From the NCBI GenBank assembly GCA_014905635.1, contig JABVCE010000003.1, positions 1,240,001 through 1,304,000 of the forward strand: a stretch of 64,000 nucleotides of DNA. Reading direction: 5' to 3'. Below the pieces are notes generated by a model. It worked only from the letters and a program-made list of their open reading frames with translations. It ran no database searches and had not been told where the DNA came from. Positions 1-64,000 of the stretch are shown piece by piece. Source of the DNA: Scenedesmus sp. PABB004 (lineage: Eukaryota). How positions within the stretch are numbered: position 1 is the stretch's first letter; each line of letters opens with the position of its first letter. The position numbers and the translations under genes were made by a program.

Positions 1-38
1 CGCGGCGCCGCGCTCACCCGCGCCCGCCGCGCGCGCAG

Positions 39-810
39 GCACGGCACGCACGTCGCGGGCATCGCCGGCGCGGCGAACAACGGCGCGGGCGTCGTCGGCG
101 TCGCGCCGGGGCTGCCCGTGTTCAGCCTCAAGGTCCTCAACGGCGAGGGCAGCGGCAGCATGAGCGACGCGCTCGCCGCCGTGCTCTGGGCGGCGGGCCC
201 CGAGGGCGTGGCCGCCGGCATCAAGGTCATCAACCTCAGCCTCGCCGGCATGCTCGACCCGGCGCGCCCCGACCACGACGAGACGCTCTCGAGCGTGTGC
301 GGCGTGTTTGCGTCCGCCGCGGAGGGCCCCGCGGGGCTGCTCATCGTCGCCGCGGCGGGCAACTACGGCGACTCCATCTACAACGTCCTTCCCGCCGCCT
401 GCCCCGCCGTCGCGGCGGTCACGGGCGTCGACGGGCGCTACAACGAGGCCGCAAGCTTCTCCAACTTCCTACCCAGCACCGCGCCCGAGGCGGAGCGGGG
501 CCGCGTCATCGCGGCGCCCGCGGTTGCGGTGGTGTCGACCATGCCCTACTCCAAGGACCCGACCGGCTACCGGGCGCTCTCGGGCACCAGCCAGGCCGCG
601 CCGCACGTGTCGGGCATCGCCGCGACCTGCCTCGCCGCGGGGCCGTGCGCCGTGCCGACGACGGGGCTCGGCAAGCTCGCGGTGCTGCAGGCCGCGGCGC
701 GCGAGCGCGTCGCCGCGCCCGACGGCGCGTCGTACGCGTTCACCGGCGACGCGTCGCGGCCGGGGCTCAGCAGCCGCTACTATGGCCTCCTCACATGGGC
801 CAAGTACTGA
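39..810 (+). CDS. Subtilisin-like S8 serine protease, last exon (5' part lies outside the window)
   Basis: Acceptor CAG ends at 38. The exon encodes HGTHVAG (catalytic His), AAAGN (oxyanion Asn) and SGTSQAAPHV (catalytic Ser). Stop TGA at 808-810. Confidence 0.9.
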
Positions 811-2581
811 CGGCGGCCTGCTGCTCACATGGTCCAAGCACTGGCGGCGCGGCGCGCGCCCCCGCTGCGGGGCGCCGCCGCGCCGGCGCAGGCGCCCCGC
901 GCTGCTGCTGGTGCTGCTGCCTGCTGGAGAGCAGAGCCGAACTGCACGCTCCGCACCCACACTGCACATTCACAGCCGCTCGCGGCCAGCATGCGTCCCT
1001 CCCACCGCACCGCCCTGACAGGGCGGCGGGCACGCGCCCGCCGCCCGTCTCCACGCGCTCCCCCGTCCCTGGTTTGACTGATCTGATCCCTTGCTCACGC
1101 GTGCTTGAATCCGTACGGCCCAGCGCGCCCGCGGGCCGATTGGCCTGGGCGCGCTCCGGCTGCTCCGCAGGCCGCGCTCGTCGCTGCGCGGTGGCGCGGC
1201 CCGTGATCAATCCTCACGCCAGTCTGCCGGGACCCACGCATCCCTTTTGCTTCTCGACCCCTGCGCACGCATCAGCTCCTGCCCGCGCCCCGGATACGCA
1301 CTGCACCCCTGCACCCTGGGGGTTGTACATTCTCGCGCGCCAAGGCGCAGAGGGAGGGGACGGAGGATAGGGTTGTTTGAGGGTGGCGAATAGGGGCCAT
1401 GGTTTTGGGAGGGCGCCGGCGGCGCACAGCCGATTTACTCACTGCTGGCCGGGTTTTTTCACTCGCTCGCGCGGCCGGCTGCCCGCGTGGGCGCGCGTGA
1501 CGCGGCCTGCGGCCTGGCCGCGCCGCTCCGCACCTGCTGTGCTCTGTCATCGTGGGCCTCTGCGTGTGTGAACGCCAGCGCACGCGCTCGGCCGCATTCT
1601 TCTTCGCCTCACCTCCCTGCGTGGCGGCTCGCCCGCGCTCACGCATTCCCAGACCGACTTTCATTGATTCGGGTGCCTCCACAGACAGACACTTGCGCAA
1701 CGGCAGCGGCATGGGGAAAAGGATTTTTGGGCAGTTGGGTGTGTGGGTGCTGGCTGTGCACGGATGGACGGGATAGGGTGGGAGCGCGTGCGTGCGTGCG
1801 CGCACCGCAGAACGATGAGGCTAGGCCAGGCCAGGCCTGGGCCTCGAGCTCGGCTCGGTCGCAGCGCCTGCTGCGCTTGCGCCATGTCGCCATGTCAAGG
1901 GCGGTGGCGTCTCTCTCGGCAGCCTTCTCACACCTCTCACACGCTCTGTCGACAAATGTCGCGGAGCATGCTCAAACGGGGGTTGGAAGAGGGCTGTGTG
2001 CTGTGCTCGCGCGCATGCCGCTTGCGTCGGAGCTTGCTTGGAGCTTGCCTTCCCCACGGACCCTTGCTGGCGCTTGCCGCCTAGCGCGTGCCGGGCCGCA
2101 GCAGCAGCAGGCTGTAGCAGTAGCACGAGTACGCTTTTGATCGGTCAAGTCGTGCGCCCCATTTGCCCGCTGGCTCCCCGCTGGCGCGCCCTCGCATGCA
2201 CCTGGCTGGCCCCAGGCGCCGGCTGGATCACGGGGGCATGGCATGGCGGCTCAATCACTTGATGCATGCCTGCTTGAGAAGAAGCACTTGCACCGCCTGG
2301 GCGTGGCGTTGCGCGGCCCTGTCGTCGTCGCAGCAGTGAGATGTCGACCGCGCGTGCTGCTTGGTCGTCGTCGGGCTTCCTGCACCGATCACCTCATCTC
2401 TGAGAGCGCAATCCCAGACTCTAGGCAGCGAGTCAGGAACCCAGAGAGAAAGCTGGATTTGTCACCTGCTGCTCCAGCGCTGCAGGCAGGGTTGCGCTCC
2501 GGCGAGAAATCCTCAAACTTGTAAACCCCAACTCGCCGCTGCCGCTGTCTTGTCGTGCAGCGCCGCCGCTGCTGCTCTGGC

Positions 2582-2621
2582 GTCATCATAGTGGCTTGTG
2601 TCATCATAGTGGCTTGTGTCA
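2582..2621. repeat. Perfect 18-bp tandem duplication (GTCATCATAGTGGCTTGT x2.2)
   Basis: Read directly at 2582-2599, 2600-2617 and GTCA 2618-2621. Confidence 0.9.
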
Positions 2622-3176
2622 GCTGCTGGCAGGTGATCAGCCCTCTGGAGAGCGCAAACGGGCGGCGGCGTGGCGGCGCGGCGCGGCGGCCGCGCAGGCA
2701 GGTGACGCGCCCGCCCGCCTGCCGCGCCGGCTCTCAACAGGCCGGCCCACGTGCAGCCCCGTCGCTCTCCCACACGCCGAGCGGTGCCCCGGACCGCGAA
2801 GCTGCGCGCTGCGCCTGCAGCGGCCGCTCCCGCCACCCGTCGATCAAAAGGGCGCGGCGCAACGGATCGCTCGAAAGGGCGCCTCCCGCTACCAATCAAC
2901 GCGCAGCCTCTTGTTCCCGGCCTGCGGGGCCGGCAGCGCCCAGGTGCGGCGCGGGCGGGCGGTGCGCCGCGCCGCTGCTGCCGCGGCGCCCTGCCGCCGC
3001 AGCGGCGCGCCCCCGCAGCCATGCAGCGTGCACGCTGCGATCCTTAACATAGGTGCACGCCTGCAGCGTTGCAGCCCGCGCCATGCGCCGCCGCCCGGCG
3101 CTGCTGCTGCGCTCGGCGCGAGCGCCCACGCCCGCGCCGCGCCGCGCCGCCCTGCCGCACAGCGCCGCCGGGGGCC

Positions 3177-4307
3177 ATGGCGGTGGCCGTCGGGGACCGC
3201 GTGGTGGTCGCCAAGCAGCGGGCGACGGTGCGCTACGTCGGGCCGGTGGACGGGCAGGACGGCACCTGGGTCGGGGTGGAATGGGACGACCCGGCGCGCG
3301 GCAAGCACGACGGCACGGCCGGCGGGCGGCGCTACTTTGCGTGCGCGTCGGACGCGCCCATGCCGGCGTCGTTCGTCCGTGCCGCCAAGGTCGCCCCCGG
3401 CGGCGGCGTGGCCGACGCGCTGCGGCTGCGCTACACCAACCAGCTCGGCGAGGGCGGCGGCGCGGCGCCGGGCGACGCGCAGGCCTTCCTGACCGCGCCG
3501 GGCGGGCGGCGCAAGGTGTGGGTGGAGCTCGTGGGCGAGGAGGCCGTCACGGCGCGCCTCAGCCGCACGGAGCTGCTCACCGCCGCGCGGGTCGTGGGCG
3601 CCAACGTCTCGCACGCGGTGCGCGGCAGCGGCGGCGGCGCGAGAGGGGGGGGGGGCATCGCGCGCCGCCGCCGCCATCGCGCGCCGCCGCCGTCACGCGC
3701 CCGGCCGCCGCCGTCGCGCGCGCCGGCAGGGCCCGCCCGGCGCGCTCGCGGCGGCGGCGCCCGCGCTGCAGCAGCTCGACCTCAGTGACAACCTCATCTC
3801 TACCTGGGCGGCGGCGGCGGCCATCTGCGGGGAGCTGCCGGCGCTGCGGGCGCTCGTTCTCAGCCACAACCGGCTGGCGCTGCCGCGCGGCGTCGCCGAG
3901 GCGGCGCGCCTGCCGGCGCTGCCGGGGCTGCGCTGCCTCGTGCTCAACCAGTGCGGCGTCACGTGGCAGCAGGCGCGGCGCACGGGGGCGGGCCGCGCGA
4001 GGCGTGCGCGGGCAGCTCGCAGGGGCTCACAGGGACTCGTGCGCCGCCGGCGCCGCCGCCGGCGACGCAGGTGGGCGTGCTGCTGCGCTGCCTTCCAAAC
4101 CTGGAGGAGCTGCACGTGTGCGGCAACGGCATCACCAGCCTGCGCATCGACCTTGATGAGCCGCAGCAGGAGCCGCAGGGCGCCCTGCAGGCGCTGCCCG
4201 GCGCCGCGAGCCTGCAGGTGAGCGCGGTCCGCGGCGGCGCCGCAGCGCGCCGCCCTCCCGTTAAAACGGCGCGCCGCGCCGTTTTGCCATGCCAAGCCAC
4301 CTGCTGA

Positions 4308-4360
<53 letters not shown>

Positions 4361-4953
4361 GCTGGGGCGCAGGTGCTCGGGCTCGAAGACAACGCCATCT
4401 CCGACTGGCAGGAGGTGGTGCGGCTCGCCGGTCTGCCGGCGCTGCAGCGCCTGCACCTCAGCGGCAACCCGCTGCCCGCGCTCGCCTACCCGGCCGCGCC
4501 CGTGCCGCCGGACGCGCTGCTCGCCGCCGCGCCGCCGCCGCGCGGCGCCGCCGACGCGTCGCGCCCGCGCGGCGGCGGCGTGGACGGCGGCGGCGCCCCG
4601 TTTGCGAGGCTCGAGGCGCTGCTGCTCGGCGGCTGCCTGCTCGCCAGCTGGGGCGACGTGGACGAGCTCAATGCCTTCCCCTGCCTGCGCGAGACGCGGC
4701 TCAGCGGCAACCCGCTGTTCGGCGGCAGCGCCGGCGGCGGCGGGCGGCGCTTCGAGGTGCGGCGCGCGCAGGCGGCGCGCGCGGGCGCCGCGGGGCCCAG
4801 CCTTCAGCCGCGCGTGCGCGCGCAGGTCATCGGGCGCGTGGGCGGGCTGACGCTGCTCAACGGCGCGGACGTGAAGCCGCGTGAGCGGCGCGACTGTGAG
4901 CTGCGCTACCTGCAGAGCATCCTGGCCGACGGCGCCGACGCGGCGCGGCAGGG

Positions 4954-4996
<43 letters not shown>

Positions 4997-5621
4997 CAGC
5001 AGCAGCAAGAGCATGAGCAGCAGCAGGAGCAGCGGGCACACCCGCGGATGGCGGAGCTGCTCGCCAAATACGGGCAGGTCAGGTGAGGCCACGGCGCGCT
5101 GCGGCTGCGGCGGCACGGCGCTGCGGGGCGCCCCGCAGGCGGCGCGCGCTCGTGCGTGCGTGCGCCCACGTGCGCTGCGCCCGCCGCGCCCCGCCCTGCG
5201 CAGCGCCGCCGCGGCGCGGCCCGCGGCGGCGGGCAGCGCGCTGCGCGCGTCCGCCGCGCAGGTGCGCCTCGTGTGCGGCGCCGCGTCGGTCGTCAAGAAG
5301 CTGCCCGGCAGCACCACCGTGGGCGCGCTGCGCCTGCTCGCGGCGCGGCTGTTCCGGCTGCCGCCCGACCAGCTGTCGCTGACGCTCGAGCGCGACGCCG
5401 GCCGCGGCGGCGAGGACGTCGGCGGCGACGACACCAAGCCCCTCGCCTTTTGGGACGTCGCCGACGGCGCCACCATCGCCGTGGGCCGGCTCGACGCGGG
5501 CGACGCGGGCGCGGCGGGCGCGGCCGCGGCCGCCGCCGCGGCGGCGCGCGAGGCCGCCGCGGCCGCGCAGCTCGCGTCGGGCGAGGCGCTCCGCGCGGCG
5601 GCCGCGGCGGCGCTGGGCTGA
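3177..5621 (+). CDS. TBCE: Tubulin-folding cofactor E (CAP-Gly, LRR, ubiquitin-like), about 6 exons
   Basis: CAP-Gly motif YVGPVDGQDGTWVGVEWDDPARGKHDG; LRRs (LDLSDNL, LVLSHN, LHLSGNPL); ERRDCELRYL; C-terminal UBL KKLPGSTTVGALRLLAARLF. One GC-AG intron at 3973. Confidence 0.9.
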
Positions 5622-5986
5622 CTGGGCTGACGGCCGGCCGCGTTTGCCAGGGGCGCTAGGCCTGCAGGGCGTGGATTTTTTGCGCGCGCTGCGCGTCGTT
5701 GAACCGCAGCAGCTGCGGCGCCGCGCGCGCGAACGAGTGCCCGGGCGCCCGGCAGCTCGCCCTCACCTCAGCCCTCCGTGCAGGCGCCTGCCGCCCGCTG
5801 TAGCGCCGCTGCCAGCAGAGGCATGGCCGTGCCAGCAGCAGAGGAATGATTGGCCGTCCCCCAGGCGCGCACGCTGCTCGGCAGAACTTGACGATCGCCC
5901 ACGCTGCTCCTCGCGTCAGCAGCAGCGCTCCCGGCATCGCGCTCCCGCGGGCGCCGAGCGGCGCGCGCAGCGGCGCGGGGCGCAGG

Positions 5987-6800
5987 ATGGCCGGCGCCAG
6001 CGCCGCGCCGCGGCTGGAGCAGCGGACGAGCATCGTGTCCAGCCTGGACGACTACCGCATCATCTCCAACATCGACACCAGCGGCGTTCCCGACGCGCTG
6101 AAGAAGGACTGCATCCTCTTTTACACGCCCGACACCGAGCCGCTGGCGCGCAAGATCGCGGCGCAGGGCGACCACGTGCAGCTGGGCAACATACGCTGGA
6201 AGTGAGCGCGCCCGCCGGCGGGCCCGGCGGGCCCGCGGCACGCCGGCCTGCCGGGCGGCGGCCGGCGCTGCTGCCGCTGCTGCCGCCGCCGCTGTCGCCG
6301 CTGCCACCTCCGCTGCCGTGCAGCCCAGCTGTGGCGGCGGTGACGGCGGCCGCGCGACGTCGGGCCGGCGCGGCAGCGCGCTGATCGCAGCCGCGGCCGC
6401 GGCGCGGCGGCAGCAGCGGCGGTGGGCGGGCGGGGCCGCTGCCGCTGCTGCTGCTAGGGTTGTGGTCCGCCGCCCACACGCGCCCCGCCCCCGCGGCGGC
6501 GGCGCGGCGCAGGTGCTTCCCCGACGGCTTCCCCGACCTGTTTGTGCACAAGGCGACCGACATCCGCAACCGCCACGTCGGCTTCCTCGCCTCGTTCCAC
6601 GACCCCGCCCGCATCTTTGAGCAGATCAGCATAATCTACGCCCTGCCCCGCCTCTTCATCGGGAGCTTCACGCTCGTGCTGCCCTTCTTCCCCACCGGCA
6701 CCGCCGAGCGTGTGCGCGGCGGCGCGCGGTCACGGCGGGTCGTGGCGGCGGCGGCCGGCGCGCGCCGCGGGCGCCGGCGCCGGCCCACGCGGCGCGTCCG

Positions 6801-6831
<31 letters not shown>

Positions 6832-8513
6832 GCAGGTCGAGACGGAGGGTGACGTCGCGACCGCGTTCACGCTCGCGCGCATCCTCTCCAACATCCCGCC
6901 CAGCCGCGGCGGCCCGACGAGCATCGTGATCTTTGACATCCACGCCCTGCAGGCAAGCTGCGCGCGGCGGGAGCAGGGAGGGCGGCACGGCGCAGCGCCG
7001 CAGCGCGGGCGCGGGCGCGGGGCCGGGCCGGCAGCGCGCGGCGCACGGCGCGCGCACCGCCGCCGACGCCTGCCCCGCCTCCGCGTGCGCGTGGCTTGCA
7101 GGAGCGCTTCTACTTTGGCGACGGCGTGCTGCCGCTGTTTGAGTCGGGAATCCCGCTGCTGCTGGAGCGGCTCAAGGCGCTGCCAGACCAGGACAAGGCG
7201 CGCCGCACCCGCCGCACCCGCGCCCGCACCCGCCGCCGCGCCCTCGCCCTCGCCCCCGCCCTCGCGCCGCCGCCGCCGCTCACGCCCCGCGCCGCGCTGT
7301 GCCCACGCGGCCGCAGGTGACGATCGCGTACCCCGACGAGGGCGCGTGGAAGCGCTTCCACTACCAGTTCCGTGACGAGGGATACCCGGAGGTCATCTGC
7401 ACCAAGGTCCGCGACGGAGCAAAGCGCATCGTGCGGCTCAAGGTGACGCGCGGCACGGGGGCGCGCGGCGGCGGCGAGAGCGGCGGGGCAGGGGGCGGCG
7501 GGAGGGGGCGGGCGCGCGCGCGGCGCGGACGCGGGGCCACCGACGCGGGGCCGCCGGCGCCGGCGGGCGCGGCGCCCGCAGGAGGGCGAGCCACAGGACC
7601 GGCACGTCGTGATCGTGGATGACCTGGTGCAGAGCGGCGGCACGCTCATAGAGTGCCACGCGCTGCTCAGCAGCCTCGGCGCCAAGCACGGTGCGCGCGC
7701 GGCGGCGCGGCCGCGGGCGCGTGCGACACACAGCCAGCGGCGCCAGCGACAGGCGGCAGCGGCGCCAGGTGCAGGCGGTGCCAGGCGGAAGCGACGGGCA
7801 GCAGGCAGCGCCAGGCGGTATGTCAGGTCTGCTCGCCGCCCCTCACGGGGCGCCGCGGTGCCTGCAGACTGTTACACCCCTGGCACAGCACAGCAGCCCC
7901 GCGCCGGCGCCGCGCCCGCCGTTTTGGCGGGCGTGACGCCGCGCCGCGGGGCCCCGGTGCGCCGCGCTCTTCGCCGCTGCGGGCAGCGGCGCCGGCCCCC
8001 CAGGGGCGGCGCCGCCCGCCGTGCCCGCAGCAGCAGCTCCCGCACACATCCCGCGCTCCCCGCACCGCGCCAGCGCCGACCGCCGCGCGGGCACCACGTG
8101 CCCGCTGCTCCGCACCCACCGCCCCGCCCCACCCCACCGCCCCACCGCCCCGCCGCGCCCTCTCGGCCAGTGAGCGCGTACGTCACGCACGGCGTGTTCC
8201 CCAACGGCAGCTGGAACAAGTTCAAGGCCGACGGCGGCGGTGCGTGCGGGGGGCAGCGCGCTCGCCGCACCGCGCCGCGCCGCGCCGGCGCTCACGGCCG
8301 GCCGCCGCGCCGCGCCGCGCCGCGCCGCGCCGCGCCGCACCGCGCCGCGCCGCGCCGCGCCGCGCCGCCGCAGAGGGCGCGGCGGCGACGCTGGGCTTCC
8401 GCTATTTCTGGCTGACCGACAGCTGCCCCCAGACCGTGGCGGACGTCGCGGAGCGGCAGCCGTTTGAGGTGCTCACGCTCGCCGGGCCCATCGCGCAGGC
8501 GCTGCAGATCTGA
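5987..8513 (+). CDS. PRS4: Ribose-phosphate pyrophosphokinase (plant class II, PRS3/PRS4-like), multi-exon
   Basis: Spliced exons give [68 protein letters not shown] and AYVTHGVFP. Stop TGA at 8511-8513. Confidence 0.9.
7808..8051 (+). ncRNA. Intronic box H/ACA snoRNA candidate, three-hairpin, U19/snR191-like (predicted LSU helix 69 pseudouridine guide)
   Basis: Lies in the 480-nt PRS intron 7691-8170. Stems GCCAGG/CCTGGC and GGTCTGC/GCAGACT; pocket GUCA + GUUAC; H box ACAGCA at 7885-7890, 14 nt below the upper stem; final stem GTGCG/CGCAC followed by ACA at 8046-8048. Confidence 0.7.
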
Positions 8514-8891
8514 CCTGCATCTGCAGCGCCCGCCGCCGCCGCGGCGGCGAGCGCTCCGCGCGCCCAGAGGGCGCGTCGCGGCGCGGTCGCACCGCGCCGC
8601 GCGCGTCGGCGCCGCTGGCGGCTGGCCAGCGGCGCCGCGCGGCAGGCGGCAGCGACGTGCGTGATCGGGGCGCGGGCGTGGGGTGTACAAACAGGAGATG
8701 GTTCCCACAAGCACTGCCGTGTCCGGGGGCACGCGGGGTCTTGCAGAGCAGAAGCGCTGCAACCGGCAAGCGTCCGTCGGCGGCGCATGAGATCACGTCG
8801 CCCCCCTGGCCAGTGCAGCGTTTCGTGCCGCGTGCCGTTCCCGCGCAGCCGGAGAGAACCGGACGCTGCCGCACGAGCGCGCCGCAGCAGC

Positions 8892-11374
8892 ATGTTGCGC
8901 GCCGCCGCACGCCGGCTGCCGTTCGCGGCGCTGGCGGCCTCAGTGACCGCGTACGCCCATGACGTGAGTGGGAGCGGGGCTTCAGCGCCCTGGCGCCGGG
9001 CTGCTTCGCGGTCGGCCGACAGCAGCGGCGGCAGCGCGGAGCGCGCTCGGGCCGTCCGCTCGCTCTGCTGCGCGCACGTCGCCAGCGTGGAGTTTCAGCA
9101 CCACACGCGCGCCCCGCACGCCACGCCGCGCCGCCGCAGGCCGGTCTGCTGGGCGGCGCCGGCGCCGCGCTCGCTGCGCACGCCGACCAGTCGCCCGCGG
9201 GCCCGCTCGACCCCAACGCGTTTGTTGACCTGAAGCTGATCGCCAAGGAGAAGCTGACGCACAACAGCTTCTCGCTCAAGTGCGGCGCGGTCGAGTGTGC
9301 TGGCACGCGGCGCGCGCAGCGGCCAGCCCCCCGAGCACCGCCCGGCCGCGCCGCAGGTTTGAGCTGCCCGGCGGCGCGCCCGCCAACCTACCGGTCGCGA
9401 GCTGCCTGCTGACCAAGGCCACGATCCAGGGCCCCGAGGACGACGCGCCCAAGGTGGTCGTCAGGTGCGGCCGGCGCGCGCGCAGCCCCGCCGGCGCAGG
9501 CGCGCCGCGCCGCGCTCGCGGCGAGCGCCGAGCGGCGCGGGCGCCGAGCAGCGCACGCGGCGGCGCAGGCCCTACACGCCCGTGAGCGCGCCGGACGCGC
9601 CCGGGTACCTCGAGCTGGTGGTCAAGGCGTACGCCAAGGTGTGGCGGCGCAGCCGCCGCCGCCGCCGCCGCAGTCGGCCGGCGCGGCCGGGAGGGCGCTG
9701 GGGTGCCGGCCGCGGCAGCGCCGCCCGCCGCGGGGCCGCCCAGCGCCCCGCCCGCCCGCGCCGCCGCCCCAGGGCCGCATGTCCAAGCACATGGATGACA
9801 TGAAGGTGACCCTGGCCGTGCCTGCTGCGTCCGCTGCTGCGTCTGCGCCTGCTGCGCCTGCCGCGCCTGCTGCGCCTCCTGCTGCGCCTGCTGCCGCTGA
9901 GCTGCAGTGCGCGCCTCGGCCACGCGCGTGCCGCGCCGCCGGCGGCGCCGTCGCCGACCCCGCTGCCCGCCGCGCGCAGGTCGGCGACACGCTCGCGTTC
10001 AAGGTGGGGTGCTGCCCGCGCCGCTGCCCGCCCCGCCGCGCTGCCGCCTGCACCGCACTGCACGTCCCTCCCTCCCTCCTGCACGCACGCACGCACGCGC
10101 GCACGCACGCGCGCCCGCCGCGCAGGGCCCCGTGCCCAAGTACCCCTACAAGGCCAACGAGAAGAAGGAGATTGGCATGATTGCAGGTGGCGCCGCGGCG
10201 CCGGGGGCGCAGCAGCCGCTCCGGCCCCATCGCGGCGCCGCGCGCGGCGCGCCCACAGCGCGCTGCTGACGCCCGCCGCCGCCGCCCGCCCGCCCGCCCG
10301 CCGCCCGCCCGCCCCCGCCGCCCGCCCGCCCGCCCGCCGCCGCCCGCCCGCCCGCCCGCCCGCCCGCCCGCCCGCCCGCCGCCCGCCCGCCCGCCCGCCC
10401 GCCCGCCCGCCCGCCCGCCCGCCCGCCCGCCCGCCCGCCGCCGCCGGCCGCGCTGCGTGGCAGGCGGGACGGGCATCACGCCGATGCTCCAGGTCGCGGA
10501 GCACATCCTGCGCAACCCGGCGGGTGCGGGGCGTCCCGGCGCCCGGGGCCCGCGCGCCGCCCCGCGCCCGGCGGCGGCGCAGCGCCCACCGCGCGCGCGC
10601 GCCGCGCCCGGCGCCGGCGCCCGCCCCAGTCCGCCTCGCCGCGCCGCGCCGCGCCGCGCCGCGCCGCGCCGCGCAGACGCGACGCGCGTGAGCCTGATCT
10701 TTGCCAACGTGAGCGAGGACGACATCCTGCTGAAGCCCCACATCGACGCCCTCGCCGCGGCGCACCCGGGGCGGTTCAGGGTTCACTACGTCGTCGACAA
10801 GCCCAAGTGCGTCAGGCGCAGGCAGCACGCTGGCGGCGCCCTGATGTCAGCGGGCGCAGCACCCGCCCGCGCCGCGGCGCCGTTGACCCCCGAGCACCGC
10901 CGCCGCCGCCGCGGCCGCGCCGCGTCGTCGTACCTAGGTGGGGCGGCATCTTCTGGGGCGGCGGCGTCGGCTACGTGAGCCGCGAGATGGTCACGAAGCA
11001 CATGCCCGCGCCCGCGGCCGGCAGCGCCGCGCTCATCATGGTCTGCGGCCCGCCGGGTGCGCGGCCGCCCAGCCCGGCCGCGCGCGCGCCGCGCGCCGCG
11101 CGCCGCCTGCGCTGCACGCCGCCCGCCCCTGGCGCGCGCTGCGCGCGCGCGGCCCGCCCCCGACGCGCGCGCGCCGGTCAGGCATGATGGCCGCGGTGAG
11201 CGGCAACAAGGCCAAGGACTTCTCCCAGGGCGAGCTGAGCGGGCTGCTGCAGGACATGGGGTGCGGCGGCGGCGGGGCCCGGGCTCGCGCGCGGCGCGGG
11301 GGCCTGCGCTGCCGAGCTGGCGCGCGCCCGCCCCGCCCCGCAGCTACACCAAGGATCAGGTCTACAAGTTCTGA
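8892..11374 (+). CDS. NADH-cytochrome b5 reductase (probably mitochondrial type), multi-exon
   Basis: Motifs VVRPYTP, LVVKAY, GRMSKH, IGMIAGGTGITPMLQ, SLIFANVSEDDILLK, MVCGPPGMM, ending YTKDQVYKF*. The N-terminus MLRAAARRL resembles a presequence. Confidence 0.9.
10271..10440 (+). repeat. (GCCC)n microsatellite in an intron of the cytochrome b5 reductase gene
   Basis: About 170 bp of imperfect GCCC/GCC repeats between branch-like CTGAC (10266) and acceptor AG (10463). Confidence 0.9.
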
Positions 11375-11815
11375 CCGACAGCTGGCGCGCCTGCTCCAGC
11401 GAGAGGCTGGGCGCGCCCCCGGCGCGCGCGCGGGCGCCGGTCACGGCGTGAGCACCGGCCCGGGGGCGCGGCCGACCGGCGGCGCGGCGCCTGCTGCGCG
11501 CTGCGGTAACGCCGCCCTCGTCGTCGGGTCTGGTGGCGCGGTCGCCGGGGGACGGCGGTCGTCAGCGGTTGGCGGCACCCGCTCCAGCACGCGGCCGCGC
11601 AGCGCCGCCGCCGCGCGGAACCCTGAAAGCCGCGCCGCCTGCTCTGGGGGCGGAAGGCGTCACTCAGGTCGCGCATGCGGTCGCGCTGCGGCAGCGAGCG
11701 TCGAGCAGCGAAAAATCCGCTCGGACGCGTACCCGCTTGAGCGAGTAAGCGCCCGCCAGCCGCCCATGTGCGCCGCGCGTGCGCGCATGGAGCGCGTTCC
11801 CGTGTGAGGGGCGGC

Positions 11816-13435
11816 ATGGAGCTGGGCGTGGCGCCCGGCGAGGCGCCAGCGCCCGAGGGGCCCGACCCACTGGGCGAGAACGGCACCTACACGCGCGTCA
11901 AGCTCCTGGGGCGCGGCAGCTTCGGCTTCGTGCTCCTGGCTCGGCACGAGGAGAGCGGGGAGGTGGTCGCGATCAAGCTCCTGCCCCGCACCGAGGTGGG
12001 CGGCGTCACCGCGGGCGACCGCGCTGCTGCTCCCGCTTGCGCGCCGCGCCGCGCCCGCCGCGCGCAGCGGCGGCCGCCGCCCGCGGCGGCGGCGGCCGCC
12101 GCCGCGGCCTGGGGGCGGCGCCGGGGGCCGCCGCGGCCCGGCGCGCAGCGCCGCCGCGCGGCGCCCGCCGCTGCCGACGCCCGCGCACGCCCGCAGGTGA
12201 CCAAGTACGTCGAGGCTGAGATTGTCAACCACTCGCTCATGCGGCACCCTCACGTCATCCAGTTCAAGGAGGTCTTCCTCACAGCGCAGTACATCGCGGT
12301 CGCCATGGAGTACGCCACGGGTGCGCGCACGCCCGGGGCGCCGGGCTGCCGGGGAGTCAGGCCGCCGCGCGTGGCCCTGCGACGTGCCGCGCCGCGCCGC
12401 GCGCCCGGCGGCGCGGTGGGAGCCGGCTGCGGCCCGCCAACGCGCTCGCGCCCGCCGCCGCCGCCCGCCTGCGCGTGCCAGGCGGGACGCTGTTCCAGTA
12501 TGTTCACCGCCAGGGCCGGCTCAAGGAGGCGGTGGGGCGCTGGTTCTTCCAGCAGCTGCTCGTCGGCGTCGACTACTGCCACCGCCGCGGCGTCGCGAAC
12601 CGCGACATCAAGCTCGAAAACACGCTGCTGCAGGCGCGGCGGCGGCGCGGCGCGCGCAGCGCGCGCGCCCCGGGGGGACGACCCCCCGCCGCCGCCGCCG
12701 CCGCCGCGCGCGCCCGCAGGACGTGCCGCGCCTACCGCTGCCGCTGGTCAAGATCTGCGACTTTGGCTACAGCAAGGCCGAGAACAAGAGCGCCGCCAAG
12801 AGCAAGGCGCGGCGCGCCGCGCCGCGCCCCGCCGCGGCCAGCGGCGCGCGCCCACACCCACGCGTCCACGCGCCCACGCACGCGCGCGCTGGGCGCCCCG
12901 GCGCGCAGGTCGGCACGCTGACCTACATGGCGCCCGAGGTGCTGGTCAACGCCAACCGCGACGGCAAGTACGACGGCAAGGTGCGGCGCGGCCGCCCGGC
13001 GCGCCGCGCGGCACGCGGCGCGCTGCGCGCGCTGGCGGCGAGGGCGGGCCGCGCCCGGCGCCGCGCGCGGCGCGCCCGCCGCGCAGGTCGCCGACATCTG
13101 GAGCTGCGGCGTGATGCTGTATGTGATGCTCTGCGGGCGGTACCCCTTTGACTCACCAAACTCCACGGGTGCGCGCGCCGCGCCGGCGCCGCCGCCGCCG
13201 CCGCGCACGCCGCCGCCGCCGCCGCCGCGCCACACGAGCGCCGCCCGCGCCCTGCCGCGGCGGCCAGGCGTGATCGCGACGCCCACCGACTTTATTTGCA
13301 TGCTGGAGCGCATGGTCGGCCGGCAGTACAACATACCCGGCGACGCAGGTGTGCGGTTTAGGGCAGGGGCGCCCTGCCCGCCCTCGCCCGCGCCCGCACG
13401 TCAGGGCGGCGCCGGCCGCCCGCCTGACGCGGCGC

Positions 13436-13506
<71 letters not shown>

Positions 13507-14323
13507 CGGGGGCGCAGGGCTGAGCCCCGAGTGCGTCGACCTGCTGCGCGCGATGCTGCTGCCCGAGCCGCACCGCCGCATCACGGTCGAGGGCATCCTA
13601 GCGCACCCGTGGATCAACACCAACCTCCCGCCCGAGGCAGCGGGCATGAACGCGACCTACCTCGCCGCGCCGCCGCCGCCGGGCGCGCTGCCGCCGGAGG
13701 CGCTTCGCCTCATGATTGAGGAGGCGCGCCTGCCCGCGCACGCGCGGCGCATCAGCCCCGCGCTCTCGCCCGCGCAGCAGGGCGCGGCGGTGCAGCTGCT
13801 CGCGGCCGCGGCCGCGCAGGCCGCGGGGGGCGGGGCCGCGGCGGCGGCGCAGGCGCAGCAGCAGGCGCAGCAGCAGGCGCAGCAGCAGGCGCAGCAGCAG
13901 GCGCAGCAGCAGGCGCAGCAGCAGGCGCAGCAGCGGCAGTGGGCGGCCGCCGCCGGCGGTGGCCAGGCCCAGCGCCCGGCCGGCGCCGCACCGCTGCAGC
14001 TGCATTCGCCGCTGCTGCTGCAGCAGCAGCCGCAGCAGCAGCTGCAGCCCTCGCACGCGCTGCCCGGCCAGCTGCCGCTGGCGCACGCACCTCAGCTCGC
14101 GGGGGCCTGGCCGGGCGCCGGCGGCGCGCCGCCCGGGCAGCCGGCGGCGGCGCTGCCGCTGCGCGCGCGAGACCTGGACACCGAGACGCTGACGTTGATT
14201 GACACAGCCATCAGCGACCAGTTCACGGGCGGCGGCGTGCCGGGCGCGTCTTCGAGCGGCGCGGTCGCCGCATACATCCGCGCCGCGCACGGCCAGCAGC
14301 AGCAGCCGCCGGCCCGGCGCTGA
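11816..14323 (+). CDS. SnRK2-family Ser/Thr protein kinase with a low-complexity Q/A-rich tail
   Basis: GRGSFG, VAIK, EIVNHSLMRHPHVIQFKEVFLT, NRDIKLEN, ICDFGYSK, VGTLTYMAPE and YDGKVADIWSCGVMLYVML are SnRK2-type signatures. Two GC-AG introns. Confidence 0.88.
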
Positions 14324-15142
14324 GGCGCGCGCGCGGGGCGCGCGCCCGCAGTCGGCGCTGCGTGTGCACGCAGCGCCTGGGGGACGGCGACGAGCGGGCA
14401 CTGGGGCAACGCGCGGCGGCTCGTGCGCCGGCTCGTGCGCCGGTGGGTGCGGGCGCGCGGGGCGGGGCGTGCGTTGGGAGCATGAGCATGCCGGCCTGCA
14501 TCCATTTTGTAGCTTGGCGGCGCGCTGCGGTCTCTTCCTAACCTGGCCCTGCTGCCCTGCCAGCCTGTACAGCTCACTGAAGCCCCCGGCCTGCGCCGTG
14601 CGCGCTCGCGCGCGGCGCGCGGCAGGCCGGCGTGTTGATGCGACGGCGCTGCACTGCCCATGGATTGATGACTGACGGGCTCGATGTCGGCGGCCGCCGG
14701 AAGGCTCCCCACGAGGCACTGCCGGCGGGGTGGGATCGAGTGGCGCTGGATCGCTCCTTGTGTGTAGTAGTACGGCCTGCGATTGGTCACAGGCTCGCCC
14801 GCAAGCAAATGCTGCGGCACTGGGCGCTCGTGATGGGCACCTCGGCCATCAGCTGCGGGAGGCTGCGCGCCCGCTCGGTTACCACCCCAGAGTAAGCGCG
14901 CATGCAAGGCGATGCCCTACCGCGATCACGCCTGCCCAGCGCTGTCGCCCGTCGCGCCGCCGCCGACCCGCCCCGGCCCGTCTGTACAGCTGCCCGCCGC
15001 CGCCCGTTCCCTGGCAGCAGCAGCGCACGCGCGCCCTGCCCGCGCCTGACCGCGCGCGCCCCTGCCGCCCAGCCACCTCGGGCAGGCCGCCGCCGGCGCC
15101 GCGGCCCGCCCGGCGCGCTGGCCAGCCCCCTGGCTGCCGCCC

Positions 15143-18100
15143 CTACGTGGCGCCGCTGCCGCCCTGAAACAGGGCGGCGAAGGGCTTGTCCGGGTTGTAC
15201 CCGCCGCCGGCGGCCGCCACGCCCTGCTGGCCGCCCTTGCCGCGCCGCGCGCCGCCGGCCTTGGCGCCGCCGCCCGCGCGCCGGCGCGCGCCGCCGCCCT
15301 TGCGGCCGCCGGCCTTGCCCCCGGCGCGGGCGCGGCCTCGCCGGCCGCCGCGTCGCCCGGCGGCGGCTGCTCCCAGCTGTTGCCGCCGCCGTTGAGAATG
15401 TACTCACACAGCCCGCCCATGCCCGCCTGGTCGGCGCCGCCGCCGCGGTCCGCGTCGCCGCCGCTGGGCCGGCCACCGGCAGCGGCCGCGGCGGCGGCCG
15501 CGGCGGCCACCGCCGCCGCCGCAGCGTCGCCGCTGGCGCTGTACCTGAACTGCGCGTACACGGCGTGCAGCTCCGTGGCGGAGCCTGCGCGCGGCAGGCC
15601 GCCGCCCTCGCCCGCCGCGCCGGCCGCCGCGCCGCCCTGCTGCTGCGGGGCCTGCGCGCCGCCGGCGGCGGCGGCGGCGGCGGCGGTTGACGCCGCGGAC
15701 GCCGCCGCTGCGCGCCGCCGGGCCGCCTCGGCCACCGCCCCCGGCTCCGGCGGGCTGAACAGGCCGGCGGGGCTGGCCAGGCAGCTCAGGCCCGCGAACG
15801 TGGCGCCGCCCTTGTCTGCGGGCGGCGGCGGCCGGGTCGGGCGCGCCGGCAGAGGCCCGAGCGCGCGTGCGGGGCCCGCCCGCAGGCAGGGAGCGCGCGC
15901 GGCGCGGCGCCGCACCTGGCGACAGAAACGCCACGCTGTCACCCAGGAGCTGCTCCAGGCACGCCATGGTCGCCCCGCCGACGCCGCCGGTCGGCGAGAG
16001 CAGCTGGCTGGGCGAAAACAGGGCCGGCGTGTGGAGGCCGCTCAGGCCGCCGCTGCCCGGGCGGCGGCTGCCGCCCGGGCCCATCGCATTGAGCGCTGCG
16101 GCCAGCTGCGCGGCGGGCACGCCCGCCGGCGCGCCGCCGCCAGCGGGTGCGCCCGCCGGCGGCGCAGGCACGGCTGGCCCTGCGGCCGCGGCCGCCGCCT
16201 GGCTCCCGCCCGCAGCAGCGTGCGCGGGCGGGGCGCCCGCCGGCGCCGCGCCGCCGCCGGCAGCGCCGGCCGCCGGCTGCTGCGGCTGCGCCGCCGCAGC
16301 GGCCGCCGCCGCGGCGGCCGCCGTCGCGGTCGCGATCTGCTGCTGCAGCGCCGCGACCTGCTGCGCCTGCAGCGCCGCCAGCTGCTGCAGCTGCTGCGCC
16401 TGCAGCGGCGTCGCGACGCCGCCGCGCCCGCCGGGCGCCGCCGCCAGGCCCGGCTTGGCCGCCGCCACAAACAGCGTGTCGCCGTTTGGCAGCGCGACGC
16501 GCTGCACCGCGCCGGTCGCGCGCGCCGCGCTCACCGCGCCGGCGGGGCCGCCCGGCGCCGCCGGCGCGGCGCCGGGCATCATCGACAAGAGCGCCGACTC
16601 GAGACTGCTGTGCCGCCGCGCGCCGAGCGCGCTCGGCAGCGGCGCGCGGCACGGCTGCCCGCCGCCGGGCTGCGCCGGCGGCGGCGCCAGCACCTCCTCC
16701 ACGCTCGGCAGCGGCACGCGGCACCGCTTGAGCGCGCCCTTCCGGCGCCGCCGCCGGCGCGGTTCCGACTGCGCGCCGCCGGCGCTGCCGGGCGCGTCGG
16801 CGCCCGCCGACCAGCCCTCGCTCGCGCTGCCGTGCGTGCCGCCCGACGCCGCCGGCGCGAGCGCGCCCGCCGCGTCGTCGGCCGCCGCGCCGCCTTGGTC
16901 GTAGCTGACCAGCAGCAGCCCGTCGTCGCCCACGGGCAGGCCGCCGTCGGGCAGGGCCAGCTCGTAGGCCCCCGCCAGCAGCGGCGGCGGCGGCGCCAGC
17001 TCCGCGGCCGCGGCGCCGCCGCCTCCGTCCGACCCGCCCCCGCCGCAGGGCGAGGGCGGCACGGCGCCCGCGGCCTTGAGCGCGTTGTGCAGCAGGCCGG
17101 GGTCGGCGGGGTCCTGGCCGCCGGGCGGCTGCGGCTGCTCGAGCAGCTGCGAGTGGCTAGCCGCCAGCACCGCGGCGATCGCGTCGTAATCCAGCGACAG
17201 CAGGCTGTGGCTCGTGGCGCCCAGCTCCACGCCGCCGCCGCCGCCGCCGCCGCCGGCGGCCGCGACCACCGGGGGCGTGGGCGTGGCGCCGCCGCCGGCC
17301 GCCTCGCGCGCGGCGCCGCCGCCGCCGGCGGCGGCGGGCCCGGCGTCGTCCGCAGCGTCCTCCTCTGCCACACCTGCCTCGGTAAAGCCCTCGGGCGTGC
17401 CGGCGGCGGGCCCGCCGCTGTCGCCGCCTCGCCCCGCGGCTGCGTGGAAGCCGCTCCAGCGCGCCTGCTGCGCTGGACCCTGCTGCGCCGCAGGCTCGAG
17501 CGCCGGCGGCGCGTGGCCGCCCGGGAGGGGGGCGCTGCGCGCACCGCCGCCCGTCGCAGCGGCCAGGGCTGCCGCTTCACGCCCATCGCCGGCGGTTGGC
17601 GCGGCGCCGGCGGGCGCGGCCTGCTGCTGACCTTCGCCGCCCGGCGCCGGCTGCTCCAGCGCCTGGCCGGGCACAACTGCACGTGCGCCGGCAGGGGGCG
17701 GCGTCCCGGCGCCGCCGGCCACCTCCTCACCGGCCCCCGCCGCGCCGCCCGCGCACGAGCCCCCGGCGGCGCCGCCGGCTGACTCCGAGCAGGCGCGGCC
17801 GCTGGCCGCAGCGGTGCTGACAGGCTGCGAGCAGGCGCCGCCGCCGGCGGCGCACCAGCCCTGCAGGCTGGTGGAGCCAGGGTCGGCGTCGGGGCTGGCC
17901 CGCGCCAACGGCGCGGACACCGCCGCGGGCTGCGGCGGGCCCGCCAGCCGGCCCTGCTTCGCGGCGCGCTCGCCCGGCTGCGCCGCAACGCCGCCAGGGG
18001 CCGCGGGGCGCTTGCTGCCGACGGCTGCCAGCTGCGCCGCGCCGGCCCCCGACTGCCGCCGCTGCTGCTGCGCCTGCTGCTGCTCCGCCTGCGCCGCCTG

Positions 18101-19285
18101 CTCCTGGCCGCGCCGCTGGAGCGCCTGCTGCTGCAGGCGCTGCAGCTCCGCCACGCTGTACACGCTGCGGACCTGCCCCGGCTTGAGCGGCGTCTGCTCG
18201 ACGCGGCTGTCCCACGCCGCCTGGCTGCGGTGCCACGTGCCGGCCGCGCTGGAGCCGCTGCTGATGATCGTCGGCACGCACAGCCCCGCGTCGCCGGGCA
18301 GCCGCATGCCCGACGGCGGAACGCAGCCCAGGCTCGCCCAGCCCGCGCCGCCACCGCTCGCCAGCAGCTGCCGGCCCGGCGCGCCGTGCGGCCACGTGCC
18401 GCTGCCGCGCTTCTGCGGCGGCTGCATGGCGCCGCCGACGCCGCTGAGCGAGCGTTTCGAGGCGCGGCCCTGGCCTGCGGCGCCGGCGCCGCCAGCAAGC
18501 GGCCCCTCGCGCGGCTCCTCGGCGCCTGGCTGGCCCGCCTGCTGCTGCAGCTGCGCACGCTCCTGGGAGGCCAGCTCGTCGTCCTCCTCCGGGCCCCGCT
18601 CATCATCAAAGCAGACGTGCCCCTCCTCCTCCTCCCCCAGCGGCGCCTGCTCCAGCAGCTCGCAGCTGCCTGTCGCATGGCTGCCCTCGGGCCGACGCGG
18701 CTGCGCGCCGCCGCCGAGCGCGGCCCCCGGCGCTGCCTCGCTCTGGTGCTGCTGGTGGGGCTGGCTGCTGGGCCCGTGGCGCGACTCCGGCACAGCCGGG
18801 GCGCCCTCCGCCGGCTGCCCACATGGCAGGCGCTCCTGCAGCTGTGGCGGCTGCTCCGGCTCCTCCACGCCGTCCGCGCTGGCGTCGTCGCTGGCGTCAC
18901 CGTCGCTCGCGTCCGACTCGGACCCTGACGAGGACTCGGCCTCATCGCCAGGGCTGCCGCAGCCTGCTGGGTCGTCGTCCAGCTGCAGCTCCAACGCGCC
19001 AGACACGCCGCCGCCGTCGCCCGCGCCGCTGGCGGGCGCCGCGTCAGCGCTGGCAGCCGCGTGCCCGCAGCTGACGGCTGCGCCGATGCTCGCAGCGCCG
19101 CCGGCGCTCGCGGCAGCACCAGCGGCAGCGATCGCGCAAAGGGCAGCTGCCGTCGCCGCCGCGGCCGCGGCCGCACCGCCCGACGTGGGGGTGTCGCTGC
19201 CGCCAGCTGGCTCGTCGACCGACTGCTCGACGATGCGCTGCAGCTGCGGCCGCCAGCCGGCGGAGCCCTGGCCCTGACTCTGGCC

Positions 19286-19364
<79 letters not shown>

Positions 19365-20721
19365 AACATCTGCAGCTGGCGCGGCTGCAGCAGGCCCCTG
19401 CCCGCGAGCGCCTGCTGCCGCTCCGCGTCCGGCTCGGGGCCGCCGACGTCCACCGGCAGCGGCGCGATGCGGCGCAGCGTGCTGCGCGTGGCGCTGCCGC
19501 CCGCCTCGGGCCCGCCACCGGCGGCAGCCGCCTCCACTGCTGCCTCAGCCGCCAGCTCGCCGCTGCTGCGCCGCACCAGCCGGCTGCCGCCCGCCGCGCG
19601 GTCGCCGGCACCTGCAGCGCCAGCCCCCCCACTGACGGAGCTGCAGTGGGAACGCACATCTGCAGGCGAGGCGGTCGCACCCGCGCTGGGGCGCCGTGCC
19701 GGGTCGGCCAGCGGCTGCTGGCCGAGCCGCACGCTTGGCGACGCGCCGGCGCCACCGCAGCTGTGCACCACCGCCGAGCCAGACGGGGCGGCGGCGGCCA
19801 CGGCGGCAGGGGGGGCGCCGTGCTCGCTCGAGGGCGCCGGCACTGCGGGCGGCTGCGCCGCCGAGCCGCTGCGCTGCTCGGTGGAGGCTGGCTGCTGCTG
19901 CAGCGCCGCCTCCTGCAGTGCCGGCTGCTGGTGCACGGGCGGCACTGCTGAAGACCCTTCCAGTCGCGGCGCGGGCGCCTGTGCCCCAAGCTGCGGCAGC
20001 AGCAGGTCCTGCTGGTGCTGCTGGTGCTGCTGGTGCTGCTGCTGCAGCGGGGGCGCCTGCTGCTGCGCTGGGGCTGGCTGCGCCTGGGCTGGCGGCTGCG
20101 ACAGCGTGCGCTCGCTCGCCTGGAGAGCAACGCCTGCCGCGCATGGGGCAGCGCCAGGCGCCGTCGCGTTCGCGACCGGCGGCCGCGCCTGGCACGCCTG
20201 CAGCAGCCCCAGCAGCTGCCCCGGGGGCGCCTGGCCCTGCGGCGCGCCGTGCTGCAGCTGGAACACCACCTGGCCGCTGCTGTCTCTGCTCACCACAACC
20301 GGCAGCTCGATGGCCGTGCCGTTAGGCGCCGTGAACGTCACGCGCACGGCGTCAGCCGCCGCCGGCGCGGCCGGCGCCGCTGCGGCCGGCGGCAGCGGTG
20401 CCGCCGCGCCGAGCGCATCGGCCGGCACGGGCGCACCAGGCCCCAGATGCCGCGCCTGCCGCGCCTGCTGCTGCGCCTGCAGCGCTGGCGCTGGTGCCTG
20501 GTGCTGCTGCACGCCCGGCCCCTGCTGCGCCACCTCGCCCTGCTGCTGAGGGGTCGCCTGCGGGTGCGGCAGGCTGTCGCCTGAGGGCGGTCCTGCCTGC
20601 TGGTGGGCACTGCCAGGCCGCTGGCCCCACGGCTGCTGTGCCAGATGGCCGCCAGAGGGCGGCCCGGTCGGCTGCAGGGGGGGGCCGGGCGGCCCACAGC
20701 CGCCCGGCAGCGGCTGGCCCC

Positions 20722-20789
<68 letters not shown>

Positions 20790-21165
20790 ATGCCCGAAGT
20801 GTGCTGTGACGACTGGTGGGACAGCGCCGGCACCGCCTGCCACTCGCCCCAGTCGCCGCAGTCGACGGCGCTGCCGCCAGCCCGGGCGCCCGGCGGCGTC
20901 GGCGCGCCCGGCGCCTGCCGCTGGCGCGGCTGCTGCTGCGGCGGCTGCTGGAGAGCAGACGCCCCGCTTGGTGGCTGCATGCCACCCTGGCCCGGGGTGA
21001 GGTGGGGTGCCGCCGGCTGGTGCTGCGCCGCCGCGTGCGGGCCGCCCTGCGGCTGCGCCGTGCCCGAATGCTGGTGCAGGCCACCCCAGGCACCCTGCTG
21101 ACCAGCGAGCAGCTGCTGGGCTGGCGGCGACGGCCCGGGCGGCATGCCTTGCTGCTGCATCTGCA

Positions 21166-21205
<40 letters not shown>

Positions 21206-22471
21206 CGGCTGGAGCCACGGCGGCTGCTGCCACGGCTGGAGCCACGGTGGCTGCTGCCACTGCTGCCACTGCTGCTGCGGCGGCCAGTGCTGCGGCTGTT
21301 GCTGCGGCAGCCATTGCGGCTGCTGCTGCCAACCCACCGGCTGCTCCTGCAGCCCGTGGTGGCCATAAAACGGCTGCTGCTGCTGCTGCTGCTGAGCGGG
21401 GGCCAGCTGCGGCCCCTGCATGCCCAGCTGCGCCGCGGCGCCCGGGTGCGGCAGCGGCGACAGCTTGCGCCCCGCGTCGGCGCCAAAGCCGCAGCTGCTG
21501 CTGCTGCCGCACAGCGCGCCAGCCTGCTGGCCGCCCGCGTCGAGCGGCGGCGGCGGCATGGCGTTCTGCAGCTGCCGCAGCGGCACCTGGCCGCCCGCAA
21601 GCGCCTGGTCGGTGGCATCCGCCACCGCGCTGTCCAGGCCGCCGTGCGCGCCGCCGTCCAGCTCCAGCGCCAGCAGCTGCTGCGGCGGCGCCAGCTGCTG
21701 CGGCTGCGACGGCGGCGCCCAGGCGCCCCCTGCTTGCCACGGCGGCGGCGGCGCGCCGCCCGCGCAGCCGAGCGCGCGGGGCGCGGGCGCGCCGCCGTCG
21801 CCGCCGGCGGGCTCGCCCGCCGGCGGCCCTTGCGGCAGCCCCAGCGGCTTGCCCGGCGGCGAGGGGGCTTCTGGGGCGATGAGGTGGTACAGGAAGTGCA
21901 GCTTGGGCGGGCAGCCAAAGATCTTGTGGATGTCAGCAAGCTGCGGCGGGCGGGGCGGCGCAGCGCGGCGCGGGCATCAGCAGGGCGCGTCAGCAGGGCG
22001 GGTGCGTGCGGCCGGGCCGGGGCCACCCGCGCGGCGCGCTGCCGCCAGCCACCGCCGGCCGCTGCCAGGCGGCGCGTCTGGCAGGCGCTGCCGCGCCGGC
22101 GCGCGCGTGTGCACCGGCAGCGTGGGGTCGAACGTCGGGCCCCACGACACGGGCGTGAACTTTAGGTGGCCGTGCACTGAGATGTCCGGATACAGGATCA
22201 CCTGGTGCCCCGGCAGGCCCAGCTGGCGCAGCACGATGCCCGCCACGCTCGCGAGCTGCCGCGCCGTGCTGCGGGCGGCAGCGGCGGCGGTTGCGCCAGG
22301 GGCGTGGCGGGCCCCTGCGCGCAGCGCGCCCCGGCGTCCGCGCGTCGCGCCGCACCTGATCTCGGCGGCCACCCACTTGTGGCGCTTGCCCAGCTGGCCG
22401 ACGAGCTTGCGCGTGTGCGCGTCGCGCGCCGCCACCTGTATCTCCACCTTGACGGCCTCCCCGCCCTCCAT
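15143..22471 (-). CDS. Very large (>2200 aa) low-complexity protein with an N-terminal TKI1/Cramped-like domain
   Basis: ATG at 22471, two short exons, a ~6-kb exon (21941-15916) and a last exon. The N-terminal ~105 aa are globular; the rest is Q/A/G/P-rich. The 3' end (TAG 15145-15143) assumes a 1-nt indel at 15318-15322; otherwise the stop is at 14926. Confidence 0.6.
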
Positions 22472-23428
22472 GGCGGCAGAACCGGCAAGAGAGCCCTTCA
22501 CCGCATCTCTCGGCGCCGCGCCGCCGCCATGCCGGCCGCACACGCGGCGCGGGGAGCGGAGGAGCTGCGATGCGGGGGGCCCGCCTGCTGTCGGCGTCTG
22601 CGGTGGCGTCTTCGGCACCGCTCTCGTGCGGTAGGACGACTGTGGCCGCGCCCTCGGGGCAAGCGCAGCGAGCTGGGCGCCCCCGGGCGCGCCGGCGGAC
22701 GCAGGTTTTGCTGCTGTCAATTTTGAAAACGCGCGAGCGCTGTCGGCCTCCAGCGCTGCCCCAGAGCCTGCACGGTCTGCGCGCTGCTGCTGGCAATCGG
22801 CGCGCCGGTCGCAGCAGCAGCAGCGGCGGCAGCGGCGGCGCGCGCGCGCGGCGGCGGCAGCGACGCTGCCGTTGGCGGGCGGGCACGCGCGCGGCGCGGA
22901 GGCTGGGTGCCGCGTTTACCGCCGCCCCGAATGGCATTTCTCTCCGTGCGCAACAACTGCAACAGCGGCCGCAGCACAGTGTCGAGCGCTCAATGCGGTC
23001 GGCGCTCGCCTGGCCCGCTCATTCGTCGCTCCGCAGCCGCGCGCCACACAACAAAATCGCCTCCCCCGGCGTGCGGGGAGGCCGCGCAGGCGCAGCTTCG
23101 CCGCCCGTCTCCCGGCAGTGTTGTGTGCTGGGCGCGCGCACGCGCGCTCCTCGCGCTCAGCGTGCGCCGCGCCGCGCGCGCTGCGGGGCCCGACGCCGCA
23201 GCCAAAAGCCCAAGCGCGGTGTTCCCTTGATGTGCAAGGTGTGAGTGCGCCCTGCCTGCCACCACCATCACCCGGTCAACACACCGCCCCGCCCCGCCGC
23301 CCGCCATGCTGCTGCAGTCCTCGGTGCCTGTGCGTTGCCCACCCCGCGCACGCCCACGCGCGTGCGGTCGCGGAGATGCCACGCGCCCTGCCGCGCGCCC
23401 GGGACGACGACCGCAGCCGCCGCGCGCG

Positions 23429-25816
23429 TCACGCTGGCCCTGCTGCCGCGGGCACAGACGGCGTCGCGGCGGGCGCGCCCGCGGCGGGCAGGCCTGCAGC
23501 CTCAGTCGTGCCCCCGACCTGCCCCGCGGGCTGCGCCTGCTGCGCCTGCTGTGCCGCCTGCACGGGCTGCGCCGGCTGTGCCTGCTGCGCCGGCTGTGCC
23601 TGCTGCGCCGCCTGCGCCGGCTGCGCCTGCTGCGCCGCCTGCGCCGGCTGTGTGACGAGGATGACGACCGGCTGCATCGGCGGTGGCAGGCACATGGGCG
23701 CCGGCGCAAAGCCCTGCAGCGACTGGCCGGGCATGCCCACGCCCACTGGCGGCCAGCCGGGGCCCGGCGCCGTCACGGCCGCGCCGCCCACGGGCTGCTG
23801 CTGCTGCTGCTCCGCCGCCGCCGCCGCCGCCGCTGACGATGCGGCCGGCTGCTCGCCGCCTTGCTGCCCGGGCGTGCTCGCGGCCGCTGCAGCCCCCAGG
23901 TCGGCTGCGGCCGCTGCGGCCGCATCTGCCGCGCCGGCCCCCGCCGGCGAGACGGCCATGGCCGCCATGCCGTCGCTGTCGGCCGCGGGCGCCGTGCTGG
24001 CCGGCGGCAGCTCCAGCGCGAGCTGCGGCTGCTGCTGCGGCGCCGCCTCGAGCACGGCCGGCGATGGCTCCGCCTGCTGAGCGCCGTCCGCCTGCTGCGA
24101 CTGCTGCGGCGGCTGCGGCTGCGGCTGCGGCTGCGGTTCGCTGGGCGGCGCCGCGGCCGCCTGCGCCTGCTGCTGCGCCTGCTGCTGCGCCTGCTGCTGC
24201 TGCATGTGCAGCTGCTGCTGGTAGTAGAGGTGCTGCTGCTGCATGAACATCTGCTGCTGCTGCTGCATCATCATCAGCGACTGCTGCCAGTGCGCCTGGA
24301 ACGCCTGGAAGCAGGCGGGATCCACGGCGCCCGGCATGCCCCCCGGCATGGCCATCGGCGCCGGGCCGAAAGGCCCGGGCATCATGCCGCCGTAGCCGGC
24401 GGGGCCATAGCCAGGCATGCCCTGCGGCGGCACGCCGGCCAGCGCAAAGCCCGGCGCGCCGGGCGGCCCCCCGCCCAGCAGCGGCGCGGCGCCGCCGGGC
24501 GCCGCGGCGTCGGCCGGGCCAAACTGCTGCTGCTGCTGCATCATGGCCTGCTGCCGCTGCCACTGCGCCCAATTGAAGTGGATGACGGGCGCCATCTGAA
24601 GGCCCGCCATGTGCAGCTGGTCGTACGGCTGCGCCGCGCCGGCGACGCACGGCTGCTGCTGCGCCTGCTGCGCCTGCTGCTGCTGCTGTGCCTGCTGTGC
24701 CTGCTGCGCCTGCTGCGGCTGCGGCTGCGGCTGCGGCTGCTGCTGCGGCTGGAGCTGCTGCGGCTGCAGCTGCTGCGCCGCCGCCGCCGCCTCGGGCGCC
24801 TGGCCCGGCGGCATGGCCGAAAAGCTCGGCATGTACACGCCTGGCTGCATGCCAGCCGCGCCAAAGCCCATGGCGGGCCCCCAGCCGGGCGCCATGCCCT
24901 GCGGCATGCACGGCTGCATCCAGGCGCCGACGCCGCCCAGCGCGCCCGGCGCGGCCGGCACGGAGCTGGGCAAGGCCCCGGAGCCGCTCGCCAGCGGCTG
25001 CATCTGCATTTGCTGCTGCATCTGCTGCATCTGCTGCGTCTGCTGCTGCTGCTGCTGCTGCTGCATCTGCTGCTGCTGCAGCAGCTGCTGCTGGTGGTGC
25101 TGCTGCTGCGGCGGCAGCTGCTGCGACGGCAGCTGCGGTGGCGGCAGCTGCTGCTGCGGCTGCTGCTGCTGTGCCTGCAGGCCGTGCACGTGCTGCAGCA
25201 GCGGGCCCCCCACAGGGATGCCCTCGGCGATGCCGCTCGTCACGACGCCCTGGGACACTGCCGCGGCCGTGCCGGAGGCCTGCGGCTCGGTGCAGGACGA
25301 CTCCGCTACGGCGCGCGGGCGGCGGGCGGCGCGGGGAGGGGGTTGAGCGGCGCGCGCGGCCGTGCGACGGGCGGGCTCGCGCGCGAGCCTGGCGGGCGCT
25401 GCGCCGCGTGGGCGGGCGCTGCCGCCGCACCCATCTCGCCGCGGCCGCCGTCGTCGCACAGCGCGTTGCCCTTGCCCGCCGCGGCGCCGCCGTTGGCCGC
25501 CGCGCCGCCGTTGCGCGAGGCAGCGCGCTTGGATCGCCGCCCGCCCGCCGCCGGCGGCGAGGCGGCCGCCGGCCCCGCCTGCGCGCCAGCCGCCGCGGCG
25601 TCGACCGCCGCGGCCTCTGCTGCCGCCGCAGCAATGTCAATGCCACCGAAGCCGGCCAGCGCCGGCCCAGCCGCGCCGGGGCCGGGGCCGGCGCCGCCGG
25701 GCCAGCCGGCGGCCGCCGCGCCCGTCCCGCAATCGCCGGGCCCGCCGCCGCGCGCCGCGTCGTCCAGCGCCTGCTGCGCCTCGGCCGCGCGGCTCAGGTC
25801 CATGAGCGTCACCGCC

Positions 25817-25855
<39 letters not shown>

Positions 25856-27163
25856 GCCTGCTGGGGCTGCTGCGCCGCCTGCGCCGCCTGCTCCGGCGGC
25901 GCGGCGCAGGGCCGGTCGGGCAGGGACTTGGTCTTGCGGAAGTGCAGCCCGCACGCGTTGCAGAGCGTCGGCTTCTCCGGCGGCCCGCCGCGCCACTGCG
26001 GGCTGAACTGCGTGCCGCAGTGGTGGCAACCCGCAAAGTGCTGCGCGAGCGAGCGGCGCTTGCGCTTGGGCAGCGTCTTGGTCTTGCGGTAGTGCCGGCC
26101 GCACGGGTCGCACAGCACGGGGTGCTCGGGCGGGCCGCTGCGCCACTGCGGCGACTCCTCGGCGTTGCAGTGCCCGCAGGGGCCCTGCGCGGCGGCGCGG
26201 CGGGGGCGCCAGCGGCGGCGGCGGCGGCGCGTCGGCGGGGGCGCCAGCGGCGGCGGCGGCGCGTCGGCGGCGCCGCCTGCGCGGCCGCGGCCGGGGCCGC
26301 CGGCGCCGGCGCCCGCGCTGCGCGCGCCGCACGCGCCGCACCGTGAGCGCGCCCGCGACCTGGCTGGTGTGGTCGGGGAGGCTCTGGACCTTGCGGAAGT
26401 AGAGCCCGCACGCGTTGCACAGCACCGGCTTGTCCGCGGGCCCGCTGCGCCACTGGCTGCTGATCGTCGTGCCGCAGTGGAAGCACGGCCCGCGCAGCGC
26501 CACGGTGCGCCGGCTGGCGCCCGCGGGCGAGGCGGCCGCCGCGGCCGCGGCCGCCGCCGCGCCCGCCGGCGTCGCGCCGGCCTCCTGCTTGGGCGCCTTG
26601 ACCGAGCCGCCGCCGTCGCGGCCGGCGGCGCCGCCGCCCGGCGCGGCCGCGCCGTGCGCCGCCGGCGCGTGCGGCGGGGGCGGCTGCATCGCGACGGCGC
26701 CCTGCAGCTGGCCGCCGCCGCCGAGCGCGAGCTGCTGCGCGTGGCCGGCGGGCGAGAAGAACGGCACGGGGTGGGGCGGGGGCATGCCCGGCACCAGCTG
26801 CCCCATGCCGGCCTGCAACTGCATCATGTGCGCGACCTGCTGCGGCTGCAGCAGCATGAGCGGCTGCTGCTGCAGCACAAATTGCTGCCGCAGCGCCGCC
26901 GCCGCCGCGCCGTGGGGCGAGGGCGGGCCCGCCGAGGGCGTGCTGTGCTCGGGGTGGGGCGTGCCGTCGCTCTCGGACGAGCCCAGCACCCCGCAGCCGC
27001 CCGGCCGCGCGCCCGCGGCGGCGGTGCCTATGGCGAGCAGGCCCGACGCCGCCGCGAGGCTCGCGCTGCCCGTGGACAGCTCCGGCTGCGCCGCGCCATG
27101 CGCGCCCGCCTTGGCGTCGCCGCGCTGCTGCTGCTGCTGCTGCTGCTGCTGCGGGGGCGGGCC
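23429..27163 (-). CDS. GATA transcription factor with three CX2CX18CX2C zinc fingers and Q-rich regions (5' end uncertain, possibly a small exon at 27493-27479)
   Basis: Fingers [52 protein letters not shown] and [26 protein letters not shown]. Introns at ~26342-26185 and ~25430-25305. Stop TGA at 23431-23429. Confidence 0.85.
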
Positions 27164-27790
27164 CTGCGCGGCGCGCGGGCGGGCCGCGGTGAGCGGCGCC
27201 GCTCGCCATCTCGGCGCCATCGGCGCCCGCGATCGTGCGCGAATGAAGGCCGCCGCGCCGCCGCGCGCGCGCCGGGCCCGCTGCCGGGGCGCGCCGCGCC
27301 GCGCCGGAGCTGCCGCCGGCCGCGGGGCGCGCGCGCGCGCGCGCCCGCCGCCGGGCGCCGCCCGGCAGCGGCGGGCTGGCAGCCAGCGCGCCCGGCGGCC
27401 AAGATGCGGGCGCGGCGGCGCGCCGCGGCGGCGTCGCGGCAGCTCCCCAGTCCCCCCTTATGCGCCCCCGCCGCGCACCAGGGCGTGCAGCATCTATGCG
27501 CGCCGCGGCGCCAGCCCGCCGCCGCTCCCGCCTGCGCCGCGGCGCGGCGCGGCGGCAGCGGCTGGGCGGCGCTCCGCGCGGGCGAGGTCCTCCAGCTCCC
27601 GGGCGTCCCGCCGGCGCCCTGGATCTGGCGCCGCGGCGGGCGTGCGCGCCGCGCGTCGGCGCGAGGCCTGGTCGCTGCGCGCGCGAGCGGCGTGCGCGCC
27701 CGCGTGGCGGCGCGGCAGTGCTGTGCGCGGCTGAATTGCGCTGTGGAGCATCGCGCGGGCGGTGTAGCGCGCTGAGCGCTGAGAGAGATC

Positions 27791-28848
27791 ATGCAAACTG
27801 TCATGACAATCGCGCGTCCGCGGCACCAGCCCCGCGGCACTCGACACGCCGCTCCAGCCGCTCGGCGCCGACGACGCCTCGGATCTGGCCCGCCGAGCCC
27901 GCCCGCGCCAGCAGCACCGCCGCCCACCCGCCGCGCGCCCGCCATGCGCCTCACGGCCGCGTCCGCGCCGGGCGCGAGCGCCCGGCAGCAGCGTCGCGCC
28001 GCGCCCGCGGCGCCGCGCGCGGCAGCCGCGCCGACGGCAGCACCGCCGCTGCGGCGGCAGACGCCCGCGGCGCCGCCGGCGGAGCTCGCCGACGCGGCGC
28101 CGCCTGCGCCGGGCGACACCGTGGTGGGCCGCGTGATCAGCACCGGCCCGCACGGCTCGCGCGTGGAGCTGGCGGGGGGGCGCGTCGGCTACCTGCCGCG
28201 CTGCCTCTCGCCGCTCGCGCTGGACGCGACCGGCGCGTACGCGTGGGGCCCGCCCGACGCGGAGCAGCAGGGCCTGCTCCACCTGCAGCGCGAGTTTACC
28301 GTGCAGCGCTGCGACGACGCGCGCGGGCCGCTGCTGTCGGCGGCGCACGCCGACTGGGCGATGGTCTACCGCCGCGCCGCGCAGCTGTCCGAGCTCTGCG
28401 CCGACGGCCTCGCCGTGCTGACCGCGCGCGTCGTCGGCCGCAACGCCGGCGGCCTGCGCGCGGTGTGCGCCGGCGCCGTCGGCTTCATCCCCAAGAGCTA
28501 CCTCCCCCGCACCGCCCGCGCCGCGTTCCACCGCCAGGCGCGCGCCGCGCCCGGCGCCGCGCCCGGCGCGTCGCGCCCGGCGCGTCGCGCCCGCCGCGGC
28601 GGCACGTGCGGCGGCCTCACGCGCGCCGCGCGCCGCGCGCGTGCCGTGCAGGCCGACGACGAGCTGCTGGGCATGGAGCTGCCGGTGCTGATCGAGGAGG
28701 TGGTGCCGGAGCAGCGCCGCATTGTGCTGAACAGCGTCGCCGCGCTCCACTCGCGCCTCGCCGCGGTCGCGCCCGCGACGCTCGTGCGCGGGACCGTCAC
28801 CCAGGCGCGCCGCGCGGGCGCGGCGCGCCCGCGCCCCCGCGCCCGGCC

Positions 28849-28893
<45 letters not shown>

Positions 28894-30165
28894 AGCGCGC
28901 CGGCGCTGAGCTCGCGCCGCGCGCCCGCACAGGTCAAGGCGAGCCACGCGTGGGTCGCGCTGGAGGGGCTGGACCAGGACGGGCTGTGGGCCTACCTGCA
29001 CCGCGACCACCTCAGCGTTGACCAGAGCTTCCCGCACCTCCAGGTGAGGCAGCGGCCGGCGCGGGCGCAGCGGGCGCAGCAGCGGGCGCGGGCGCGGAGC
29101 GCCGCCGCCCCGCCGCGGCGCGGCCTGCCGCGGTGCCGCGCGGCGGGGGCGGCGGCGCGAGAGCGGGCCCTGGTTTAATTTCCTGCCGGCCGCACCCTCC
29201 ACGGCCGGCCGGAATGATCCCCAGGCGACAGCCCGCGCCGCTCCACGTGCCCGCGCCCGCGCCCCTCCCCTGTCCCCGCGCCCGCCGCACGCCGCTCAAC
29301 CCGCGCCGCGCCGCGCCGCCGCTCGCCCGCCCAGGCGGTGCTGTCGCCCGGCGAGGCGGTGACTGCGATGGTGCTGCGCGCCGAGGAGGGCGGCAGCCGC
29401 ATCGCGCTCTCAACCGCGCACCTCGAGGCCGCGCCGGGCGACATGCTGCGTGACCGGGCTGCCGTGTTTGCCGGCGCGGCGCGCCATGTGGCGCTCGTGC
29501 GGCGGCAGATGAGCCAGGTGCGGCGCCAGTCGCGGGCGGCGGGGCGGCGGCGGCGCGGCCCGCTGGCGGCCGCTGCAGCGCGCCGCGCCCGCGCCCCGCC
29601 GCAGCGCCGCCGCCCCAGCGCGGCCCGCAGCGCACCCACGTGCCCGCCCGCCGCCCCGCCGCCCCGCCAGGCCGACCTGCACTTCAACGTCGCCGTCACG
29701 GTGCCGCCGCCGGCCGCCGACGCGCCCGCGCCCGCGCCGGCGGCGCCGGCCGCGGCGCCGGCCGCGGCGCCGCGCGCCGCGCCGTCCTGGCTGCTGCGCG
29801 GCGCCGCGGCGGCGCAGGAGCTGGAGCCGGCCTTTGCCCTGAGCGGCTACATGCCCGGCCGCGGCCTTGGTGTCGTCATGGCGGCGGCGCTGTGGCCCAG
29901 CCCCGCCGGCGGCGGCTGGGCCGGCGGCGCCGCCGCGGCGGCGCTGTCGTCGCTGGAGGAGCACGCCGCGGAGCAGGGCTGGTGGGCCGAGGGCCCGCTC
30001 GCGTGGCGCGCCGCGGACGAGCGCGAGCAGTGGGCGGCGGAGCTCGCGGCCGCGCCGGCCGCCGCCGAGGCGCCGCGCAGCGCGCCGTCTGACGCGGCCG
30101 TCGACGGCGAGCAGCAGTGGCTGCAGCCGCCGCCGCCGGCGGCCTGGGAGGACGACGCGCCGTGA
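27791..30165 (+). CDS. S1 RNA-binding domain protein, divergent plastid ribosomal protein S1-like
   Basis: Three S1-like repeats (GDTVVGRVI..GYLP; GFIPKSYL..IEEVVPEQRRIVLN; LVRGTVTQVK..LHRDHLS..LSPGEAVTAMVL..RIALSTAHLEAAPGDML) and an R/A/P-rich transit-like N-terminus. Two GC-AG introns. Confidence 0.75.
29097..29233 (+). ncRNA. Intronic box H/ACA snoRNA candidate, copy 1 (variant H box AGAGCG)
   Basis: In the S1-gene intron 29044-29334: hairpin, AGAGCG (29160-29165), hairpin with an internal pocket, ACA (29228-29230). A near-identical copy lies at 58443-58580. Confidence 0.55.
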
Positions 30166-30860
30166 GCTGCGCGCTGTGAGCTGTGTGTACACCACCAAGC
30201 TGCTGTGTTGTCGTCGATGTGCGTTTGTGCGCAGGCGGGTGGCGATGTACAACAAGCTGCAGGACAAGCCAACCTCGTTTGAGGGCTGCAGAGCCCTGGT
30301 AGGGGCAGCCCTCAGGGGCAGCGCGGGTCGCAGGACTGAGCTCGCGGGGCGTGGCGCGCGAGGCTGCGCGAGGCTGCCAGGCCAGTTTTGAGGCGGCGGG
30401 TGGGGAGCGGGGAGGCGGGGGCGCGGTAACGCTGCGTGAGGCTCTGATCGAGGTCAGTGTCGCTGACGGTCGTGCGGGCTGGGGCTGGCGCCGCGACCAG
30501 CGGGCGCACGGCCCGCGTTCCCGAGCGCACGCAGCGGCGCCGCTGCCGCCTGGCTGCGCGGCGGCCCCAGCTGTCGGGCGGCCGGGCCGTGAGCCGGAGC
30601 TGCGGCTCCGGCGCGAGCTGGCGATCTCTGGGGGCGTGCGGGCCAACCGGTGCGGGAGCTGGGCGCGGTGCAAGGGCCTAGCACTGGCCAGCTTCCGAGC
30701 GCCTGCGCCCCTTATCCCGCGGCGGCCGCGCCCGCTCGTTACGCCTCAGCAGCCCGCTGCCCGCCAGCTCCTTGCGCTCTCGCGCTCAGCGGCCCCCGCC
30801 GTTGCGTCCAACCACCAGCACGCGCTGGTGAGGCCCATTGAAGAAGAAGCGAGGAGCAGC

Positions 30861-30986
30861 ATGTCTGACGCCGAGGCCCCCGTGGTGGCGGACGAGGTGG
30901 CGGCGCCCGCGCCGGCCGCGGAGGCCAAGCCGGCCGCCGAGGAGGAGGGCTACGATGAGAGCCTTCTCATCATGATAAAGCGTTAA
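30861..30986 (+). pseudogene. Truncated 5' copy of the PPI1-like gene
   Basis: MSDAEAPVVADEV...YDESLLI is identical to the start at 33563, then reads MIKR* from junction sequence. Confidence 0.8.
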
Positions 30987-31229
30987 GGCCGCGTTCCCGA
31001 GCGCGGCCAGCGGCGCCGCTGCCGGCTGGCCGCGCGCGCGCGGCGGCCCCCGGCGCCCTGGATCTGGCGCCGCGGCGGGCGTGCGCGCCGCGCGTCGGCG
31101 CGAGGCCTGGTCGCTGCGCGCGCGAGCGGCGTGCGCGCCCGCGTGGCGGCGCGGCAGTGCTGTGCGCGGCTGAATTGCGCTGTGGAGCATCGCGCGGGCG
31201 GTGTAGCGCGCTGAGCGCTGAGAGAGATC

Positions 31230-31655
31230 ATGCAAACTGTCATGACAATCGCGCGTCCGCGGCACCAGCCCCGCGGCACTCGACACGCCGCTCCAGCCGC
31301 TCGGCGCCGACGACGCCTCGGATCTGGCCCGCCGAGCCCGCCCGCGCCAGCAGCACCGCCGCCCACCCGCCGCGCGCCCGCCATGCGCCTTACGGCCGCG
31401 TCCGCGCCGGGCGCGAGCGCCCGGCAGCAGCGTCGCGCCGCGCCCGCGGCGCCGCGCGCGGCAGCCGCGCCGACGGCAGCACCGCCGCTGCGGCGGCAGA
31501 CGCCCGCGGCGCCGCCGGCGGAGCTCGCCGACGCGGCGCCGCCTGCGCCGGGCGACACCGTGGTGGGCCGCGTGATCAGCGGTGCGTTTGTGCGCGGGCG
31601 GGCGGTGATGTACAACAAGCTAGGAGGAGGCACAGGACAAGCCAACCTCGTTTGA
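31230..31655 (+). pseudogene. Truncated 5' copy of the S1-domain gene fused to intergenic sequence
   Basis: Same protein sequence as the 27791 ORF up to GDTVVGRVIS, then an unrelated 24-aa tail. Confidence 0.8.
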
Positions 31656-32211
31656 GGACTGCAGAGCCCTGGTAGGGGCAGCGCGGGTCGCAGGACTGTG
31701 CTCGCGGGGCGTGGCGCGCGAGGCTGCCAGGCCAGTTTTGAGGCGGCGGGTGGGGAGCGGGGAGGCGGGGGCGCGGTAACGCTGCGTGAGGCTCTGATCG
31801 AGGTCAGTGTCGCTGACGGTCGTGCGGGCTGGGGCTGGCGCCGCGACCAGCGGGCGCACGGCCCGCGTTCCCGAGCGCACGCAGCGGCGCCGCTGCCGCC
31901 TGGCTGCGCGGCGGCCCCAGCTGTCGGGCGGCCGGGCCGTGAGCCGGAGCTGCGGCTCCGGCGCGAGCTGGCGATCTCTGGGGGCGTGCGGGCCAACCGG
32001 TGCGGGAGCTGGGCGCGGTGCAAGGGCCTAGCACTGGCCAGCTTCCGAGCGCCTGCGCCCCTTATCCCGCGGCGGCCGCGCCCGCTCGTTACGCCTCAGC
32101 AGCCCGCTGCCCGCCAGCTCCTTGCGCTCTCGCGCTCAGCGGCCCCCGCCGTTGCGTCCAACCACCAGCACGCGCTGGTGAGGCCCCATTGAAGAAGAAG
32201 CGAGGAGCAGC

Positions 32212-32337
32212 ATGTCTGACGCCGAGGCCCCCGTGGTGGCGGACGAGGTGGCGGCGCCCGCGCCGGCCGCGGAGGCCAAGCCGGCCGCCGAGGAGGAGGG
32301 CTACGATGAGAGCCTTCTCATCATGATAAAGCGTTAA
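32212..32337 (+). pseudogene. Second truncated 5' copy of the PPI1-like gene
   Basis: Same as 30861-30986, shifted by 1351 bp. Confidence 0.8.
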
Positions 32338-32580
32338 GGCCGCGTTCCCGAGCGCGGCCAGCGGCGCCGCTGCCGGCTGGCCGCGCGCGCGCGGCGGCCC
32401 CCGGCGCCCTGGATCTGGCGCCGCGGCGGGCGTGCGCGCCGCGCGTCGGCGCGAGGCCTGGTCGCTGCGCGCGCGAGCGGCGTGCGCGCCCGCGTGGCGG
32501 CGCGGCAGTGCTGTGCGCGGCTGAATTGCGCTGTGGAGCATCGCGCGGGCGGTGTAGCGCGCTGAGCGCTGAGAGAGATC

Positions 32581-33006
32581 ATGCAAACTGTCATGACAAT
32601 CGCGCGTCCGCGGCACCAGCCCCGCGGCACTCGACACGCCGCTCCAGCCGCTCGGCGCCGACGACGCCTCGGATCTGGCCCGCCGAGCCCGCCCGCGCCA
32701 GCAGCACCGCCGCCCACCCGCCGCGCGCCCGCCATGCGCCTTACGGCCGCGTCCGCGCCGGGCGCGAGCGCCCGGCAGCAGCGTCGCGCCGCGCCCGCGG
32801 CGCCGCGCGCGGCAGCCGCGCCGACGGCAGCACCGCCGCTGCGGCGGCAGACGCCCGCGGCGCCGCCGGCGGAGCTCGCCGACGCGGCGCCGCCTGCGCC
32901 GGGCGACACCGTGGTGGGCCGCGTGATCAGCGGTGCGTTTGTGCGCGGGCGGGCGGTGATGTACAACAAGCTAGGAGGAGGCACAGGACAAGCCAACCTC
33001 GTTTGA
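32581..33006 (+). pseudogene. Second truncated 5' copy of the S1-domain gene
   Basis: Same as 31230-31655, shifted by 1351 bp. Confidence 0.8.
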
Positions 33007-33562
33007 GGACTGCAGAGCCCTGGTAGGGGCAGCGCGGGTCGCAGGACTGTGCTCGCGGGGCGTGGCGCGCGAGGCTGCCAGGCCAGTTTTGAGGCGGCGG
33101 GTGGGGAGCGGGGAGGCGGGGGCGCGGTAACGCTGCGTGAGGCTCTGATCGAGGTCAGTGTCGCTGACGGTCGTGCGGGCCGGGGCTGGCGCCACGACCA
33201 GCGGGCGCACGGCCCGCGTTCCCGAGCGCACGCAGCGGCGCCGCTGCCGCCTGGCTGCGCGGCGGCCCCAGCTGTCGGGCGGCCGGGCCGTGAGCCGGAG
33301 CTGCGGCTCCGGCGCGAGCTGGCGATCTCTGGGGGCGTGCGGGCCAACCGGTGCGGGAGCTGGGCGCGGTGCAAGGGCCTAGCACTGGCCAGCTTCCGAG
33401 CGCCTGCGCCCCTTATCCCGCGGCGGCCGCGCCCGCTCGTTACGCCTCAGCAGCCCGCTGCCCGCCAGCTCCTTGCGCTCTCGCGCTCAGCGGCCCCCGC
33501 CGTTGCGTCCAACCACCAGCACGCGCTGGTGAGGCCCCATTGAAGAAGAAGCGAGGAGCAGC

Positions 33563-36473
33563 ATGTCTGACGCCGAGGCCCCCGTGGTGGCGGACGAGGT
33601 GGCGGCGCCCGCGCCGGCCGCGGAGGCCAAGCCGGCCGCCGAGGAGGAGGGCTACGATGAGAGCCTTCTCATCAAGGTCAAGGGCCGCGTCAAGCGCCCC
33701 GCGCGTCCCGACGACACCGAGAGGTGCGCCTCCGCGCGGGGCCGGGGCGGCACGGCCCGCGGCGCAGCCGGCGCGCGGGGAGGGCCCAACCAATCCGTTC
33801 GCCATCGCCCGCCCGCCCCGGCGGCCACAGGAACATGCAGATCGAGAAGCTGCAGGAGCAGATCAACAAGGCCAGCGACCGCATGAAGGAGATCAAGGCC
33901 ATGCTCGACAACCGCGCGGCGGGCGGCAAGGGCACCTCGCCCGAGCAGCAGGCCGCCCGCGACCGCATCGCGAAGCTCCGCGCCGAGTTCGACGCCGTCC
34001 TGGTGCGGAGCGCGCCGGGCGTTCCGAGGCGCGCCGTGGCGGCGCCGGCGGCACGGCGCGCCGGCCGGGGGCGGGCGGGGAAGGTTGGGCGCCGCCGCGC
34101 CGGTACTGCCCCCGCGCGCGCCCGCCGCGGCCGCCCCCGCGCGCTGCCGAGCGGCCTCCCCGCCGGCGCGCCCCGCCCCGCCCGGCCCGCGCGCGCGCGC
34201 CCGCAGGAGCAGAAGCGCCGCCTGCAGGTCCAGAGCGACGACAAGAAGACCGAGCGCGACAAGCTCTTTGCCGAGCAGCGCGCAATCAAGGACGGCATCC
34301 GCGGCCCCACCAACCTCGCGGTGCGCCTCCGGCCGCGCGCGCACGCCGCGTGCGTGCGCCTTGCAGGACGCGCGCGCGCACGTACGTGCGCCGCGCCCGC
34401 CCCGCCGCCGCCCACGCGCCGCCGCTGCCTGCCCGCCCGCGCGCGCGCGCAGACCATCGAGACCCAGCTGCAGGAGCTGGAGTTCAAGCTCACGCACGAG
34501 TCGCTGACCGCGGCGCAGGAGAAGTCCATGCGCGAGCGCAAGGACCGCATCGAAAAGGACCGCCCCGCGCTCGCGCGCCTCGCGGCGCTGAGCGCCAAGA
34601 TCGACGAGGCCAAGGCCGGCAGCGAGGCCGTGCGCGCGCAGATCACCGCGCTCAACTCCAAGCTCGACGCCCTCAAGGCCGCGCGCGAGGAGGAGCAGGT
34701 CTGCGGCGCGGCCACGCAGCGCGCGGCCGCGCAGCGGGCCGCCCCGCCGCGCGCCGCGCCGCGCGGCCCGCCGAGCGCCGCCGCGCCGCGCCGCGCCGCC
34801 GTCGCAGGGCAAGCTCGCGGCGCAGCGCGCGGCCGAGGCGGAGACGCGCAGCGACGTGCCGGCGATGATCGTTGAGAAGAAGGAGCTGTGGGAGGTCATC
34901 CAGGCGCTGCGCGACAAGCAGCGCGAGATCCGCACCGCGTTCAACGCCAAGTGGGACGAGTTCAAGAAGCAGGACAAGGCCTGGAAGGGCTGGTTCGCGC
35001 AGGAGCGCAAGAAGAGGTGCGGCGCGGCGCGGCGCGGCGGGCACGCGCGGTGCGGCGCGGTTCAGCTAGCAGCGCGGCGGCGGGGCGCGGCCGACGCCCG
35101 CCCCGTGCCGCGCCGCGGCCGCAGGAACGAGTCGCGCAAGCAGGAGTGGGAGGAGCGCCAGGCGGCGCGCAAGGCGCGCGACGCGGAGCACCGGCCCGCC
35201 AAGTTTGAGAAGGAGGTGCGTTTGCGAAGGAGGGCCGGCAGCCTGGCCGGGCACACGCGGCAGCGCCGGCAGCGGGCAGCAGGCAGCTGCGTCTGGCCGC
35301 GCCGCCGCCGCCCGCTCAGCCGCGCCCCCGCGCCCCTGCCCCCGCGCGCCGCGCCGCCGCTGCGCCCGCAGGTGTACACGTGCGAGCAGGTGCTGTCCTA
35401 CCTGCGCCAGTTTGTGGTCGAGGCCAAGAAGGGCCCCGAGGAGGTGCGCGAGCTCGAGGCGCCCGCGCCGGGCATGAAGCTGATGTCCAAGGCGCGCGGC
35501 GAGAGCGAGGCCGACGCGCTCTACAGCGGCATGGGCGGCAAGAAGGGCCGCGGGGCGCGCAAGGCGCAGGAGCGCGCCGCCAAGGCGCCCGACGCCGGCA
35601 AGGTGCGGGCGCGGGCGCGGCCACGCGGCGGGCGGGCGGGCGGGCGGGGGCCGCGCGCGGGAGCCCGTGCCCGCGCGCGCGCGCAGCGGGAGCCCCGCCC
35701 ACGCCCCTGCCCGCGCTCCCGCTGCGCGCTGCGCGCCGCGCGCCGCCGCCGCGCAGGCGCTGCCGCGCGTGCTGCCGCTGGAGACGCTCAAGACGTTCAT
35801 GGCGCTCGGCCTGGAGGCGCCCAAGAGCAACGACGACGTGCCGGCCGCGATCGAGGCGGTGGAGGCCAAGAAGAAGGAGTACGAGGAGAAGCGCGACAAG
35901 GCGGCGCTTGAGCCGCCGAGCGAGGAGGAGGAGGCCGAGCCCGAGGCCAAGGAGGGCGAGGAGGCCAAGGAGGCCAAGGACGGCGAGGAGGCGGAGGAGG
36001 CGAAGGACGAGGAGGAGAAGGAGGCGGAGGAGGAGGAGGAGAAGGGTGAGGGGCGCCGCGCGCCGGCACGGCAGCCCGCCCGCCCAGCGCCGCAGCCCGC
36101 CCGCGCGCGCGCGCCTGACGCGCCCCGCGCCCGCCCGCCCCGCCCGCCGCGCAGAGGAGCCGGCCGCCGCCAAGGCGGAGGCCAACGGCGACGCGCCCAA
36201 GGCGGAGGCCAACGGCGGCGCCGCGACCGCCAACGGCGGCGCCGCCGCCAAGGAGGAGCCCGCGGCCGACGGCGCCGAGGCGACCAAGGACGGTGCGCCA
36301 GCGGCTGCCTGCCCGGCGTGGCGCTGGCGCAGCACGCTGCCGCGCGACCGTGCCGCGCGGCCGCAGCGACCGCTGGCCGCTGACGCCGCCGCCGCTGCCG
36401 CCGCCGCGCAGGCCTGGGCGTGAAGCTGCGCGTCACTGACGACGGCGAGGTCAACATGGACGTCTCTGTGTGA
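33563..36473 (+). CDS. Proton pump-interactor 1 / BFR1-like coiled-coil protein, about 10 exons
   Basis: Long K/E-rich coiled coil with RPARPD, IETQLQELEFKLTHESLTAAQEKSM, FEKEVYTCEQVLSYL and LETLKTFMALGLEAP..IEAVEAKKKEY, ending VNMDVSV*. Family call is from recalled similarity. Confidence 0.7.
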
Positions 36474-36821
36474 GGAGGCCCAATGCACCAGCGTTGGGTG
36501 GGCCGGGCTGACGGCGCCGAGCGCGCGCCGGCGGCGGCGCCGCCGCCGCCGCGGCGCGCCGCGGGCGCCAGCTGCGCCGAGCGCCGGCCGCGCGGATTGC
36601 GCGCGGCGCGGCGGCCGCGGCGCGCGCGCCTTGTGTGCGCGCCCCGCGCGCTGCGCACCCAGCAGCATTGGTCGATCGGTGCGGTCTTTTGTGTCGGGGC
36701 CTCGGCGCGCGCCCGGCGGGCAAAGTTCTCTTTCTGGCTGCAGGATGCGATCACCGGAGGCCCAGCACTGGGCGCGCTCTGCGCCGGCCGCAGCGGCTCG
36801 GCTGCGCCGGCGGCGGCGGTG

Positions 36822-36849
36822 TGTAATCGAGCGCGCGTGATCGTTTACA
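36822..36849. terminator. Opposing chlorophyte UGUAA polyadenylation signals of the convergent PPI1-like and FKBP genes
   Basis: TGTAA at 36822-36826 (+) and TTACA at 36845-36849 (TGTAA on the minus strand). Confidence 0.6.
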
Positions 36850-37020
36850 CCAGGGATCACATCACAGCGCGCGCGCGCGCAGGTCCGCACCACCAGCCGG
36901 CGCCCGCTCCCGCTCCCGCCGACGCGAGCGCGCCGCGCCAGCGCGACAGCGTCGCGGCGGCCGGGCCAGGCGCGGCGCGCGCGCATCAGTCAGCGCCAGC
37001 GCGCCGCGTCGCGTTCATCA

Positions 37021-37924
37021 TCAGTGGTCGTCAATCTTGACCAGCTCGGTGTCAAAGATGAGCGTGGCGCCGCCCGGGATGGTCGGCGGCGCGCCGCTCT
37101 CGCCGTAGCCGAGGTGGGGCGGGATCTTGAGCTTCCGCTTCTCGCCCACGCTGCGCGGCGGGAGGGGGAGGGAGAGGGCGAGGGGGCGGGCGGGCGCAGC
37201 GCGTTTCAGCGCCGTGCCCGCCACACGCTGCCCCGCGTGCGCACGCGCGCCCGGGCGCCCCCGCCGCGCGGCCCCGCGCGGCGGCGGCGGCGCACCACAT
37301 GCCGCTGATGCCCTGGTCCCAGCCCTTGATGACGCGCCCCGCGCCCTGGCGGGAGGAGGAGGCGGCGGAGCAGGAGAAAGGTGAGGGCGCGGCGCGCGCG
37401 CCCGGCCGGCGGGGCGCGCCGCGCCGGCGGGGCGCCGCGCCCCCGCCCAGCGCGGCAGCCGCCCGCCACTCACGAGTTCGAACACGATCGGGTCGTTGCG
37501 GTCGAGAGAGCTGTCAAACTTGGTGCCGTCCGTGAGCTTGCCCTGCGAGCGCGCGCAGGGGGCGCGGCGCGTGAGGGACAGCAAGGCGCGCGGCTGCGGG
37601 CGCACCGGTGCCGACAAGGCCGCCGGCGCCGCGCGGGCGCGCCGCCGCCCCCACCGTGTAGTGGACGTGCACCGTGTCGCCGGGCTTGGCCTTGCGGGGG
37701 CAGGACTTGGGCTTGAACTGCGGAGCGGCAGCGGCGGCAGCGGCGAGAGCGGTTGGCGCCCGCCGGCGCGCCCGGGCGCCCGATCGCGCCCGCGCGGCGC
37801 GGGGGCTCGCCTTGACGCCGATCTGGAGCTGCGTCACGTCCTTCTCCTTGGCGGCGCACGCGGCGACCGCCGCGAGCAGGACGAGCGCGGCGAGCAGCGC
37901 GCTGCCGGGCGTGCGGCGCGCCAT
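37021..37924 (-). CDS. FKBP-type peptidyl-prolyl isomerase with signal peptide (FKBP15/FKBP2-like), 5 exons
   Basis: Signal peptide [83 protein letters not shown]. Confidence 0.93.
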
Positions 37925-38314
37925 GGCTGGCTGTTGGTGCAGCTCACGGGGTCGTGTCCGGGGGCGCACTCTGGGCGAGCTCCCCAGCCGGCGCAGGCCG
38001 AGCCAGCGGGCGGGCGCGCTTCAGGCTCCGGCGGCGGCACCGCGGCGGCGGCGCAGCGACGGCGGTGGTCGCGTCGGTCTCGTCCCCGCGCCCGCGGTCA
38101 CTGCCGGCGATTAGCCAAGCCTTCCGGATCGCTGGAGCGGCTCTCGCGAGCCGGCCCGTGCTCGCGCCGCGCCCGCGCCGTGCAGAGCGGCGCCGGCGAA
38201 CCGTTCGCCACTCCTGGTTGGTCTCTCGCAGTCCTAGAACTCCTGACGCCAGCCACAGCGCCTGCGGCGCCCCGGCCGGGCCGCGCCAGCCGCAGCAGCA
38301 TCGGCGGGCCGCCC

Positions 38315-40135
38315 ATGCCCAGCATCGGCGGGCCGCCCCGGAGCGCTCGGGGCAGCCCCGATGCCGTGGCCGCCCTCCTGGCCCGCCTGGGCCTGCCGGC
38401 GGGGCTGTGGCAGCTGTCGCTGGCCGACGCGCCGCCGCCGGGCGCCGCCGACAGCGGCGGCGGCGGCGCTGTCGCCAGCGCGGCGCACGGCTTCTTCAGC
38501 CTGCGCGTCTCGGGCGGACAGGTGCAGGTGACCGCCAGCGACGCGGTGCAGCTGGCCGCGGGCGCGCACTGGTTCCTCAAGCACTGGGCGTGCGGCAGCG
38601 TGTCGTGGGCGGCGACGGGCGGGCTGCAGCTCGGCGACGCGGCGCTGTCGCGGCCCGCGCTCGACGCGCTCGAGGCGCGCGGCCGCGTGACCGTCACGCG
38701 CGCGGTGCCGTGGACGTGGTACCAGAACCCGGTGCGCGCGCCGCGGCGGCGGCGGCGGCGGCGCGGGCCGCGCGCGGCGCGCCCGACCCGCCCGCGCGCC
38801 GCCGCGCGGATGGCGGACCGCGCAGGTCACCTTCTCCTACTCCATGGCGTTCTGGGACTGGCCGCGGTGGGAGGCGGAGCTGGACTGGATGGCGCTGCAG
38901 GGCGTGAACCTGCCGCTGATGCCGCTCGGCGTAGAGGCGCTGCTGTCGCGCACGTTTGCGGGCTTTGGCGTCCCGCCCGCCGCGCTTGCCGACTTCTTCC
39001 CCGGGCCCGCCTTCCTGGCGTGGGGCCGGCTCGGCAACATCCAGGCCCACGGCGGCTCGCTGCCGGCGGCGTACATGGAGAAGCAGCTCGCGCTCGCGCG
39101 CCGCGTCGTGTCGCGCATGCGGGAGCTGGGCATGACGCCGGTTTATCCTGCGTTCGCCGGCTTCGTCCCGCGCGCGTTCTCCGAGGCGCGCCCCGGCGCG
39201 GCCGTCGCGCCGGCGTCGTGCTGGTGCCGCTTCCCGCCCGGGCTCTCCTGCCCGCTGCTGCTCGACCCCGCCGACCCGCTCTTCGCCGAGCTCGGCGCGG
39301 CGTACATCACCACGCTGCGCGCCGAGCTCGGCTGGGACGCGGCGAGCTTCTACATCGCCGACACCTTCAACGAGGTGCGCGCCGCCTGCCGCGCCGCGCC
39401 ACGCCGCGCCACCGCCGCCGCCGGCCCCGAGCCTGACCACGTCCCGCGCCCCCCCGCAGCTCAAGCCGGCGAGCGCGGAGCCGGCGTACCTCGGCCGCGT
39501 TGCGGGCAGCGTGTTCGGCGGCATGGCCGCCGCCGACCCCGCGGCGACGTGGGTGTGCCAGGCGTGGCTGTTCTTCTCAGACGCCGCGTTCTGGCAGCCG
39601 CCGCAGATCAAGGTCCGCACTCGCGCACGGCGTGCGGGCTGCAGTGTGCGCGGGGCGCGGGCGGGCGCGCGCGGCGCGCGGGCGGGCGCCCACTGTGCCG
39701 CGCCGCGCCGCAGGCGCTGCTGGGCGGCGTGCCGCGCGGGCGGCTCGTGCTGCTGGACCTTTTCGCGGACGAGCACCCGGTGTGGAGCCGGACTGAGGCC
39801 TTCTACGGGCACCCCTGGATCTTCACGATGCTCCACAAGTGAGCGGCGGCCCAGCGCGCGCGGGCGCGGGCGCCCCGGCGCCGCCGCCGCGCCACCCTGA
39901 CGCGCCTCCCCGCCCCGCCGCAGCTTCGGCGGCAACCTCGAGATGTATGGAGCGCTGCCCGGGATCGCCGCGGGGCTCACGGCCGCGCTCGCCGCGCCAG
40001 GGTGCGCGCTCGTGGGTGTCGGCATGGCGCCGGAGGGCATCGAGCACAACCCGGTGGGCTTTTTGCGCGCGCGCGCGCGCGGCGCCGCCCGCGTCCGCGC
40101 CCGCGCCGCCGCGCGGCGCTGACCGCCGCCGCCGC

Positions 40136-40232
<97 letters not shown>

Positions 40233-41691
40233 TGCCGTGGCCCAGGTGGTGTTTGAGTTCATGTCTGAGATGGCCCTGGCCGGCCGCGCAGCCGCGGCGG
40301 CGGCGCCCGGCGGGCTCGCGGCGTGGTTCGGGGCCTACGCCGCGCGGCGCTACGGCGGCGCGGGGCCCCTGCCGCCCGCCGCGGCGGCGCGCGTCGCGGG
40401 CGCGTGGGCGCTGCTCGGCCGCAGCGTGTACGCCGCGGCCGACCGCGCGCGCAGCACGGTCTGCGACATCCCCACGAGTCGCCCGGGGCTCGAGCGGCGC
40501 GAGGTCGTGGGCTGGGGCCTCGCGCCGCACCTGTGGTACAGCGTAGCCGACGTGCGCGCGGCGTGGGAGCTGCTGCTGCAGGCCGCCGCCGCGGCGCCGG
40601 CGCTGCCGGCGTGCAGCAGCGCGTTTGTGTATGACCTCGTTGACGTCAGCCGCGAGCTCATGAGCAAGGTGGCCGGCGCTCGCTCGCGCACGCGGCCGTG
40701 TGCTTGGGTTTGTGGTGGTGGTGGGCGGTGGGACCGGGCGGGGCGGGGCGGGAGCGGCGGGGCGCGGCGCGCAGCAGCGCGGCGTGCCGTGCTGACGCGC
40801 GCGCCGCCGCCGCCGCCGCCGCCGCAGATCGCGGGCCGCTTCTGGGCGGACGCGGTCGCCGCGTACCGCGCGGGCAGCGCCGAGGGCCTCGCCGCGGCGG
40901 GCGGCGCGCTGCTGGGCCTGCTGGCCGACTTGGACGAGCTGCTGGGCACGCACGCCGCGTTCCTGCTGGGCCCGGCGCTCGCGCGCGCGCGCGCCTACGC
41001 CGACGACGACAAGCCCGAGCCGGCCGCCGCGCCGGCGCCGGCGGGCGGGGGCAGCAGCAGCAGCAGCGGCGGCAGCCTCGAGAGCAGCGCCACCGACCTC
41101 GCCGCGCCCGGACGCGCCGGCAGCGCCGGCGCGGAGGACCGCGGCGAGGCGGGCGGCGCCGGCGCCGAGGGGCGCGCCGCGCTGGCGGGCCTGTACGAGC
41201 GCAACCTGCGCATGCAGCTCACGATCTGGGGCACGTCGTCCGCCGCCGGCGACAGCGAGGTCAGCGACTATGCCAACAAGGAGTGGGCGGGCCTCATCTC
41301 GGGCTTTTACGCGCCCCGCTGGGCGTCGTGGCTCGCGCGCCTCGCGGTCGACCTCGCGGCGGGGCGGCCGTACGACGCCGAGGCGTGGCGGCTCGAGGCG
41401 CTCGCCCTCACAGCGGCGTGGGTCGACGCCGGCGCCGCCGACGGCGGGCCGCCGGCGGAGCTCGCGCTCGCGCCGCGCGGCGACGCCGTCGCGCTCTCCA
41501 CGGCGGCGTACGAGCGCTACGGCCGGCTGCTCGCGCCCGGCTGCTCCGCGACGGCGGCCACGGCGGCGGCGGCAGCCGCCGCCGCCGCGACGGGCCTCGC
41601 CGCGGCGGGCCTCGCCGCCGCCGCCGCGCCCGCGGCGGTCGCGGCGGGCGCCGCGGCGACCGCCGCCGGCCCGACCCTGGTCGAGGCGTGA
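38315..41691 (+). CDS. NAGLU: Alpha-N-acetylglucosaminidase (glycoside hydrolase family 89)
   Basis: [47 protein letters not shown], catalytic-type DTFNE and GMAPEGIEHNPVVFE, and DYANKEWAGLISGFYAPRW. The start codon is uncertain. Confidence 0.9.
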
Positions 41692-42467
41692 GGCGCCGCG
41701 CGCCGCGCGCCGTCACGGGGCGGGGAGCCCCTGCGCGGTGCCGCCCGGTGGCGGTGGGGGCGCAGGGCATTGGTTCGCTGTCATTGGGGTTCAGGGTTAG
41801 CTTGGTTTGCTGTCATGCATTGGTCTGAGTCTCACGCCCGCGTGTCTCAACGCACCCTGCCGGACGCGCCCGTGGCGCGCTGCACCTTGTTCGTTCCATC
41901 GTGGCCCCGGACGGGGCTCGCCGACCCTGCCCACTTCTGGCGCGCCCGCGCTCGCGTGCGCCGCGCCCCGAACCGCCGCTCGGGGGGCCCTGAGCGGCTG
42001 TGTGTCACACGCGCCCTCTGATACTTCTTTTGTGTTTCTGTGTTTCTGTGTCTGCCGGTTTGGGCGTCAAGCGTGTCGGCCTCAGCTCTCGGATCGCGCG
42101 CGTGGCGCCGCCCACACTCACCATTATGGCTCCGCTCCCCCCGCCCTGCAACCGCGCAACCGCGCGCCGCATCGCTTGAGAATGCCGCGGCTCCTCGCCG
42201 CACGTGGACCTCGGCGCGACGCCTGCTGTGCCGCCTGCTGTGCCGCCGCTCGGCGCGGCGGCAAACTGTGTGGTGTGGTGTGGTATCGGGGCTCTCGCAC
42301 GTTTGAGAGTGCGCCGTGTGTTTTCTGTTCTTCTGGTGTGTGGTGGCTGTGGCCCCGCGCGTGCGTGCGCCAGCGCGCATGCGGTCTCCCTGCTTGCAAC
42401 CATGCGCGGTACAGCGCAGCCGTCTGCACGCGCGCGGCCCGACCGTGCAGACGCCCCGCGCGCACGC

Positions 42468-44220
42468 TCACGTGCCCGCCGGCTGCGCTGGCGCCGGCGC
42501 GAGGTCCCACGCCTCTCGCAGCCCCACGCGCTCCGCCGACCAGCGCCAGAGCCACGCGCCGAGGTCGGGGTCGGCCGCGAGCCGGTGCGGCGCCACGGGG
42601 CGCGCGCTGCAGTCCAGGTAGCCGCCCGTGGCCGCGGCCGCCGCTGCAGCGCCGGGGTCTGTCGCGGCGTAGACCGACGCGCGCGCGCCTGCGCGGGACG
42701 GCGGGCGGGCGGGCGGCGGGCGCCCGCGCGAGACGTCGGGCGCGGGCGACCAGCGGCGGGGCGCGCTGCTAGCTGCCGCTGGTCTGACCCGCGCGGCGGG
42801 CGGGCGGGCACAGGCGGCCGGACCAGGTCGCACCCTCGTCTGGCGTGAGCAGCACGCGCGTCATCAGCAGCCGGTAGGCCGCCTGCAGCCGCGCCGGCAG
42901 GCTGCGCACGACGTCGGTCAGCACGTTGCCGGGGTGCACCGCGAGCGCGTCCACGCCCGCCCCCGCCGCGGACAGCCGCGCGGCGAGCTCGCGCGTGAAC
43001 GCGACCTGCGCGCCCGGCGCGCGGGCGGGGCGGCGGCGGCGGCGGGGCGCGCGCGTCGGCGGGCGCGCAGCGCGCCGGCCCCGCGCCACCGCCGCGGGCC
43101 CCGCGCCAGCGCGCCCCGGCGGCGCGCCTGCGCGAGCTTGCTGTTGCCGTACGCCAGCTCCGCCGAGTAGGCGCCGCGCATCTCCGGGTCGGCCCGCAGC
43201 CGGTAGCCCAGGTGGTGCATCGCCGACGCCACGCTCACGACGCGCGGCACAAAGCCCCGTGCCGCGCCGCGGTCGGCGCCGCCGCCGCCGGCCGCCGCCG
43301 CGCGTCGCAGCGCGGGCAGCAGGCCGAGGGTGAGCAGGAAGTGTGCCAGGTGGTTGGTCTGCATGTGGACCTCGACGCCGTCCCCCGTCTCGCAGCGCCC
43401 GACTGGGTGCCGTCACGGCGCCGCGCGCGGCGGGCGGTGGGCGCGGCGGCCTCACCGGGGCGCGCGCGCTGCCGCCGCCGGCGCAGTGGCAGCAGCGGCA
43501 GCAGCAGCGGCAGCAGCGGCGGCGCCGCGCACCGCCCATGTTAAAGAGTCCAGCGTTGTTGATGAGCACATGCAGCGCCCGCCCGCCCGCCTCCCAGCGC
43601 TCGACGAAGTCCCGCACCGAGTCGAGGCTCGCGAGGTCCAGCAGGCTCACCTCGAGCGACGGCGCGCGCCGCCCCGCCGCGGCCGCGTCGGCCGTGAGCG
43701 CCGCGACCATCGACTCGCCCTTGGCCGCGCTGCGGCAGGCCAGCACGACTGCGCGGCGCGCGCGGCGGCGGTCGGCGCGAGGTGTCGCGCGCGGGCGCTG
43801 CGCGGGGCGCGTCGGCCGCGCGCCGCCGCCGCCGCCGCCGCCGTGCGCGCCGCGCCGCGCGAGCTCCGCCGCCGTCGCCCAGCCGATGCCGCTGCAGCGG
43901 CGCGCGGGCAGGCGGGCGCCGCCGTCAGGGAGCGCGGGGGTCAGCCGGCTGCCGGCGCCCGGCGGGCCGGCTCGTCGCGGCACGCGCCTCGTGGGGCCGG
44001 TGACGACGACCGTCAGGCCGCTAGCGTCCGGCGCGCCCAGCTCCGCCAGCGGCGGCACGCCGCGCGTGATCAGCAGCTTCTGCAGCGCGGCGGCGCGGCG
44101 ACGGTCGATGCGCGCAGTCGCGGCGGCGGGCGCAGGCGCAGCGGCCACGGCCGCGGCGCGTGCCTGGCAGGCGGTGCCATACAGGTAGTTGTAGGCCGCG
44201 CCCTTGAGGTAGTCCAGCAT
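42468..44220 (-). CDS. Short-chain dehydrogenase/reductase (retinol dehydrogenase/Tic32-like)
   Basis: TGPTSGIG, LDLASLDSV, LINNAG, TNHLAHFLL, YGNSK and AVHPGNV. Two GC-AG introns. Confidence 0.88.
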
Positions 44221-44541
44221 GGCGGCGCGCCGCCGACGCCGCCGGCTCGCGTCGCTGCTGTCGCTGTCGCTGCCGTGCCGACGACGCTCGTTCGCGTGTG
44301 GCGCAGTGGTGGTCACGGAGCTAGAGTCGTGGGCTATCGACAGGCGGGCTGGCGCAGCGGGCGTGTTGTGGTGTGCGGAGCGCCGGCGCGGCGAGGCACG
44401 CCGTCAAACGGCGGTCGAGGGCTCAGCCGCTGAGCCGCCTGGCGCCCCACGCCGCCGTCGTGCGTCACACCGCGCCCACAGCGCCGTTCGCGACCGCGCA
44501 TTCGGCCCAGCAGCCACCGGCCAGCGCGCGGCGGCAGCGCG

Positions 44542-44666
44542 ATGCTTGTCGCGGCGGCGCGCGGCGCGCGTGCGTGCGGGCGTGGCGCGCCGCTGGAGGG
44601 CCTCCGTCGCGTGCATGCCTCCGTCGGTGTGGCATCTGACGGCCCCGCGGAGCAGCGGCAGCAGCC

Positions 44667-44734
<68 letters not shown>

Positions 44735-46452
44735 CGTTCGCGATGGCGCCGGGCGGGCTGCTGCACGTCGTCTGCACCGCGGCGGGGACGAGCGTGGAAG
44801 TGACCAACGGCGCCGAGGACGCGGTGGCGCTGCGCGCCGAGGGCGGCGCGGCGTTCTCGACGCAGCAGCTGCCCGGCGGCCGCGTCGTCGGTGCGGCGGC
44901 GCGCGGCGGCGCGAGGCGTGGCCCTGGCCGCGTGCGCCGTGGCGCGGCGATAGCCGCTGCAGCGCCACGCGCGGCCCACTCAGCGGCGGCTGCCCGCGCG
45001 CGCAGACGCCGTCGAGGCGGCGGCGGCAGGGGCGCGCGGCCTCGGGCGAGGCCCGGCTCGCCGCGCAGATGCCGAGCCGCTTCTGCGGCCTCCACGCGTC
45101 CACGGCGGGCGGCCGGCTGACGCTCGCGGCGGTGCAGGAGGCGGAGCTCTCCGCGGTGACGCAGGGCGGCAGCGTGGAGGTGCGGCGCGCCAAGACCTCC
45201 AACGCAGCCATCAACACGGCGCGCGCCGACGACCCGGGCGCGCGGGGCGGCGACATCACGGTGCGGCGGCGCACGGCGCGGCCGCGTGCGGCGCCGCGCC
45301 CGCGCCCGCGCAGCGACCGAGCCCGCGCCTGCGAACAAGCCCGCGCGCCGCGCAGGTCGGCGAGCTGAGCGCGTCGCACCTGCGCCTGCGCTCCGGCGGG
45401 GGGCGCATCGACGTGCAGCGCATGTTTGGCCTGGACGCCGAGGCGCTGAGCGGCGGCGGCGCGCTGCGCCTGGGCGCGCTGTACGGCGTGAAGGCCCACC
45501 TCGCGAGCGGCGGCGGCCCGCTGAGTGTCGGGCACATGGCGTGCAGCGGGCTCGCGCAGCTCGAGAGCGGCGGCGGGCGGCTCGCCGTCGACGGCCTGGA
45601 GGGCAGCGCGAGCCTGCTGTCCAGCGGCGGCGACATCAAGGTGCGTGCGTGTTGAGGCGTGTGCGCGAGAGCGCGAGCGCGAGCGCCGCGGCGGCGCCGC
45701 ACGGCACCCTGGGCGGCGCCAACGCCACCACGCGCGCCGCCGCCGCCGGCGCAGCTGCACCTGCACGAGCAGTTTGGGCGCGTGTTTGTCGACAGCGCCG
45801 GCGGCGCCGTCGAGGCGTGGGTGAGCCCTGCCGCGGAGGTTGAGCTGCAGGTCGCCGGCGGCGGCGGCGTCGACCTGGACCCGGCGCTGCGGGTGCGGGC
45901 CGGCGGCGCACACGGCGCGGGAAGGGAGGAGGGGGAGGGGGGCAGTGGCAGGGCGCCGACGCCAGGGGGGGCGGCCGCCGACGCCCGGCGCGCGCGGGCT
46001 GCGCGCGCCGCCGCCCGCAGGTCACGGGGGAGCTGGGGCGCGTGTCGCTCACGGGCGTGACCGGCGCCAGCGGCGGCCGCAGCGCCGCCGCCAGCAGCCA
46101 CGCGGCGCGCGCGGCGCAGGCGGCGCAGCAGCTGGCCGCGCAGGCGGCCGCGGCGGCGGGGCCGGGGCTGGCGGCGGGCGGCGGCAGCCTCAACGCCAGC
46201 CGCCTGCACCGCGCGTCGGGCGAGGTGGCGCAGTTTGCCGCCGCTGCCGCGGCCGGCGAGGGGCAAGCGGGCCGCAGCCAGGCCCAGCAGGCGCAGCAGC
46301 CAGCAGCGGGGTGTGGCGGCGGCGGCTGCGGCGGCGGCCGGCCCGTGCGGCAGCTGGTCATCAACGCCGGCGGGGGGCGCGTGACGCTGCGGGCGATGGG
46401 CTGGATGGACGGCGTCCGCGCCAAGCTCGCGGCGCGCAGCGCACCGTCGTGA
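44542..46452 (+). CDS. DUF4097/FAM185A-like beta-strand repeat protein with polyQ
   Basis: Repeated SGGG-x-I/L beta units (STAGGRL, TQGGSV, RSGGGRI, ASGGGPL, ESGGGRL, SSGGDI, DSAGGAV) preceded by MPSRFCGL. Presequence-like N-terminus. Confidence 0.65.
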
Positions 46453-46641
46453 CGGCGATAACCCTGCGGCGGTGCGCGAGCCGCCCGCAGGAACAGCGTG
46501 AAGCGGGGCGCTGCGCTTGCGACGCCAGCCCCCACGTGCGCCGCGCCGCTCGCGGCGCGCGCTCCCGCAGCGACAGCCACACGTGGCCGCGCGCTGCCGC
46601 CGCCCGCCGCTGCAGCTCGCCTGCGCTCGCGGGCGATCGTC

Positions 46642-47670
46642 ATGAACCTGGCCATGGCCCAGCTGCGCCCCGCGCCCCTCGGCGCGCGCGCCCAGAAGGC
46701 GCTGGCAGCGCCGGCGGGTGCGCCTCGCGCCGCCTGCGCCCAATCGCGCCGTGCAGAGGCGTCGCGCACCGGTCCACGCTGATCCCGCCGCCAGCCCGCC
46801 GCGCAGGCCTGAGCGGCGCGCGCAGCGCCTGCGGCCGCGCGCCGGCGCCGCCGGCAGCGGCGCTGCGCCGGCGCCGCGCCTCCGTCGCGACGCGCACGGC
46901 GCAGCTGGAGGCGGCCCAGGACACGACGCGGGAGCCTGACGCGGCCGTGGAGGCGGCGCAGGCGGGCGAGGCCTTCGTCTGGACCAAGGCACGGCGCCGC
47001 GCCGCTCAGCTGCGCGCCGCGCTGTCCCTTCTCGCCGCTCAGCGCCGCCCCGCTCGCCGCGCCGCTCAGAACTGGTACCCCGCTGCGGCGGTGGAGAACC
47101 TGGACCCGCTCCGGCCTAACAAGTTCAAGCTGCTGGGAAAGGACTACGTGCTGTGGCGCGACGGCGGCGGCGCGTGGCGGTGCATGGCCGACCGGTGCAG
47201 CCACCGCCTGGCGACGCTGAGCGACGGCGTCATCTCGGGCGGCCAGCTCGTCTGCGCGTACCACGGGTGGCGGTTCGAGGTGCGCTGCGCGGCCGGCTGC
47301 GGGCGCGCGCCACCGGCGCTGCGCCAGGCGCGGGTCCGCCGCCGCCGGGCGCGGCCGCAGCGAGCGCGCTGAGCCCTGCCGCTGCCGCCGCCGCGACGCG
47401 CCGCGCGCCCGCCCGCGCAGGGCAGCGGCGCGTGTGTGTCGATCCCGCAGGCCGTCGATGCGGCGGCGGCGGCGACCGCGTGCGCGAGCAAGCGCAGCTG
47501 CGTGGCGTCGTACCCGACCGCGGTCTCCGGCGGGCTCCTCTTTGTCTGGCCCGACGACGCGCCCAGCGCGGCGGCCGACGCGGCGGCCGCGGGTGCGGCG
47601 CCCGCCGGCCGCGCGGCGCTGGCCGCGCGGCGCCCGTGCACTGCGCGCCGCCGCCGCCGACCCCGCCGCC

Positions 47671-47701
<31 letters not shown>

Positions 47702-49966
47702 CCGCAGAGCTGCCGGTGCTGCCTGAGATGGCAGACGCCTCCCTCATGCCCGAGGAGGGGCGCTGGATGGTGCGCGACCTGCCGTACAGGTCCGTAGCAG
47801 CTGCGCGGCACGCAAAGGGCGGCGCGCGCGGCGCCGCGCCTGCTGCTGTGCTGCTGGCGCTGGCGCTGGCTGGTCGGGCCCCGGCCGCCGACCCCTGCGC
47901 CCTGAACCCCGCACGCTGGTGTCCGCTGCGCCCTGAACCGCCCCGCGCAGCTGGGATTTCTTTGTTGAGAACGTGCTCGACCCCACGCACGTGGAGTTTG
48001 CCCACCACGGCGTCGCGGGTGCGCGCGCGCCGCGCAGCGAGCGGCGCGCGACGGCGCGACGGCGCGCGGTTGCGGCAGCGGCGCTGCGCGGCGAGCGGCG
48101 AGCAGCGGCGGCGGCGCACGCCCACCGGACAGCGTGGCGCCGGTGGCCGGGGCATTCGGCCCTGGTCGGCGCGCTGCGCCGCCGCAGCCCGCTCCGGTCC
48201 GCCCGTCACCGCCGCCGCGCCCGCTCCCGTCGCCGCGCCCAGGCTTTGACGCCGCCAAGGCGCAGCCGGTGGACATCAAGATTGACAAGGACCTCGGCCC
48301 ACGCGGCTTTGTGGCGCACGTGCGGGCCGGCCGGGCTGCCGCGCGCCCGCCACGCCGGCCAGCTGGCAGCGCCGACGCGCGCACGCCGCCGCCTGCGCCG
48401 CCCCTCTGCCTCACCACCAGGTCAAGCCCAGCGACCCGACGCGCCGCGGCAGCTACGCTCATTTCCGCCCGCCCTGCCTCGTCACGTGAGTGGCCGCCTC
48501 CACGCCAGCCCGCAGCCTGCTCCGCGCCGCGCGCGCCGCCCCGCGCGCGGCCCACCGCCGCGGCGCCGACCCCCGCGCCGCTGCCGCCGCCGACAGGCTG
48601 CAGCCCGGCCCCGACCCCGCGCCGCGCGCGGGCGCGCATACCGGCAAGGGTGCGGCCGACGCGCGGCCTGGCAGCGAGAACCCAAACACTCTCTCCGGGC
48701 TCATTTTCTACGTCACCCCCACGCGCGTGCGTGTGCAGCGCCGCGCCGCTCGCGGCCACGCCGCAGAGCGGCGAGCGCCTTGCCGACGCTGCGCGACAGC
48801 CCGCGCATGCCCGCCTGACGCCGCCACCGCGCCCGCCGCCGCGCCGCGCGGCGCGCGCAGCCGGGGTGGTGCCGGCTGCACGGCACGAGCTGGGTCGCAG
48901 AGAAGCAGCCCGACGGCAGCCTCGCGCCGTCCAAGGCCGCCAGCCTCTTCTCCCACGCGATGCCGGCGTGGGTCAAGCACATCCTGGGGTGCGCGCCGCG
49001 CGGCGCGCGCCCGCTTTTGCCGCCGCCGCCGCCGCCCTCATCGCGTTTGCTGCTTCGCGCGGCTCGCCCGCCCGCTCCCGTCCTGCGTCTCACACCCCTC
49101 GCCACACACACCTCCCCACACACACCTCACCACGCCCGCCAGCTTCTCCTTCTTTGCCGGCGACGACGTCTTCCTCGGCGCGGCGACGCGCGCCTACGCC
49201 GCGGAGGGTGGGTTCCGGGCTCAGCGCCCGCGCCGCCACCACTGGCTGGGCCGGGCGCAGCGCGTGGCGCGCACCTACCGGGCGCAGCAGCATGCGCTGC
49301 CAGCCCTGCCGTCGCTGACGCGCCGCGCCGCGCCGCGCCGCGCCGCGCTTTTGCAGGCTCCGAGTGGCGGCGCAGCTACTACATGCCCACCCCCGCCGAC
49401 GCGGCGATCGTGGCGATGCGGCTCTGGCTGGAGAAGCACGGCGGCGGCGCGCTGCCCTTCCCGCCGCACATGCAGGCGCGGCACGCGCCGGCGGCGCCGG
49501 CGGCGCCGCGTGCCGCGGCGCGCAGGGCCGGCCGCCGCGCGCCGCGCAGCGGCCAACAACGCCCCGCGCCGCGCCGCGCCGCGCTGCGCAGGGCCCCGAG
49601 CACGTGCTGCGCAACCTGGACATCACGCCGCGGCAGGCGATGGACCGCTTTGGGCAGCACGTGCAGCACTGCACGCACTGCAAGTCGGCGCTCGCGCGCA
49701 CGCGCGCGGTCGCGGCCGCCGCGGCTGCTCTCGCGGTCGCCGCCGGCGTGGCGGCGTGCCTCGCCGCGTCGGTGCGCGCCGCCGCGGCGGCCGCGCCCGC
49801 GGCGGTGCCGGGCTGGCTCGCGGCGGCCGCGGGCCTCGGGGGGCAGGCGTTTGGGCTCGCGGGGCCGCTGGTGGTGGTGGGGCTGCTCGCGGCGGCGGTG
49901 CACCTTCTGGCCAAAAAGCTGGAGGCCCAGTTTGACTTTAGCGAGTGGACGCGGCCCGCGTTCTGA
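46642..49966 (+). CDS. Rieske non-heme iron oxygenase of the PAO/TIC55/PTC52 family
   Basis: NWYP; Rieske motif CSHR..LSDG..CAYHGW; iron site ENVLDPTHVEFAHH; C-terminal HVQHCTHC followed by two hydrophobic segments. Confidence 0.88.
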
Positions 49967-50411
49967 GCCGCCATGGTCCGCAGTGCGCCGCGGCGGCACG
50001 CGTCGCTGGCAATTGCACCGAGCTTGGGGCACGGTGTGTGGGAGGGAGTGAGGGGCGACGCGCGCGGAGCGCATTGCAATTGCAAGCCCGGGCCGCCGCC
50101 GCCGCGTGGGCAGGGGCAGCGCCACGCCGGGCCCGCCATCTCAGTCCCAAGCCTGTCAGTCCAACGCCGCCGCCGCGCCTGCGGCGAGTGCGCGCCAGGC
50201 GTGCAATTGTCAACGCGCGCGGGGGCGCAGTCAAGGTCGATGTTGATGGCCCCCTGCCCTCTTCTTGCAGAGCAGTCAAGGTGCCGCGCACCCCGCGTCT
50301 TGTGTGTTGTGTGTGTTGGCGAGTGATGCGACCAGGCTCCCACACGCCTGGCAAAACCGCGTGCCGCCATGCGCCGACTGCCCCGTGCATGCCCCCCCCC
50401 CTCCCCCGTGC

Positions 50412-53108
50412 TCAGTCGAGCCGCTGCGCCGCCTGGCCGCGCGGCACGCGGCGGCGCTTGGGCGCGGGCGCGCCGCCGTCGTCCCCGCTGCCGTCGCCGC
50501 CCTTGACAATGCTGGCGTACAGCACGTGCCGCTCGTCGCCGCGGCGCTCAAACACAATCGTGTCGCCTGGCGCACAGCGCGCGGCACGGCGCGGTGCGAG
50601 TGAGCGTGCGGCGCAGTGCAGGGCGGCGCGCCGCTCACACCGCCGCGGCGGGCGCGCGTGCGAGCGCGGCGCAGCGCGGCGCGGCGCACCGACGTCGACG
50701 CCGTGCGTGCGCACAAAGTCGCGCCAGCCGCTCGTGAGGCGGAGGTGCTTCTGCGCGTTGCACGACACGCCCTCGTACTGCACACGCTGGCGCTGCCCGC
50801 TGACCGGCTCGACGACCCACACGTCCTCCTTCCACAGCTGCTCGTAGCTGCTGCCGGGCTTGCCGCCGCCGGCGGAGGCCGCCGCGCCGTCGCCGCGCGG
50901 CGGCGGGGCGGCGCGGAGGTCGTGGTAGGGCAGCAGGTGCTCCGCCATGGGCTGCGTGATGTTCAGGCGCTTGAGGTACGTCTTGCACGTTATCACGCGC
51001 GCATACCTGTGACGCCAGGCGGCGGGGCGTGGCGAGTGGGCGGCGGCGGCGTGGGTTGGCGGCGGCGCGGGTTGGCGGCGGCGGGGCCGCCGAGCGCAGC
51101 GTGCACGCTCCTCCCGCAGCGCAGCGCGCCCCCCTTCCCCCGCGCTCACCTCGCGACCTCCCCCGGGTTGGAGCTGGGCTGCGCCTGCAGCGCGGCGTCG
51201 CCGCCGTCGCCCTGCGGCGCCGCGCCGAGCGCGAGCGCGGGCCAGCCGCCGCCCGGCTGGCCGGGCGGCAGCGCGCCCCACTGCAGCGCGCTGTAGCAGT
51301 CTGCCGGCATCGCAAACGGCCCGCCGCCCGCGACCGCGGCGGCGGCCGCCGCTGCCGCCGCGGCCGTGGGCGTGCCGGCGTCGTCAAGCTTTGCAAACTG
51401 CAGCGCCGCGTACTGCCGGACGCCGGCCTCGGCCAGCAGCTCCTGGTTGACCTGGCCCAGCAGGCCGTCCAGCGTGGCCAGGCCCGGGAGGCTGGCCACG
51501 GGCGGCCCGGCAAACAGGTCCCCCGGCGCACCGACCGGCGCGCGCGGCGCGCCCAGCGCGCCGACCAGGTGCGGCAGCTCCAGCTGGCGCAGCGCAAAGG
51601 CGGAGGCGTGCCCGCCCGCCGCCGGCTGCGGGGCGGCCGGCAGCGCCTCCGGCTGCTGCGGCTGCTGCTGCTGCTGCGGGACCTGCGGCTGCTGCTGCTG
51701 CTGCTGCTGCTGCACCTGCTGCTGCACCTGCTGCTGCTGCTGCTGCTGCAGCGCGGCGGCAAACGGGTCTGGCTCCCGCTGGCTGAACAGCGCGGCTGCG
51801 GCGGCGGCAGCGCGATAGCTGAACGCAGGCCGCCCGAGGCCCCCGCCGCCGCCCCAGACCGGCGGCAGCGGCTCGTCGCCCGCTGCCGCGGCGGGCACCT
51901 CGCGGCGCGTGAACGGCGTCAGCGGCGACGCCTGCTGCTGCGCCGCCGGCTGCTCCGCCGCCGCCTGCGCCGCCGGCGCCGCCTGCGGCTGCTGCTTGGC
52001 CGCCGCGCTTGCCGGCGCGGGCGCCTGTATGTGTGCCGCGAACGCGGCGAGCTCGCTGGGCTTGATCCCGAGCAGGTCTGAGCTCTGCTCCATGAACGAC
52101 AGGCTCGGCAGCCCGCTCAGCGTGAGTGGAAGGTCCGCGTCCTGCACGCGCGGGGCGCGGCGGCACGAGGTGGGCGGCGCGCGGCGAGCGCGGCGCGGCG
52201 CGCGGGCGGGCACGGCCAGCCACGCGGGCGCGCGTCGCCGCCGTCCAGCTGCCGCGGCGGCGCACCTTGAGGCTGTCCAGCATGCCGAAATCGCGCAGGC
52301 AGGCCCTGAGGCTGCCGCTGCCGAGCTTGCCCGCGCCCGCCGCAGCGGGCGCGGAGGGCAGCGAGCCGGAGCCCGGCGGCAGCGCGAGGTCGGGCAGGCT
52401 GTCGCTGCGCGGCAGCCCCGCGGTGAGCAGCCCGCTCTCCGCGCGCGCCGCCTCGCACAGCAGCGCGTCGGCGAGGCCGCCGCTGCTGCTGCGGCAGATG
52501 CCGCTCGCGAGGCGCAGCGCGGCGCCGCCGGCGCCCGCGCGTACCGCGCCCGCCGCCGCCGCGAGCGCGCGCGCCTGGTGCGTCACGCTGCTGGGGCGCG
52601 AGACCATGCCGCTCGGCGTGGGCAGCAGGCAGGGCGGCGCGCCGCTCGGCGCGCCGCCGCCGAGCTCGAGCGCCGCCTGCGGCGCGTCGGCGCCCTCCTC
52701 CAGCGCCGGCGGTGTCGGCAGCAGCCGCGTCTGCGACAGCGCCGCAAACGCGGTCGCCGCGGCGGGCTCGGGGGCGGCCTCGGGCCCGCGGTGCTGCCCG
52801 CCCGACGACGCGGCGCTGCACGACTGCGCGGCGGCGCCCGCCTGCTGCGGCGGCGCCGCGTGCTCCGCCGCCGACGGCGCCGGTGGCGCCGCCATGCCGT
52901 CGACCAGCGACAGCAGCGCCGCCTGCGCCGCGGGCGCGATGCCCTCCAGGCGGGTGATGCCGTGCACCAGCGCGGCGCGCGCCGCGTCGTTCAGCACGGG
53001 CGCCGCGCCGGCGCCGGCGTCGCCCCCGGCGCGGCGCGCCACGCTCGGCTGGCGGAGCTCCGCCAGCAGCTGCGGGTTGTCCGCAACCGTGAAGGGGCTG
53101 GCGTCCAT
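50412..53108 (-). CDS. B3 DNA-binding domain transcription factor (C-terminal B3), 4 exons
   Basis: KRLNITQPMAEHLLP ... LTSGWRDFVRTHGVDVGDTIVFER matches the B3 consensus (RL.IP...AE..LP; GW..FV....L..GD...F). The N-terminal part is long and disordered. Confidence 0.8.
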
Positions 53109-53860
53109 GGTGGTGCGGGGGGGGGCGCGCTGACGGCCGCTGAGCGGCGGGCCGCAGCACTCCGGCAGCGGCGGCAGGGGCGGTGGAAGCAGCGGCAGCG
53201 GCGATGGCAGGGCGGTCGCTGCGGCGTGCCCGACGCACGCCGGAGGCTGAGAGGGCTGAAGGCGGCACGCCCGGGGCTGAGAGGGGCCCCTGCGTGTGGC
53301 GTGAAGCCGATGGCGGAGCCGGGAACGAAGCTGGCTCCTCCGCGTCCGCGCAGGAGCGCGGGGGCCCCGCGTCGGCGTGTTCGGAGGACGACGTGCGCTG
53401 GAGCGGACCTGGCCTGGGCGACGGAGGCGCTGAGCGCCGTTGCAATCTGTCGGCGGCGGTGCGGCGGCGAATTGGGCGCTTTTGGGCTCCTCACCTTCCG
53501 CGGCTCCAGGCTCCCTGGTCCCAACGTGCGAGCTTCGGCCGATCCCCGAGCGAGGGCGCGTGCGGCGTCGTCCAGGCGCGCTGCGCGCGGCGCCCTGGGC
53601 AGCGCGGCACTCGCGCAGGACCGAGTCCTGCGTGCGCGGCCCTGCTTGCACGCCCCGCGGCAACCGGCGACCGTCACGACGGCACGCCTCCTGACGTGGC
53701 AGCCAGCGCTGGGGCCCCAGCCCACGCGCCCACCGTTCGAGCGCGCGCGCCCTGCACGCTGAGCCCGCCGCCAGCCTCGCACAGCCAGGGTGCGGCAATG
53801 CTCAATTGCCACGCGCCAACTGCATGCGGGACACCCCTCGCTCGCAGGCGGCGGCCGCGC

Positions 53861-55282
53861 TCAAGGGCCCTGCTGCGCGCCGCTCCCGCTCCCGCTCGCG
53901 CCGCTCGCGCCGGCCCGCCAGCGCAGCTGCCGCCGCGTCACCCGGCCGCCGCTCGCGCCCGCGTCCGCCGCTGCTGCGCCCTCCGCGGGGCCGCCGCCGC
54001 CGTCGCCGCCCGCCGCGCCGCCGCGCGCGCCGCGCGCGAGGCGCGGCGGCGTGATCTCCGGCCCCGCCGCGCCGCCGCCGCCGGCGGCGAGGGCGGCCGC
54101 GCCGGCGGCGGCGGCCGCGAGCATCGGCGCCGCGACGTTGACGCCGACGTCGACGTCCGCGGCCACCGCCGCCGCGGCCGCGCCGAGCGGGCTCGCCACG
54201 GCCGCGCGCTTCGCCGCGCCGCCGCCCGCCTTCTTCTTGCCCGCCGACGCGCCGCGCTTGCTGTTGGCCGGCGGCAGCTCGAGCCGCCACATCAGGTAGC
54301 TGCGGGCGGGCGGCGGGGCGCGCGAGGGCGCGGCGCCGGGCTGGGCGGCGGCGGGCGCGCGCGGCGCTGCTCACACGTGTGCGCCGCGCGACGGTCCCCG
54401 AGCCCAGCGGCGGCGACGGCGGCAGGCGCACCTGCCGACGCTGCGATAGGGCCGCCACGCCGCGGTCAGGGCCTCCATCTCAGCGGGGCCGGGCAGCGCC
54501 GCGCCCAGGCCGCACAGGTGCGCCACGCCCTGCGCGCGCGGGCGGCGCCCGTCGGCGGCGGCCGTCGGCCGCGGCCGGCGCGGCGGCGGCCGTCGGCCGC
54601 GGCCGGCGCGGCGCCGTCGCGCGGCCGTGGCGGCGGCGGGCGGTGGCCGTGGCGCGGCACCCTGGGACAGGACCCTGTCTCGCCTTGCGGACGCCGAGGT
54701 CGCCGACGGGCAGGACGTCGGGGCGGCCGAGGTGGAAGAGCGCAAACATGTCGACCGTCCAGGGGCCGATGCCGCGCACGCGCGTCAGCGCGCCGCGCAG
54801 CGCCTCGTCGTCGGCGGCGGTGAGCAGACCGTCCGAGAGGGAGCCGTCGGCGAACGCGGCCGCGAGCGACTGCACGTACTCCGCTTTGCGCTGCGAGAGC
54901 CCGCACGCGCGCAGCGCGTCGGGCGCCACGCCGAGCACGGCGGCGGGCGAGAGCGCCGACTCGTCGGGCACGCCGCAGGCCATGAGGAAGCGGGCGTAGA
55001 TCGCGGCTGCGGCTGTGCCGGCAAGCTGCTGGTACAGAATGCTCTTGCATAGGCTGGTGAAGCACGACGTCGACTTGGCCAGCAGCCGCTCCGGCGGGCC
55101 GTGCGTCTGCGCGCCGCGCGCGCGCGCGCAGCTCCGGTGATGGTCGAGGGCCGGCGCAGCGGGGGGCGCCGCGGGCGGCGCCGCACCTCCAGCAGCGTCG
55201 CGAGGCGCGGGTCGGCGACGGCGAGGTGGTCGCACGCCGACTGGAGGTCGGCCAGGCTCGCAAAGCTGCCTGGAGCCGCCAT
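53861..55282 (-). CDS. DNA-3-methyladenine glycosylase (AlkA/Mag1, HhH-GPD family)
   Basis: SILYQQL, GLSQRKAEY, HhH motif VRGIGPWTVDMF, DVLPVGDLGVRK and WRPYRS. The start may lie further upstream. Confidence 0.88.
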
Positions 55283-55605
55283 GACAGCGAGCCGCTGGCC
55301 GGCGCCGCGTCCGCCGCTGTCGCGCGGGACCCGCTGCTGCTGCTGCCGCGCGCCGCGCAGCCACGCGCGGGCGGCGGCAAGCGCGGCCAGCCCGGCGACA
55401 GGCGCGCGCTGGTTCTGGGTCTGTGGCAGGAGCGAGGAGGCGCAGCGCGGCGCACGGCGCGCGGGGCAGCGGCGAGCGACGGCGTGCGCTGCTGCTGCCA
55501 CGCTGGGCGCGCGAGCGGGCGGCGGCGCTGGGGGCGCGTCCGTCACCGCTGCCCGCTAACTCTCCGCTCTCCGCTCCGCGCCCGCTCTCTCAACCTCGCA
55601 CACAG

Positions 55606-57020
55606 CTACCCGCGCCACGGCTGCACCTTGACGCGCCGCGCGCTCTTGGCGGGGCCCTGCGACTCCACCTCGCCCTCGGCCTCCGCGATCGGCTCCAGCG
55701 ACGTGCCGCCGCGCGCGCGCTTGGAGCCGCCGACGGAGCCTGCGCTCGCGCCGCTGACGGCCGACGTGCCGGAGCGGCTGCGCGTGGCGCGCCCGCCGGC
55801 GGCCGCGGGCGGGCCGGCCCCGCCGCCCCGCTCGGCGCGGCGCCAGCGGACGCGGACGAGGCGCGGCGGGTGCGCGGGCGGCTGCTCACGCCGCCGTCTG
55901 CGCCGCCGTCCTGGGATGCCGAGCGCGCGGCGCCGCCGCTGCGCGTGCTGCGCCGCCGCTCGCCCCCGCTTGGCGCCAGGCTGGCGCTGGGTGCCGGCGC
56001 CGCGCTGGGCGCTCGGCGCGGGCGCAGGCGCAGCGCGGCGTCGCTGTCTGCCTCTGCCGCCGGTGCCGGGCCGCCGTCCTCGTGGATGGGCGGCAGCACC
56101 GCCGCCGGCGCGCGCTGCGGCGCGCCGCGGCCGCCACCGCCGCCGCCGCCGCCCGCGCTGGCCGGAACTCCAGGCTCCGACTCGCCCGCGTCCTCGTTGT
56201 GTGCGTCGCCCGGCGGCTCGGCGCTGTGCTGCGCGGCCGCAGGGCTGGCGCGCCCGGGCAGCAGCGCGCGCAGCGCCTCGGCGTCGCGCAGAAGCTCCTC
56301 ATGCGTCGCCAGCAGCGCGGCCAGCTCGTCCTCCGCCGCCACGACCTGGTCCCATGCCGCCGCCGCCGCCGCCGCCTGCGCCTCAGCCGCCTTTGCCGCC
56401 TGCGCCGCCGTCGCCGCCTGCGCGCTCGCCGCCACGTGCTCCTGCTCCTGCCGCCGCGCCTCCGCGGCAGCGGCCTCCGCCCGCAGGCCCGCCAGCTCCG
56501 CCTGCGCCGCCCCGGCCTCAGCCCGCAGGCCTGCCAGCTCCGCCCGCGCCGCCTCGGCCTCAGCCCGCAGGCCTGCCAGCTCCGCCCGCGCCGCCGCGCT
56601 GCCGCTCCGCGCGCCGTCCGCCTCGTCCTGCGCCGCGCGTGCCTCCGCCTCGAGGGCGGCACGGCGCGCCGCGGCCGCGGCCTCCGCCGCCGCGCGCTGC
56701 TGCTCCACCTCTGTGAGCGAGGCCTGCGCGGCCCGCACCGCCGCCTGCTGCGTGCCCAGCTGCGAGGCGCGGCGGGCGCAGCGCGCGTCCGTCGCGGGGG
56801 CCCTGTTGTGCTTGCACGGTGCCCCCGCGCGCGCCGCCGCACCTCGCGCCCCGCCGCCAGCGTGGCGGCTCGCGCGTCTGCGAGCGCGGCGCGCTGCGCG
56901 GCGAGCTCGCCGTCCGCCTGTGCGACCTGCTGCAGCGCAGCGCGGAGCGCCGCCTGCGCCTTGTCGACGTTGAGCTGCAGCTGGTCCAGCTTGATGCGGC
57001 GCTGACGCTCCGCGACGTCC

Positions 57021-57057
<37 letters not shown>

Positions 57058-57196
57058 GCTTGGGCGCCTGGTTGGCGACTCGCAGGAGCCCCTCGAGCTG
57101 CGCGACGCGCTGCTCGCACGCCGCCGCCGCGGCGAACACGCGCGCCATGAATTCGTCGAGCCCCTCGCCCGGCGCCAGCAGCTGCCGCCAGTCCAT
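55606..57196 (-). CDS. Uncharacterised Ala-rich coiled-coil protein
   Basis: MDWRQLL..., heptad-like region with three AELAGLRAEA repeats, one intron (~56842-56758). The end at TAG 55608-55606 assumes a 1-nt indel at 55826-55829. Confidence 0.65.
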
Positions 57197-57759
57197 CGCG
57201 CAGGCCCGCCCCACAGCGCGCCGCTCAGCGCCGCGCAGGACCCCAGCGCGCGTCGCGCTGTCGGCCGGGCGCGGCGCCCGGCGGCGCGGTGAGGGCGCGC
57301 TCGTCCGTGATGAAGGGCGGAGCCGCTGTGAGTCAGCGGCGTGAAGAGCCACGTGCGCCGATCGCGGGGCGGTGCCGCAACCGGGAGCAGCGGCGGCGGT
57401 CGGCGCCGCACCGTGCCTCGCACCGTGCGCCGATGGACGCGCGCCGTGCCTGGTTGCGCTCGATGAGTCCGCCCCCGCTTGCTGGCGTGAACTGGCGCCC
57501 TGCGCAGGAGCCCGCGCCGGCGCCGGCAGCGCTGCTGCGCGCGCGCGGCGGCGCGCGCTTGACTGCGGCGCAACCCTGACGAGTGGCGCGGCCCAGCGTG
57601 TGCTCGAACGGGTCGACCACGCGGAGGGGTGCGGCGGCAGCGCTGACCGATCGCGGCGGCGCGGCGTCGTCACGGCCGGCGGTTCAAGGCGGTCGCCGCC
57701 GGCGCTGCGCGCTTGGGCGATCGGCACGTTTCGCCCGCGACGCAGGTCGCCGCCGCAGG

Positions 57760-59229
57760 TCAGCTGTCGTCGTTGTCGTCGTCCGAGCCGCTGCCGTAGC
57801 TGCCTAACAAGCTCTGCAGCCCGGCGGCGGCCGGCTGCGCCGCTGGCTGCTGCTGCTGCCGCGCCTGCTGCTGCCCCCGCCGGCGGCGTCGAGCCGCGGC
57901 CGCTTGCTCGGCCCCCGCCATCGCTGCCAGCTGCTGCTCCGGCCGCTCCGCCTGCCGCTGCCCCTGCGCCTGCTGCGCCCTTGGGCGTGACCTTGAGGAT
58001 CGGCCGCAGCGCCGGCTTGGCCGCCTTGGCGGCGGCGGCGGCAGCGGGCGGCGCCTTGGCCGCGCCGCCCGAGCCGCGGCGCCCGAGCGCGGCGCCGGCG
58101 CTGCCGGGGCCCGGCCCCGCCGCCGCGTCGAGCCCTGCCTCCGCCGCCGCCGCGAGCGCGGCCGCCTCGGCCTCCGCCTCGGCCGCCGCCTTGGCCTCGG
58201 CCGCCGCGGCGACGGCGGCACGGTACTCCTCCAGCGCCGCCGCCTCGTCCTGCTGCTGCTCGCGCAGCTGGCGCGCCTCCTGCTCCGCCAGGCTGTCCAG
58301 GAACTCCAGCTCGTCCGGCTCCAGCGGCCGGTTCTTGCCTGCGGCGCGGCGCGGCGCGGCGGCAGCGCAGGCGTCGCGCGCGGGGGGCGGCCGCCGGGTC
58401 AGCGCCTGCACGGGGCACAGCGCGCACGCGGCGCGTGCGCGCGGCTGTCGCCTGGGGATCATTCCGGCCGGCCGTGGAGGGGTGCGGCCGGCAGGAAATT
58501 AAGCCAGGGCCTGCTGTCGCGCCGCCGCCCCCGCCGCGCGGCACCGCGGCAGGCCGCGCCGCGGCGGGGCGGCGGCGCTCCGCGCCCGCGCCCGCTGCGC
58601 CCGCACCCCCGCCCGCCGCCGTGCCCAGCTCGCCCCGCCCCTCCGCCCTCTCCGGACCCTCTCACCCGTCTTCATCTGCTTCCACTGCGCGTCGAACGCG
58701 TCCTGCTTGGCCGCCTTGCGCTCGGCCAGGATCTCGGCGAGTGGCTTGTCGGCCGAGATGGTGCCGTCGTCGACATTCAGCCCCCGCGCCGCCTTGATCT
58801 CCTCCAGCTGCGCGCGCGTGCGGACAGCGGCGGCGGCGGCGGCGGCGTGAGCTGGCGCCGCTGCGGCCGCCGCGCGCGGGGCGCTGTTCGACGCAGCGCG
58901 CCCACGCCGCCGGCGCCGACGGCGGCGGCGGCGGCGCACCTCTGACTCGGTGACGAAGCGCTTGGCGCCCATGGTGGCCTTGAGCTGCTCCATCGGGTCC
59001 AGCGCCTTGTGCTGCGAGGGGAACACGCTCGCCGCGTCGCGGCCGAGCACCGCCTCCACGTCGTACACCTCCGCCGGCCTGCGGCGAGGAGCGCGCGGGC
59101 GGCGGCGGCGGCCGCCGTCGTCGGCGCCGCGGCGGCGCCGTGCCGCAGCCGCGGCGGCCGCCGGAGCGGGATCAACAGCAGCAGCACTCACTGTTCCAGC
59201 CGGACCATCTCCACCGGCCGCCGCTCCAT
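57760..59229 (-). CDS. PSME3IP1: FAM192A / NIP30 / PSME3-interacting protein homologue
   Basis: RFVTESELEEIK, KPLAEILAERKAAKQDAFD and NRPLEPDELEFLD, with C-terminus LLGSYGSGSDDD. The last exon needs homopolymer indel correction. Confidence 0.8.
58443..58580 (-). ncRNA. Intronic box H/ACA snoRNA candidate, copy 2 (canonical H box ACAGCA)
   Basis: In the FAM192A intron (~58665-58339), sense to the host gene. H box at 58517-58512, ACA at 58448-58446. Near-identical to 29097-29233. Confidence 0.65.
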
Positions 59230-59577
59230 GGTGCGGCGGCGGCAGCAGCGGCGGCGGGGGCAGAATCGGCGGCGGCAGCGTCTGCAGCGCCGTTGGCGAG
59301 AGAGCTGCGGCGCCAACGGTGAGAGGGATCTGCGCTGACCCGATCCGGCTGGGGGAAGGGGGTGTAGCGGGCGGGCTGCGCAGCACAAGGCTGTTGTTTG
59401 CGTGCGGTTCGGCGTGCAAAACCTGGCCTGCCTGCAGCGAGGCGGGGCCCGCGCTGCCAGCGTTCTGTCAGTGACGCGCTCCACGCCTCCCGCCTCGCCG
59501 CAGGCACGCACGCTGCCCGCACAGCCGACAGCAGCAGCAGCAGCGGGCGCGCAGCGGCGGCGCCGCCGCGCCGCGCG

Positions 59578-61353
59578 ATGCAGGCGCCGCGGCCCTCGCC
59601 CTGGGCCAACAAGCACGTCCTGCTCACGGGCGGCTCGGAGGGCCTGGGTCTGGCGCTGGCGCGGCAGCTCGTCGCCGGCGGCGCGCGCGTGAGCCTCGTG
59701 GCGCGCACACTCAGCAAGCTCCAGGCCGCGGCCGACGAGGTTGCCGCGGCGGCGGCGGCGGCGGCGCAGCAGCAGCAGGCGCAGCAGCAGGTGCAGCAGC
59801 AGCAGCAGGTGCAGCAGCAGCAGCTGGTGCAGCAGCAGCAGCTGGTGTACGTACACTCTGCGGACGTGACCAAGTTCAACCAGGTGCGGCGCCGGGCACG
59901 GGCAACGTGCAGCTGCGGCCGCAGCCGACAGCCGCACGCCGCCAGCGGCGAGCCCGCCGCCCGCGCCGCCCGCGGCCGCAGGTCGTCGACGCGGTCGCGG
60001 CGGCCGAGGCGGCGCTGGGGCACGTCGACCTGCTGATCTGCTGCGCCGGCGCGGCGGAGCTGGGTGCGGCGCGCACCCGCGGGGCGGGCGGGTCCCGTGG
60101 GCGCCGCGCCGCGCCGCGCCGCCGCGCCACGCGCCGCCCGCGCCGCGCCGCGCGCCCCCAGGCTACTTCCACGAGCTGCCCTGCGAGGTCTTTGAGCGCC
60201 AGGTGTCGCTCAACTACCTGGGCAGCCTGCACGCCGCGCGCGCCGTCTACGCCGGCATGGTCGCCCGCAACGCCGGCCACATCGCGTTTGTGGCGTCGAC
60301 AATGGCGCTCATGGGTGTGCGGCGCGCGCGCGCGTGCGGGGCCCGCAGCGCGCAGCGCGCATCGCAGCAGCCGCTGCGGAGCCGCCGCCTCCGCGGGGCG
60401 CGCCCAGGCCCTGCTGCCGCGCCCGCGCACGCGCCTCGCGCGCCCTCGCGCTCACTCTTTCCCTTTCCCTCTCCGTCCCGCCCTCCCGCCCTCCCGCCCA
60501 GGACTCATCGGATACAGCGCGTACGCACCCAGCAAGTTTGCGGTGCGCGGCCTGGCAGAGTGTCTGCGCAATGAGGTGAGGCGCCGGCGGGGCGGCGCGC
60601 CAGGCGGCAGGCGGCGCGCGGGGCTCACCAACGGCTGCGTGCCCCCGCGCGCGCCCCTCGAGCGCCGCCCCGGCCGCCGACGCCGCCGTCGCCGCCGCCG
60701 TGGCGCCGCGCCGCGCCCCGCCCCCGCGCAGCTGCAGGGCAGCAACGTGCGCGTGAGCATCTCCTACCCTGCCGACATCAACACACCCGGCTACGCCAAG
60801 GAGAATCAGGGCAAGGTGCGGCGGCGGCCGCGCTGCGGCGCTGTCTGGCGCCGGCGCCGGCGCGCGGGCGCGGCCGGCGCGTCGGCGCGCGGCGCGCGGC
60901 CGGCGCGACGACCGCCGCCGCTGCTGCCGCGGCGCGCAGCCGTGGGAGACGGCCAAGGTATCCGAGGGCGTGCGCCTGCAGTCGGCCGACACGGTGCGCG
61001 GCCGCGCGCGCGCGCGCGCCGCGCGCAGCGCGCCCGCAGCCCGCGCCGAGCGCGCGCTGCCGCCGCGCCAGGTCGCGGCGTCGCTGCTGCGGGGCCTCGC
61101 GCGCGGGGACTACCTGCTGCCGAACAGCTCGTTCCTGGTCGGCCTGCTGCAGACGATCACCGCGGGCCTCGTGCCGCGCCGCCTGCTCGCGCTCGCGTGG
61201 GAGGGCCTGCTGGGGCTGCTGTCGCCGCTCATCTGCTGCATCGTCGCGGCGGAGCACGACGGCGTGGCTCGGCGCGGCGCGGCGCGGCGCTTCGCGCGGC
61301 TCTGGGCCGCCGGCCAGGCGGCGGGGCAGGGCGCGCCGCCGCCGCCAGAGTGA
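59578..61353 (+). CDS. KDSR: 3-ketodihydrosphingosine reductase (SDR family)
   Basis: TGGSEGLG, VSLVART, LICCAG, LNYLGS, GYSAYAPSKFAVRGLAECLRNE and YPADINTPGYAKEN, plus a C-terminal hydrophobic segment. Confidence 0.88.
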
Positions 61354-61539
61354 GCGAGTGATGGCGAGGTGCTTTCAACTCTGATCATTGCTGGGCGCGC
61401 CAAACGGGCTGTTCGGCGAAACCGCGCCGCGCGTTTCGGCGGACCGCGGTCCGCCGCCGCGCCGGCACCTGCTGCCCTCCCGGCCGGCGCGCCAGTCCCA
61501 CACGCGCCGTACTGCCACAGCGCCACAGTGCGCGCAGCC

Positions 61540-64000
61540 ATGGCGCGGGGGACGGCGGGCAAGCGCAAGGCGGCCCCGGCGGTCGCAGGGGGGGGCGGGG
61601 GGCGCTTCCTCAGCAAGGGCGCCAAGAAGCGCAAGGCGGCGGGCGACTACTTCGATGCCCAGGACTCGGACCCGGAGGAGGAGAAGCACGCGGGCCGCTA
61701 CGACGTGAGCGCGCATGTCGGCCGCCGGCGCGGGCCTGCCGGCGCGCGTGCGCGCGCCCGGGAGCCGCGGCAGCGGTCGCCCGCGATGCAGCGGATCCAC
61801 GGCCAGCGACCGCGCCGCGCAGCCCGGCATGGGCGCCGCCGCCGCGCCGCGGCGGGCCCGGCCGCCGCGCGCTGCTGCTGCCGCCGACGCCGCCGACGCC
61901 GCCGACGCCGCCGACGCCGCCGCGCCGCCTCGCGCGCCGCAGCGCGTGGAGAACTACGAGTATGAGATGCCCAGCGACTTTGAGGACGAGGAGATCGACG
62001 AGGAGCTGGCGTTCACCGCGGAGGACAAGAAACAGTACGGCGGCTGGTTCGGCGACGCGCCCGCGCCGAGCGGCAGCGCCAGCGACGGCGAGCCCGGCAG
62101 CGACGGCGGCGGCGGCGGGCCCGGCGGCGCGGCGCGCAAGCGGCCGCGCAGCGAGTTCGACGCCCTGCACAGCAGCGACGAGGAGGAGGACGGCGGCGGC
62201 GAGGGCGGCGAGGGCAGCGAGGAGTATGACCAGGCCGAGCTGGTGCGCGGTTGGGGATGGGTCGCTGGGTGCCGGGGGACCACGCACGGCGGCAGGCTGC
62301 GGGTGGCGCCGCCCGCCCGCCCGCACGCGCGCGCGCCGCCGACCGCCGCGCCCGCGCGCCCGCCCGCAGGAGGCGCTGTGGGAGGCAGAGGAGGCCGGCG
62401 GCGGCGCGGGCGCGCAGCAGCCCAGCGGCGGCAGCGGCGGCGAGCAGGGGCTGAGTGATGATGAGGAGGAGGACGAGGAGGAGGAGGAGGAAGAGGAGCT
62501 GGATGATGAGCAGCACAGGTGGGTCGCGGCAGCTCAAGCGGGCGGGGCAGCGCGGGCGCGCGCAGCGGCGCGGGGCGCGCACGCGGCCGGGCCGCAGCCC
62601 GCCGACGCCTGGGCCGCCCTGCACCGTGGCGCGCGCACAGAGCCATGCTGGCGGCGGCGCTGGGGCGCGACCCGACGGCCGGCGGCGACGGCGGCGGGCG
62701 CTCGCGCAAGGCCGCGGCGGTCGCGCGCAACACCGTGGTGGCCGAAGCATACCCAGAGAGCGAGGCGCACGCTGGCGGCGGAGGTGCGTCGACCGCGCTG
62801 CAGCGCCGGCCGCAGCGGCAGTGCAGCGGCGTCAGGCGCAGGCGCAGCAGCGGCACTGGCAGTGCCAGCGGCAGCCGCAGCCGCAGCGGCGGCAGCCAAC
62901 ATGCAAGCACTGCGTGTAAGGTGGCCGCGGCGTGTTCAGTGCCCGGCTGTCTAAGGGTTTGTGCGAGAGCAGAGCGGCCGATCCAAACGGCTGCAGGGCA
63001 CGGCGGCAGGTGCACCGATCCTTCGCCCTGCCGTGGCGCATGACCCCTGCAGCAACCTGTCGGCCGCACACGCACGCGCCGCCGCGCCACGCGCGCCCAC
63101 GCACGATGGCCGCGGCTGCGCTTGAGTGCTCACCACGTGCGCTGCCGCCGCCGCCGCCGCCGCCGCCGGCCGCCGCGGCGCGCGCGCGCACAGGCGCCGG
63201 CGAGCTGCGGCTGGCGGACCTGCTGGACGGCCTGGGCGCCGGTGGCGGCGCCGCGGCGGCGAGCCTGGGCGGCGCGCGGAAGCTGCTGGAGAAGCTGGAC
63301 CGCGCGGGCGCGCCCGTGTCGGCGCCGCTGCCGCGCAACGTCGCGGAGCGGCTCGAGCGCAAGGCGGGCTACGAGGACACCAAGCAGGACGTGACCAAGT
63401 GGCAGCCGATCGTCAAGGCGCGGCGGCGCCGCGCCGCGCCGCGCGCGCGGGAAGGGGGCTGCGGCCGCCAGCCCCCACCTGCCCGCCTGCCCGCCGCGCT
63501 CGCCGCGCTCGCCGCCCACGCGCGGTCCGCCCGCCGACCCCGCCGCCGCGCAGGCCAACCGCGAGGCGCCGACGCTGCGCTTCACGTCGGCGCGGCACGA
63601 GGTCGCCGCGCCCGCCGCGACGCCCGCGGCGCTGGTGGAGGGCTTCACGCCCAACGCTGAGGACCCGCTGGAAGCCCAGGTGCGCTGCTGCGCCCACTGG
63701 CACCCCCGGCGCGGCTGCCCCACGCTCTGCCGTGCGCGCGTCTGCAGCGAGCGGCCTGCCGCAACGCGCTGCCGCCGCTGCGGCGAACCCCGCGTGCAGG
63801 TCGCGGCGCTGCTGAGCGCGGCGGGGAGCGCGAGCGCGGCTGCCATGGAGGAGGCGGAGCAGGCGCTTGCAGAGAAGGTGGGCTCAGGGCACGGGCGACG
63901 GCCCTGGCGCGCGCCACGCACAGCGCGCGGCGCCGGCTGGACGCCCGCGGCGCCGCCGGCCGACCGCGCCCGCCCGCGCGCGCGCGCGCGCCTGCCCGCC
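61540..64000 (+). CDS. UTP14: U3 snoRNA-associated protein 14 (5' part; continues beyond the window)
   Basis: Acidic N-terminus (YEYEMPSDFEDEEIDEE), EAYPESE and APLPRNVAERLERKAGYEDTKQDVTKWQPIVKANREAPTLRF. Confidence 0.9.
62900..63073 (+). ncRNA. Intronic box H/ACA snoRNA candidate, U70/SNORA70-like (predicted SSU rRNA pseudouridine guide)
   Basis: Lies in the 410-nt UTP14 intron 62784-63193. 5' pocket GUGUA + AAGGG; H box AGAGCA at 62966-62971; 3' hairpin GCGGCCGA/TCGGCCGC followed by ACA at 63068-63070. Confidence 0.75.

Follow-up and report, generated by a model that had tools for sequence, protein, structure and literature searches.

A candidate U19/snR191-type box H/ACA snoRNA within a PRPP synthetase intron of Scenedesmus sp. 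PABB004

The window analyzed here is a stretch of 64,000 nucleotides from contig JABVCE010000003.1 of Scenedesmus sp. PABB004, and all positions are counted from its first letter. Positions 7810–8051 of its + strand are predicted to encode an intron-borne box H/ACA snoRNA of approximately 240 nt, belonging to the lineage of U19/SNORA74, snR191 and plant snoR79. To this reading, which was made from sequence, a probability of about 0.8 is given. The elements named in the original prediction of this RNA were all recovered on the + strand with unchanged coordinates.

The proposed location within a gene for PRPP synthetase (ribose-phosphate diphosphokinase) was borne out, with a GT...AG intron of 480 nt (7691–8170) flanked by exons that translate. 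The upstream exon (7583–7690), the peptide of which ends in ...GAKH, possesses a match to Pfam PF00156 that passes the family cut-off (E 1.6e-7), and the downstream exon (8171–8240) has 22 codon-derived residues; a codon is split between them, with G on one side of the junction and TG on the other. Host gene and snoRNA candidate share the + strand, and the RNA is placed centrally, leaving 119 nt of intron on each side. The alga is of chlorophycean type, and the named proteins closest to the host protein came from Tetradesmus, Chromochloris and Monoraphidium. The G+C content of the genome is ~79% and that of this intron is 82% (AT map), a background against which the A/T-rich functional motifs of the RNA are conspicuous.

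The 5' guide hairpin (7810–7884) was identified by folding, by a hairpin scan and by alignment to SNORA74. It has a lower stem formed by GCCAGG (7810–7815) and CCUGGC (7879–7884) and an upper stem formed by 7826–7832 and 7864–7870, closed by the pair G7826·U7870. Flush with this upper stem are the two arms of the pocket, namely GUCA (7822–7825) and, in the 3' strand of the pocket, GUUAC (7871–7875). The H box ACAGCA, of the form ANANNA (7885–7890), follows the upper stem after 14 nt (7871–7884), confirming the canonical spacing claimed for it. Next is an internal hairpin without guide function (7896–7952), a near-continuous helix found by folding and by alignment to SNORA74, which carries the apical motif CGCCGUUUUGGCG (7917–7929) enclosing CCGUUUUGG (7919–7927) and the loop GUUUU (7921–7925). 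The 3' hairpin (7957–8045), found by folding, has a lower stem of GUGCG and CGCAC (7957–7961/8041–8045), an upper stem (7976–7985/8022–8031) and internal-loop strands of 14 nt (7962–7975) and 9 nt (8032–8040) which are partly self-paired in the minimum-energy fold. It is closed, as had been proposed, by an ACA box (8046–8048) and three further nucleotides, UCC, up to the predicted 3' end (8046–8051 for box and end together). The distance from upper stem to ACA is again 14 nt (8032–8045), so that both the 5' and the 3' hairpin lie within the 14–16 nt range for pocket-to-box distance. The order hairpin, ANANNA, hairpin, ACA is present on a single strand, the + strand, and no ANANNA occurs on the minus strand of 7800–8060.

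The 5' pocket had been predicted to pair exactly with helix 69 of the LSU rRNA, leaving UA unpaired. GUUAC is the complement of GUAAC 5' of the target U and GUCA that of UGAC 3' of the target UA, and these 5 + 4 Watson–Crick pairs were found in 18 of 19 eukaryote-type LSU rDNA loci, all of them loci of other organisms that were retrieved by the helix-69 motif itself, the site lying at the extreme edge of the 19th. This first helix-69 site is presumably that numbered 2258 in yeast, 3741 in human and 2248 in Arabidopsis. Following established H/ACA RNP biology, the PRPP synthetase pre-mRNA would be spliced and the intron then trimmed to the two box-protected ends, with the 5' and 3' hairpins each binding one set of dyskerin (Cbf5), Nop10, Nhp2 and Gar1. 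The 5' pocket would then be laid on helix 69, GUUAC with GUAAC and GUCA with UGAC, and the unpaired UA would sit at the foot of the upper stem, with the H box 14 nt away; its first U would accordingly be isomerized to pseudouridine. That U19 and snR191 are helix-69 guides, as the original prediction had it, is supported by excerpts of PMC7075261, which describe two separate stem-loops in these RNAs guiding the two conserved helix-69 pseudouridines and call these the most conserved rRNA modifications.

It is extremely unlikely that the candidate is a product of chance, with three G+C-rich hairpins of a repeat-rich intron resembling a snoRNA in their letters by accident. Strong hairpins do occur throughout the window, as would suit that explanation. 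ViennaRNA recovered all three hairpins of the candidate (z −3.2 for the 5' and −2.9 for the 3' hairpin folded separately) and gave −160.4 kcal/mol for the whole RNA (z −4.7), but folding energy was discarded as evidence because the 244-nt stretch ranks only 77th of 523 windows in stability and the reverse strand folds equally well. The bare letters GTCA...GTTAC at a spacing of 25–70 nt also occur four times, three of these within a tandem duplication. Against chance stands the coincidence of arms, stems, box and spacing. A custom scan of both strands of the 64-kb window returned 141 H/ACA-shaped single hairpins, and just one of these has GUCA and GUUAC flush to the upper stem and 14 nt before an ANANNA. 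GTCA is found 249 times and GTTAC nine times when both strands are counted (128,000 positions), from which simple arithmetic gives an expectation of ~2e-5 such hairpins. TGTTAC has a single occurrence in the whole window, and when a 65-nt helix-69 segment was scanned with relaxed criteria, the 5' hairpin was still the sole hairpin of the window to place at least nine Watson–Crick pairs around any of its U residues. Chance is further opposed by the GUUUU-capped hairpin, an independent feature of the family placed precisely in the interval that separates the 3' hairpin from the H box: the window has 16 copies of GTTTT, and a perfect stem (8 bp) is capped by the copy at 7921 alone, with 0–1 bp at the other 15.

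An Infernal search of the Rfam families, which had been suggested as a check, agreed with the assignment in part. SNORA74/U19 (RF00090) was the only snoRNA family to match, although far below its gathering score of 71, and no match to snR191 was listed. The 5' hairpin matched SNORA74 at 7810–7894 with 14.0 bits, a result reproduced in further Rfam searches, and the internal hairpin gave a separate match at 7907–7939 (model positions 87–120) with 11.0 bits. The two matches are colinear, with E-values of 0.16 and 1.2 for 271 nt searched against 4227 families. The extra middle hairpin of the original prediction is upheld both by folding (z −5.8) and by a family match of its own. Aligned to the SNORA74 consensus, the RNA has identical pocket letters (UGUCA ... 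UGUUACACC) and an identical CCGUUUUGG loop. Sub-threshold matches are frequent in the window, which would favor chance. A scan of the whole window at E≤10 listed 53 matches, all driven by repeats or low complexity even down to E 1e-9, with SNORA74 and any other H/ACA family absent from those listed, and at gathering thresholds the whole window gave none. For snR191 (RF01263, gathering score 46) no match was listed for the window; its score can be placed at 14 bits or less, since overlapping matches of the same clan that fall under the SNORA74 score stay hidden.

Sequence data from metagenomes allowed comparison with a bona fide snR191-type RNA. A scan of these data with a pattern derived from the Scenedesmus RNA returned eight loci, two of which (L004 and L008) are snR191-type RNA scoring 76.5 bits against the snR191 model. 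These have in common with the window RNA the letters CCAGG.GG..UGUCAGG, CUGUUACACCCCUGG and the CCGUUUUGG loop, a likeness that is partly forced because the search pattern came from the window sequence; among the 20 columns not forced by the pattern, 14 are identical between L004 and the window RNA, which also argues against chance. The outermost pair of the lower stem is changed from G-C to C-G in L004. Overall, the window RNA and snR191, as represented by these two loci, are alike in the letters and geometry of the 5' hairpin, in the position of the H box and in the CCGUUUUGG-capped internal hairpin. They differ in the number of internal hairpins, of which the snR191 consensus has two, within an enclosing stem, and the window RNA one.

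The remaining six metagenomic loci were taken as chance matches, with no Rfam match at E≤1, and a close relative of this alga was not found among the eight. L001, L003 and L005 carry one sequence, which was seen again as L040 and L041 in a scan of viral sequences; eukaryotic rDNA had no matches in the viral sequences. A further locus (L009), with a eukaryote-type helix-69 segment on a 1.16-Mb contig of 70% G+C, was considered as a G+C-rich relative and rejected, since 7300–8520 matched its genome (G001, 6 Mb) only in short stretches of low complexity.

Vertebrate U19/SNORA74 likewise shares with the window RNA the pocket letters of the 5' hairpin and the extra internal hairpin, with its loop, that separates the H box from the 3' hairpin. 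The window RNA, by comparison, has a much higher G+C content, longer stems and a protein-coding host gene. The internal hairpin is a conserved, family-specific element, and the same cap is found in the Rfam consensus of both the vertebrate and the fungal family, in the metagenomic fungal-type RNA, in Ostreococcus tauri and now in an alga of 79% G+C. A more speculative reading, less likely than not, is that the CCGUUUUGG-capped hairpin is an ancient functional element separate from guiding; the RNA would then have been kept in the green lineage as one guide plus this element, with the second guide moved to another snoRNA. Docking of a protein or of the pre-rRNA during the folding of domain IV could be the role of the element. 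When rRNA was searched in a simple way for a partner of the CCGUUUUGG loop, with G-U pairs allowed, only noise was returned.

The 3' hairpin is where the window RNA departs from its better-known relatives. The original prediction held that the 3' pocket does not match the neighboring pseudouridine site, and a relaxed scan indeed found no pairing to the second-site U. Excerpts of PMC7075261 assign both helix-69 sites to U19 through its two stem-loops, whereas the 3' pocket of the window RNA is without such arms. Neither GAGU nor UAGU, the arms for the second site in the snR191 consensus (GAGU and UAGU(UA)), is present in 7953–8051, and a hairpin scan found no second-site guide elsewhere in the 64-kb window. 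The archaeal H/ACA guide sR-h45 of Haloferax volcanii is directed to the equivalent helix-69 pseudouridines and, according to the same excerpts, achieves both modifications with one stem-loop that leaves UNUN unpaired, whereas the arms of the window RNA leave UA only (PMC7075261).

An alternative, which we consider unlikely, is that both pockets of this RNA guide modification, the 3' hairpin having acquired a new, lineage-specific target that could lie, for instance, in an snRNA or in an expansion segment rich in G+C. In favor of this, the canonical 14-nt distance to the ACA box has been kept in this hairpin, which has internal-loop strands of 14 and 9 nt, but in the minimum-energy fold these strands are partly paired to one another. 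Furthermore, no recurrent target of the 3' arms was found in the 19 eukaryote-type rDNA loci, which represent the rRNA of other organisms; scattered matches of 8–9 pairs occurred in four of the 19, at differing places. The O. tauri RNA Ot-HAsno100 is, by eye, similarly without an open second pocket. Read from its arms, a hypothetical target of the 3' pocket would have the form GGAGCUGCU-UN-GGCGAAGAG. Most likely, the 3' hairpin with its ACA serves only RNP assembly and RNA stability, and the second helix-69 site is expected to have its guide on another snoRNA, encoded elsewhere in the genome, as in the Arabidopsis annotation.

In Arabidopsis 25S rRNA, the guide assigned to U2248 (the equivalent of yeast 2258) is snoR79 and that assigned to U2250 is U19 (PMC8351944, Table S2). 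Having the guides for the first and second sites on different RNAs fits the missing second pocket of the window RNA. When the snoR79 hairpin-1 fragment of Brassica rapa from the PMC5122169 supplement was set against 7861–7884, comparison by eye gave identity at 19 of 24 positions, the upper-stem strand GCAGAC among them. The snoR79 hairpin-1 fragment GCAGACUGUUACA..CUGG with its ANANNA box appears to resemble the window RNA, the comparison being made by eye with published entries that lack the 5' strand. In that 2016 survey, snoR79 is recorded in two of 25 species (Arabidopsis thaliana and B. rapa) and in no alga (PMC5122169), and CTGTTACAC and TGTTACACC had no match in the part of its supplements searched. 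A full-text literature search found no article naming snoR79 and none naming SNORA74 together with snR191.

Ot-HAsno100 of O. tauri is a 222-nt RNA with RNA-seq support of 12–46 TPM, identified as SNORA74 by its authors' own Infernal run (PMC7671301, supplement). By eye, it shares with the window RNA the GUCA/GUUAC arms, ~14 nt to an H box (ACAUUA in its case) and, letter for letter, the 13-mer CGCCGUUUUGGCG; its 3' hairpin, like that of the window RNA, lacks second-site arms. It differs in being intergenic with a T-stretch, the window RNA being intronic. The snoGPS targets given for it by the authors omit helix 69, and their table lists it for O. tauri alone, with no record in Chlorophyceae (PMC7671301). 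From a reading of the printed sequences, the closest described green-lineage relatives of the window RNA appear to be the plant snoR79 family and Ot-HAsno100, likewise predicted to guide the first site only. Together with the Arabidopsis assignments, this suggests an early division of the two helix-69 guides between different RNAs in the green lineage.

These relatives also bear on the possibility that the locus is a decaying or silent copy, a former U19-type gene with no stable RNA any more, its lost second pocket being a sign of decay. The absence of the second helix-69 guide and the low Rfam scores would be explained in this way. However, expressed or annotated relatives in the green lineage have the same one-guide layout, and what an H/ACA RNP requires is intact and correctly spaced, namely the two boxes, each at its 14-nt distance, the lower stems of the 5' and 3' hairpins and the perfect arms, with A/T-rich motifs persisting at 79% G+C. 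Decay is accordingly held to be distinctly unlikely, and a functional snoRNA is preferred.

With helix-69 pseudouridines so conserved, a guide for them is expected in every eukaryote, and a U19-type guide in an alga is therefore the annotation of an expected gene of a known kind rather than a discovery. The snR191 RNA was reportedly studied by Badis et al. in 2003, and the work of Chen et al. from 2008 on Chlamydomonas snoRNAs may already contain a Chlamydomonas guide for the first site. What the window RNA offers is a link between vertebrate and fungal U19/snR191, Ot-HAsno100 of O. tauri and snoR79 of Brassicaceae, none of which was followed into Chlorophyceae in the published surveys. At ~79% G+C, the arms, boxes and GUUUU loop stand out as A/T islands, a natural read-out of the letters that are constrained.

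The candidate RNA, a predicted box H/ACA snoRNA at positions 7810–8051 (+ strand), was located within a gene for ribose-phosphate diphosphokinase (PRPP synthetase). Translation identified host exons at 7583–7690 and 8171–8240 (both +), the first matching Pfam PF00156 above its cut-off over 7585–7689 (E 1.6e-7). A protein search with the exon at 6514–6711 returned 646 of 655 candidates at E ≤ 0.001, the best named matches being ribose-phosphate diphosphokinases of Tetradesmus, Chromochloris and Monoraphidium (91–92% identity), which makes a chlorophycean green alga the most likely source. Based on the exon translations and the sequence, the host intron runs on the + strand from GT at 7691 to AG at 8170, with the split codon G/TG giving back the expected valine across it, and the RNA lies mid-intron with 119 nt of flank on each side. 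Two further introns of this gene apparently begin with GC and not GT (6953–6954, CAG/GCAAGC; 7198–7199, AAG/GCGCGC), as judged from the points where exon translations stop and resume.

The original prediction had proposed, from the sequence, a three-hairpin RNA resembling U19 and snR191, and all of the elements it listed were found in place. On the + strand, the 5′ hairpin has a lower stem GCCAGG/CCUGGC (7810–7815/7879–7884), a 5′ arm GUCA (7822–7825), an upper stem (7826–7832/7864–7870) with closing pair G7826·U7870, and a 3′ arm GUUAC (7871–7875), followed by the H box ACAGCA (7885–7890) 14 nt past the upper stem. An almost continuous middle hairpin (7896–7952) with the loop GUUUU (7921–7925) precedes the 3′ hairpin (7957–8045), the upper stem of which (7976–7985/8022–8031) is followed after 14 nt by ACA (8046–8048) and then UCC. 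The boxes fix the RNA to the + strand, because ANANNA is absent from the minus strand of 7800–8060. The 9-mer GCCAGGCGG at 7810–7818 (5′ strand of the lower stem) recurs 30 nt upstream (7780–7788), and the intron around it is made of similar GCCAGG/GCAGG units.

The three hairpins were recovered by ViennaRNA (z −4.7 for the whole RNA; −3.2, −5.8 and −2.9 for the pieces). Stability alone says little in this genome, where G+C is approximately 79% throughout the window, since the stretch ranks 77th of 523 among 244-nt windows and its reverse strand folds equally well. The pocket arms alone also prove nothing, as the window contains four bare GTCA...GTTAC pairs at 25–70 nt spacing, three of which lie in a tandem duplication and lack a hairpin. 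This duplication comprises three near-identical minus-strand copies (30348–30507, 31698–31857, 33049–33208), each of at least 160 nt and carrying one such chance pair, spaced ~1350 bp apart and thus beyond the 500-bp period limit of Tandem Repeats Finder.

The arms in their structural setting are far rarer. A listing of single H/ACA-shaped hairpins from either strand, requiring an upper stem ≥ 6 bp, a lower stem ≥ 5 bp and ANANNA or ACA 14–16 nt past the upper stem, gave 141, of which exactly one has GUCA/GUUAC arms flush to the upper stem. Arithmetic from the observed motif frequencies (GTCA 249 and GTTAC 9 in 128,000 positions) gives an expectation of ~2e-5 arm-bearing hairpins, or ~2e-3 once the roughly one hundred sites that might serve as targets are taken into account. 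When looser criteria were applied across a 65-nt helix-69 segment, the candidate was still the sole hairpin in the window with nine Watson–Crick pairs flanking a U. GTTTT at 7921 caps a perfect 8-bp stem, the other 15 of its 16 occurrences in the window capping 0–1 bp, and the A/T letters of this 82% G+C intron are concentrated in the arms, the boxes and the GUUUU loop.

As had been predicted, the 5′ arms are complementary to GUAAC and UGAC of LSU rRNA helix 69. They leave UA unpaired, placing the target at the first of the two pseudouridine sites (yeast 2258 and 2260). It is established that the helix-69 sequence hardly varies across eukaryotes. The 5 + 4 Watson–Crick pairs were found in 18 of 19 eukaryote-type LSU rDNA fragments, the 19th having the site at its very edge; these are contaminants in prokaryote assemblies, fetched with the helix-69 motif, and the check covers complementarity only. 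The eukaryote-type LSU helix-69 motif is present in no fewer than 23 prokaryote assemblies or MAGs, of which most look like contamination by eukaryotic rDNA and a few are archaeal. One locus (L009, 8001–8028) is a eukaryote-like rRNA stretch embedded in a 1.16-Mb contig (70% G+C; genome size 6 Mb). Upstream of it the sequence departs from rRNA, pointing to a chimeric join or to insertion of a fragment.

Searched against Rfam at gathering thresholds, the window gave no match. In E-value mode over 271 nt, SNORA74 (U19, RF00090) was the only snoRNA family covering the pocket and middle hairpin, with two colinear matches at 7810–7894 (14.0 bits, E 0.16) and 7907–7939 (model positions 87–120; 11.0 bits, E 1.2), both far under the gathering score of 71. 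The first alignment displays the family letters CCAG..GGU.UGUCAG ... UGUUACACC.CUGG.A.AG, and the second the family internal hairpin with the loop CCGUUUUGG. The SNORA74 match was missing from the 53 listed at E ≤ 10 in a window-wide scan, where repeat-driven matches to unrelated families reach E 1e-9. Such low-complexity matches warn against relying on E-values here, and with the sub-gathering scores they mean that Rfam backs the reading as a pre-specified single-family test only, not as a blind discovery. Low-complexity stretches with sub-threshold matches (isrG, several miRNA families, Afu_254) lie at 24994–25200, 19288–19391, 21175–21342, 51655–51752 and 59763–59844.

A scan of metagenome contigs, using a search pattern based on the 5′ hairpin, returned eight loci. 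Two (L004 and L008) hold essentially one RNA, scoring 76.5 bits against snR191 (RF01263; gathering score 46); the other six had no Rfam match at E ≤ 1 and appear to be coding or phage DNA. The 5′ hairpin of L004 agrees with that of the candidate in letters and geometry, and L004 also has an internal hairpin capped by CCGUUUUGG. Excluding pattern-forced columns, 14 of 20 columns in the lower-stem, pocket and H-box blocks are identical in the two RNAs (binomial p 3e-5 to 6e-3, by choice of null). At the outermost lower-stem pair the candidate has G-C, and L004 has C-G.

Human U19 and yeast snR191 use two separate stem-loops, each in the UN configuration, for the two conserved helix-69 pseudouridines, according to PMC7075261. 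In L004 the 3′ hairpin arms GAGU/UAGUUA fit the second site, whereas in the candidate both GAGU and UAGU are absent from the internal-loop strands (+) at 7962–7975 (CCGCGCUCUUCGCC) and 8032–8040 (AGCAGCUCC), bearing out the predicted mismatch to this neighbouring site. In the minimum-energy fold these strands are partly paired to one another. No target for them recurred among the 19 rDNA fragments, and no other hairpin in the window fits as a second-site guide. The 3′ hairpin could conceivably have a lineage-specific target; most likely it does no more than provide the ACA box and a second module for protein binding.

Judged by Rfam thresholds, the candidate falls short of full membership in SNORA74 or snR191, and the second guide is missing, but it has the 5′ guide domain and internal hairpin in common with them. 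The proposed U19/snR191-like guide reading is supported, and the predicted RNA would work like the first-site half of U19/snR191. Following established H/ACA RNP biology, this RNA would be freed from the spliced intron through exonucleolytic trimming and would assemble with Cbf5/dyskerin, Nop10, Nhp2 and Gar1 in two sets; the 5′ pocket would then dock on pre-rRNA helix 69, where Cbf5 would isomerise the first U. When rRNA was searched for a partner to the loop of the conserved internal hairpin, the matches were no more than noise.

Green-lineage relatives were compared by reading published sequences by eye, and the counts carry no aligner score. In Arabidopsis, 25S U2248 (yeast 2258, human 3741) is assigned to snoR79-1/2/3 and U2250 (yeast 2260, human 3743) to U19 (PMC8351944, Table S2), and a land plant therefore has the two sites annotated on separate RNAs. 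A Brassica rapa snoR79 hairpin-1 fragment (PMC5122169 supplement) equals 7861–7884 at 19 of 24 positions, taking in GCAGACUGUUACA and hence an upper-stem strand not dictated by target pairing. The same survey of 25 species recorded snoR79 in two and U19 in seven, and no alga was among these positives (PMC5122169).

The Ostreococcus tauri RNA Ot-HAsno100 (222 nt; RNA-seq 12–46 TPM) was assigned to SNORA74 by Infernal (PMC7671301 supplement), and is recorded in O. tauri only in the authors' table (PMC7671301). By eye, it has GUCA and GUUAC arms adjoining an 11-bp upper stem, ACAUUA after ~14 nt, an internal hairpin holding the 13-mer CGCCGUUUUGGCG (identical to 7917–7929) and a 3′ hairpin without second-site arms. 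Its arms are perfect for helix 69 by eye, though this site is missing from its snoGPS targets (18S.U157, 25S.U758 and U3 are listed; PMC7671301). The first-site-only layout of the candidate resembles that of both plant snoR79 and Ot-HAsno100.

Follow-up and report, generated by a model that had tools for sequence, protein, structure and literature searches.

Candidate box H/ACA snoRNA genes in four long introns of the green alga Scenedesmus sp. PABB004

Four introns in a window of the Scenedesmus sp. PABB004 genome (the window being the whole 64,000-nt stretch of DNA analyzed) probably host box H/ACA snoRNA genes belonging to three families, one per intron and in host-sense orientation, a reading to which we assign a probability of roughly 0.7. 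Unit 1 (7810-8049) would be a relative of SNORA74/U19/snR191 with its 5′ pocket set for the universally conserved LSU helix-69 uridine, units 2a and 2b would be paralogs from one family in the introns of two unrelated genes, and unit 3 (62907-63073) would be a canonical orphan candidate. Under this scenario, the host pre-mRNA would be spliced, the lariat debranched, and the intron trimmed by exonucleases to the RNA protected by the Cbf5/dyskerin complex; each hairpin pocket would then base-pair with the target RNA to either side of a uridine, which would be converted to pseudouridine. The placement of H/ACA snoRNA genes inside introns is well known in green algae and animals. The host introns were the following:

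7691..8170, forward strand: host intron 1, phosphoribosyltransferase-domain gene; 480 nt, in-frame GT..AG, HMM bounds exact
29044..29334, forward strand: host intron 2, gene with a weak S1-domain match (below cutoff); 291 nt
58339..58665, reverse strand: host intron 3, inside the FAM192A/Fyv6 N-terminal domain; 327 nt
62784..63193, forward strand: host intron 4, in a Utp14 gene, toward its 5′ end; 410 nt

All four combined GT..AG ends with open-frame joins, and their exact bounds were predicted in every case by a self-trained HMM gene finder. The original observation that these introns are among the longest was borne out, with length ranks of 3 (7691-8170), 4 (62784-63193), 5 (58339-58665), and 8 (29044-29334) among 103 predicted introns in the window, counts that derive from our own self-trained gene models. 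The median of this set was 131 nt, and 91 of the 103 were shorter than 230 nt. The two still longer predictions resemble artifacts of the gene model, in that 48320-48860 probably has a short exon hidden inside and 46414-46904 is probably a gene boundary.

Host assignments came from exon-sized Pfam matches, because single ORFs were used as references rather than spliced exon translations. Specifically, Pribosyltran (PF00156, E 1.3e-6) matched the exon upstream of 7691-8170, PF10187 matched the two exons flanking 58339-58665 (profile positions 30-63 and 67-104), and Utp14 (PF04615, E 1.6e-13) matched the exon downstream of 62784-63193. The proposal that the hosts are unrelated to ribosome biogenesis thus applies to the phosphoribosyltransferase and FAM192A genes, but not to Utp14, which is a ribosome-biogenesis gene. 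In Ostreococcus tauri (PMC7671301), 72 of 131 snoRNAs are intronic; ribosome biogenesis accounts for only 33% of their hosts and RNA processing for 18%. A NUDIX hydrolase and an ATPase are among the host genes, and several of the H/ACA RNAs are orphans. The intronic snoRNA pattern is thus already described for green algae in PMC7671301.

The first candidate, unit 1, comprised these elements:

7810..7884, forward strand: 5′ hairpin from fold and descriptor, P1 GCCAGG/CCUGGC, P2 GGUCUGC/GCAGACU
7816-7825 and 7871-7878, forward strand: 5′ guide strand CGGUAUGUCA and 3′ guide strand GUUACACC, respectively
7885..7890, forward strand: H box ACAGCA, 14 nt from the P2 base
7891..8049, forward strand: non-canonical 3′ domain with two GC-rich stems, extent putative

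There is good evidence, drawn from sequence, that intron 7691-8170 carries an H/ACA snoRNA candidate, namely the guide strands of SNORA74 and a helix-69 match. The 5′ hairpin of unit 1 aligned on the sense strand to that of Rfam SNORA74 (RF00090), which we take to be human U19, and the two share a P1-pocket-P2 layout, guide strands GGU.UGUCA and GUUACACC, and a subsequent H box; the guide strands were identical, while the stems had changed yet still paired. SNORA74 was the only H/ACA family that Rfam reported for this stretch, albeit below threshold (14 bits where gathering requires 71, with E 0.17 over the 291 nt searched), and whole-window Rfam scans returned no SNORA74 match to unit 1. The ANANNA motif matched the intron only twice, at overlapping positions (7885 and 7890). 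In a target search independent of the Rfam alignment, the best target of the 5′ hairpin was the LSU rRNA helix-69 uridine for 8 of the 9 complete rDNA units, which came from unrelated metagenome eukaryotes rather than from Scenedesmus sp. PABB004. The pairing comprised 7+4 bp with a single mismatch, and its score was equaled by 2 of 200 decoy sets. Presumably, this site corresponds to yeast position 2258. Unit 1 is a candidate guide for the most conserved rRNA pseudouridine, that in helix 69.

The 3′ part of unit 1 was less conventional. Between the H box and the next ACA (8044-8046) lay 153 nt with two stems, giving a putative 3′ end at 8049, and the fold z of this domain was -4.4 to -4.5. 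Apart from one 33-nt fragment (7907-7939, E 1.3), the 3′ hairpin could not be aligned to SNORA74. In that family the 3′ hairpin is long and has a functional pocket of its own, whereas a search of the 3′ domain of unit 1 for a second helix-69 guide recovered no bipartite pairing with the remaining uridines of helix 69. The length of unit 1 is unusual (~240 nt); the O. tauri RNA called SNORA74 by Infernal measures 222 nt (supplement of PMC7671301). In yeast, snR191 makes both conserved helix-69 pseudouridines (10.1101/2024.02.02.578723).

The second family was represented by two copies:

29079..29233, forward strand: conserved block of unit 2a, Rfam-aligned part 29099-29232
29160-29165, forward strand: hinge AGAGCG of unit 2a, which departs from ANANNA
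29228-29230, forward strand: ACA of unit 2a, 15 nt from its 3′ hairpin (P1 CCUGG/CCAGG, pocket UUUAAUUU / AAUGAUCC)
58443..58598, reverse strand: unit 2b, paralog of 2a, pocket CUUAAUUU / AAUGAUCC, ACA 58448-58446
58517-58512, reverse strand: H box ACAGCA of unit 2b, matching the consensus

Good evidence at the sequence level likewise indicates that introns 29044-29334 and 58339-58665 carry paralogous H/ACA snoRNA candidates. The 155/156-nt blocks were identical at 152 of 156 aligned positions (97%), with three substitutions and one indel, while their flanks could not be aligned and the host genes are unrelated. The argument for H/ACA identity comes from the edge of this homology and from SNORA76 (RF00598) being the top Rfam match of both copies. 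Mature H/ACA RNAs end 3 nt past the ACA, and the homology between 2a and 2b ended at exactly this point, which indirectly supports a mature 3′ end there. SNORA76 aligned over the full-length model (1-132) with scores of 24.2 bits (E 0.02) for 2a and 22.6 bits (E 0.044) for 2b, both below the gathering score of 37 and including a large composition bias term. The likeness lay in the GC-rich 5′ hairpin, the hinge, the pocketed 3′ hairpin, and the ACA, whereas the pocket (guide) columns differed from the SNORA76 consensus, so that the same target is not implied. Fold z was -3.0 for 2a and -4.4 for 2b, whereas 34 control introns averaged +0.38 ± 1.5 with a minimum of -2.6.

This composition bias also suits a different account, in which the 29079-29233 / 58598-58443 block is a dispersed structured repeat, for instance a piece of a transposon or the hairpin precursor of a small RNA, that only resembles an H/ACA RNA. 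We consider this unlikely. It would accommodate the 5′ hairpin, a long and nearly perfect GC stem without an open pocket, and the start of the conserved block ~20 nt ahead of the Rfam-aligned part, at a 5′ edge blurred by GC-rich low complexity. It is also compatible with the lack of a proper H box in one copy and with the failure to find a conserved rRNA target for either, since 107 and 110 of 200 decoy sets performed equally against foreign rDNA. However, a repeat would not be expected to stop at ACA+3, to retain in both copies a canonical 3′ hairpin with the upper-stem base of the pocket 15 nt from the ACA, or to lie host-sense in both introns at near-equal distances from the 3′ splice site. 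Moreover, all four differences between the copies spared the stems, falling in the apical loop, the hinge, or the edge of the pocket, and the block was present in only two copies in the 64 kb. Duplication of the whole intron, as in introners, was rejected as well: BLAST reported 84.5% identity over 284 nt between the two introns, but the alignment confined this identity to the shared block of 155 nt, and the exons on either side have no relationship to each other.

Returning to paralogous snoRNA genes, the suggestion that such units move between host genes is supported by this one pair, in S1-like and FAM192A/Fyv6-like hosts. Intragenomic mobility of snoRNAs, including snoRNA retroposons, has been described (Hoeppner and Poole 2012, PMC3511168), and units 2a and 2b are alike in being paralogous copies within introns of unrelated hosts. 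A snoRNA retroposon (snoRT) is a mature-length copy flanked by an A-rich tail and a target-site duplication; neither unit had an A-rich tail after ACA+3. Unit 2a, with its defective H box, may be decaying. More speculatively, and in our view doubtful though conceivable, the pair could represent an orphan H/ACA family, specific to this lineage, in which the mobile unit has the bounds of the mature RNA (ACA+3 at its 3′ edge) and passes from intron to intron. New copies would survive only at a fixed distance of ~100-120 nt from the downstream 3′ splice site, and the AU-rich pocket would be directed at targets other than conserved rRNA. If true, intron length together with a GC-poor patch could be used across whole genomes of extremely GC-rich algae to predict snoRNA genes that have stayed hidden.

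The third family was represented by one unit, in the Utp14 gene:

62907..63073, forward strand: unit 3, strict double-pocket descriptor hit
62966-62971, forward strand: H box AGAGCA, with 5′ hairpin pocket UGCGUGUAA / UAAGGGUUU
63068-63070, forward strand: ACA of the 3′ hairpin (P1 9 bp, pocket CCAAACG / AACCU)

The evidence for unit 3 is moderate, and we regard it as no more than a plausible orphan H/ACA candidate, though one of canonical architecture. Both of its pockets lie 14 nt from their own box, and the strict double-pocket descriptor matched nothing else in the window when both strands (128 kb in all) were scanned. Its GC content was 0.68, compared with 0.81 in the remainder of the intron. 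No H/ACA family in Rfam matched it, its fold z of -1.4 was no better than those of the 34 control introns, and its predicted targets were weak, comprising an 18S 3′-end site (5+3 bp; equaled by 4 of 200 decoy sets) and, under an alternative fold, an h34 site (12 of 200). When guides and targets were searched under a strict contiguous criterion across all 109 rDNA stretches, neither unit 2 nor unit 3 had a site that recurred.

Across the four introns, the pocket-to-box spacing fell within 14-16 nt, being 14 in the 5′ hairpin of unit 1, 15 in the 3′ hairpins of 2a and 2b, and 14 in both of unit 3. The literal hairpin-H-hairpin-ACA order that had been proposed for all of them, with an ANANNA hinge between two hairpins, was found in 58339-58665 (ACAGCA) and 62784-63193 (AGAGCA), but not in 29044-29334, where the hinge reads AGAGCG, or in 7691-8170, where two 3′ stems come after a regular 5′ hairpin and H box. 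H/ACA identity is supported for 7691-8170 and the paralog pair, and is only plausible for 62784-63193. Within this window, each intron held a single unit, as foreseen; in Chlamydomonas, by comparison, the title of Chen et al. 2008 reportedly announces intronic snoRNA clusters.

The poor fold and weak targets of unit 3 are what would be expected of chance folding in DNA of 79-85% GC, where ACA and ANANNA words fall beside stems, an account that pertains mainly to this unit and that we deem improbable. Several window-wide searches were in keeping with it: the strict descriptor was not enriched (4 matches; shuffle mean 1.77, maximum 4), the strict double-pocket descriptor gave 1 match (shuffle mean 0.33, with at least one in 9 of 30 shuffles), and a target-driven search returned 33 matches against 30-66 for decoys. 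Single pocket-hairpins were as common antisense as sense (7 versus 7 of 12 long introns; 20 versus 15 of 91 short ones). The original prediction was to be abandoned if H/ACA-like folds proved equally frequent in shuffled or antisense sequence, and such parity appeared for window-wide motifs and single hairpins, whereas a double-box descriptor, written post hoc with the candidates already known, matched 3 of 103 introns in sense and 0 of 103 in antisense, with a shuffle mean of 0.5 and none of 40 shuffles yielding as many as 3. Chance also leaves unexplained the 97% identical block with its ACA+3 boundary, the SNORA74 guide identity plus helix-69 match, and the coincidence of the units with the GC-poorest intron patches, and a random strict match (0.33 expected per window) would rarely land in sense in one of ~8 long introns. 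Three further descriptor matches, at 12854(+), 50210(-), and 36636(-), were themselves judged to be chance, having GC-only pockets or extra-intronic positions.

Rfam at its gathering score gave 0 matches in the whole window, and relaxing to E 10 gave 53, mostly trinucleotide-repeat artifacts and none inside the four introns; two control intron stretches had 0 H/ACA family matches, and a C/D box scan of both strands found nothing. Green-algal snoRNAs are barely detectable by homology, and land-plant snoRNA families have almost no identifiable algal homologs (PMC5122169). A practical route in extremely GC-rich genomes would instead combine long introns, an inner GC-poor patch, and box geometry. 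Intronic H/ACA guides, varied hosts, and paralogs in different hosts are established already, and the value here lies in annotation and method, not in concept.

Finally, we propose that the four introns are long because of the 135-240-nt insert that each carries. Without their units, 156-240 nt would be left, close to ordinary intron size, and the idea that length predicts snoRNAs is partly trivial, since such an insert lengthens an otherwise ~130-nt intron. It is highly improbable that the H/ACA likeness is incidental and that the length of these introns stems from something else, for instance unannotated exons or elements involved in splicing or regulation; two long predicted introns, 27164-27478 (315 nt) and 6202-6512 (311 nt), lacked an H/ACA unit and the AT-richer patch of 48320-48860 had no RNA-family match, but the subtracted lengths and the GC-poor patches accounted for by the units speak against it. 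All four units were oriented host-sense and ended 121 (7691-8170), 101 (29044-29334), 104 (58339-58665), and 120 nt (62784-63193) ahead of the 3′ splice site, in agreement with the ~100-125 nt originally noted. The AU-richer pockets noted alongside were also recovered, in that the GC-poorest 80 nt of each host intron lay inside its unit (GC 0.60-0.71; introns averaged 0.86), and among the 103 predicted introns, four of the eight lowest GC minima came from the H/ACA-like units.

H/ACA-like units were located in four introns of the window, and are listed here with the domains found in their hosts.

Units and host genes
Unit 1: 7810-8049, + strand, in the intron at 7691-8170; 5′ hairpin, H box ACAGCA, two-stem 3′ half, and ACA. 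Host: phosphoribosyltransferase domain (exon-sized Pfam match, E 1.3e-6).
Unit 2a: 29079-29233, + strand, in the intron at 29044-29334; block shared with unit 2b. Host: weak S1 domain (exon-sized Pfam match, E 8e-4, below cutoff).
Unit 2b: 58598-58443, - strand, in the intron at 58339-58665; block shared with unit 2a. Host: FAM192A/Fyv6 N-terminal domain, the intron splitting the Pfam profile between positions 63 and 67.
Unit 3: 62907-63073, + strand, in the intron at 62784-63193; two pocketed hairpins, AGAGCA at 62966, and ACA at 63068. Host: Utp14 (exon-sized Pfam match, E 1.6e-13).

Unit 1 combined a lower stem (P1, GCCAGG/CCUGGC), pocket strands CGGUAUGUCA and GUUACACC, and a 7-bp upper stem (P2), the base of which was located 14 nt from the H box ACAGCA (7885). 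The 153 nt between this box and the ACA at 8044 held two GC-rich stems, making the 3′ half non-canonical. Potential targets were sought in eukaryotic rDNA from metagenomes, fetched with a published primer, nine stretches of which span 18S to 28S. The top target of the guide was identical in eight of these nine rDNA units and was found before the Rfam result had been seen. It reads GGGAGUAAC-U-A-UGACUC, lies within LSU helix 69, and pairs over 7+4 bp with one mismatch. With 233 conserved U contexts of the rDNA units as the target set, this score was reached in only 2 of 200 decoy sets. When unit 1 was searched alone, SNORA74 was the sole H/ACA family listed by Rfam, on the sense strand, at 14 bits (gathering threshold 71; E 0.17). 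The guide strands were identical to the SNORA74 consensus, whereas P1 and P2 differed in sequence with their pairing kept. We take SNORA74 to be the human counterpart of snR191, and the target site to be yeast position 2258. The yeast RNA is described as directing the two most conserved helix-69 pseudouridines (10.1101/2024.02.02.578723). Judged on its sequence, unit 1 would be a helix-69 guide related to SNORA74/snR191, with a probability of roughly 0.85. Additionally, the rRNA flanking the helix-69 guide duplex directly on its 5′ side was complementary to the last 7 nt before the terminal ACA (8037-8043), either by chance or as a possible extra contact.

Units 2a and 2b are paralogs, both host-sense, that have a 155/156-nt block in common, differing by three substitutions and one single-base indel. 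Each has a long, almost perfect, pocketless 5′ stem, a hinge reading AGAGCG in 2a and ACAGCA in 2b, and a 3′ hairpin with P1 CCUGG/CCAGG, pocket YUUAAUUU / AAUGAUCC, one mismatch in P2, and 15 nt to the ACA. Two of the four differences fell in the hinge, one at the outer pocket position, one in the apical loop, and none in the stems. On the 3′ side the alignment broke down exactly 3 nt past the ACA, and this is where mature H/ACA RNAs end. The two introns are on opposite strands of unrelated genes. The pattern does not resemble duplication of the whole intron, given the unrelated flanking exons and the end of 3′ identity at ACA+3; rather, it suggests that a selectively constrained, structured RNA gene was copied into a second host intron. 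Searched alone, both copies had SNORA76 as top Rfam match, over the full model and in sense orientation (2a: 24.2 bits, gathering threshold 37, E 0.02; 2b: 22.6 bits, E 0.044), but the pocket columns mismatched and the score included a large bias term. Neither copy had an rRNA target above chance (107/200 and 110/200 decoy sets as good). It is likely that at least one copy is a functional orphan H/ACA RNA, while copy 2a, in which the H box is spoiled, may be decaying.

In unit 3, the pockets of both hairpins were 14 nt from their own box and the 3′ hairpin had a lower stem of 9 bp. No H/ACA family was retrieved when it was searched alone in Rfam. Its 3′ pocket (63054-63058 plus 62983-62989) can pair over 5+3 bp with an 18S site that is universally conserved and lies just 5′ of the 3′-terminal helix (4/200 decoy sets as good), a site at which we know of no pseudouridine. 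In an alternative fold, the 5′ pocket matched a site in h34 (12/200 decoy sets). Both targets are leads only, and the odds that unit 3 is an H/ACA RNA are about even.

Whether such motifs exceed chance depended on the scope of the search. When a 3′ pocket hairpin, an H box ANANNA, and ACA were all required (strict descriptor), the two strands of the whole window together had four matches, against a mean of 1.77 and a maximum of 4 in 30 local dinucleotide shuffles, and the only double-pocket match was unit 3, with at least one match in 9 of the 30 shuffles; neither descriptor was enriched above shuffles across the window. Single pocket-hairpins beside a box were about as frequent in introns on the antisense strand as on the sense strand, with 7 and 7 of the 12 long introns and 20 and 15 of the 91 short introns having one. 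A double-box descriptor applied to introns only, which favors the candidates, having been written post hoc with these already seen, matched 3/103 in sense (7691-8170, 58339-58665, and 62784-63193) and 0/103 in antisense, with a shuffle mean of 0.5 and three or more matches in 0/40 shuffles; the hinge was the sole failure of the copy at 29044-29334. By these counts the motif exceeded chance within introns, but not in the window as a whole. A target-driven scan of the window was likewise unenriched, with 33 matches where decoys had 30-66, since high scores arise by chance in GC-rich pockets.

At its own thresholds, Rfam returned no match in the whole window, and the 53 weak matches of a permissive scan all fell outside the four introns; the units were searched singly since short searches have laxer filters. 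Control segments gave no Rfam match (27224-27419) and no Rfam H/ACA match (48580-48790). Long GCT/CTG-type trinucleotide repeats were present in large open frames (19288-19376, 21175-21333, 24994-25200, and 51655-51752) and are the source of spurious weak matches to isrG and to a number of miRNA families.

Distances from the inferred 3′ end to the 3′ splice site were 121, 101, 104, and 120 nt (introns in coordinate order), and 156-240 nt of intron would be left after removal of the unit. G+C was 72-84% in each 2-kb bin of the window and averaged 86% in introns (0.858 over 80-nt windows), only 2.6% of intronic 80-nt windows being at or below 0.70. The predicted AU-richer pockets were borne out, in that each unit held the GC-poorest 80-nt window of its own intron (0.60, 0.69, 0.70, and 0.71), and the units provided four of the eight lowest intron minima. 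Folding z-scores were -4.5 (unit 1), -3.0 (2a), -4.4 (2b), and -1.4 (unit 3), against +0.38 ± 1.5 (minimum -2.6) for the centers of 34 other introns. Modeled folding agrees with units 1 and 2 being RNA genes; the antisense strands folded about equally well, so it is uninformative on strand.

Our evidence base was the sequence, public RNA families, and rDNA of other eukaryotes. Gene models came from a self-training HMM gene finder written for this analysis, its validation being the checks reported here, which produced 20 non-overlapping models with 103 introns (median 131 nt; 91 below 230 nt). All four unit-bearing introns began with GT, ended with AG, joined two open coding-like frames, and were recovered to the base. 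Described originally as four of the longest, they ranked 3rd, 4th, 5th, and 8th by length, and four of the eight longest predicted introns in this window carried a unit. The two longer predictions are doubtful. The longest, 48320-48860, had no H box or Rfam H/ACA match and probably contains a missed 65-nt exon (~48422-48486, then GTGAGT); a GC-poor patch at ~48636-48720 resembles the end of that exon. In the second, 46414-46904, an open frame begins with ATG at ~46642 and has a GT donor after it; this frame resembles the start of a new gene, and the prediction is likely a gene boundary merged by the gene finder. Coding-like sequence was also seen at the starts of 7126-7316 and 43006-43238, probably mis-called exon extensions, which renders the length list approximate. 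Moreover, intron length as a snoRNA predictor is partly geometric, because the insert itself lengthens the intron.

The four units would be further members of an already known kind, intronic H/ACA snoRNA genes. By analogy with the established behavior of this class, they would be released from the spliced intron and would guide pseudouridylation as snoRNPs. For Ostreococcus tauri, 72 of 131 snoRNAs are reported as intronic; ribosome biogenesis accounts for only 33% of the hosts and RNA processing for 18%, and among the hosts are an ATPase and a NUDIX hydrolase. Several of its H/ACA RNAs are described as orphans, and most had no BLAST match in other algae (PMC7671301). Green algae are reported to have almost no identifiable homologs of land-plant snoRNA families (PMC5122169), which the sub-threshold Rfam scores here fit, and movement of snoRNAs between hosts has been described (PMC3511168).

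Finally, the sequence at 30860-33540 (also near 28116) was seen to be tandemly duplicated with a ~1351-bp period. The ORF sets and GC minima recurred at this offset, as did two tiny predicted genes (30861-30985 and 32212-32336), and an identical hairpin-plus-ACA string was present at 28116, 31555, and 32906.

Follow-up and report, generated by a model that had tools for sequence, protein, structure and literature searches.

Two introns of unrelated genes in the 64,000-nt stretch of Scenedesmus sp. PABB004 DNA analysed here (the window) carry the same block of about 150 nt. Judging from its fold, boxes and limits, the two blocks are probably a recently duplicated pair of intronic box H/ACA snoRNA genes, that is, candidate genes with a predicted RNA product and a predicted target. 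The original prediction, made by inspection of the same DNA, had proposed a recently copied intronic H/ACA snoRNA, and most of what we found speaks for it: the fold, the H box of copy 2, the ACA box at 14 nt, the limit at ACA+3, the sense orientation to both hosts, a sub-threshold Rfam match and an architecture unique in the window. On the other side, no canonical target was found in the rRNAs of other eukaryotes.

The Shared Block and Its Limits

The genome is very GC-rich (79% GC), and the two copies (Table 1) lie 29 kb apart, inverted relative to each other, as the longest inverted repeat in the repeat listing of the window. They are identical in 152 of the 156 aligned columns and differ by three substitutions and one 1-nt loop indel (2.6%). 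Their global alignment score is 147, against 24.5 +/- 3.6 in dinucleotide shuffles, none of which (0/500) scored as high, and the alignment confirms the near-identical element that had been noticed in the two introns. The rest of each intron is unrelated, as had also been stated: similarity upstream of the block is not significant (the observed score was reached in 45/500 shuffles), nor is that downstream (21/500), and the downstream score was also reached by 4/89 and 11/89 of the other (CGCCG)n..CAG segments of the window. A low-identity blastn alignment (84.5%) stretches over 29052-29327 and 58619-58343, and we attribute its extension beyond the block to GC-rich low complexity.

Neither blastn nor a covariance model detected a third copy or a diverged relic in the 64 kb, and no homologue of the block was found in any sequence collection searched. 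The reported lack of mobile-element signs was borne out: there is no TIR (longest match 4 nt), no target-site duplication (TSD; flank repeats reach at most 4-5 nt, against a mean of 5.9 in the controls), and no poly(A) or A-run (the 40 nt following the block hold 1-2 A).

Table 1. Positions of the two copies, their host introns and their structural parts in the window.
Feature	Position	Strand	Description
Copy 1 of shared block	29079..29233	+	155 nt = 20-nt leader + 135-nt H/ACA-like unit; covariance model 144.3 bits
Copy 2 of shared block	58443..58598	-	156 nt = 20-nt leader + 136-nt H/ACA-like unit; covariance model 146.7 bits
Host intron 1, S1-like gene	29044..29334	+	291 nt, phase 0; GT 29044-45, AG 29333-34; flanking frames open
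Host intron 2, FAM192A	58339..58665	-	327 nt, phase 1; GT 58665-64, AG 58340-39
Copy 1 5' hairpin	29099..29158	+	26 bp, G+C only, without pocket (MFE folds)
Copy 2 5' hairpin	58519..58578	-	26 bp, without pocket (folds)
Copy 1 hinge motif AGAGCG	29160..29165	+	H box without last A; fails ANANNA
Copy 2 H box ACAGCA	58512..58517	-	fits ANANNA; 1 nt after 5' hairpin
Copy 1 3' hairpin	29169..29225	+	lower stem 29169-73/29221-25; upper stem 29180-92/29202-14 (fold)
Copy 2 3' hairpin	58451..58508	-	lower stem 58508-04/58455-51; upper stem with one U/C mismatch; 10-nt loop
Copy 1 pocket strands	TTTAAT 29174-79, TGATCC 29215-20	+	passes 3'-hairpin filter, distance 14
Copy 2 pocket strands	CTTAAT 58503-498, TGATCC 58461-56	-	folds
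Copy 1 ACA box	29228..29230	+	similarity stops 3 nt on, at 29233
Copy 2 ACA box	58446..58448	-	similarity stops 3 nt on, at 58443

Host Introns and Genes

Each block is sense to its host and lies inside a GT..AG intron, beginning 35 nt inside intron 1 and 67 nt inside intron 2 and ending 101 nt (copy 1) and 104 nt (copy 2) before the 3' splice site. Exons and introns were assigned from codon-position GC, because the flanks show coding periodicity (GC2 0.44-0.56, GC3 0.91-0.98) whereas the introns are flat at 0.82-0.89. If intron 1 is read through, two stop codons are encountered, both within the AT-rich pocket strands. The exons on either side of intron 2 match PF10187 positions 26-63 and 68-104, which confirms that FAM192A, the proposed gene, hosts copy 2. 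For copy 1, the S1 gene that had been named as host is tentative: an S1 match is present about 900 nt upstream and is weak (PF00575, E 8e-4, below cut-off). The splice signals, the codon-position GC and, for FAM192A, the Pfam continuity all support the sense orientation claimed for both copies.

Fold, Boxes and Guide Pocket

In both copies, the last 136 nt of the block form a hairpin, a hinge, a second hairpin and a tail, in minimum-free-energy as well as ensemble folds. The hairpins measure 60 and 57-58 nt with a single-stranded hinge between them, and the second contains an internal loop of 6+6 nt, the pocket, placed 14 nt from the ACA box. In H/ACA snoRNAs, the top of the pocket lies 14-16 nt from the H or ACA box. 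The pocket bases are unpaired with a probability of 0.88-1.0 in the ensemble. The ACA itself sits 2 nt past the lower stem of this 3' hairpin. All of the motifs listed in the original prediction are in place, namely ACAGCA/AGAGCG, CCTGG/CCAGG, (C/T)TTAAT + TGATCC, TTCC-GCCGGCCG/CGGCCGGC-GGAA, and ACA + 3 nt. Mature H/ACA RNAs end 3 nt after the ACA box. The similarity between the copies, which had been said to cease a few nucleotides past the ACA, ends exactly at this point. At the other end, mature H/ACA RNAs usually keep less than the block's 20 nt upstream of the 5' hairpin.

With no pocket and no interruption in its 26-bp GC stem, the 5' hairpin is atypical. The folding energy is unremarkable for the composition (z -0.9 and -2.35). 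The hinge of copy 1 fails the ANANNA consensus because its last A is replaced by G. Together with the lack of any Rfam H/ACA match for copy 1, this loss of the last conserved A agrees with the earlier suggestion that copy 1 is possibly decaying.

All three substitutions and the indel between the copies fall where the fold leaves bases unpaired: the hinge has two of these differences, the outermost base of the pocket one and the apical loop one. The chance of this is about 0.04 if 70/156 positions are unpaired, as we counted them. Within the 85%-GC introns, A and T cluster only in the pocket strands, and two of the four A/T runs of at least 7 nt in the window are the two pockets; these clusters would fit selection on a guide.

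Specificity of the Architecture and Rfam Matches

When a filter for 3' hairpin, pocket and distance was applied to the 693 ACA sites on both strands of the window, eight passed: the two copies, three sites from one tandem repeat, and three others. With the H box and the 5' hairpin added, copy 2 alone passed among the 693 sites, by a filter that was written after the element had been seen.

A search of the 241-nt sequence around copy 2 gave its best-scoring match with the Rfam family SNORA76 (RF00598) at 58578-58444, with 22.6 bits (E 0.054) over the full length of the model (1-132 of 132). This score is sub-threshold (gathering threshold 37 bits), and its composition bias is large (26.1). Because of the low score, and because the guide strands are unrelated, we reject membership in SNORA76. 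The gathering-threshold Rfam scan of the window gave no SNORA76 match, and no H/ACA family is among the 53 whole-window matches at E<=10. A 10-kb control yielded one single-hairpin H/ACA match of 18.5 bits, and a relaxed search of copy 1 returned weak microRNA-precursor matches (E 7-8).

Search for a Target

The pockets were scanned against 30,133 nt of SSU, 5.8S and LSU rRNA, all from other eukaryotes. No canonical target was found in these rRNAs, where matches were at chance level: the best pairing was 10/12 for copy 2 and 11/12 for copy 1, and 55/100 shuffled pockets reached at least 11 pairs. Widening the pocket likewise gave no target beyond chance in the same heterologous rRNAs. An LSU motif had been said to pair with the pocket only outside the canonical register, and this is correct, for its half-sites address two different bases, U5 (4 pairs) and U7 (5 pairs), which are two bases apart. 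The conserved GGAUCA of the 18S 3' terminus is matched over its whole length by the 3' guide strand, but a 6-mer match is expected by chance.

A Putative Pair of Paralogous snoRNA Genes

We suggest that the blocks are paralogues encoding a box H/ACA snoRNA about 136 nt long, to which a 5' leader of 20 nt may belong. The snoRNA would be transcribed within the host pre-mRNA, and after splicing and debranching, exonucleases would remove whatever part of the intron the H/ACA proteins leave unprotected. These proteins, Cbf5/dyskerin, Nop10, Nhp2 and Gar1, are predicted to bind both hairpins together with the H box and the ACA box. In such a particle, the 5' hairpin would be purely structural and the sole guide pocket would lie in the 3' hairpin, with its 6-nt strands pairing to a putative target 5'-GGAUCA-U-N-AUUAA(G/A)-3', so that the U placed 14 nt from the ACA box would be converted to pseudouridine. 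The pair probably arose by a recent intron-to-intron copy, placed 29 kb away in inverted orientation. Copy 2 is intact, and copy 1, minus the last A of its H box, may be weaker or dying.

Alternative Explanations

The main rival to a snoRNA gene pair is a dispersed repeat that is snoRNA-derived or snoRNA-mimicking, in other words a family of non-autonomous mobile elements or retroposons carrying or imitating the H/ACA fold. The copies would then have inserted into introns that already existed, without either having to function as a guide RNA. Such a family would account for two inverted copies within 29 kb with sharp limits and unrelated flanks, as a two-copy family at random is unlikely to lie this close, which implies either local duplication or many copies; it would also account for the missing target in heterologous rRNAs and the already degenerate H box of copy 1. 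However, TIR, TSD and poly(A) are all lacking, the 64 kb holds no third copy or diverged relic, both copies are sense (a chance of 1 in 4 under random insertion), the differences avoid the stems, and the full H/ACA architecture is hard to get by chance; we regard the repeat as an unlikely, if serious, alternative. Mammalian snoRNA retrogenes bear A-tails and TSDs. The block has neither and carries 20 extra nt on its 5' side, but it resembles these retrogenes (snoRTs) in that their copies are delimited by snoRNA sequence, are often intronic, and in some cases have decayed boxes. Luo and Li (2006, PMC1802619) attribute the mammalian H/ACA retrogenes to the L1 machinery and report that in human 49% lie in introns, a precedent in favour of the repeat. 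A selfish H/ACA unit that resides in introns, moves between them in the sense direction and is bounded on its 3' side by the mature RNA end is, in our opinion, distinctly improbable. As such a unit leaves no poly(A) and no TSD, its route would differ from the L1-type retroposition of mammalian snoRNA retrogenes. A weaker lead within this improbable reading is that the RNA might dock across the 18S/ITS1 junction instead of guiding a classical rRNA pseudouridine, since one side of its only pocket could pair in full with the universal GGAUCA of the 18S 3' terminus.

It could also be argued that both introns are introners, created by a transposable element of which the block is the core, and the same sequence does lie in sense orientation in introns of unrelated genes. 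Introner families, as described by Gozashti et al. (2022, PMC9860276), share this arrangement, are in some cases very GC-rich and need not have TIR or TSD; here, the 84.5% blastn alignment leaves only 4-8 nt uncovered at three of the four ends of the introns, and the tails after the block are similar in length (101 and 104 nt). In that description, however, introner similarity reaches both splice boundaries, starting within 10 intronic bases of each in both introns, whereas our block is an interior part of each intron: significant similarity begins 35 and 67 nt in and does not extend into the last 101 and 104 nt of the introns, the scores of the flanks do not exceed those of other intron tails in the window, and blastn leaves the first 46 nt of intron 2 unaligned and approaches the other ends only via low-complexity sequence. 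An introner origin is highly improbable. We give somewhat more, though still very little, credence to a structured intronic element unrelated to snoRNPs, such as a small-RNA precursor with a long hairpin or a fold that regulates splicing. Its likeness to H/ACA RNAs would then be fortuitous, as in this genome any sequence folds. The near-perfect 26-bp hairpin of the 5' part, the unremarkable folding z-scores and the microRNA-precursor matches of copy 1 would suit such an element, but it leaves unexplained the ACA at the exact end of the similarity, the 14-nt spacing, the H box, and an A/U-rich open internal loop in an 85%-GC intron.

Relation to Known snoRNA Genes

Compared with known box H/ACA snoRNAs, the putative gene pair has the expected two hairpins, an ANANNA hinge (in copy 2), an ACA near the 3' end and a pocket 14 nt from it; it is also of the usual kind in its unit of about 136 nt and its intronic, sense position, and the SNORA76 model aligns over its full length. 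It differs in the pocketless 5' hairpin, in the extremely GC-rich stems and in the lack of a target in heterologous rRNAs. Orphan snoRNAs likewise look canonical and have no predicted rRNA or snRNA target; they make up 17/131 of the snoRNAs reported for Ostreococcus tauri (PMC7671301). In contrast to these, the orphan status of the block refers to the rRNAs of other organisms only.

The mobility of snoRNAs from intron to intron has been documented by Hoeppner and Poole (2012, PMC3511168), who speak of "constrained drift". As with other mobile or duplicated intronic snoRNAs, our copies reside in introns of unrelated hosts and differ at few positions; unlike them, the copy lies only 29 kb off, inverted, and in a 79% GC genome. 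Multigene snoRNA families are described in plants and Chlamydomonas, and algae and plants commonly have snoRNAs that are intronic, duplicated or orphans (both PMC7671301). Taken as a candidate snoRNA gene pair, the two blocks are a member of this known class, an ordinary kind of snoRNA gene duplication.

Duplicated element in two introns

The best reading of the near-identical element in these two introns, one in FAM192A and the other in an S1-like gene (host 1), is that it represents a predicted pair of intronic box H/ACA snoRNA genes created by a recent intron-to-intron copy, in which copy 2 is intact and the H box of copy 1 is damaged; we consider this reading rather probable. When both sites were read and aligned, the identity ran unbroken across the whole block (155 nt in copy 1 and 156 nt in copy 2), with 152 of 156 columns identical, and the two copies differ by three substitutions and one single-base indel in a loop. 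The alignment score of 147 compares with 24.5 +/- 3.6 for dinucleotide shuffles, and none of 500 shuffles reached it, so that the near identity noticed in the original prediction holds. In the repeat listing, this pair is also the longest inverted repeat in the window.

Outside the block, kinship between the two introns could not be demonstrated with shuffle and segment controls. The observed score was matched by 45 of 500 shuffles for the upstream intron parts and by 21 of 500 for the downstream parts, and when the downstream tails were compared with 89 other window segments ending in (CGCCG)n..CAG, 4 and 11 of the 89 scored at least as high. Because of these flank controls, a weak blastn alignment (84.5%) extending over 29052-29327 and 58619-58343 is read as GC-rich low complexity. 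It should be mentioned that the tails running from 3 nt past the ACA to the 3' splice site are of near-equal length, that in both introns the tail is C-rich and the portion preceding the block is G-rich, and that the G-rich leader is paired with the C-rich tail in the fold of copy 1.

Both blastn and a covariance model place the number of copies in the 64 kb at two. With the 3' hairpin as query against the window, blastn gave no other match longer than 13 nt, and a covariance model built from both copies and run over the window with the filters off found no diverged copy: copy 2 scored 146.7 bits and copy 1 144.3 bits, the next match (31.2 bits) came from the antisense strand of copy 2, and the rest had at most 25 bits.

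Coordinates of the duplicated block, its host introns and other features of the window
Feature	Position	Strand	Length or remark
Host intron of copy 1	29044-29334	+	291 nt
Copy 1 of the block	29079-29233	+	155 nt
Copy 1 tail to 3' splice site	29234-29334	+	101 nt
Host intron of copy 2	58665-58339	-	327 nt; FAM192A
Copy 2 of the block	58598-58443	-	156 nt
Copy 2 tail to 3' splice site	58339-58442	-	104 nt
SNORA76 match to copy 2	58578-58444	-	model 1-132, full-length
Further ACA sites passing the 3'-hairpin filter	42411, 47119, 50782	+
Tandem segments of host 1, overall	27602-33682	+
Tandem segments, first set	27602-28141 = 31042-31580 = 32393-32931	+	99.4%
Tandem segments, second set	30219-32331 = 31582-33682	+	97.9%; period ~1351-1363 nt
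Long CAG/CTG-type repeats in large open frames	19262-25230, 44598-44765, 51619-51780, 59700-59860
Subtilase, PF00082	1-807	+	E 1.4e-30
Alpha-N-acetylglucosaminidase TIM-barrel, PF05089	38691-39839	+	E 1.3e-79

Host genes

The window has 78.9% G+C and no N, its genes carry GT..AG introns, and its repeat lists are dominated by long CAG/CTG and GCC repeats; given this composition and these intron-containing genes, the DNA is that of a very GC-rich eukaryote. The intron of copy 2 is real and its host is FAM192A: the preceding exon matches positions 26-63 of the Pfam domain FAM192A_Fyv6_N, and the following exon matches positions 68-104. The exons beside both introns display strong coding periodicity (GC2 0.44-0.56, GC3 0.91-0.98), both introns are flat in codon-position GC (0.82-0.89), and reading through the copy-1 intron meets two stop codons, which lie within the A/T-rich strands of the pocket, the internal loop of the 3' hairpin. 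Each copy has the sense orientation in its host, as originally proposed, and this orientation is borne out by the Pfam matches, the GT..AG borders and the codon-position GC. As for the host names that had been suggested, FAM192A stands, whereas host 1 is only weakly identified as an S1 gene, through a single sub-threshold match to PF00575 (E 8e-4) about 900 nt upstream, and the exons flanking the copy-1 intron have no Pfam match when taken alone.

Host 1 also contains near-identical tandem segments, and a stretch of 2.1 kb (28141 to 30219), including the copy-1 intron, is missing from the later units. The arrangement stems either from a recent duplication within the gene or from a problem of the assembly. 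Elsewhere in the window, long CAG/CTG-type repeats lie within large open frames, and Pfam matches include a subtilase and an alpha-N-acetylglucosaminidase domain.

Architecture of the H/ACA-like unit

Each block begins with a stretch of 20 nt ahead of the first hairpin, and its final 135-136 nt fold into two hairpins joined by a single-stranded hinge. The first hairpin (60 nt) has a 26-bp stem made of G and C only and no pocket. The second consists of a lower stem of 5 bp (CCUGG/CCAGG), an internal loop of 6+6 nt, (C/U)UUAAU and UGAUCC, and an upper stem of 4+8 bp with one U/C mismatch, closed by a loop of 9-10 nt; the bases of the pocket are unpaired in the ensemble with a probability of 0.88-1.0. 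The ACA lies 2 nt beyond the lower stem and 14 nt from the top of the pocket. In copy 2 the hinge ACAGCA, which begins 1 nt past the stem, fits the H-box consensus ANANNA; in copy 1 the hinge reads AGAGCG, and the last A of the H box is missing. The similarity between the copies stops exactly 3 nt past the ACA. All the motifs listed from the sequence at the outset, from the two hinges to the end of the block, were recovered at the places given for them. A mature H/ACA RNA ends 3 nt after its ACA; the 20 nt on the 5' side are more than H/ACA RNAs usually retain.

The differences between the copies and the base composition may both point to constraint. None of the four differences touches a paired position: two are located in the hinge, another affects the outermost base of the pocket, and the last is in the apical loop. 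By our own count 70 of the 156 positions are unpaired, which gives a chance of about 0.04 for such an outcome. The pocket strands are the sole A/T clusters in introns of 85% G+C. Two of the four runs of at least 7 A/T in the window are these pockets, and TTTAATTT of copy 1 is the only all-A/T 8-mer in the 64 kb.

Likeness to H/ACA RNAs compared with chance

Folding energy alone is uninformative here (z-scores -0.9 and -2.35), since any sequence folds at 80% GC. A stepwise filter was used. Its first step asked for an ACA that follows a hairpin whose lower stem has 4 bp or more, whose two-sided loop has 4-10 nt and whose upper stem has 6 bp or more, at a distance of 14-16; the second asked for an ANANNA no more than 14 nt before that hairpin, and the last for a 5' hairpin of 10 bp or more. 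Among the 693 ACA trinucleotides on both strands of the window, eight passed the first step (both copies, three sites of one tandem repeat and three others), and copy 2 alone passed all steps, a result weakened somewhat by the fact that the filter was written after the element had been seen. The three other sites have no H box upstream, and their hairpins are probably due to chance.

Rfam served as a check that is independent of this filter. At gathering thresholds it gave no match in the whole window, and no H/ACA family was found among the 53 matches at E<=10; all of the latter (isrG, many microRNA families and Afu_254) arise from CAG/CTG-type repeats and are composition artefacts. A relaxed search of the 241 nt around copy 2 returned the full-length SNORA76 model at 22.6 bits (E 0.054), below the gathering score of 37 and with a large composition bias, and the same kind of search gave no H/ACA match for copy 1; a 10-kb control region yielded one single-hairpin H/ACA match of 18.5 bits. 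Because the guide strands of SNORA76 are unrelated to those of copy 2, the resemblance is one of architecture, not of family membership. A simple scan of the window for C/D boxes found nothing.

Search for targets and homologues

The canonical target deduced from the pocket is 5'-GGAUCA-U-N-AUUAA(G/A)-3'. Since an Rfam scan found no host rRNA in the window, rDNA from other eukaryotes was used, namely Rfam-annotated eukaryotic rDNA on contigs that contaminate prokaryote assemblies. A eukaryotic 18S 3' end occurs on at least 51 contigs of assemblies labelled as bacterial or archaeal (L001-L051), several of them (for example, L003, L027 and L031) with complete eukaryotic rDNA units; they are eukaryotic contamination of those assemblies. 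Over 30,133 nt of SSU, 5.8S and LSU rRNA from these other eukaryotes, the best pairing was 10/12 for copy 2 and 11/12 for copy 1, 55 of 100 shuffled pockets reached at least 11 pairs in the same nucleotides, and no canonical site stood above these controls. Allowing the weak 4-bp portion of the upper stem to open by 1-5 pairs brought out no conserved site. The LSU motif named in the original prediction is present in all three complete LSU genes and, as was said of it, is not in canonical register: its half-sites fit targets two bases apart (U5 with 4 pairs, U7 with 5). The 3' guide strand is complementary at six of six positions to GGAUCA at the 3' end of 18S rRNA, with the target position falling on the U of ..AUU.., and 4 of 49 loci examined in other organisms continue with AUUGAA, which would make a 12/12 site for the copy 1 pocket. 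This 18S/ITS1 site may be taken only as a lead, because chance alone is expected to produce a 6-mer match, and the loci are not the host's own.

A strict pattern of the element had no matches in metagenome or genome contigs. A relaxed pattern (guide strands and ACA) had none in viral contigs and four in metagenome contigs; none of these folds as a pocketed hairpin, and all were rejected as chance. The closest of the four, on a bacterial contig (L054, 1501-1561, - strand), has the guide strands and 8 further bases in common; it is a coincidence and not a homologue. The matching bases open an ORF whose product starts with MIPRH, a 9-bp palindrome lies ahead of it, and the contig has no Rfam H/ACA match.

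Alternative explanations

The main rival is a dispersed repeat derived from, or mimicking, an H/ACA RNA. Two copies in a single 64-kb window are odd, and the scans of heterologous rRNA found no target, both of which speak for such a repeat. However, the insertion hallmarks whose absence was remarked on earlier are indeed not seen: terminal inverted matches do not exceed 4 nt, direct repeats shared by the flanks reach at most 4-5 nt, less than the mean of 5.9 in the controls, and only 1-2 A occur in the 40 nt past the block. A dispersed repeat, which we regard as unlikely, is also disfavoured because the window has no further copies, because both copies are in sense orientation and because of the way their differences are distributed.

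The other explanations account for less. Introners involve homology of whole introns, with similarity starting no more than 10 intronic bases from both boundaries according to the criterion used in PMC9860276. This reading fails because the significant similarity covers only an inner part of each intron; the flank statistics are at chance, and we consider an Introner highly improbable. A structured element that is not part of an snoRNP is improbable.

Significance

A pair of intronic H/ACA snoRNA genes would belong to a known kind. According to one source (PMC7671301), animal snoRNAs are as a rule intronic and algal ones commonly so, 72 of 131 snoRNAs in Ostreococcus tauri are intronic and 17 are orphans, and most snoRNAs of plants and Chlamydomonas are in multigene families that arose through duplication. 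It is on record that snoRNAs move from an intron of one host to that of an unrelated host (PMC3511168), and human retrogenes derived from H/ACA RNAs have been described (PMC1802619). SnoRNAs that are duplicated, mobile or orphan are familiar, and current views are not overturned.

The points of interest are modest. If the prediction is true, it adds one more H/ACA snoRNA gene pair for a very GC-rich eukaryote, and provides a clean, young case of a snoRNA relocating between host introns, in which the boundary of the copy coincides with the predicted mature 3' end of the RNA and no scars of retroposition are seen; such a case would bear on how snoRNAs move. The intact H box of copy 2 and the broken one of copy 1 would make a natural test of the role of this box in accumulation, and the A/U-rich pocket, retained inside introns of 85% GC, may serve as a simple marker for seeking guide RNAs in such genomes.

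Follow-up and report, generated by a model that had tools for sequence, protein, structure and literature searches.

A probable CrACA41-family box H/ACA snoRNA in a UTP14 intron of Scenedesmus sp. PABB004, with a predicted pseudouridylation target in SSU rRNA

An intron of UTP14, a ribosome-assembly gene, in the GC-rich green alga Scenedesmus sp. PABB004 contains two adjacent hairpins followed by box-like motifs, and the locus raises the question of whether these form a box H/ACA snoRNA and which rRNA uridine its 5' pocket would guide. The window, i.e. the whole stretch of DNA that was analysed, comprises 64,000 nucleotides, to which positions refer unless another locus is named. An earlier note on this DNA had proposed a two-hairpin H/ACA RNA hosted by UTP14, with a 5' pocket matching the SSU rRNA site modified by U70/SNORA70. 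On the evidence presented here, positions 62905-63073 of the plus strand very probably represent a canonical two-hairpin box H/ACA snoRNA of the CrACA41 family, residing in a UTP14 intron and guiding an SSU pseudouridine (Psi) with its 5' pocket.

The exon downstream of the intron matches the Utp14 family of Pfam (PF04615; E 3.2e-13, 49.6 bits, cut-off 30.2), and the same domain is present in all 11 relatives. The upstream exon agrees with the part of P0002, P0004 and other relatives that comes before the aligned region. Splicing at 62783/63194 preserves the reading frame (G + GC = Gly), and the junction agrees with P0002, the protein of a relative's spliced transcript (...ESEARAGGGAGGAELRLSDLL); the domain match and the frame-preserving splice confirm the host that the earlier note had named. 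A metagenome scan with the peptide of a single exon yielded 597 matching stretches, none of which was a relative; the SSU match of L001, an IMG/VR contig, was an odd one of 912 nt, and this contig was left out. The features of the locus are as follows.

62641..62783, plus strand: UTP14 exon that precedes the host intron and ends ...VVAEAYPESEAHAGGGG (reading frame and match to relatives)
62784..63193, plus strand: host intron, 410 nt, phase 1, GAG/GTGCGT ... ACAG/GC (sequence reading)
63194..63417, plus strand: UTP14 exon (G)AGELRLADLL...KWQPIVK (Pfam PF04615)
62905..63073, plus strand: probable H/ACA snoRNA, CrACA41-family orthologue (5' end approximate; 3' end taken as ACA + 3)
62907..62964, plus strand: 5' hairpin (sequence reading and constrained fold)
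62907-62910 and 62961-62964, plus strand: 5' hairpin lower stem, GCAC / GTGC (sequence reading)
62911-18 and 62953-60, plus strand: 5' hairpin pocket strands, with GUGUA at 62914-62918 and AAGGGU at 62953-62958
62919-62927 and 62944-62952, plus strand: 5' hairpin upper stem, AGGTGGCCG / CGGCTGTCT, 9 pairs, 3 of them G.U
62966..62971, plus strand: H box AGAGCA, fitting ANANNA, 13 nt past the upper stem
62974..63067, plus strand: 3' hairpin (sequence reading and constrained fold)
62974-62981 and 63060-63067, plus strand: 3' hairpin lower stem, GCGGCCGA / TCGGCCGC
62982-89 and 63054-59, plus strand: 3' hairpin pocket strands, ..CAAACG and AACCUG
62990-62998 and 63045-63053, plus strand: 3' hairpin upper stem, GCTGCAGGG / CCCTGCAGC
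63017..63024, plus strand: apical loop motif GAUCCUUC of the 3' hairpin, in an 11-nt loop; conserved, and complementary to GAAGGAUC, which lies close to the SSU 3' end
63068..63070, plus strand: ACA box, 14 nt past the upper stem, with 3 nt left to 63073

Direct reading of the sequence found all stems, pocket strands and boxes of the earlier note at their places, including the H box 13 nt and the ACA 14 nt below the respective upper stems. The arrangement is that of the H/ACA class: a constrained fold of the window sequence, which also backs the snoRNA interval, gives hairpin-hinge-hairpin-tail with internal pockets; the hinge carries an ANANNA box and the tail an ACA, whose distance to the 3' end rests on the assumed 3' end; and the pocket tops lie 13 nt (hairpin 1) and 14 nt (hairpin 2) upstream of their boxes, for a class spacing of about 13-16 nt. 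The local GC content falls to 0.62 at the snoRNA, compared to roughly 0.72-0.95 in the flanking windows. A 191-nt contig of sequencing run X1 spans 62912-63090 with 0 differences, which shows the presence of this DNA, not its expression. The matches of two sequencing runs, apparently of DNA, to the stretch are mostly low-complexity and GC-rich.

Statistics on the single sequence are not above chance: the minimum-free-energy (MFE) z-score is -1.38 on the plus strand, where 19 of 200 shuffles fold as well, and -0.77 on the minus strand, and 570 of 2000 shuffled guide pairs reach an rRNA site of at least 11 bp; the DNA here is about 80% GC. The locus is considered more than a chance product because of homologues in orthologous introns with compensatory stem changes, and not because of such single-sequence statistics.

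A clear homologue lies in the orthologous UTP14 intron of a chlamydomonad-like alga (L015, 4513-4983), and the next UTP14 intron carries a second copy (100% identity across 170 nt); the identity between the two copies begins 1 nt before the 5' stem and ends 1 nt past the ACA. The unconstrained MFE fold of the L015 RNA has the same two-hairpin architecture, its ACA box lies at the equivalent position, and its H box, placed as in the window, is AAAGUG, which is imperfect with respect to ANANNA. A covariance-type search with a model built from the window sequence alone (R1) recovered both L015 copies, each across the whole model (29-30 bits, E about 3e-4); the remaining 17 UTP14 loci gave no match at E<=10. 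For a third alga (L017-L019), a total of eight copies of the 5' hairpin with the same guide were found; three of these are in the orthologous UTP14 intron of L019, between the exons encoding ..EAYPESEYNL.. and ..EELTLADL.., and one is in the next intron, and the L019 H boxes at the equivalent place are ACAGUG or ACAUGA. With a model built from the window and L015 (R2), all eight copies were the best matches outside the training set (E 0.0086-0.2).

UTP14 is the host in the window, L015 and L017-L019, and GUGUA and AAGG are invariant across them, though the stems differ. When both strands of 182,883 nt were searched for GTGTA, a stem of at least 7 pairs and AAGG, all 11 matches proved to be the window RNA or its homologues (window, 1; L015, 2; L017-L019, 8), each on the UTP14 sense strand; a regular expression demanding AAGGG and a perfect H box misses the homologues. 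No homologue was detected by blastn, nhmmer, R1, R2 or the pocket scan in L002-L014, L016 and L020, including the 253-nt orthologous intron of L002, the closest metagenomic UTP14 (65% identity). The earlier note had staked its claim beforehand on conservation in orthologous UTP14 introns, and there the RNA is conserved in two other algal lineages.

In the model-fitted alignment of L015 with the window, 95.5% of the cells pair and 20 of the 46 pairs are changed on both sides, a count drawn from what amounts to two independent sequences, aligned on the structure of the model itself. None of 500 shuffles reached any of the five measures, and slid controls gave 31-48% pairing with 2-5 both-side-changed pairs. 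In the lower stem of the 3' hairpin, both partners differ in 6 of 8 pairs. The pair counts exclude the MAFFT alignments of the 5' hairpins, in which the stems are out of register. CrACA41 is said to have been described by Chen et al. in 2008 as a box H/ACA snoRNA family of Chlamydomonas reinhardtii. The reading of an H/ACA RNA in the UTP14 intron, as the earlier note had it, is upheld because of this conservation, the covariation and a by-eye homology to the printed CrACA41 sequences.

For the 5' pocket, the target scan returned exactly the pairing given in the earlier note, with GCCCUU and UACAC paired and UG free (GCCCUU-[UG]-UACAC), in seven of seven eukaryotic SSU rRNAs, which were contaminant eukaryotic rDNAs from bacterial assemblies and not those of Scenedesmus sp. 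PABB004 itself. The predicted target U precedes GUACACACCGCCCGUC in SSU helix 28 (also written as the U before GUACACACC) and is the same for the guides of the window (6+5 bp) and of L015 (4+6 bp) in all seven; the AAGG strand of L015, L019 and CrACA41 gives only 4 bp at this site. This bipartite complementarity around an unpaired U-N is typical of the class and is not significant on its own; other rRNA sites score 10-12 bp in the same scan. We take human SNORA70 to guide this conserved uridine, human Psi1692, as the earlier note did when it assigned human 18S 1692 to U70. The site of that assignment is matched via an Arabidopsis 18S table, which records a mapped Psi at U1630, treats this position as the counterpart of human U1692 and lists the plant guide as 'nd'; the name of the guide is disputed, as one paper gives human U1692 to SNORA64 and U4975 to SNORA70. 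The SNORA64 assignment opposes both the one above and the table for Ostreococcus tauri, so that the site can be stated with more certainty than the human guide's name. The prediction that the 5' pocket fits, as its guide site, a conserved SSU uridine that is Psi in human and Arabidopsis largely holds.

The 3' hairpin appears to be under constraint as well, with the pocket cores CAAACG and AACCU identical in the window and L015, and with a pocket that lacks a confident target. Its best rRNA candidate amounts to only 5+3 bp (AAGGUU[UC]CGU, at the 5' foot of helix 45; the candidate uridine is the third one in GGUUUCCGUAGG, close to the SSU 3' end), and the rRNA scan, allowing 1-3 unpaired nucleotides, found no site with the full CGUUUG complement beside AGGUU; the view of the earlier note, that no target could be assigned to this pocket with confidence, stands, as the best match is at chance level. 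The apical loop 8-mer of this hairpin is perfectly complementary to all six of the SSU rRNAs that extend to the 3' end, at a place 18 nt downstream from the one pocket candidate that recurs, which could suggest that the RNA is a folding or processing chaperone of pre-18S rRNA, besides or instead of a Psi guide, whose 3' hairpin docks on both flanks of helix 45. Loop and 3' pocket cores are kept in the window, L015 and CrACA41 as printed (PMC5122169), GATCCTTC occurs nowhere else in the 182,883 nt on either strand, and among 20000 shuffled loops just 69 find an 8-mer complement no more than 40 nt away from the pocket candidate. The idea was formed after the fact, however, and 8-mer complements anywhere in rRNA are common (4909 of 20000 shuffled loops); the pocket match is no better than chance, and the Arabidopsis 18S table has no Psi predicted or mapped at U176x-U178x. 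Moreover, the 3' hairpins of L017-L019 differ from that of the window and are devoid of the loop motif, and loop conservation is judged over three lineages only. We therefore regard a chaperone role as unlikely, and it is similarly doubtful that the conserved 3' hairpin, perhaps in addition to Psi guiding, docks the RNA onto the 3' minor domain of pre-18S rRNA. If it did, the pocket would sit on AAGGUU[UC]CGU and the loop GAUCCUUC on GAAGGAUC, which lies 5-12 nt away from the 3' end of mature 18S rRNA, and the RNA would keep helix 45 and site D either open or closed in those SSU-processome steps that involve UTP14; the loop's complementarity to the 18S 3' end gives a testable starting point for such a second function.

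Less likely still is a genuine CrACA41-type H/ACA RNA whose 5' pocket serves another substrate or is orphan. An LSU site, CCUU[UC]UGCGCG (L063_LSU3, position 78), offers 10 bp (4+6, with G.U) to the guides of both the window and L015, and matches of 10-11 bp were common for G/U-rich guides in the shuffle test. This LSU match requires 2-3 wobble pairs, however, and no reported Psi was found there, whereas pairing at the SSU site is almost wholly Watson-Crick in the seven SSU rRNAs, and this site is both a mapped Psi in Arabidopsis and human and the one on which an O. tauri RNA, discovered independently and sharing the pocket letters, is predicted to act (PMC7671301). That the locus consists merely of chance GC-rich hairpins with box-like words, from which no RNA is made, would agree with the modest MFE z-scores and the missing Rfam match for the window RNA, but is highly improbable and already contradicted by the comparative data, i.e. 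the homologues that two other lineages carry in the orthologous intron, with 20 of 46 compensatory pairs, and further by the identical duplicated unit of L015 that stops exactly at the RNA borders, the local dip in GC, and the publication of the CrACA41 family as Chlamydomonas snoRNA (PMC5122169).

For the preferred reading, an intronic CrACA41-type snoRNA that guides an SSU Psi, the RNA would be released from intron 62784-63193 of the UTP14 pre-mRNA after splicing and debranching, and exonucleases would trim the intron down to the RNA shielded by the H/ACA proteins (Cbf5/dyskerin, Nop10, Nhp2, Gar1). SSU GCCCUU and UACAC would then be bound by the 5' pocket, with U-G left unpaired, and Cbf5 would isomerise the unpaired U, the equivalent of Arabidopsis Psi1630 and human Psi1692. 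We infer accordingly for Scenedesmus sp. PABB004 that the RNA accumulates, assembles into an RNP and directs this modification. The locus would provide a well-supported predicted guide for a conserved SSU Psi near the decoding region. In both Sphaeropleales-like and Chlamydomonadales-like lineages of the Chlorophyceae, the snoRNA has kept its host intron in an SSU-processome gene while copy number and 3' hairpins have changed, which makes the locus a tidy case for snoRNA-host co-evolution and guide-module duplication. It also represents an unannotated non-coding RNA that is overlooked by Rfam-based annotation.

The human SNORA70 gene is located in an intron of RPL10, not of UTP14. Human SNORA70 (U70, Rfam RF00156) is assigned, in the O. 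tauri table too, to the conserved SSU uridine, human Psi1692, on which the window RNA is predicted to act; the Rfam model of SNORA70 is blind to the window, L015 and L019 RNAs. The Rfam search for SNORA70 proposed in the earlier note gave no match in the window, L015 or L019: at gathering score there were no matches in the whole window, and at E<=10 there were nine in the window stretch (none significant, none to SNORA70 and none spanning the candidate), none in L015 and one irrelevant match in L019. Of the proposed likeness to U70/SNORA70, the fit to the same SSU site stood, and membership in RF00156 by sequence or structure did not; the window RNA is, as predicted from its pocket, a functional analogue and not a detectable member of SNORA70.

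A further counterpart of the guide is Ot-HAsno20 of O. tauri, an expressed H/ACA RNA that is listed as functional homologue of human SNORA70 (PMC7671301). Its 5' stem is predicted to act on the equivalent SSU U (18S U1598/U1597), with the 5' pocket letters ..GUGUGUA / AAGGGA; in contrast to the window RNA, it is 152 nt long, lies in an intergenic cluster and not in an intron, and has a 3' hairpin that looks unrelated by eye. BLASTN homologues of Ot-HAsno20 are given for only two Mamiellophyceae columns, and none for Trebouxiophyceae or Chlorophyceae (PMC7671301).

The homology to the CrACA41 family extends over both hairpins, as seen from the R1 matches in L015 and from blocks common to CrACA41-1 to -6, L015 and the window (CTGTGTACAAT, TTGAAGGAG, GTCGCAAAAGT, GGCAAACGGC, GATCCTTCG, GCATGAGC and GCAGCAACCTCTGGC), which were compared by eye only, from the printed sequences (PMC5122169). 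Printed there are CrACA41-1 to -6 with 170 nt, H box AAAGTA and ACA; the table row for CrACA41 gives no target. Window RNA and CrACA41 have in common a length of about 170 nt, two hairpins, the 5' pocket GUGUA / AAGG, the 3' pocket cores CAAACG / AACCU, the apical loop GAUCCUUCG, the bulge GCAUGA and an equally placed ACA. They differ in stems altered by compensatory changes, in copy number (six listed for CrACA41, which is multi-copy and clustered on one strand like L015 and L019, and one in the window), in the H box (AAAGTA vs AGAGCA) and in the 3' pocket strand of hairpin 1 (AAGG, 4 bp, vs AAGGGU, 6 bp) (PMC5122169). The locus thereby links CrACA41 and Ot-HAsno20 as probable bearers of one guide.

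The candidate snoRNA (62905-63073, plus strand) lies in an intron of UTP14, and its elements were read directly from the sequence.

Elements of the candidate RNA and its host intron (window coordinates, all plus strand)
62784-63193: host intron, GAG/GTGCGT ... ACAG/GC (slashes mark the splice sites), phase 1
62907-10 / 62961-64: lower stem of the 5' hairpin, GCAC / GTGC
62911-18 and 62953-60: pocket strands of the 5' hairpin, the first ending in GUGUA, the second starting with AAGGGU
62919-27 / 62944-52: upper stem of the 5' hairpin
62966-71: H box AGAGCA, 13 nt past the upper stem of the 5' hairpin
62974-81 / 63060-67: lower stem of the 3' hairpin
62982-89 and 63054-59: pocket strands of the 3' hairpin, ..CAAACG and AACCUG
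62990-98 / 63045-53: upper stem of the 3' hairpin
63068-70: ACA box, 14 nt past the upper stem of the 3' hairpin; 3 nt remain to 63073

The hairpins, pockets, H box and ACA box described in the earlier note were all found in place, and its choice of UTP14 as host gene is borne out by a Pfam match and by the splice join: the downstream ORF piece (63196-63660) matched Utp14 (PF04615; E 3.2e-13, 49.6 bits with a cut-off of 30.2, profile positions 41-111), and the protein across the exon join agrees with P0002, the protein of a relative's spliced transcript (...EAYPESEARAGGGAGGAELRLSDLL). Four other ORF pieces matched no Pfam family. Of the named relatives, Raphidocelis subcapitata matched the exon best (67% identity), two transcriptome proteins were 75-76% identical to the exon, and PF04615 was present in 11 of the 11 relatives matched by it. 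These matches place the window in a chlorophycean green alga close to Sphaeropleales. The UTP14 intron after ...KWQPIVK (63418-63553) is apparently of the GC-AG type (AAG/GCGCGG ... GCAG/GCC); the exon join over it, K/ANREAPTLRF, fits the relatives.

As a single sequence, the RNA is not lifted above chance by its fold or by Rfam. GC content is ~80% around the RNA, with a local dip to 0.62 at the RNA itself; the minimum free energy was -81.6 kcal/mol versus -76.0 +/- 4.0 for shuffles (z = -1.38; equal folding in 19 of 200 shuffles), and the minus strand gave z = -0.77. Rfam returned no matches for the whole window at the gathering score and nine for 62700-63300 at E<=10, which were noise only and included none to SNORA70; the SNORA70 search proposed in the earlier note thus left the RNA undetected. 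On the minus strand of the window, a motif search found three copies of the 30-nt context tcatgacagttt-GCATGA-tctctctcagcg (near 27794, 31233 and 32584), a dispersed or tandem repeat unrelated to the snoRNA.

A first metagenome scan for UTP14 relatives found none; a second, with the exon alignment A1 as query, yielded 19 UTP14 loci. One of these, L015, is from a chlamydomonad-like alga with exons closest to protein P0010 of the chlamydomonad Edaphochlamys. Its orthologous intron (4513-4983) holds an RNA at 4640-4809, which alone folds as hairpin-hinge-hairpin-ACA and has the blocks CAAACGGCTGC, CGATCCTTCG, GGCGCATGA and AGCAACCT in common with the window RNA. The next UTP14 intron of L015 holds a second copy (5423-5592; 170 nt, 100% identical); the identity runs from 1 nt before the 5' stem to 1 nt after the ACA, with unrelated flanks, and its borders therefore delimit the functional unit. 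The two copies suggest that precisely this RNA unit was copied recently, by duplication or gene conversion. At 3147-3170 of L015, upstream of where the mapped UTP14 exons begin, the 3'-pocket words CAAACGG and GCAACCT occur 10 nt apart, which may be a hairpin remnant or a chance match.

The covariance model R1, built from the window sequence alone, matched both L015 copies over the full model length (29-30 bits, E ~3e-4) and nothing in the other 17 UTP14 loci at E<=10. In the alignment of the window RNA with the L015 copies, which is fitted to the model and in which the two copies represent one lineage, 95.5% of cells were standard pairs, and both sides had changed in 20 of the 46 pairs. None of 500 shuffles reached any of the five measures, and with partners slid by 1-3 columns pairing was 31-48%, with 2-5 pairs changed on both sides.

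A scan for GTGTA, then a stem of at least 7 pairs, then AAGG, in the window and the 19 loci (182,883 nt, both strands), gave only 11 matches, all on the UTP14 sense strand: one in the window, two in L015, and eight in L017-L019, three near-identical contigs of one organism (GC 0.5) from a third algal lineage. In L019, the copies at 2225, 2807 and 3389 belong to the orthologue of the window's host intron, because they are bounded by the exons ...VVDEAYPESEYNLNPG... (ending near 1520) and ...GEELTLADLMHGLGG... (beginning near 3905); the fourth (5197) is in the intron that follows ...KWQPIVK, as is the second copy of L015. The 5' hairpin of this lineage (63 nt) has a lower stem GCAC/GUGC like that of the window and the pocket UUGUGUA / AAGGAAA, with an upper stem of its own. 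All L019 copies carry it in nearly the same form but attached to three different 3' hairpins, a shuffling of guide hairpins as modules inside introns of one gene. A C-run precedes each L019 copy (2211-2362, 2793-2940, 3375-3490, 5183-5350), as also in L017 and L018. With filters off, the top R1 matches in 3.6 kb were the four copies of L019 (E 0.06-0.37), and for R2, a model built from window and L015, the eight copies were the best matches outside the training set among all loci (E 0.0086-0.2).

Homologues are present in L015 and L017-L019, i.e. in orthologous UTP14 introns, the conservation on which the earlier note had staked its reading; the window RNA is therefore judged to be more than chance. 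Its architecture, boxes and their spacing, UTP14 intronic place, conservation with covariation, and invariant guide letters are established. From these comparisons, it appears to be a real, ordinary H/ACA snoRNA.

Targets were sought in eukaryotic rDNA contaminants of bacterial assemblies, located by Rfam, in place of the alga's own rRNA. At least 45 contigs (L021-L065) in bacterial or archaeal assemblies bear the exact eukaryote-type SSU motif; these are contaminants, because several contain whole eukaryotic rDNA units. A viral-collection contig end (L001, 3632-4543) matches the eukaryotic SSU model from 1 to 1831 over 912 nt (534 bits); this SSU-like sequence is strongly shortened or carries an internal deletion.

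The pairing proposed earlier for the 5' pocket, GCCCUU and UACAC with UG left free, was recovered: the window guide forms 6+5 bp with GCCCUU[UG]UACAC in 7 of 7 SSU rRNAs, with the predicted target U at position 1634 in three 1808-nt SSUs, and the L015 guide forms 4+6 bp on the same U. On its own, complementarity to rRNA does not reach significance; among 2000 shuffled guides, 570 found at least 11 bp somewhere in one rRNA set, and other rRNA sites score 10-12 bp, one of them in the LSU (4+6 bp, with wobbles). The SSU fit gains weight because the site is a known pseudouridine (Psi), the Ostreococcus tauri H/ACA RNA Ot-HAsno20 agrees, and the guide letters are invariant: GUGUA and AAGG are unchanged in the window, L015, L017-L019 and the printed sequences of the Chlamydomonas H/ACA family CrACA41, and the flanking stems vary. 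In Supplementary Table 3 of PMC8351944, Arabidopsis 18S U1630 appears among the mapped Psi sites (Sun et al. 2019), with snoRNA 'nd', the human equivalent U1692 and none in yeast; human Psi1692 is placed at helix 28 (PMC10227372). The 5' pocket of the window RNA fits this known Psi site.

The cores of the 3' pocket, CAAACG / AACCU, are identical in the window, L015 and printed CrACA41. The earlier note had assigned this pocket no target with confidence, nor does a firm one emerge here: the only recurrent rRNA candidate, AAGGUU[UC]CGU close to the 3' end of the SSU (5+3 bp, found in 6 of 7 SSUs), is at chance level, none of the rRNAs searched contains the whole CGUUUG complement adjoining AGGUU, and the Arabidopsis 18S table (PMC8351944) gives no Psi at U176x-U178x. 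The 11-nt apical loop of this hairpin is also conserved. Its 8-mer GAUCCUUC has no other occurrence across the window and L002-L020, and it complements GAAGGAUC without a mismatch in 6 of 6 SSUs reaching the end; that site is 5-12 nt from the SSU 3' end and 18 nt 3' of the pocket candidate. Shuffled loops commonly had an 8-mer complement anywhere in rRNA (4909 of 20000) and rarely one <=40 nt from the pocket candidate (69 of 20000); the complementarity is a lead drawn after the fact rather than an established result.

In the literature searched, we found no report of the points added here: the orthologue in a Sphaeropleales-like alga, a UTP14 host intron conserved over three lineages, the copy-number and 3'-hairpin variation, the loop's complementarity to the 18S 3' end, and a likely link of CrACA41 to Arabidopsis U1630 / human U1692; earlier work (Chen et al. 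2008, supplements) may contain the target and the CrACA41 host gene. By established H/ACA biology, the snoRNA would be released by debranching and exonucleolytic trimming of the spliced intron and protected by Cbf5/dyskerin, Nop10, Nhp2 and Gar1; the 5' pocket would pair with pre-18S, and the unpaired U would be isomerised. A ribosome-biogenesis host gene would couple guide supply to ribosome synthesis.

In human, SNORA70 (U70) guides U1692 and SNORA64 guides U4975. The literature is split on the guide of 18S U1692: PMC7760958 gives SNORA64 for U1692 and SNORA70 for U4975, and the O. tauri table in the supplement of PMC7671301, which draws on snOPY, points to SNORA70. In the same supplement, Ot-HAsno20 (152 nt, ~5 TPM) is given as the functional homologue of SNORA70, with its 5' stem predicted by snoGPS to act on 18S U1598/U1597 and printed pocket strands ..GTGTGTA and AAGGGA. 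The likeness to U70/SNORA70 noted earlier stands for the site and the 5' pocket design, which the window RNA is predicted to have in common with SNORA70 and Ot-HAsno20, but not for membership, as the window RNA, L015 and L019 are not detectable members of Rfam SNORA70.

The closest system is CrACA41. A short motif of L015 was found in C. reinhardtii CrACA41-1 to -6 (PMC5122169, supplements). These RNAs are 170 nt long; their H box, AAAGTA, is at position 59 and their ACA at 165. The copies given with coordinates cluster in a stretch of ~1.4 kb, all on the same strand of a single scaffold. Compared by eye, printed CrACA41, L015 and the window RNA agree in the letters of the 5' pocket, the hinge, the cores of the 3' pocket, the bulge GCAUGA, the ACA and the apical loop GAUCCUUCG, and the stems differ by compensatory changes. 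On this comparison CrACA41 is plainly homologous to both, and the window RNA is a member of the CrACA41 family.
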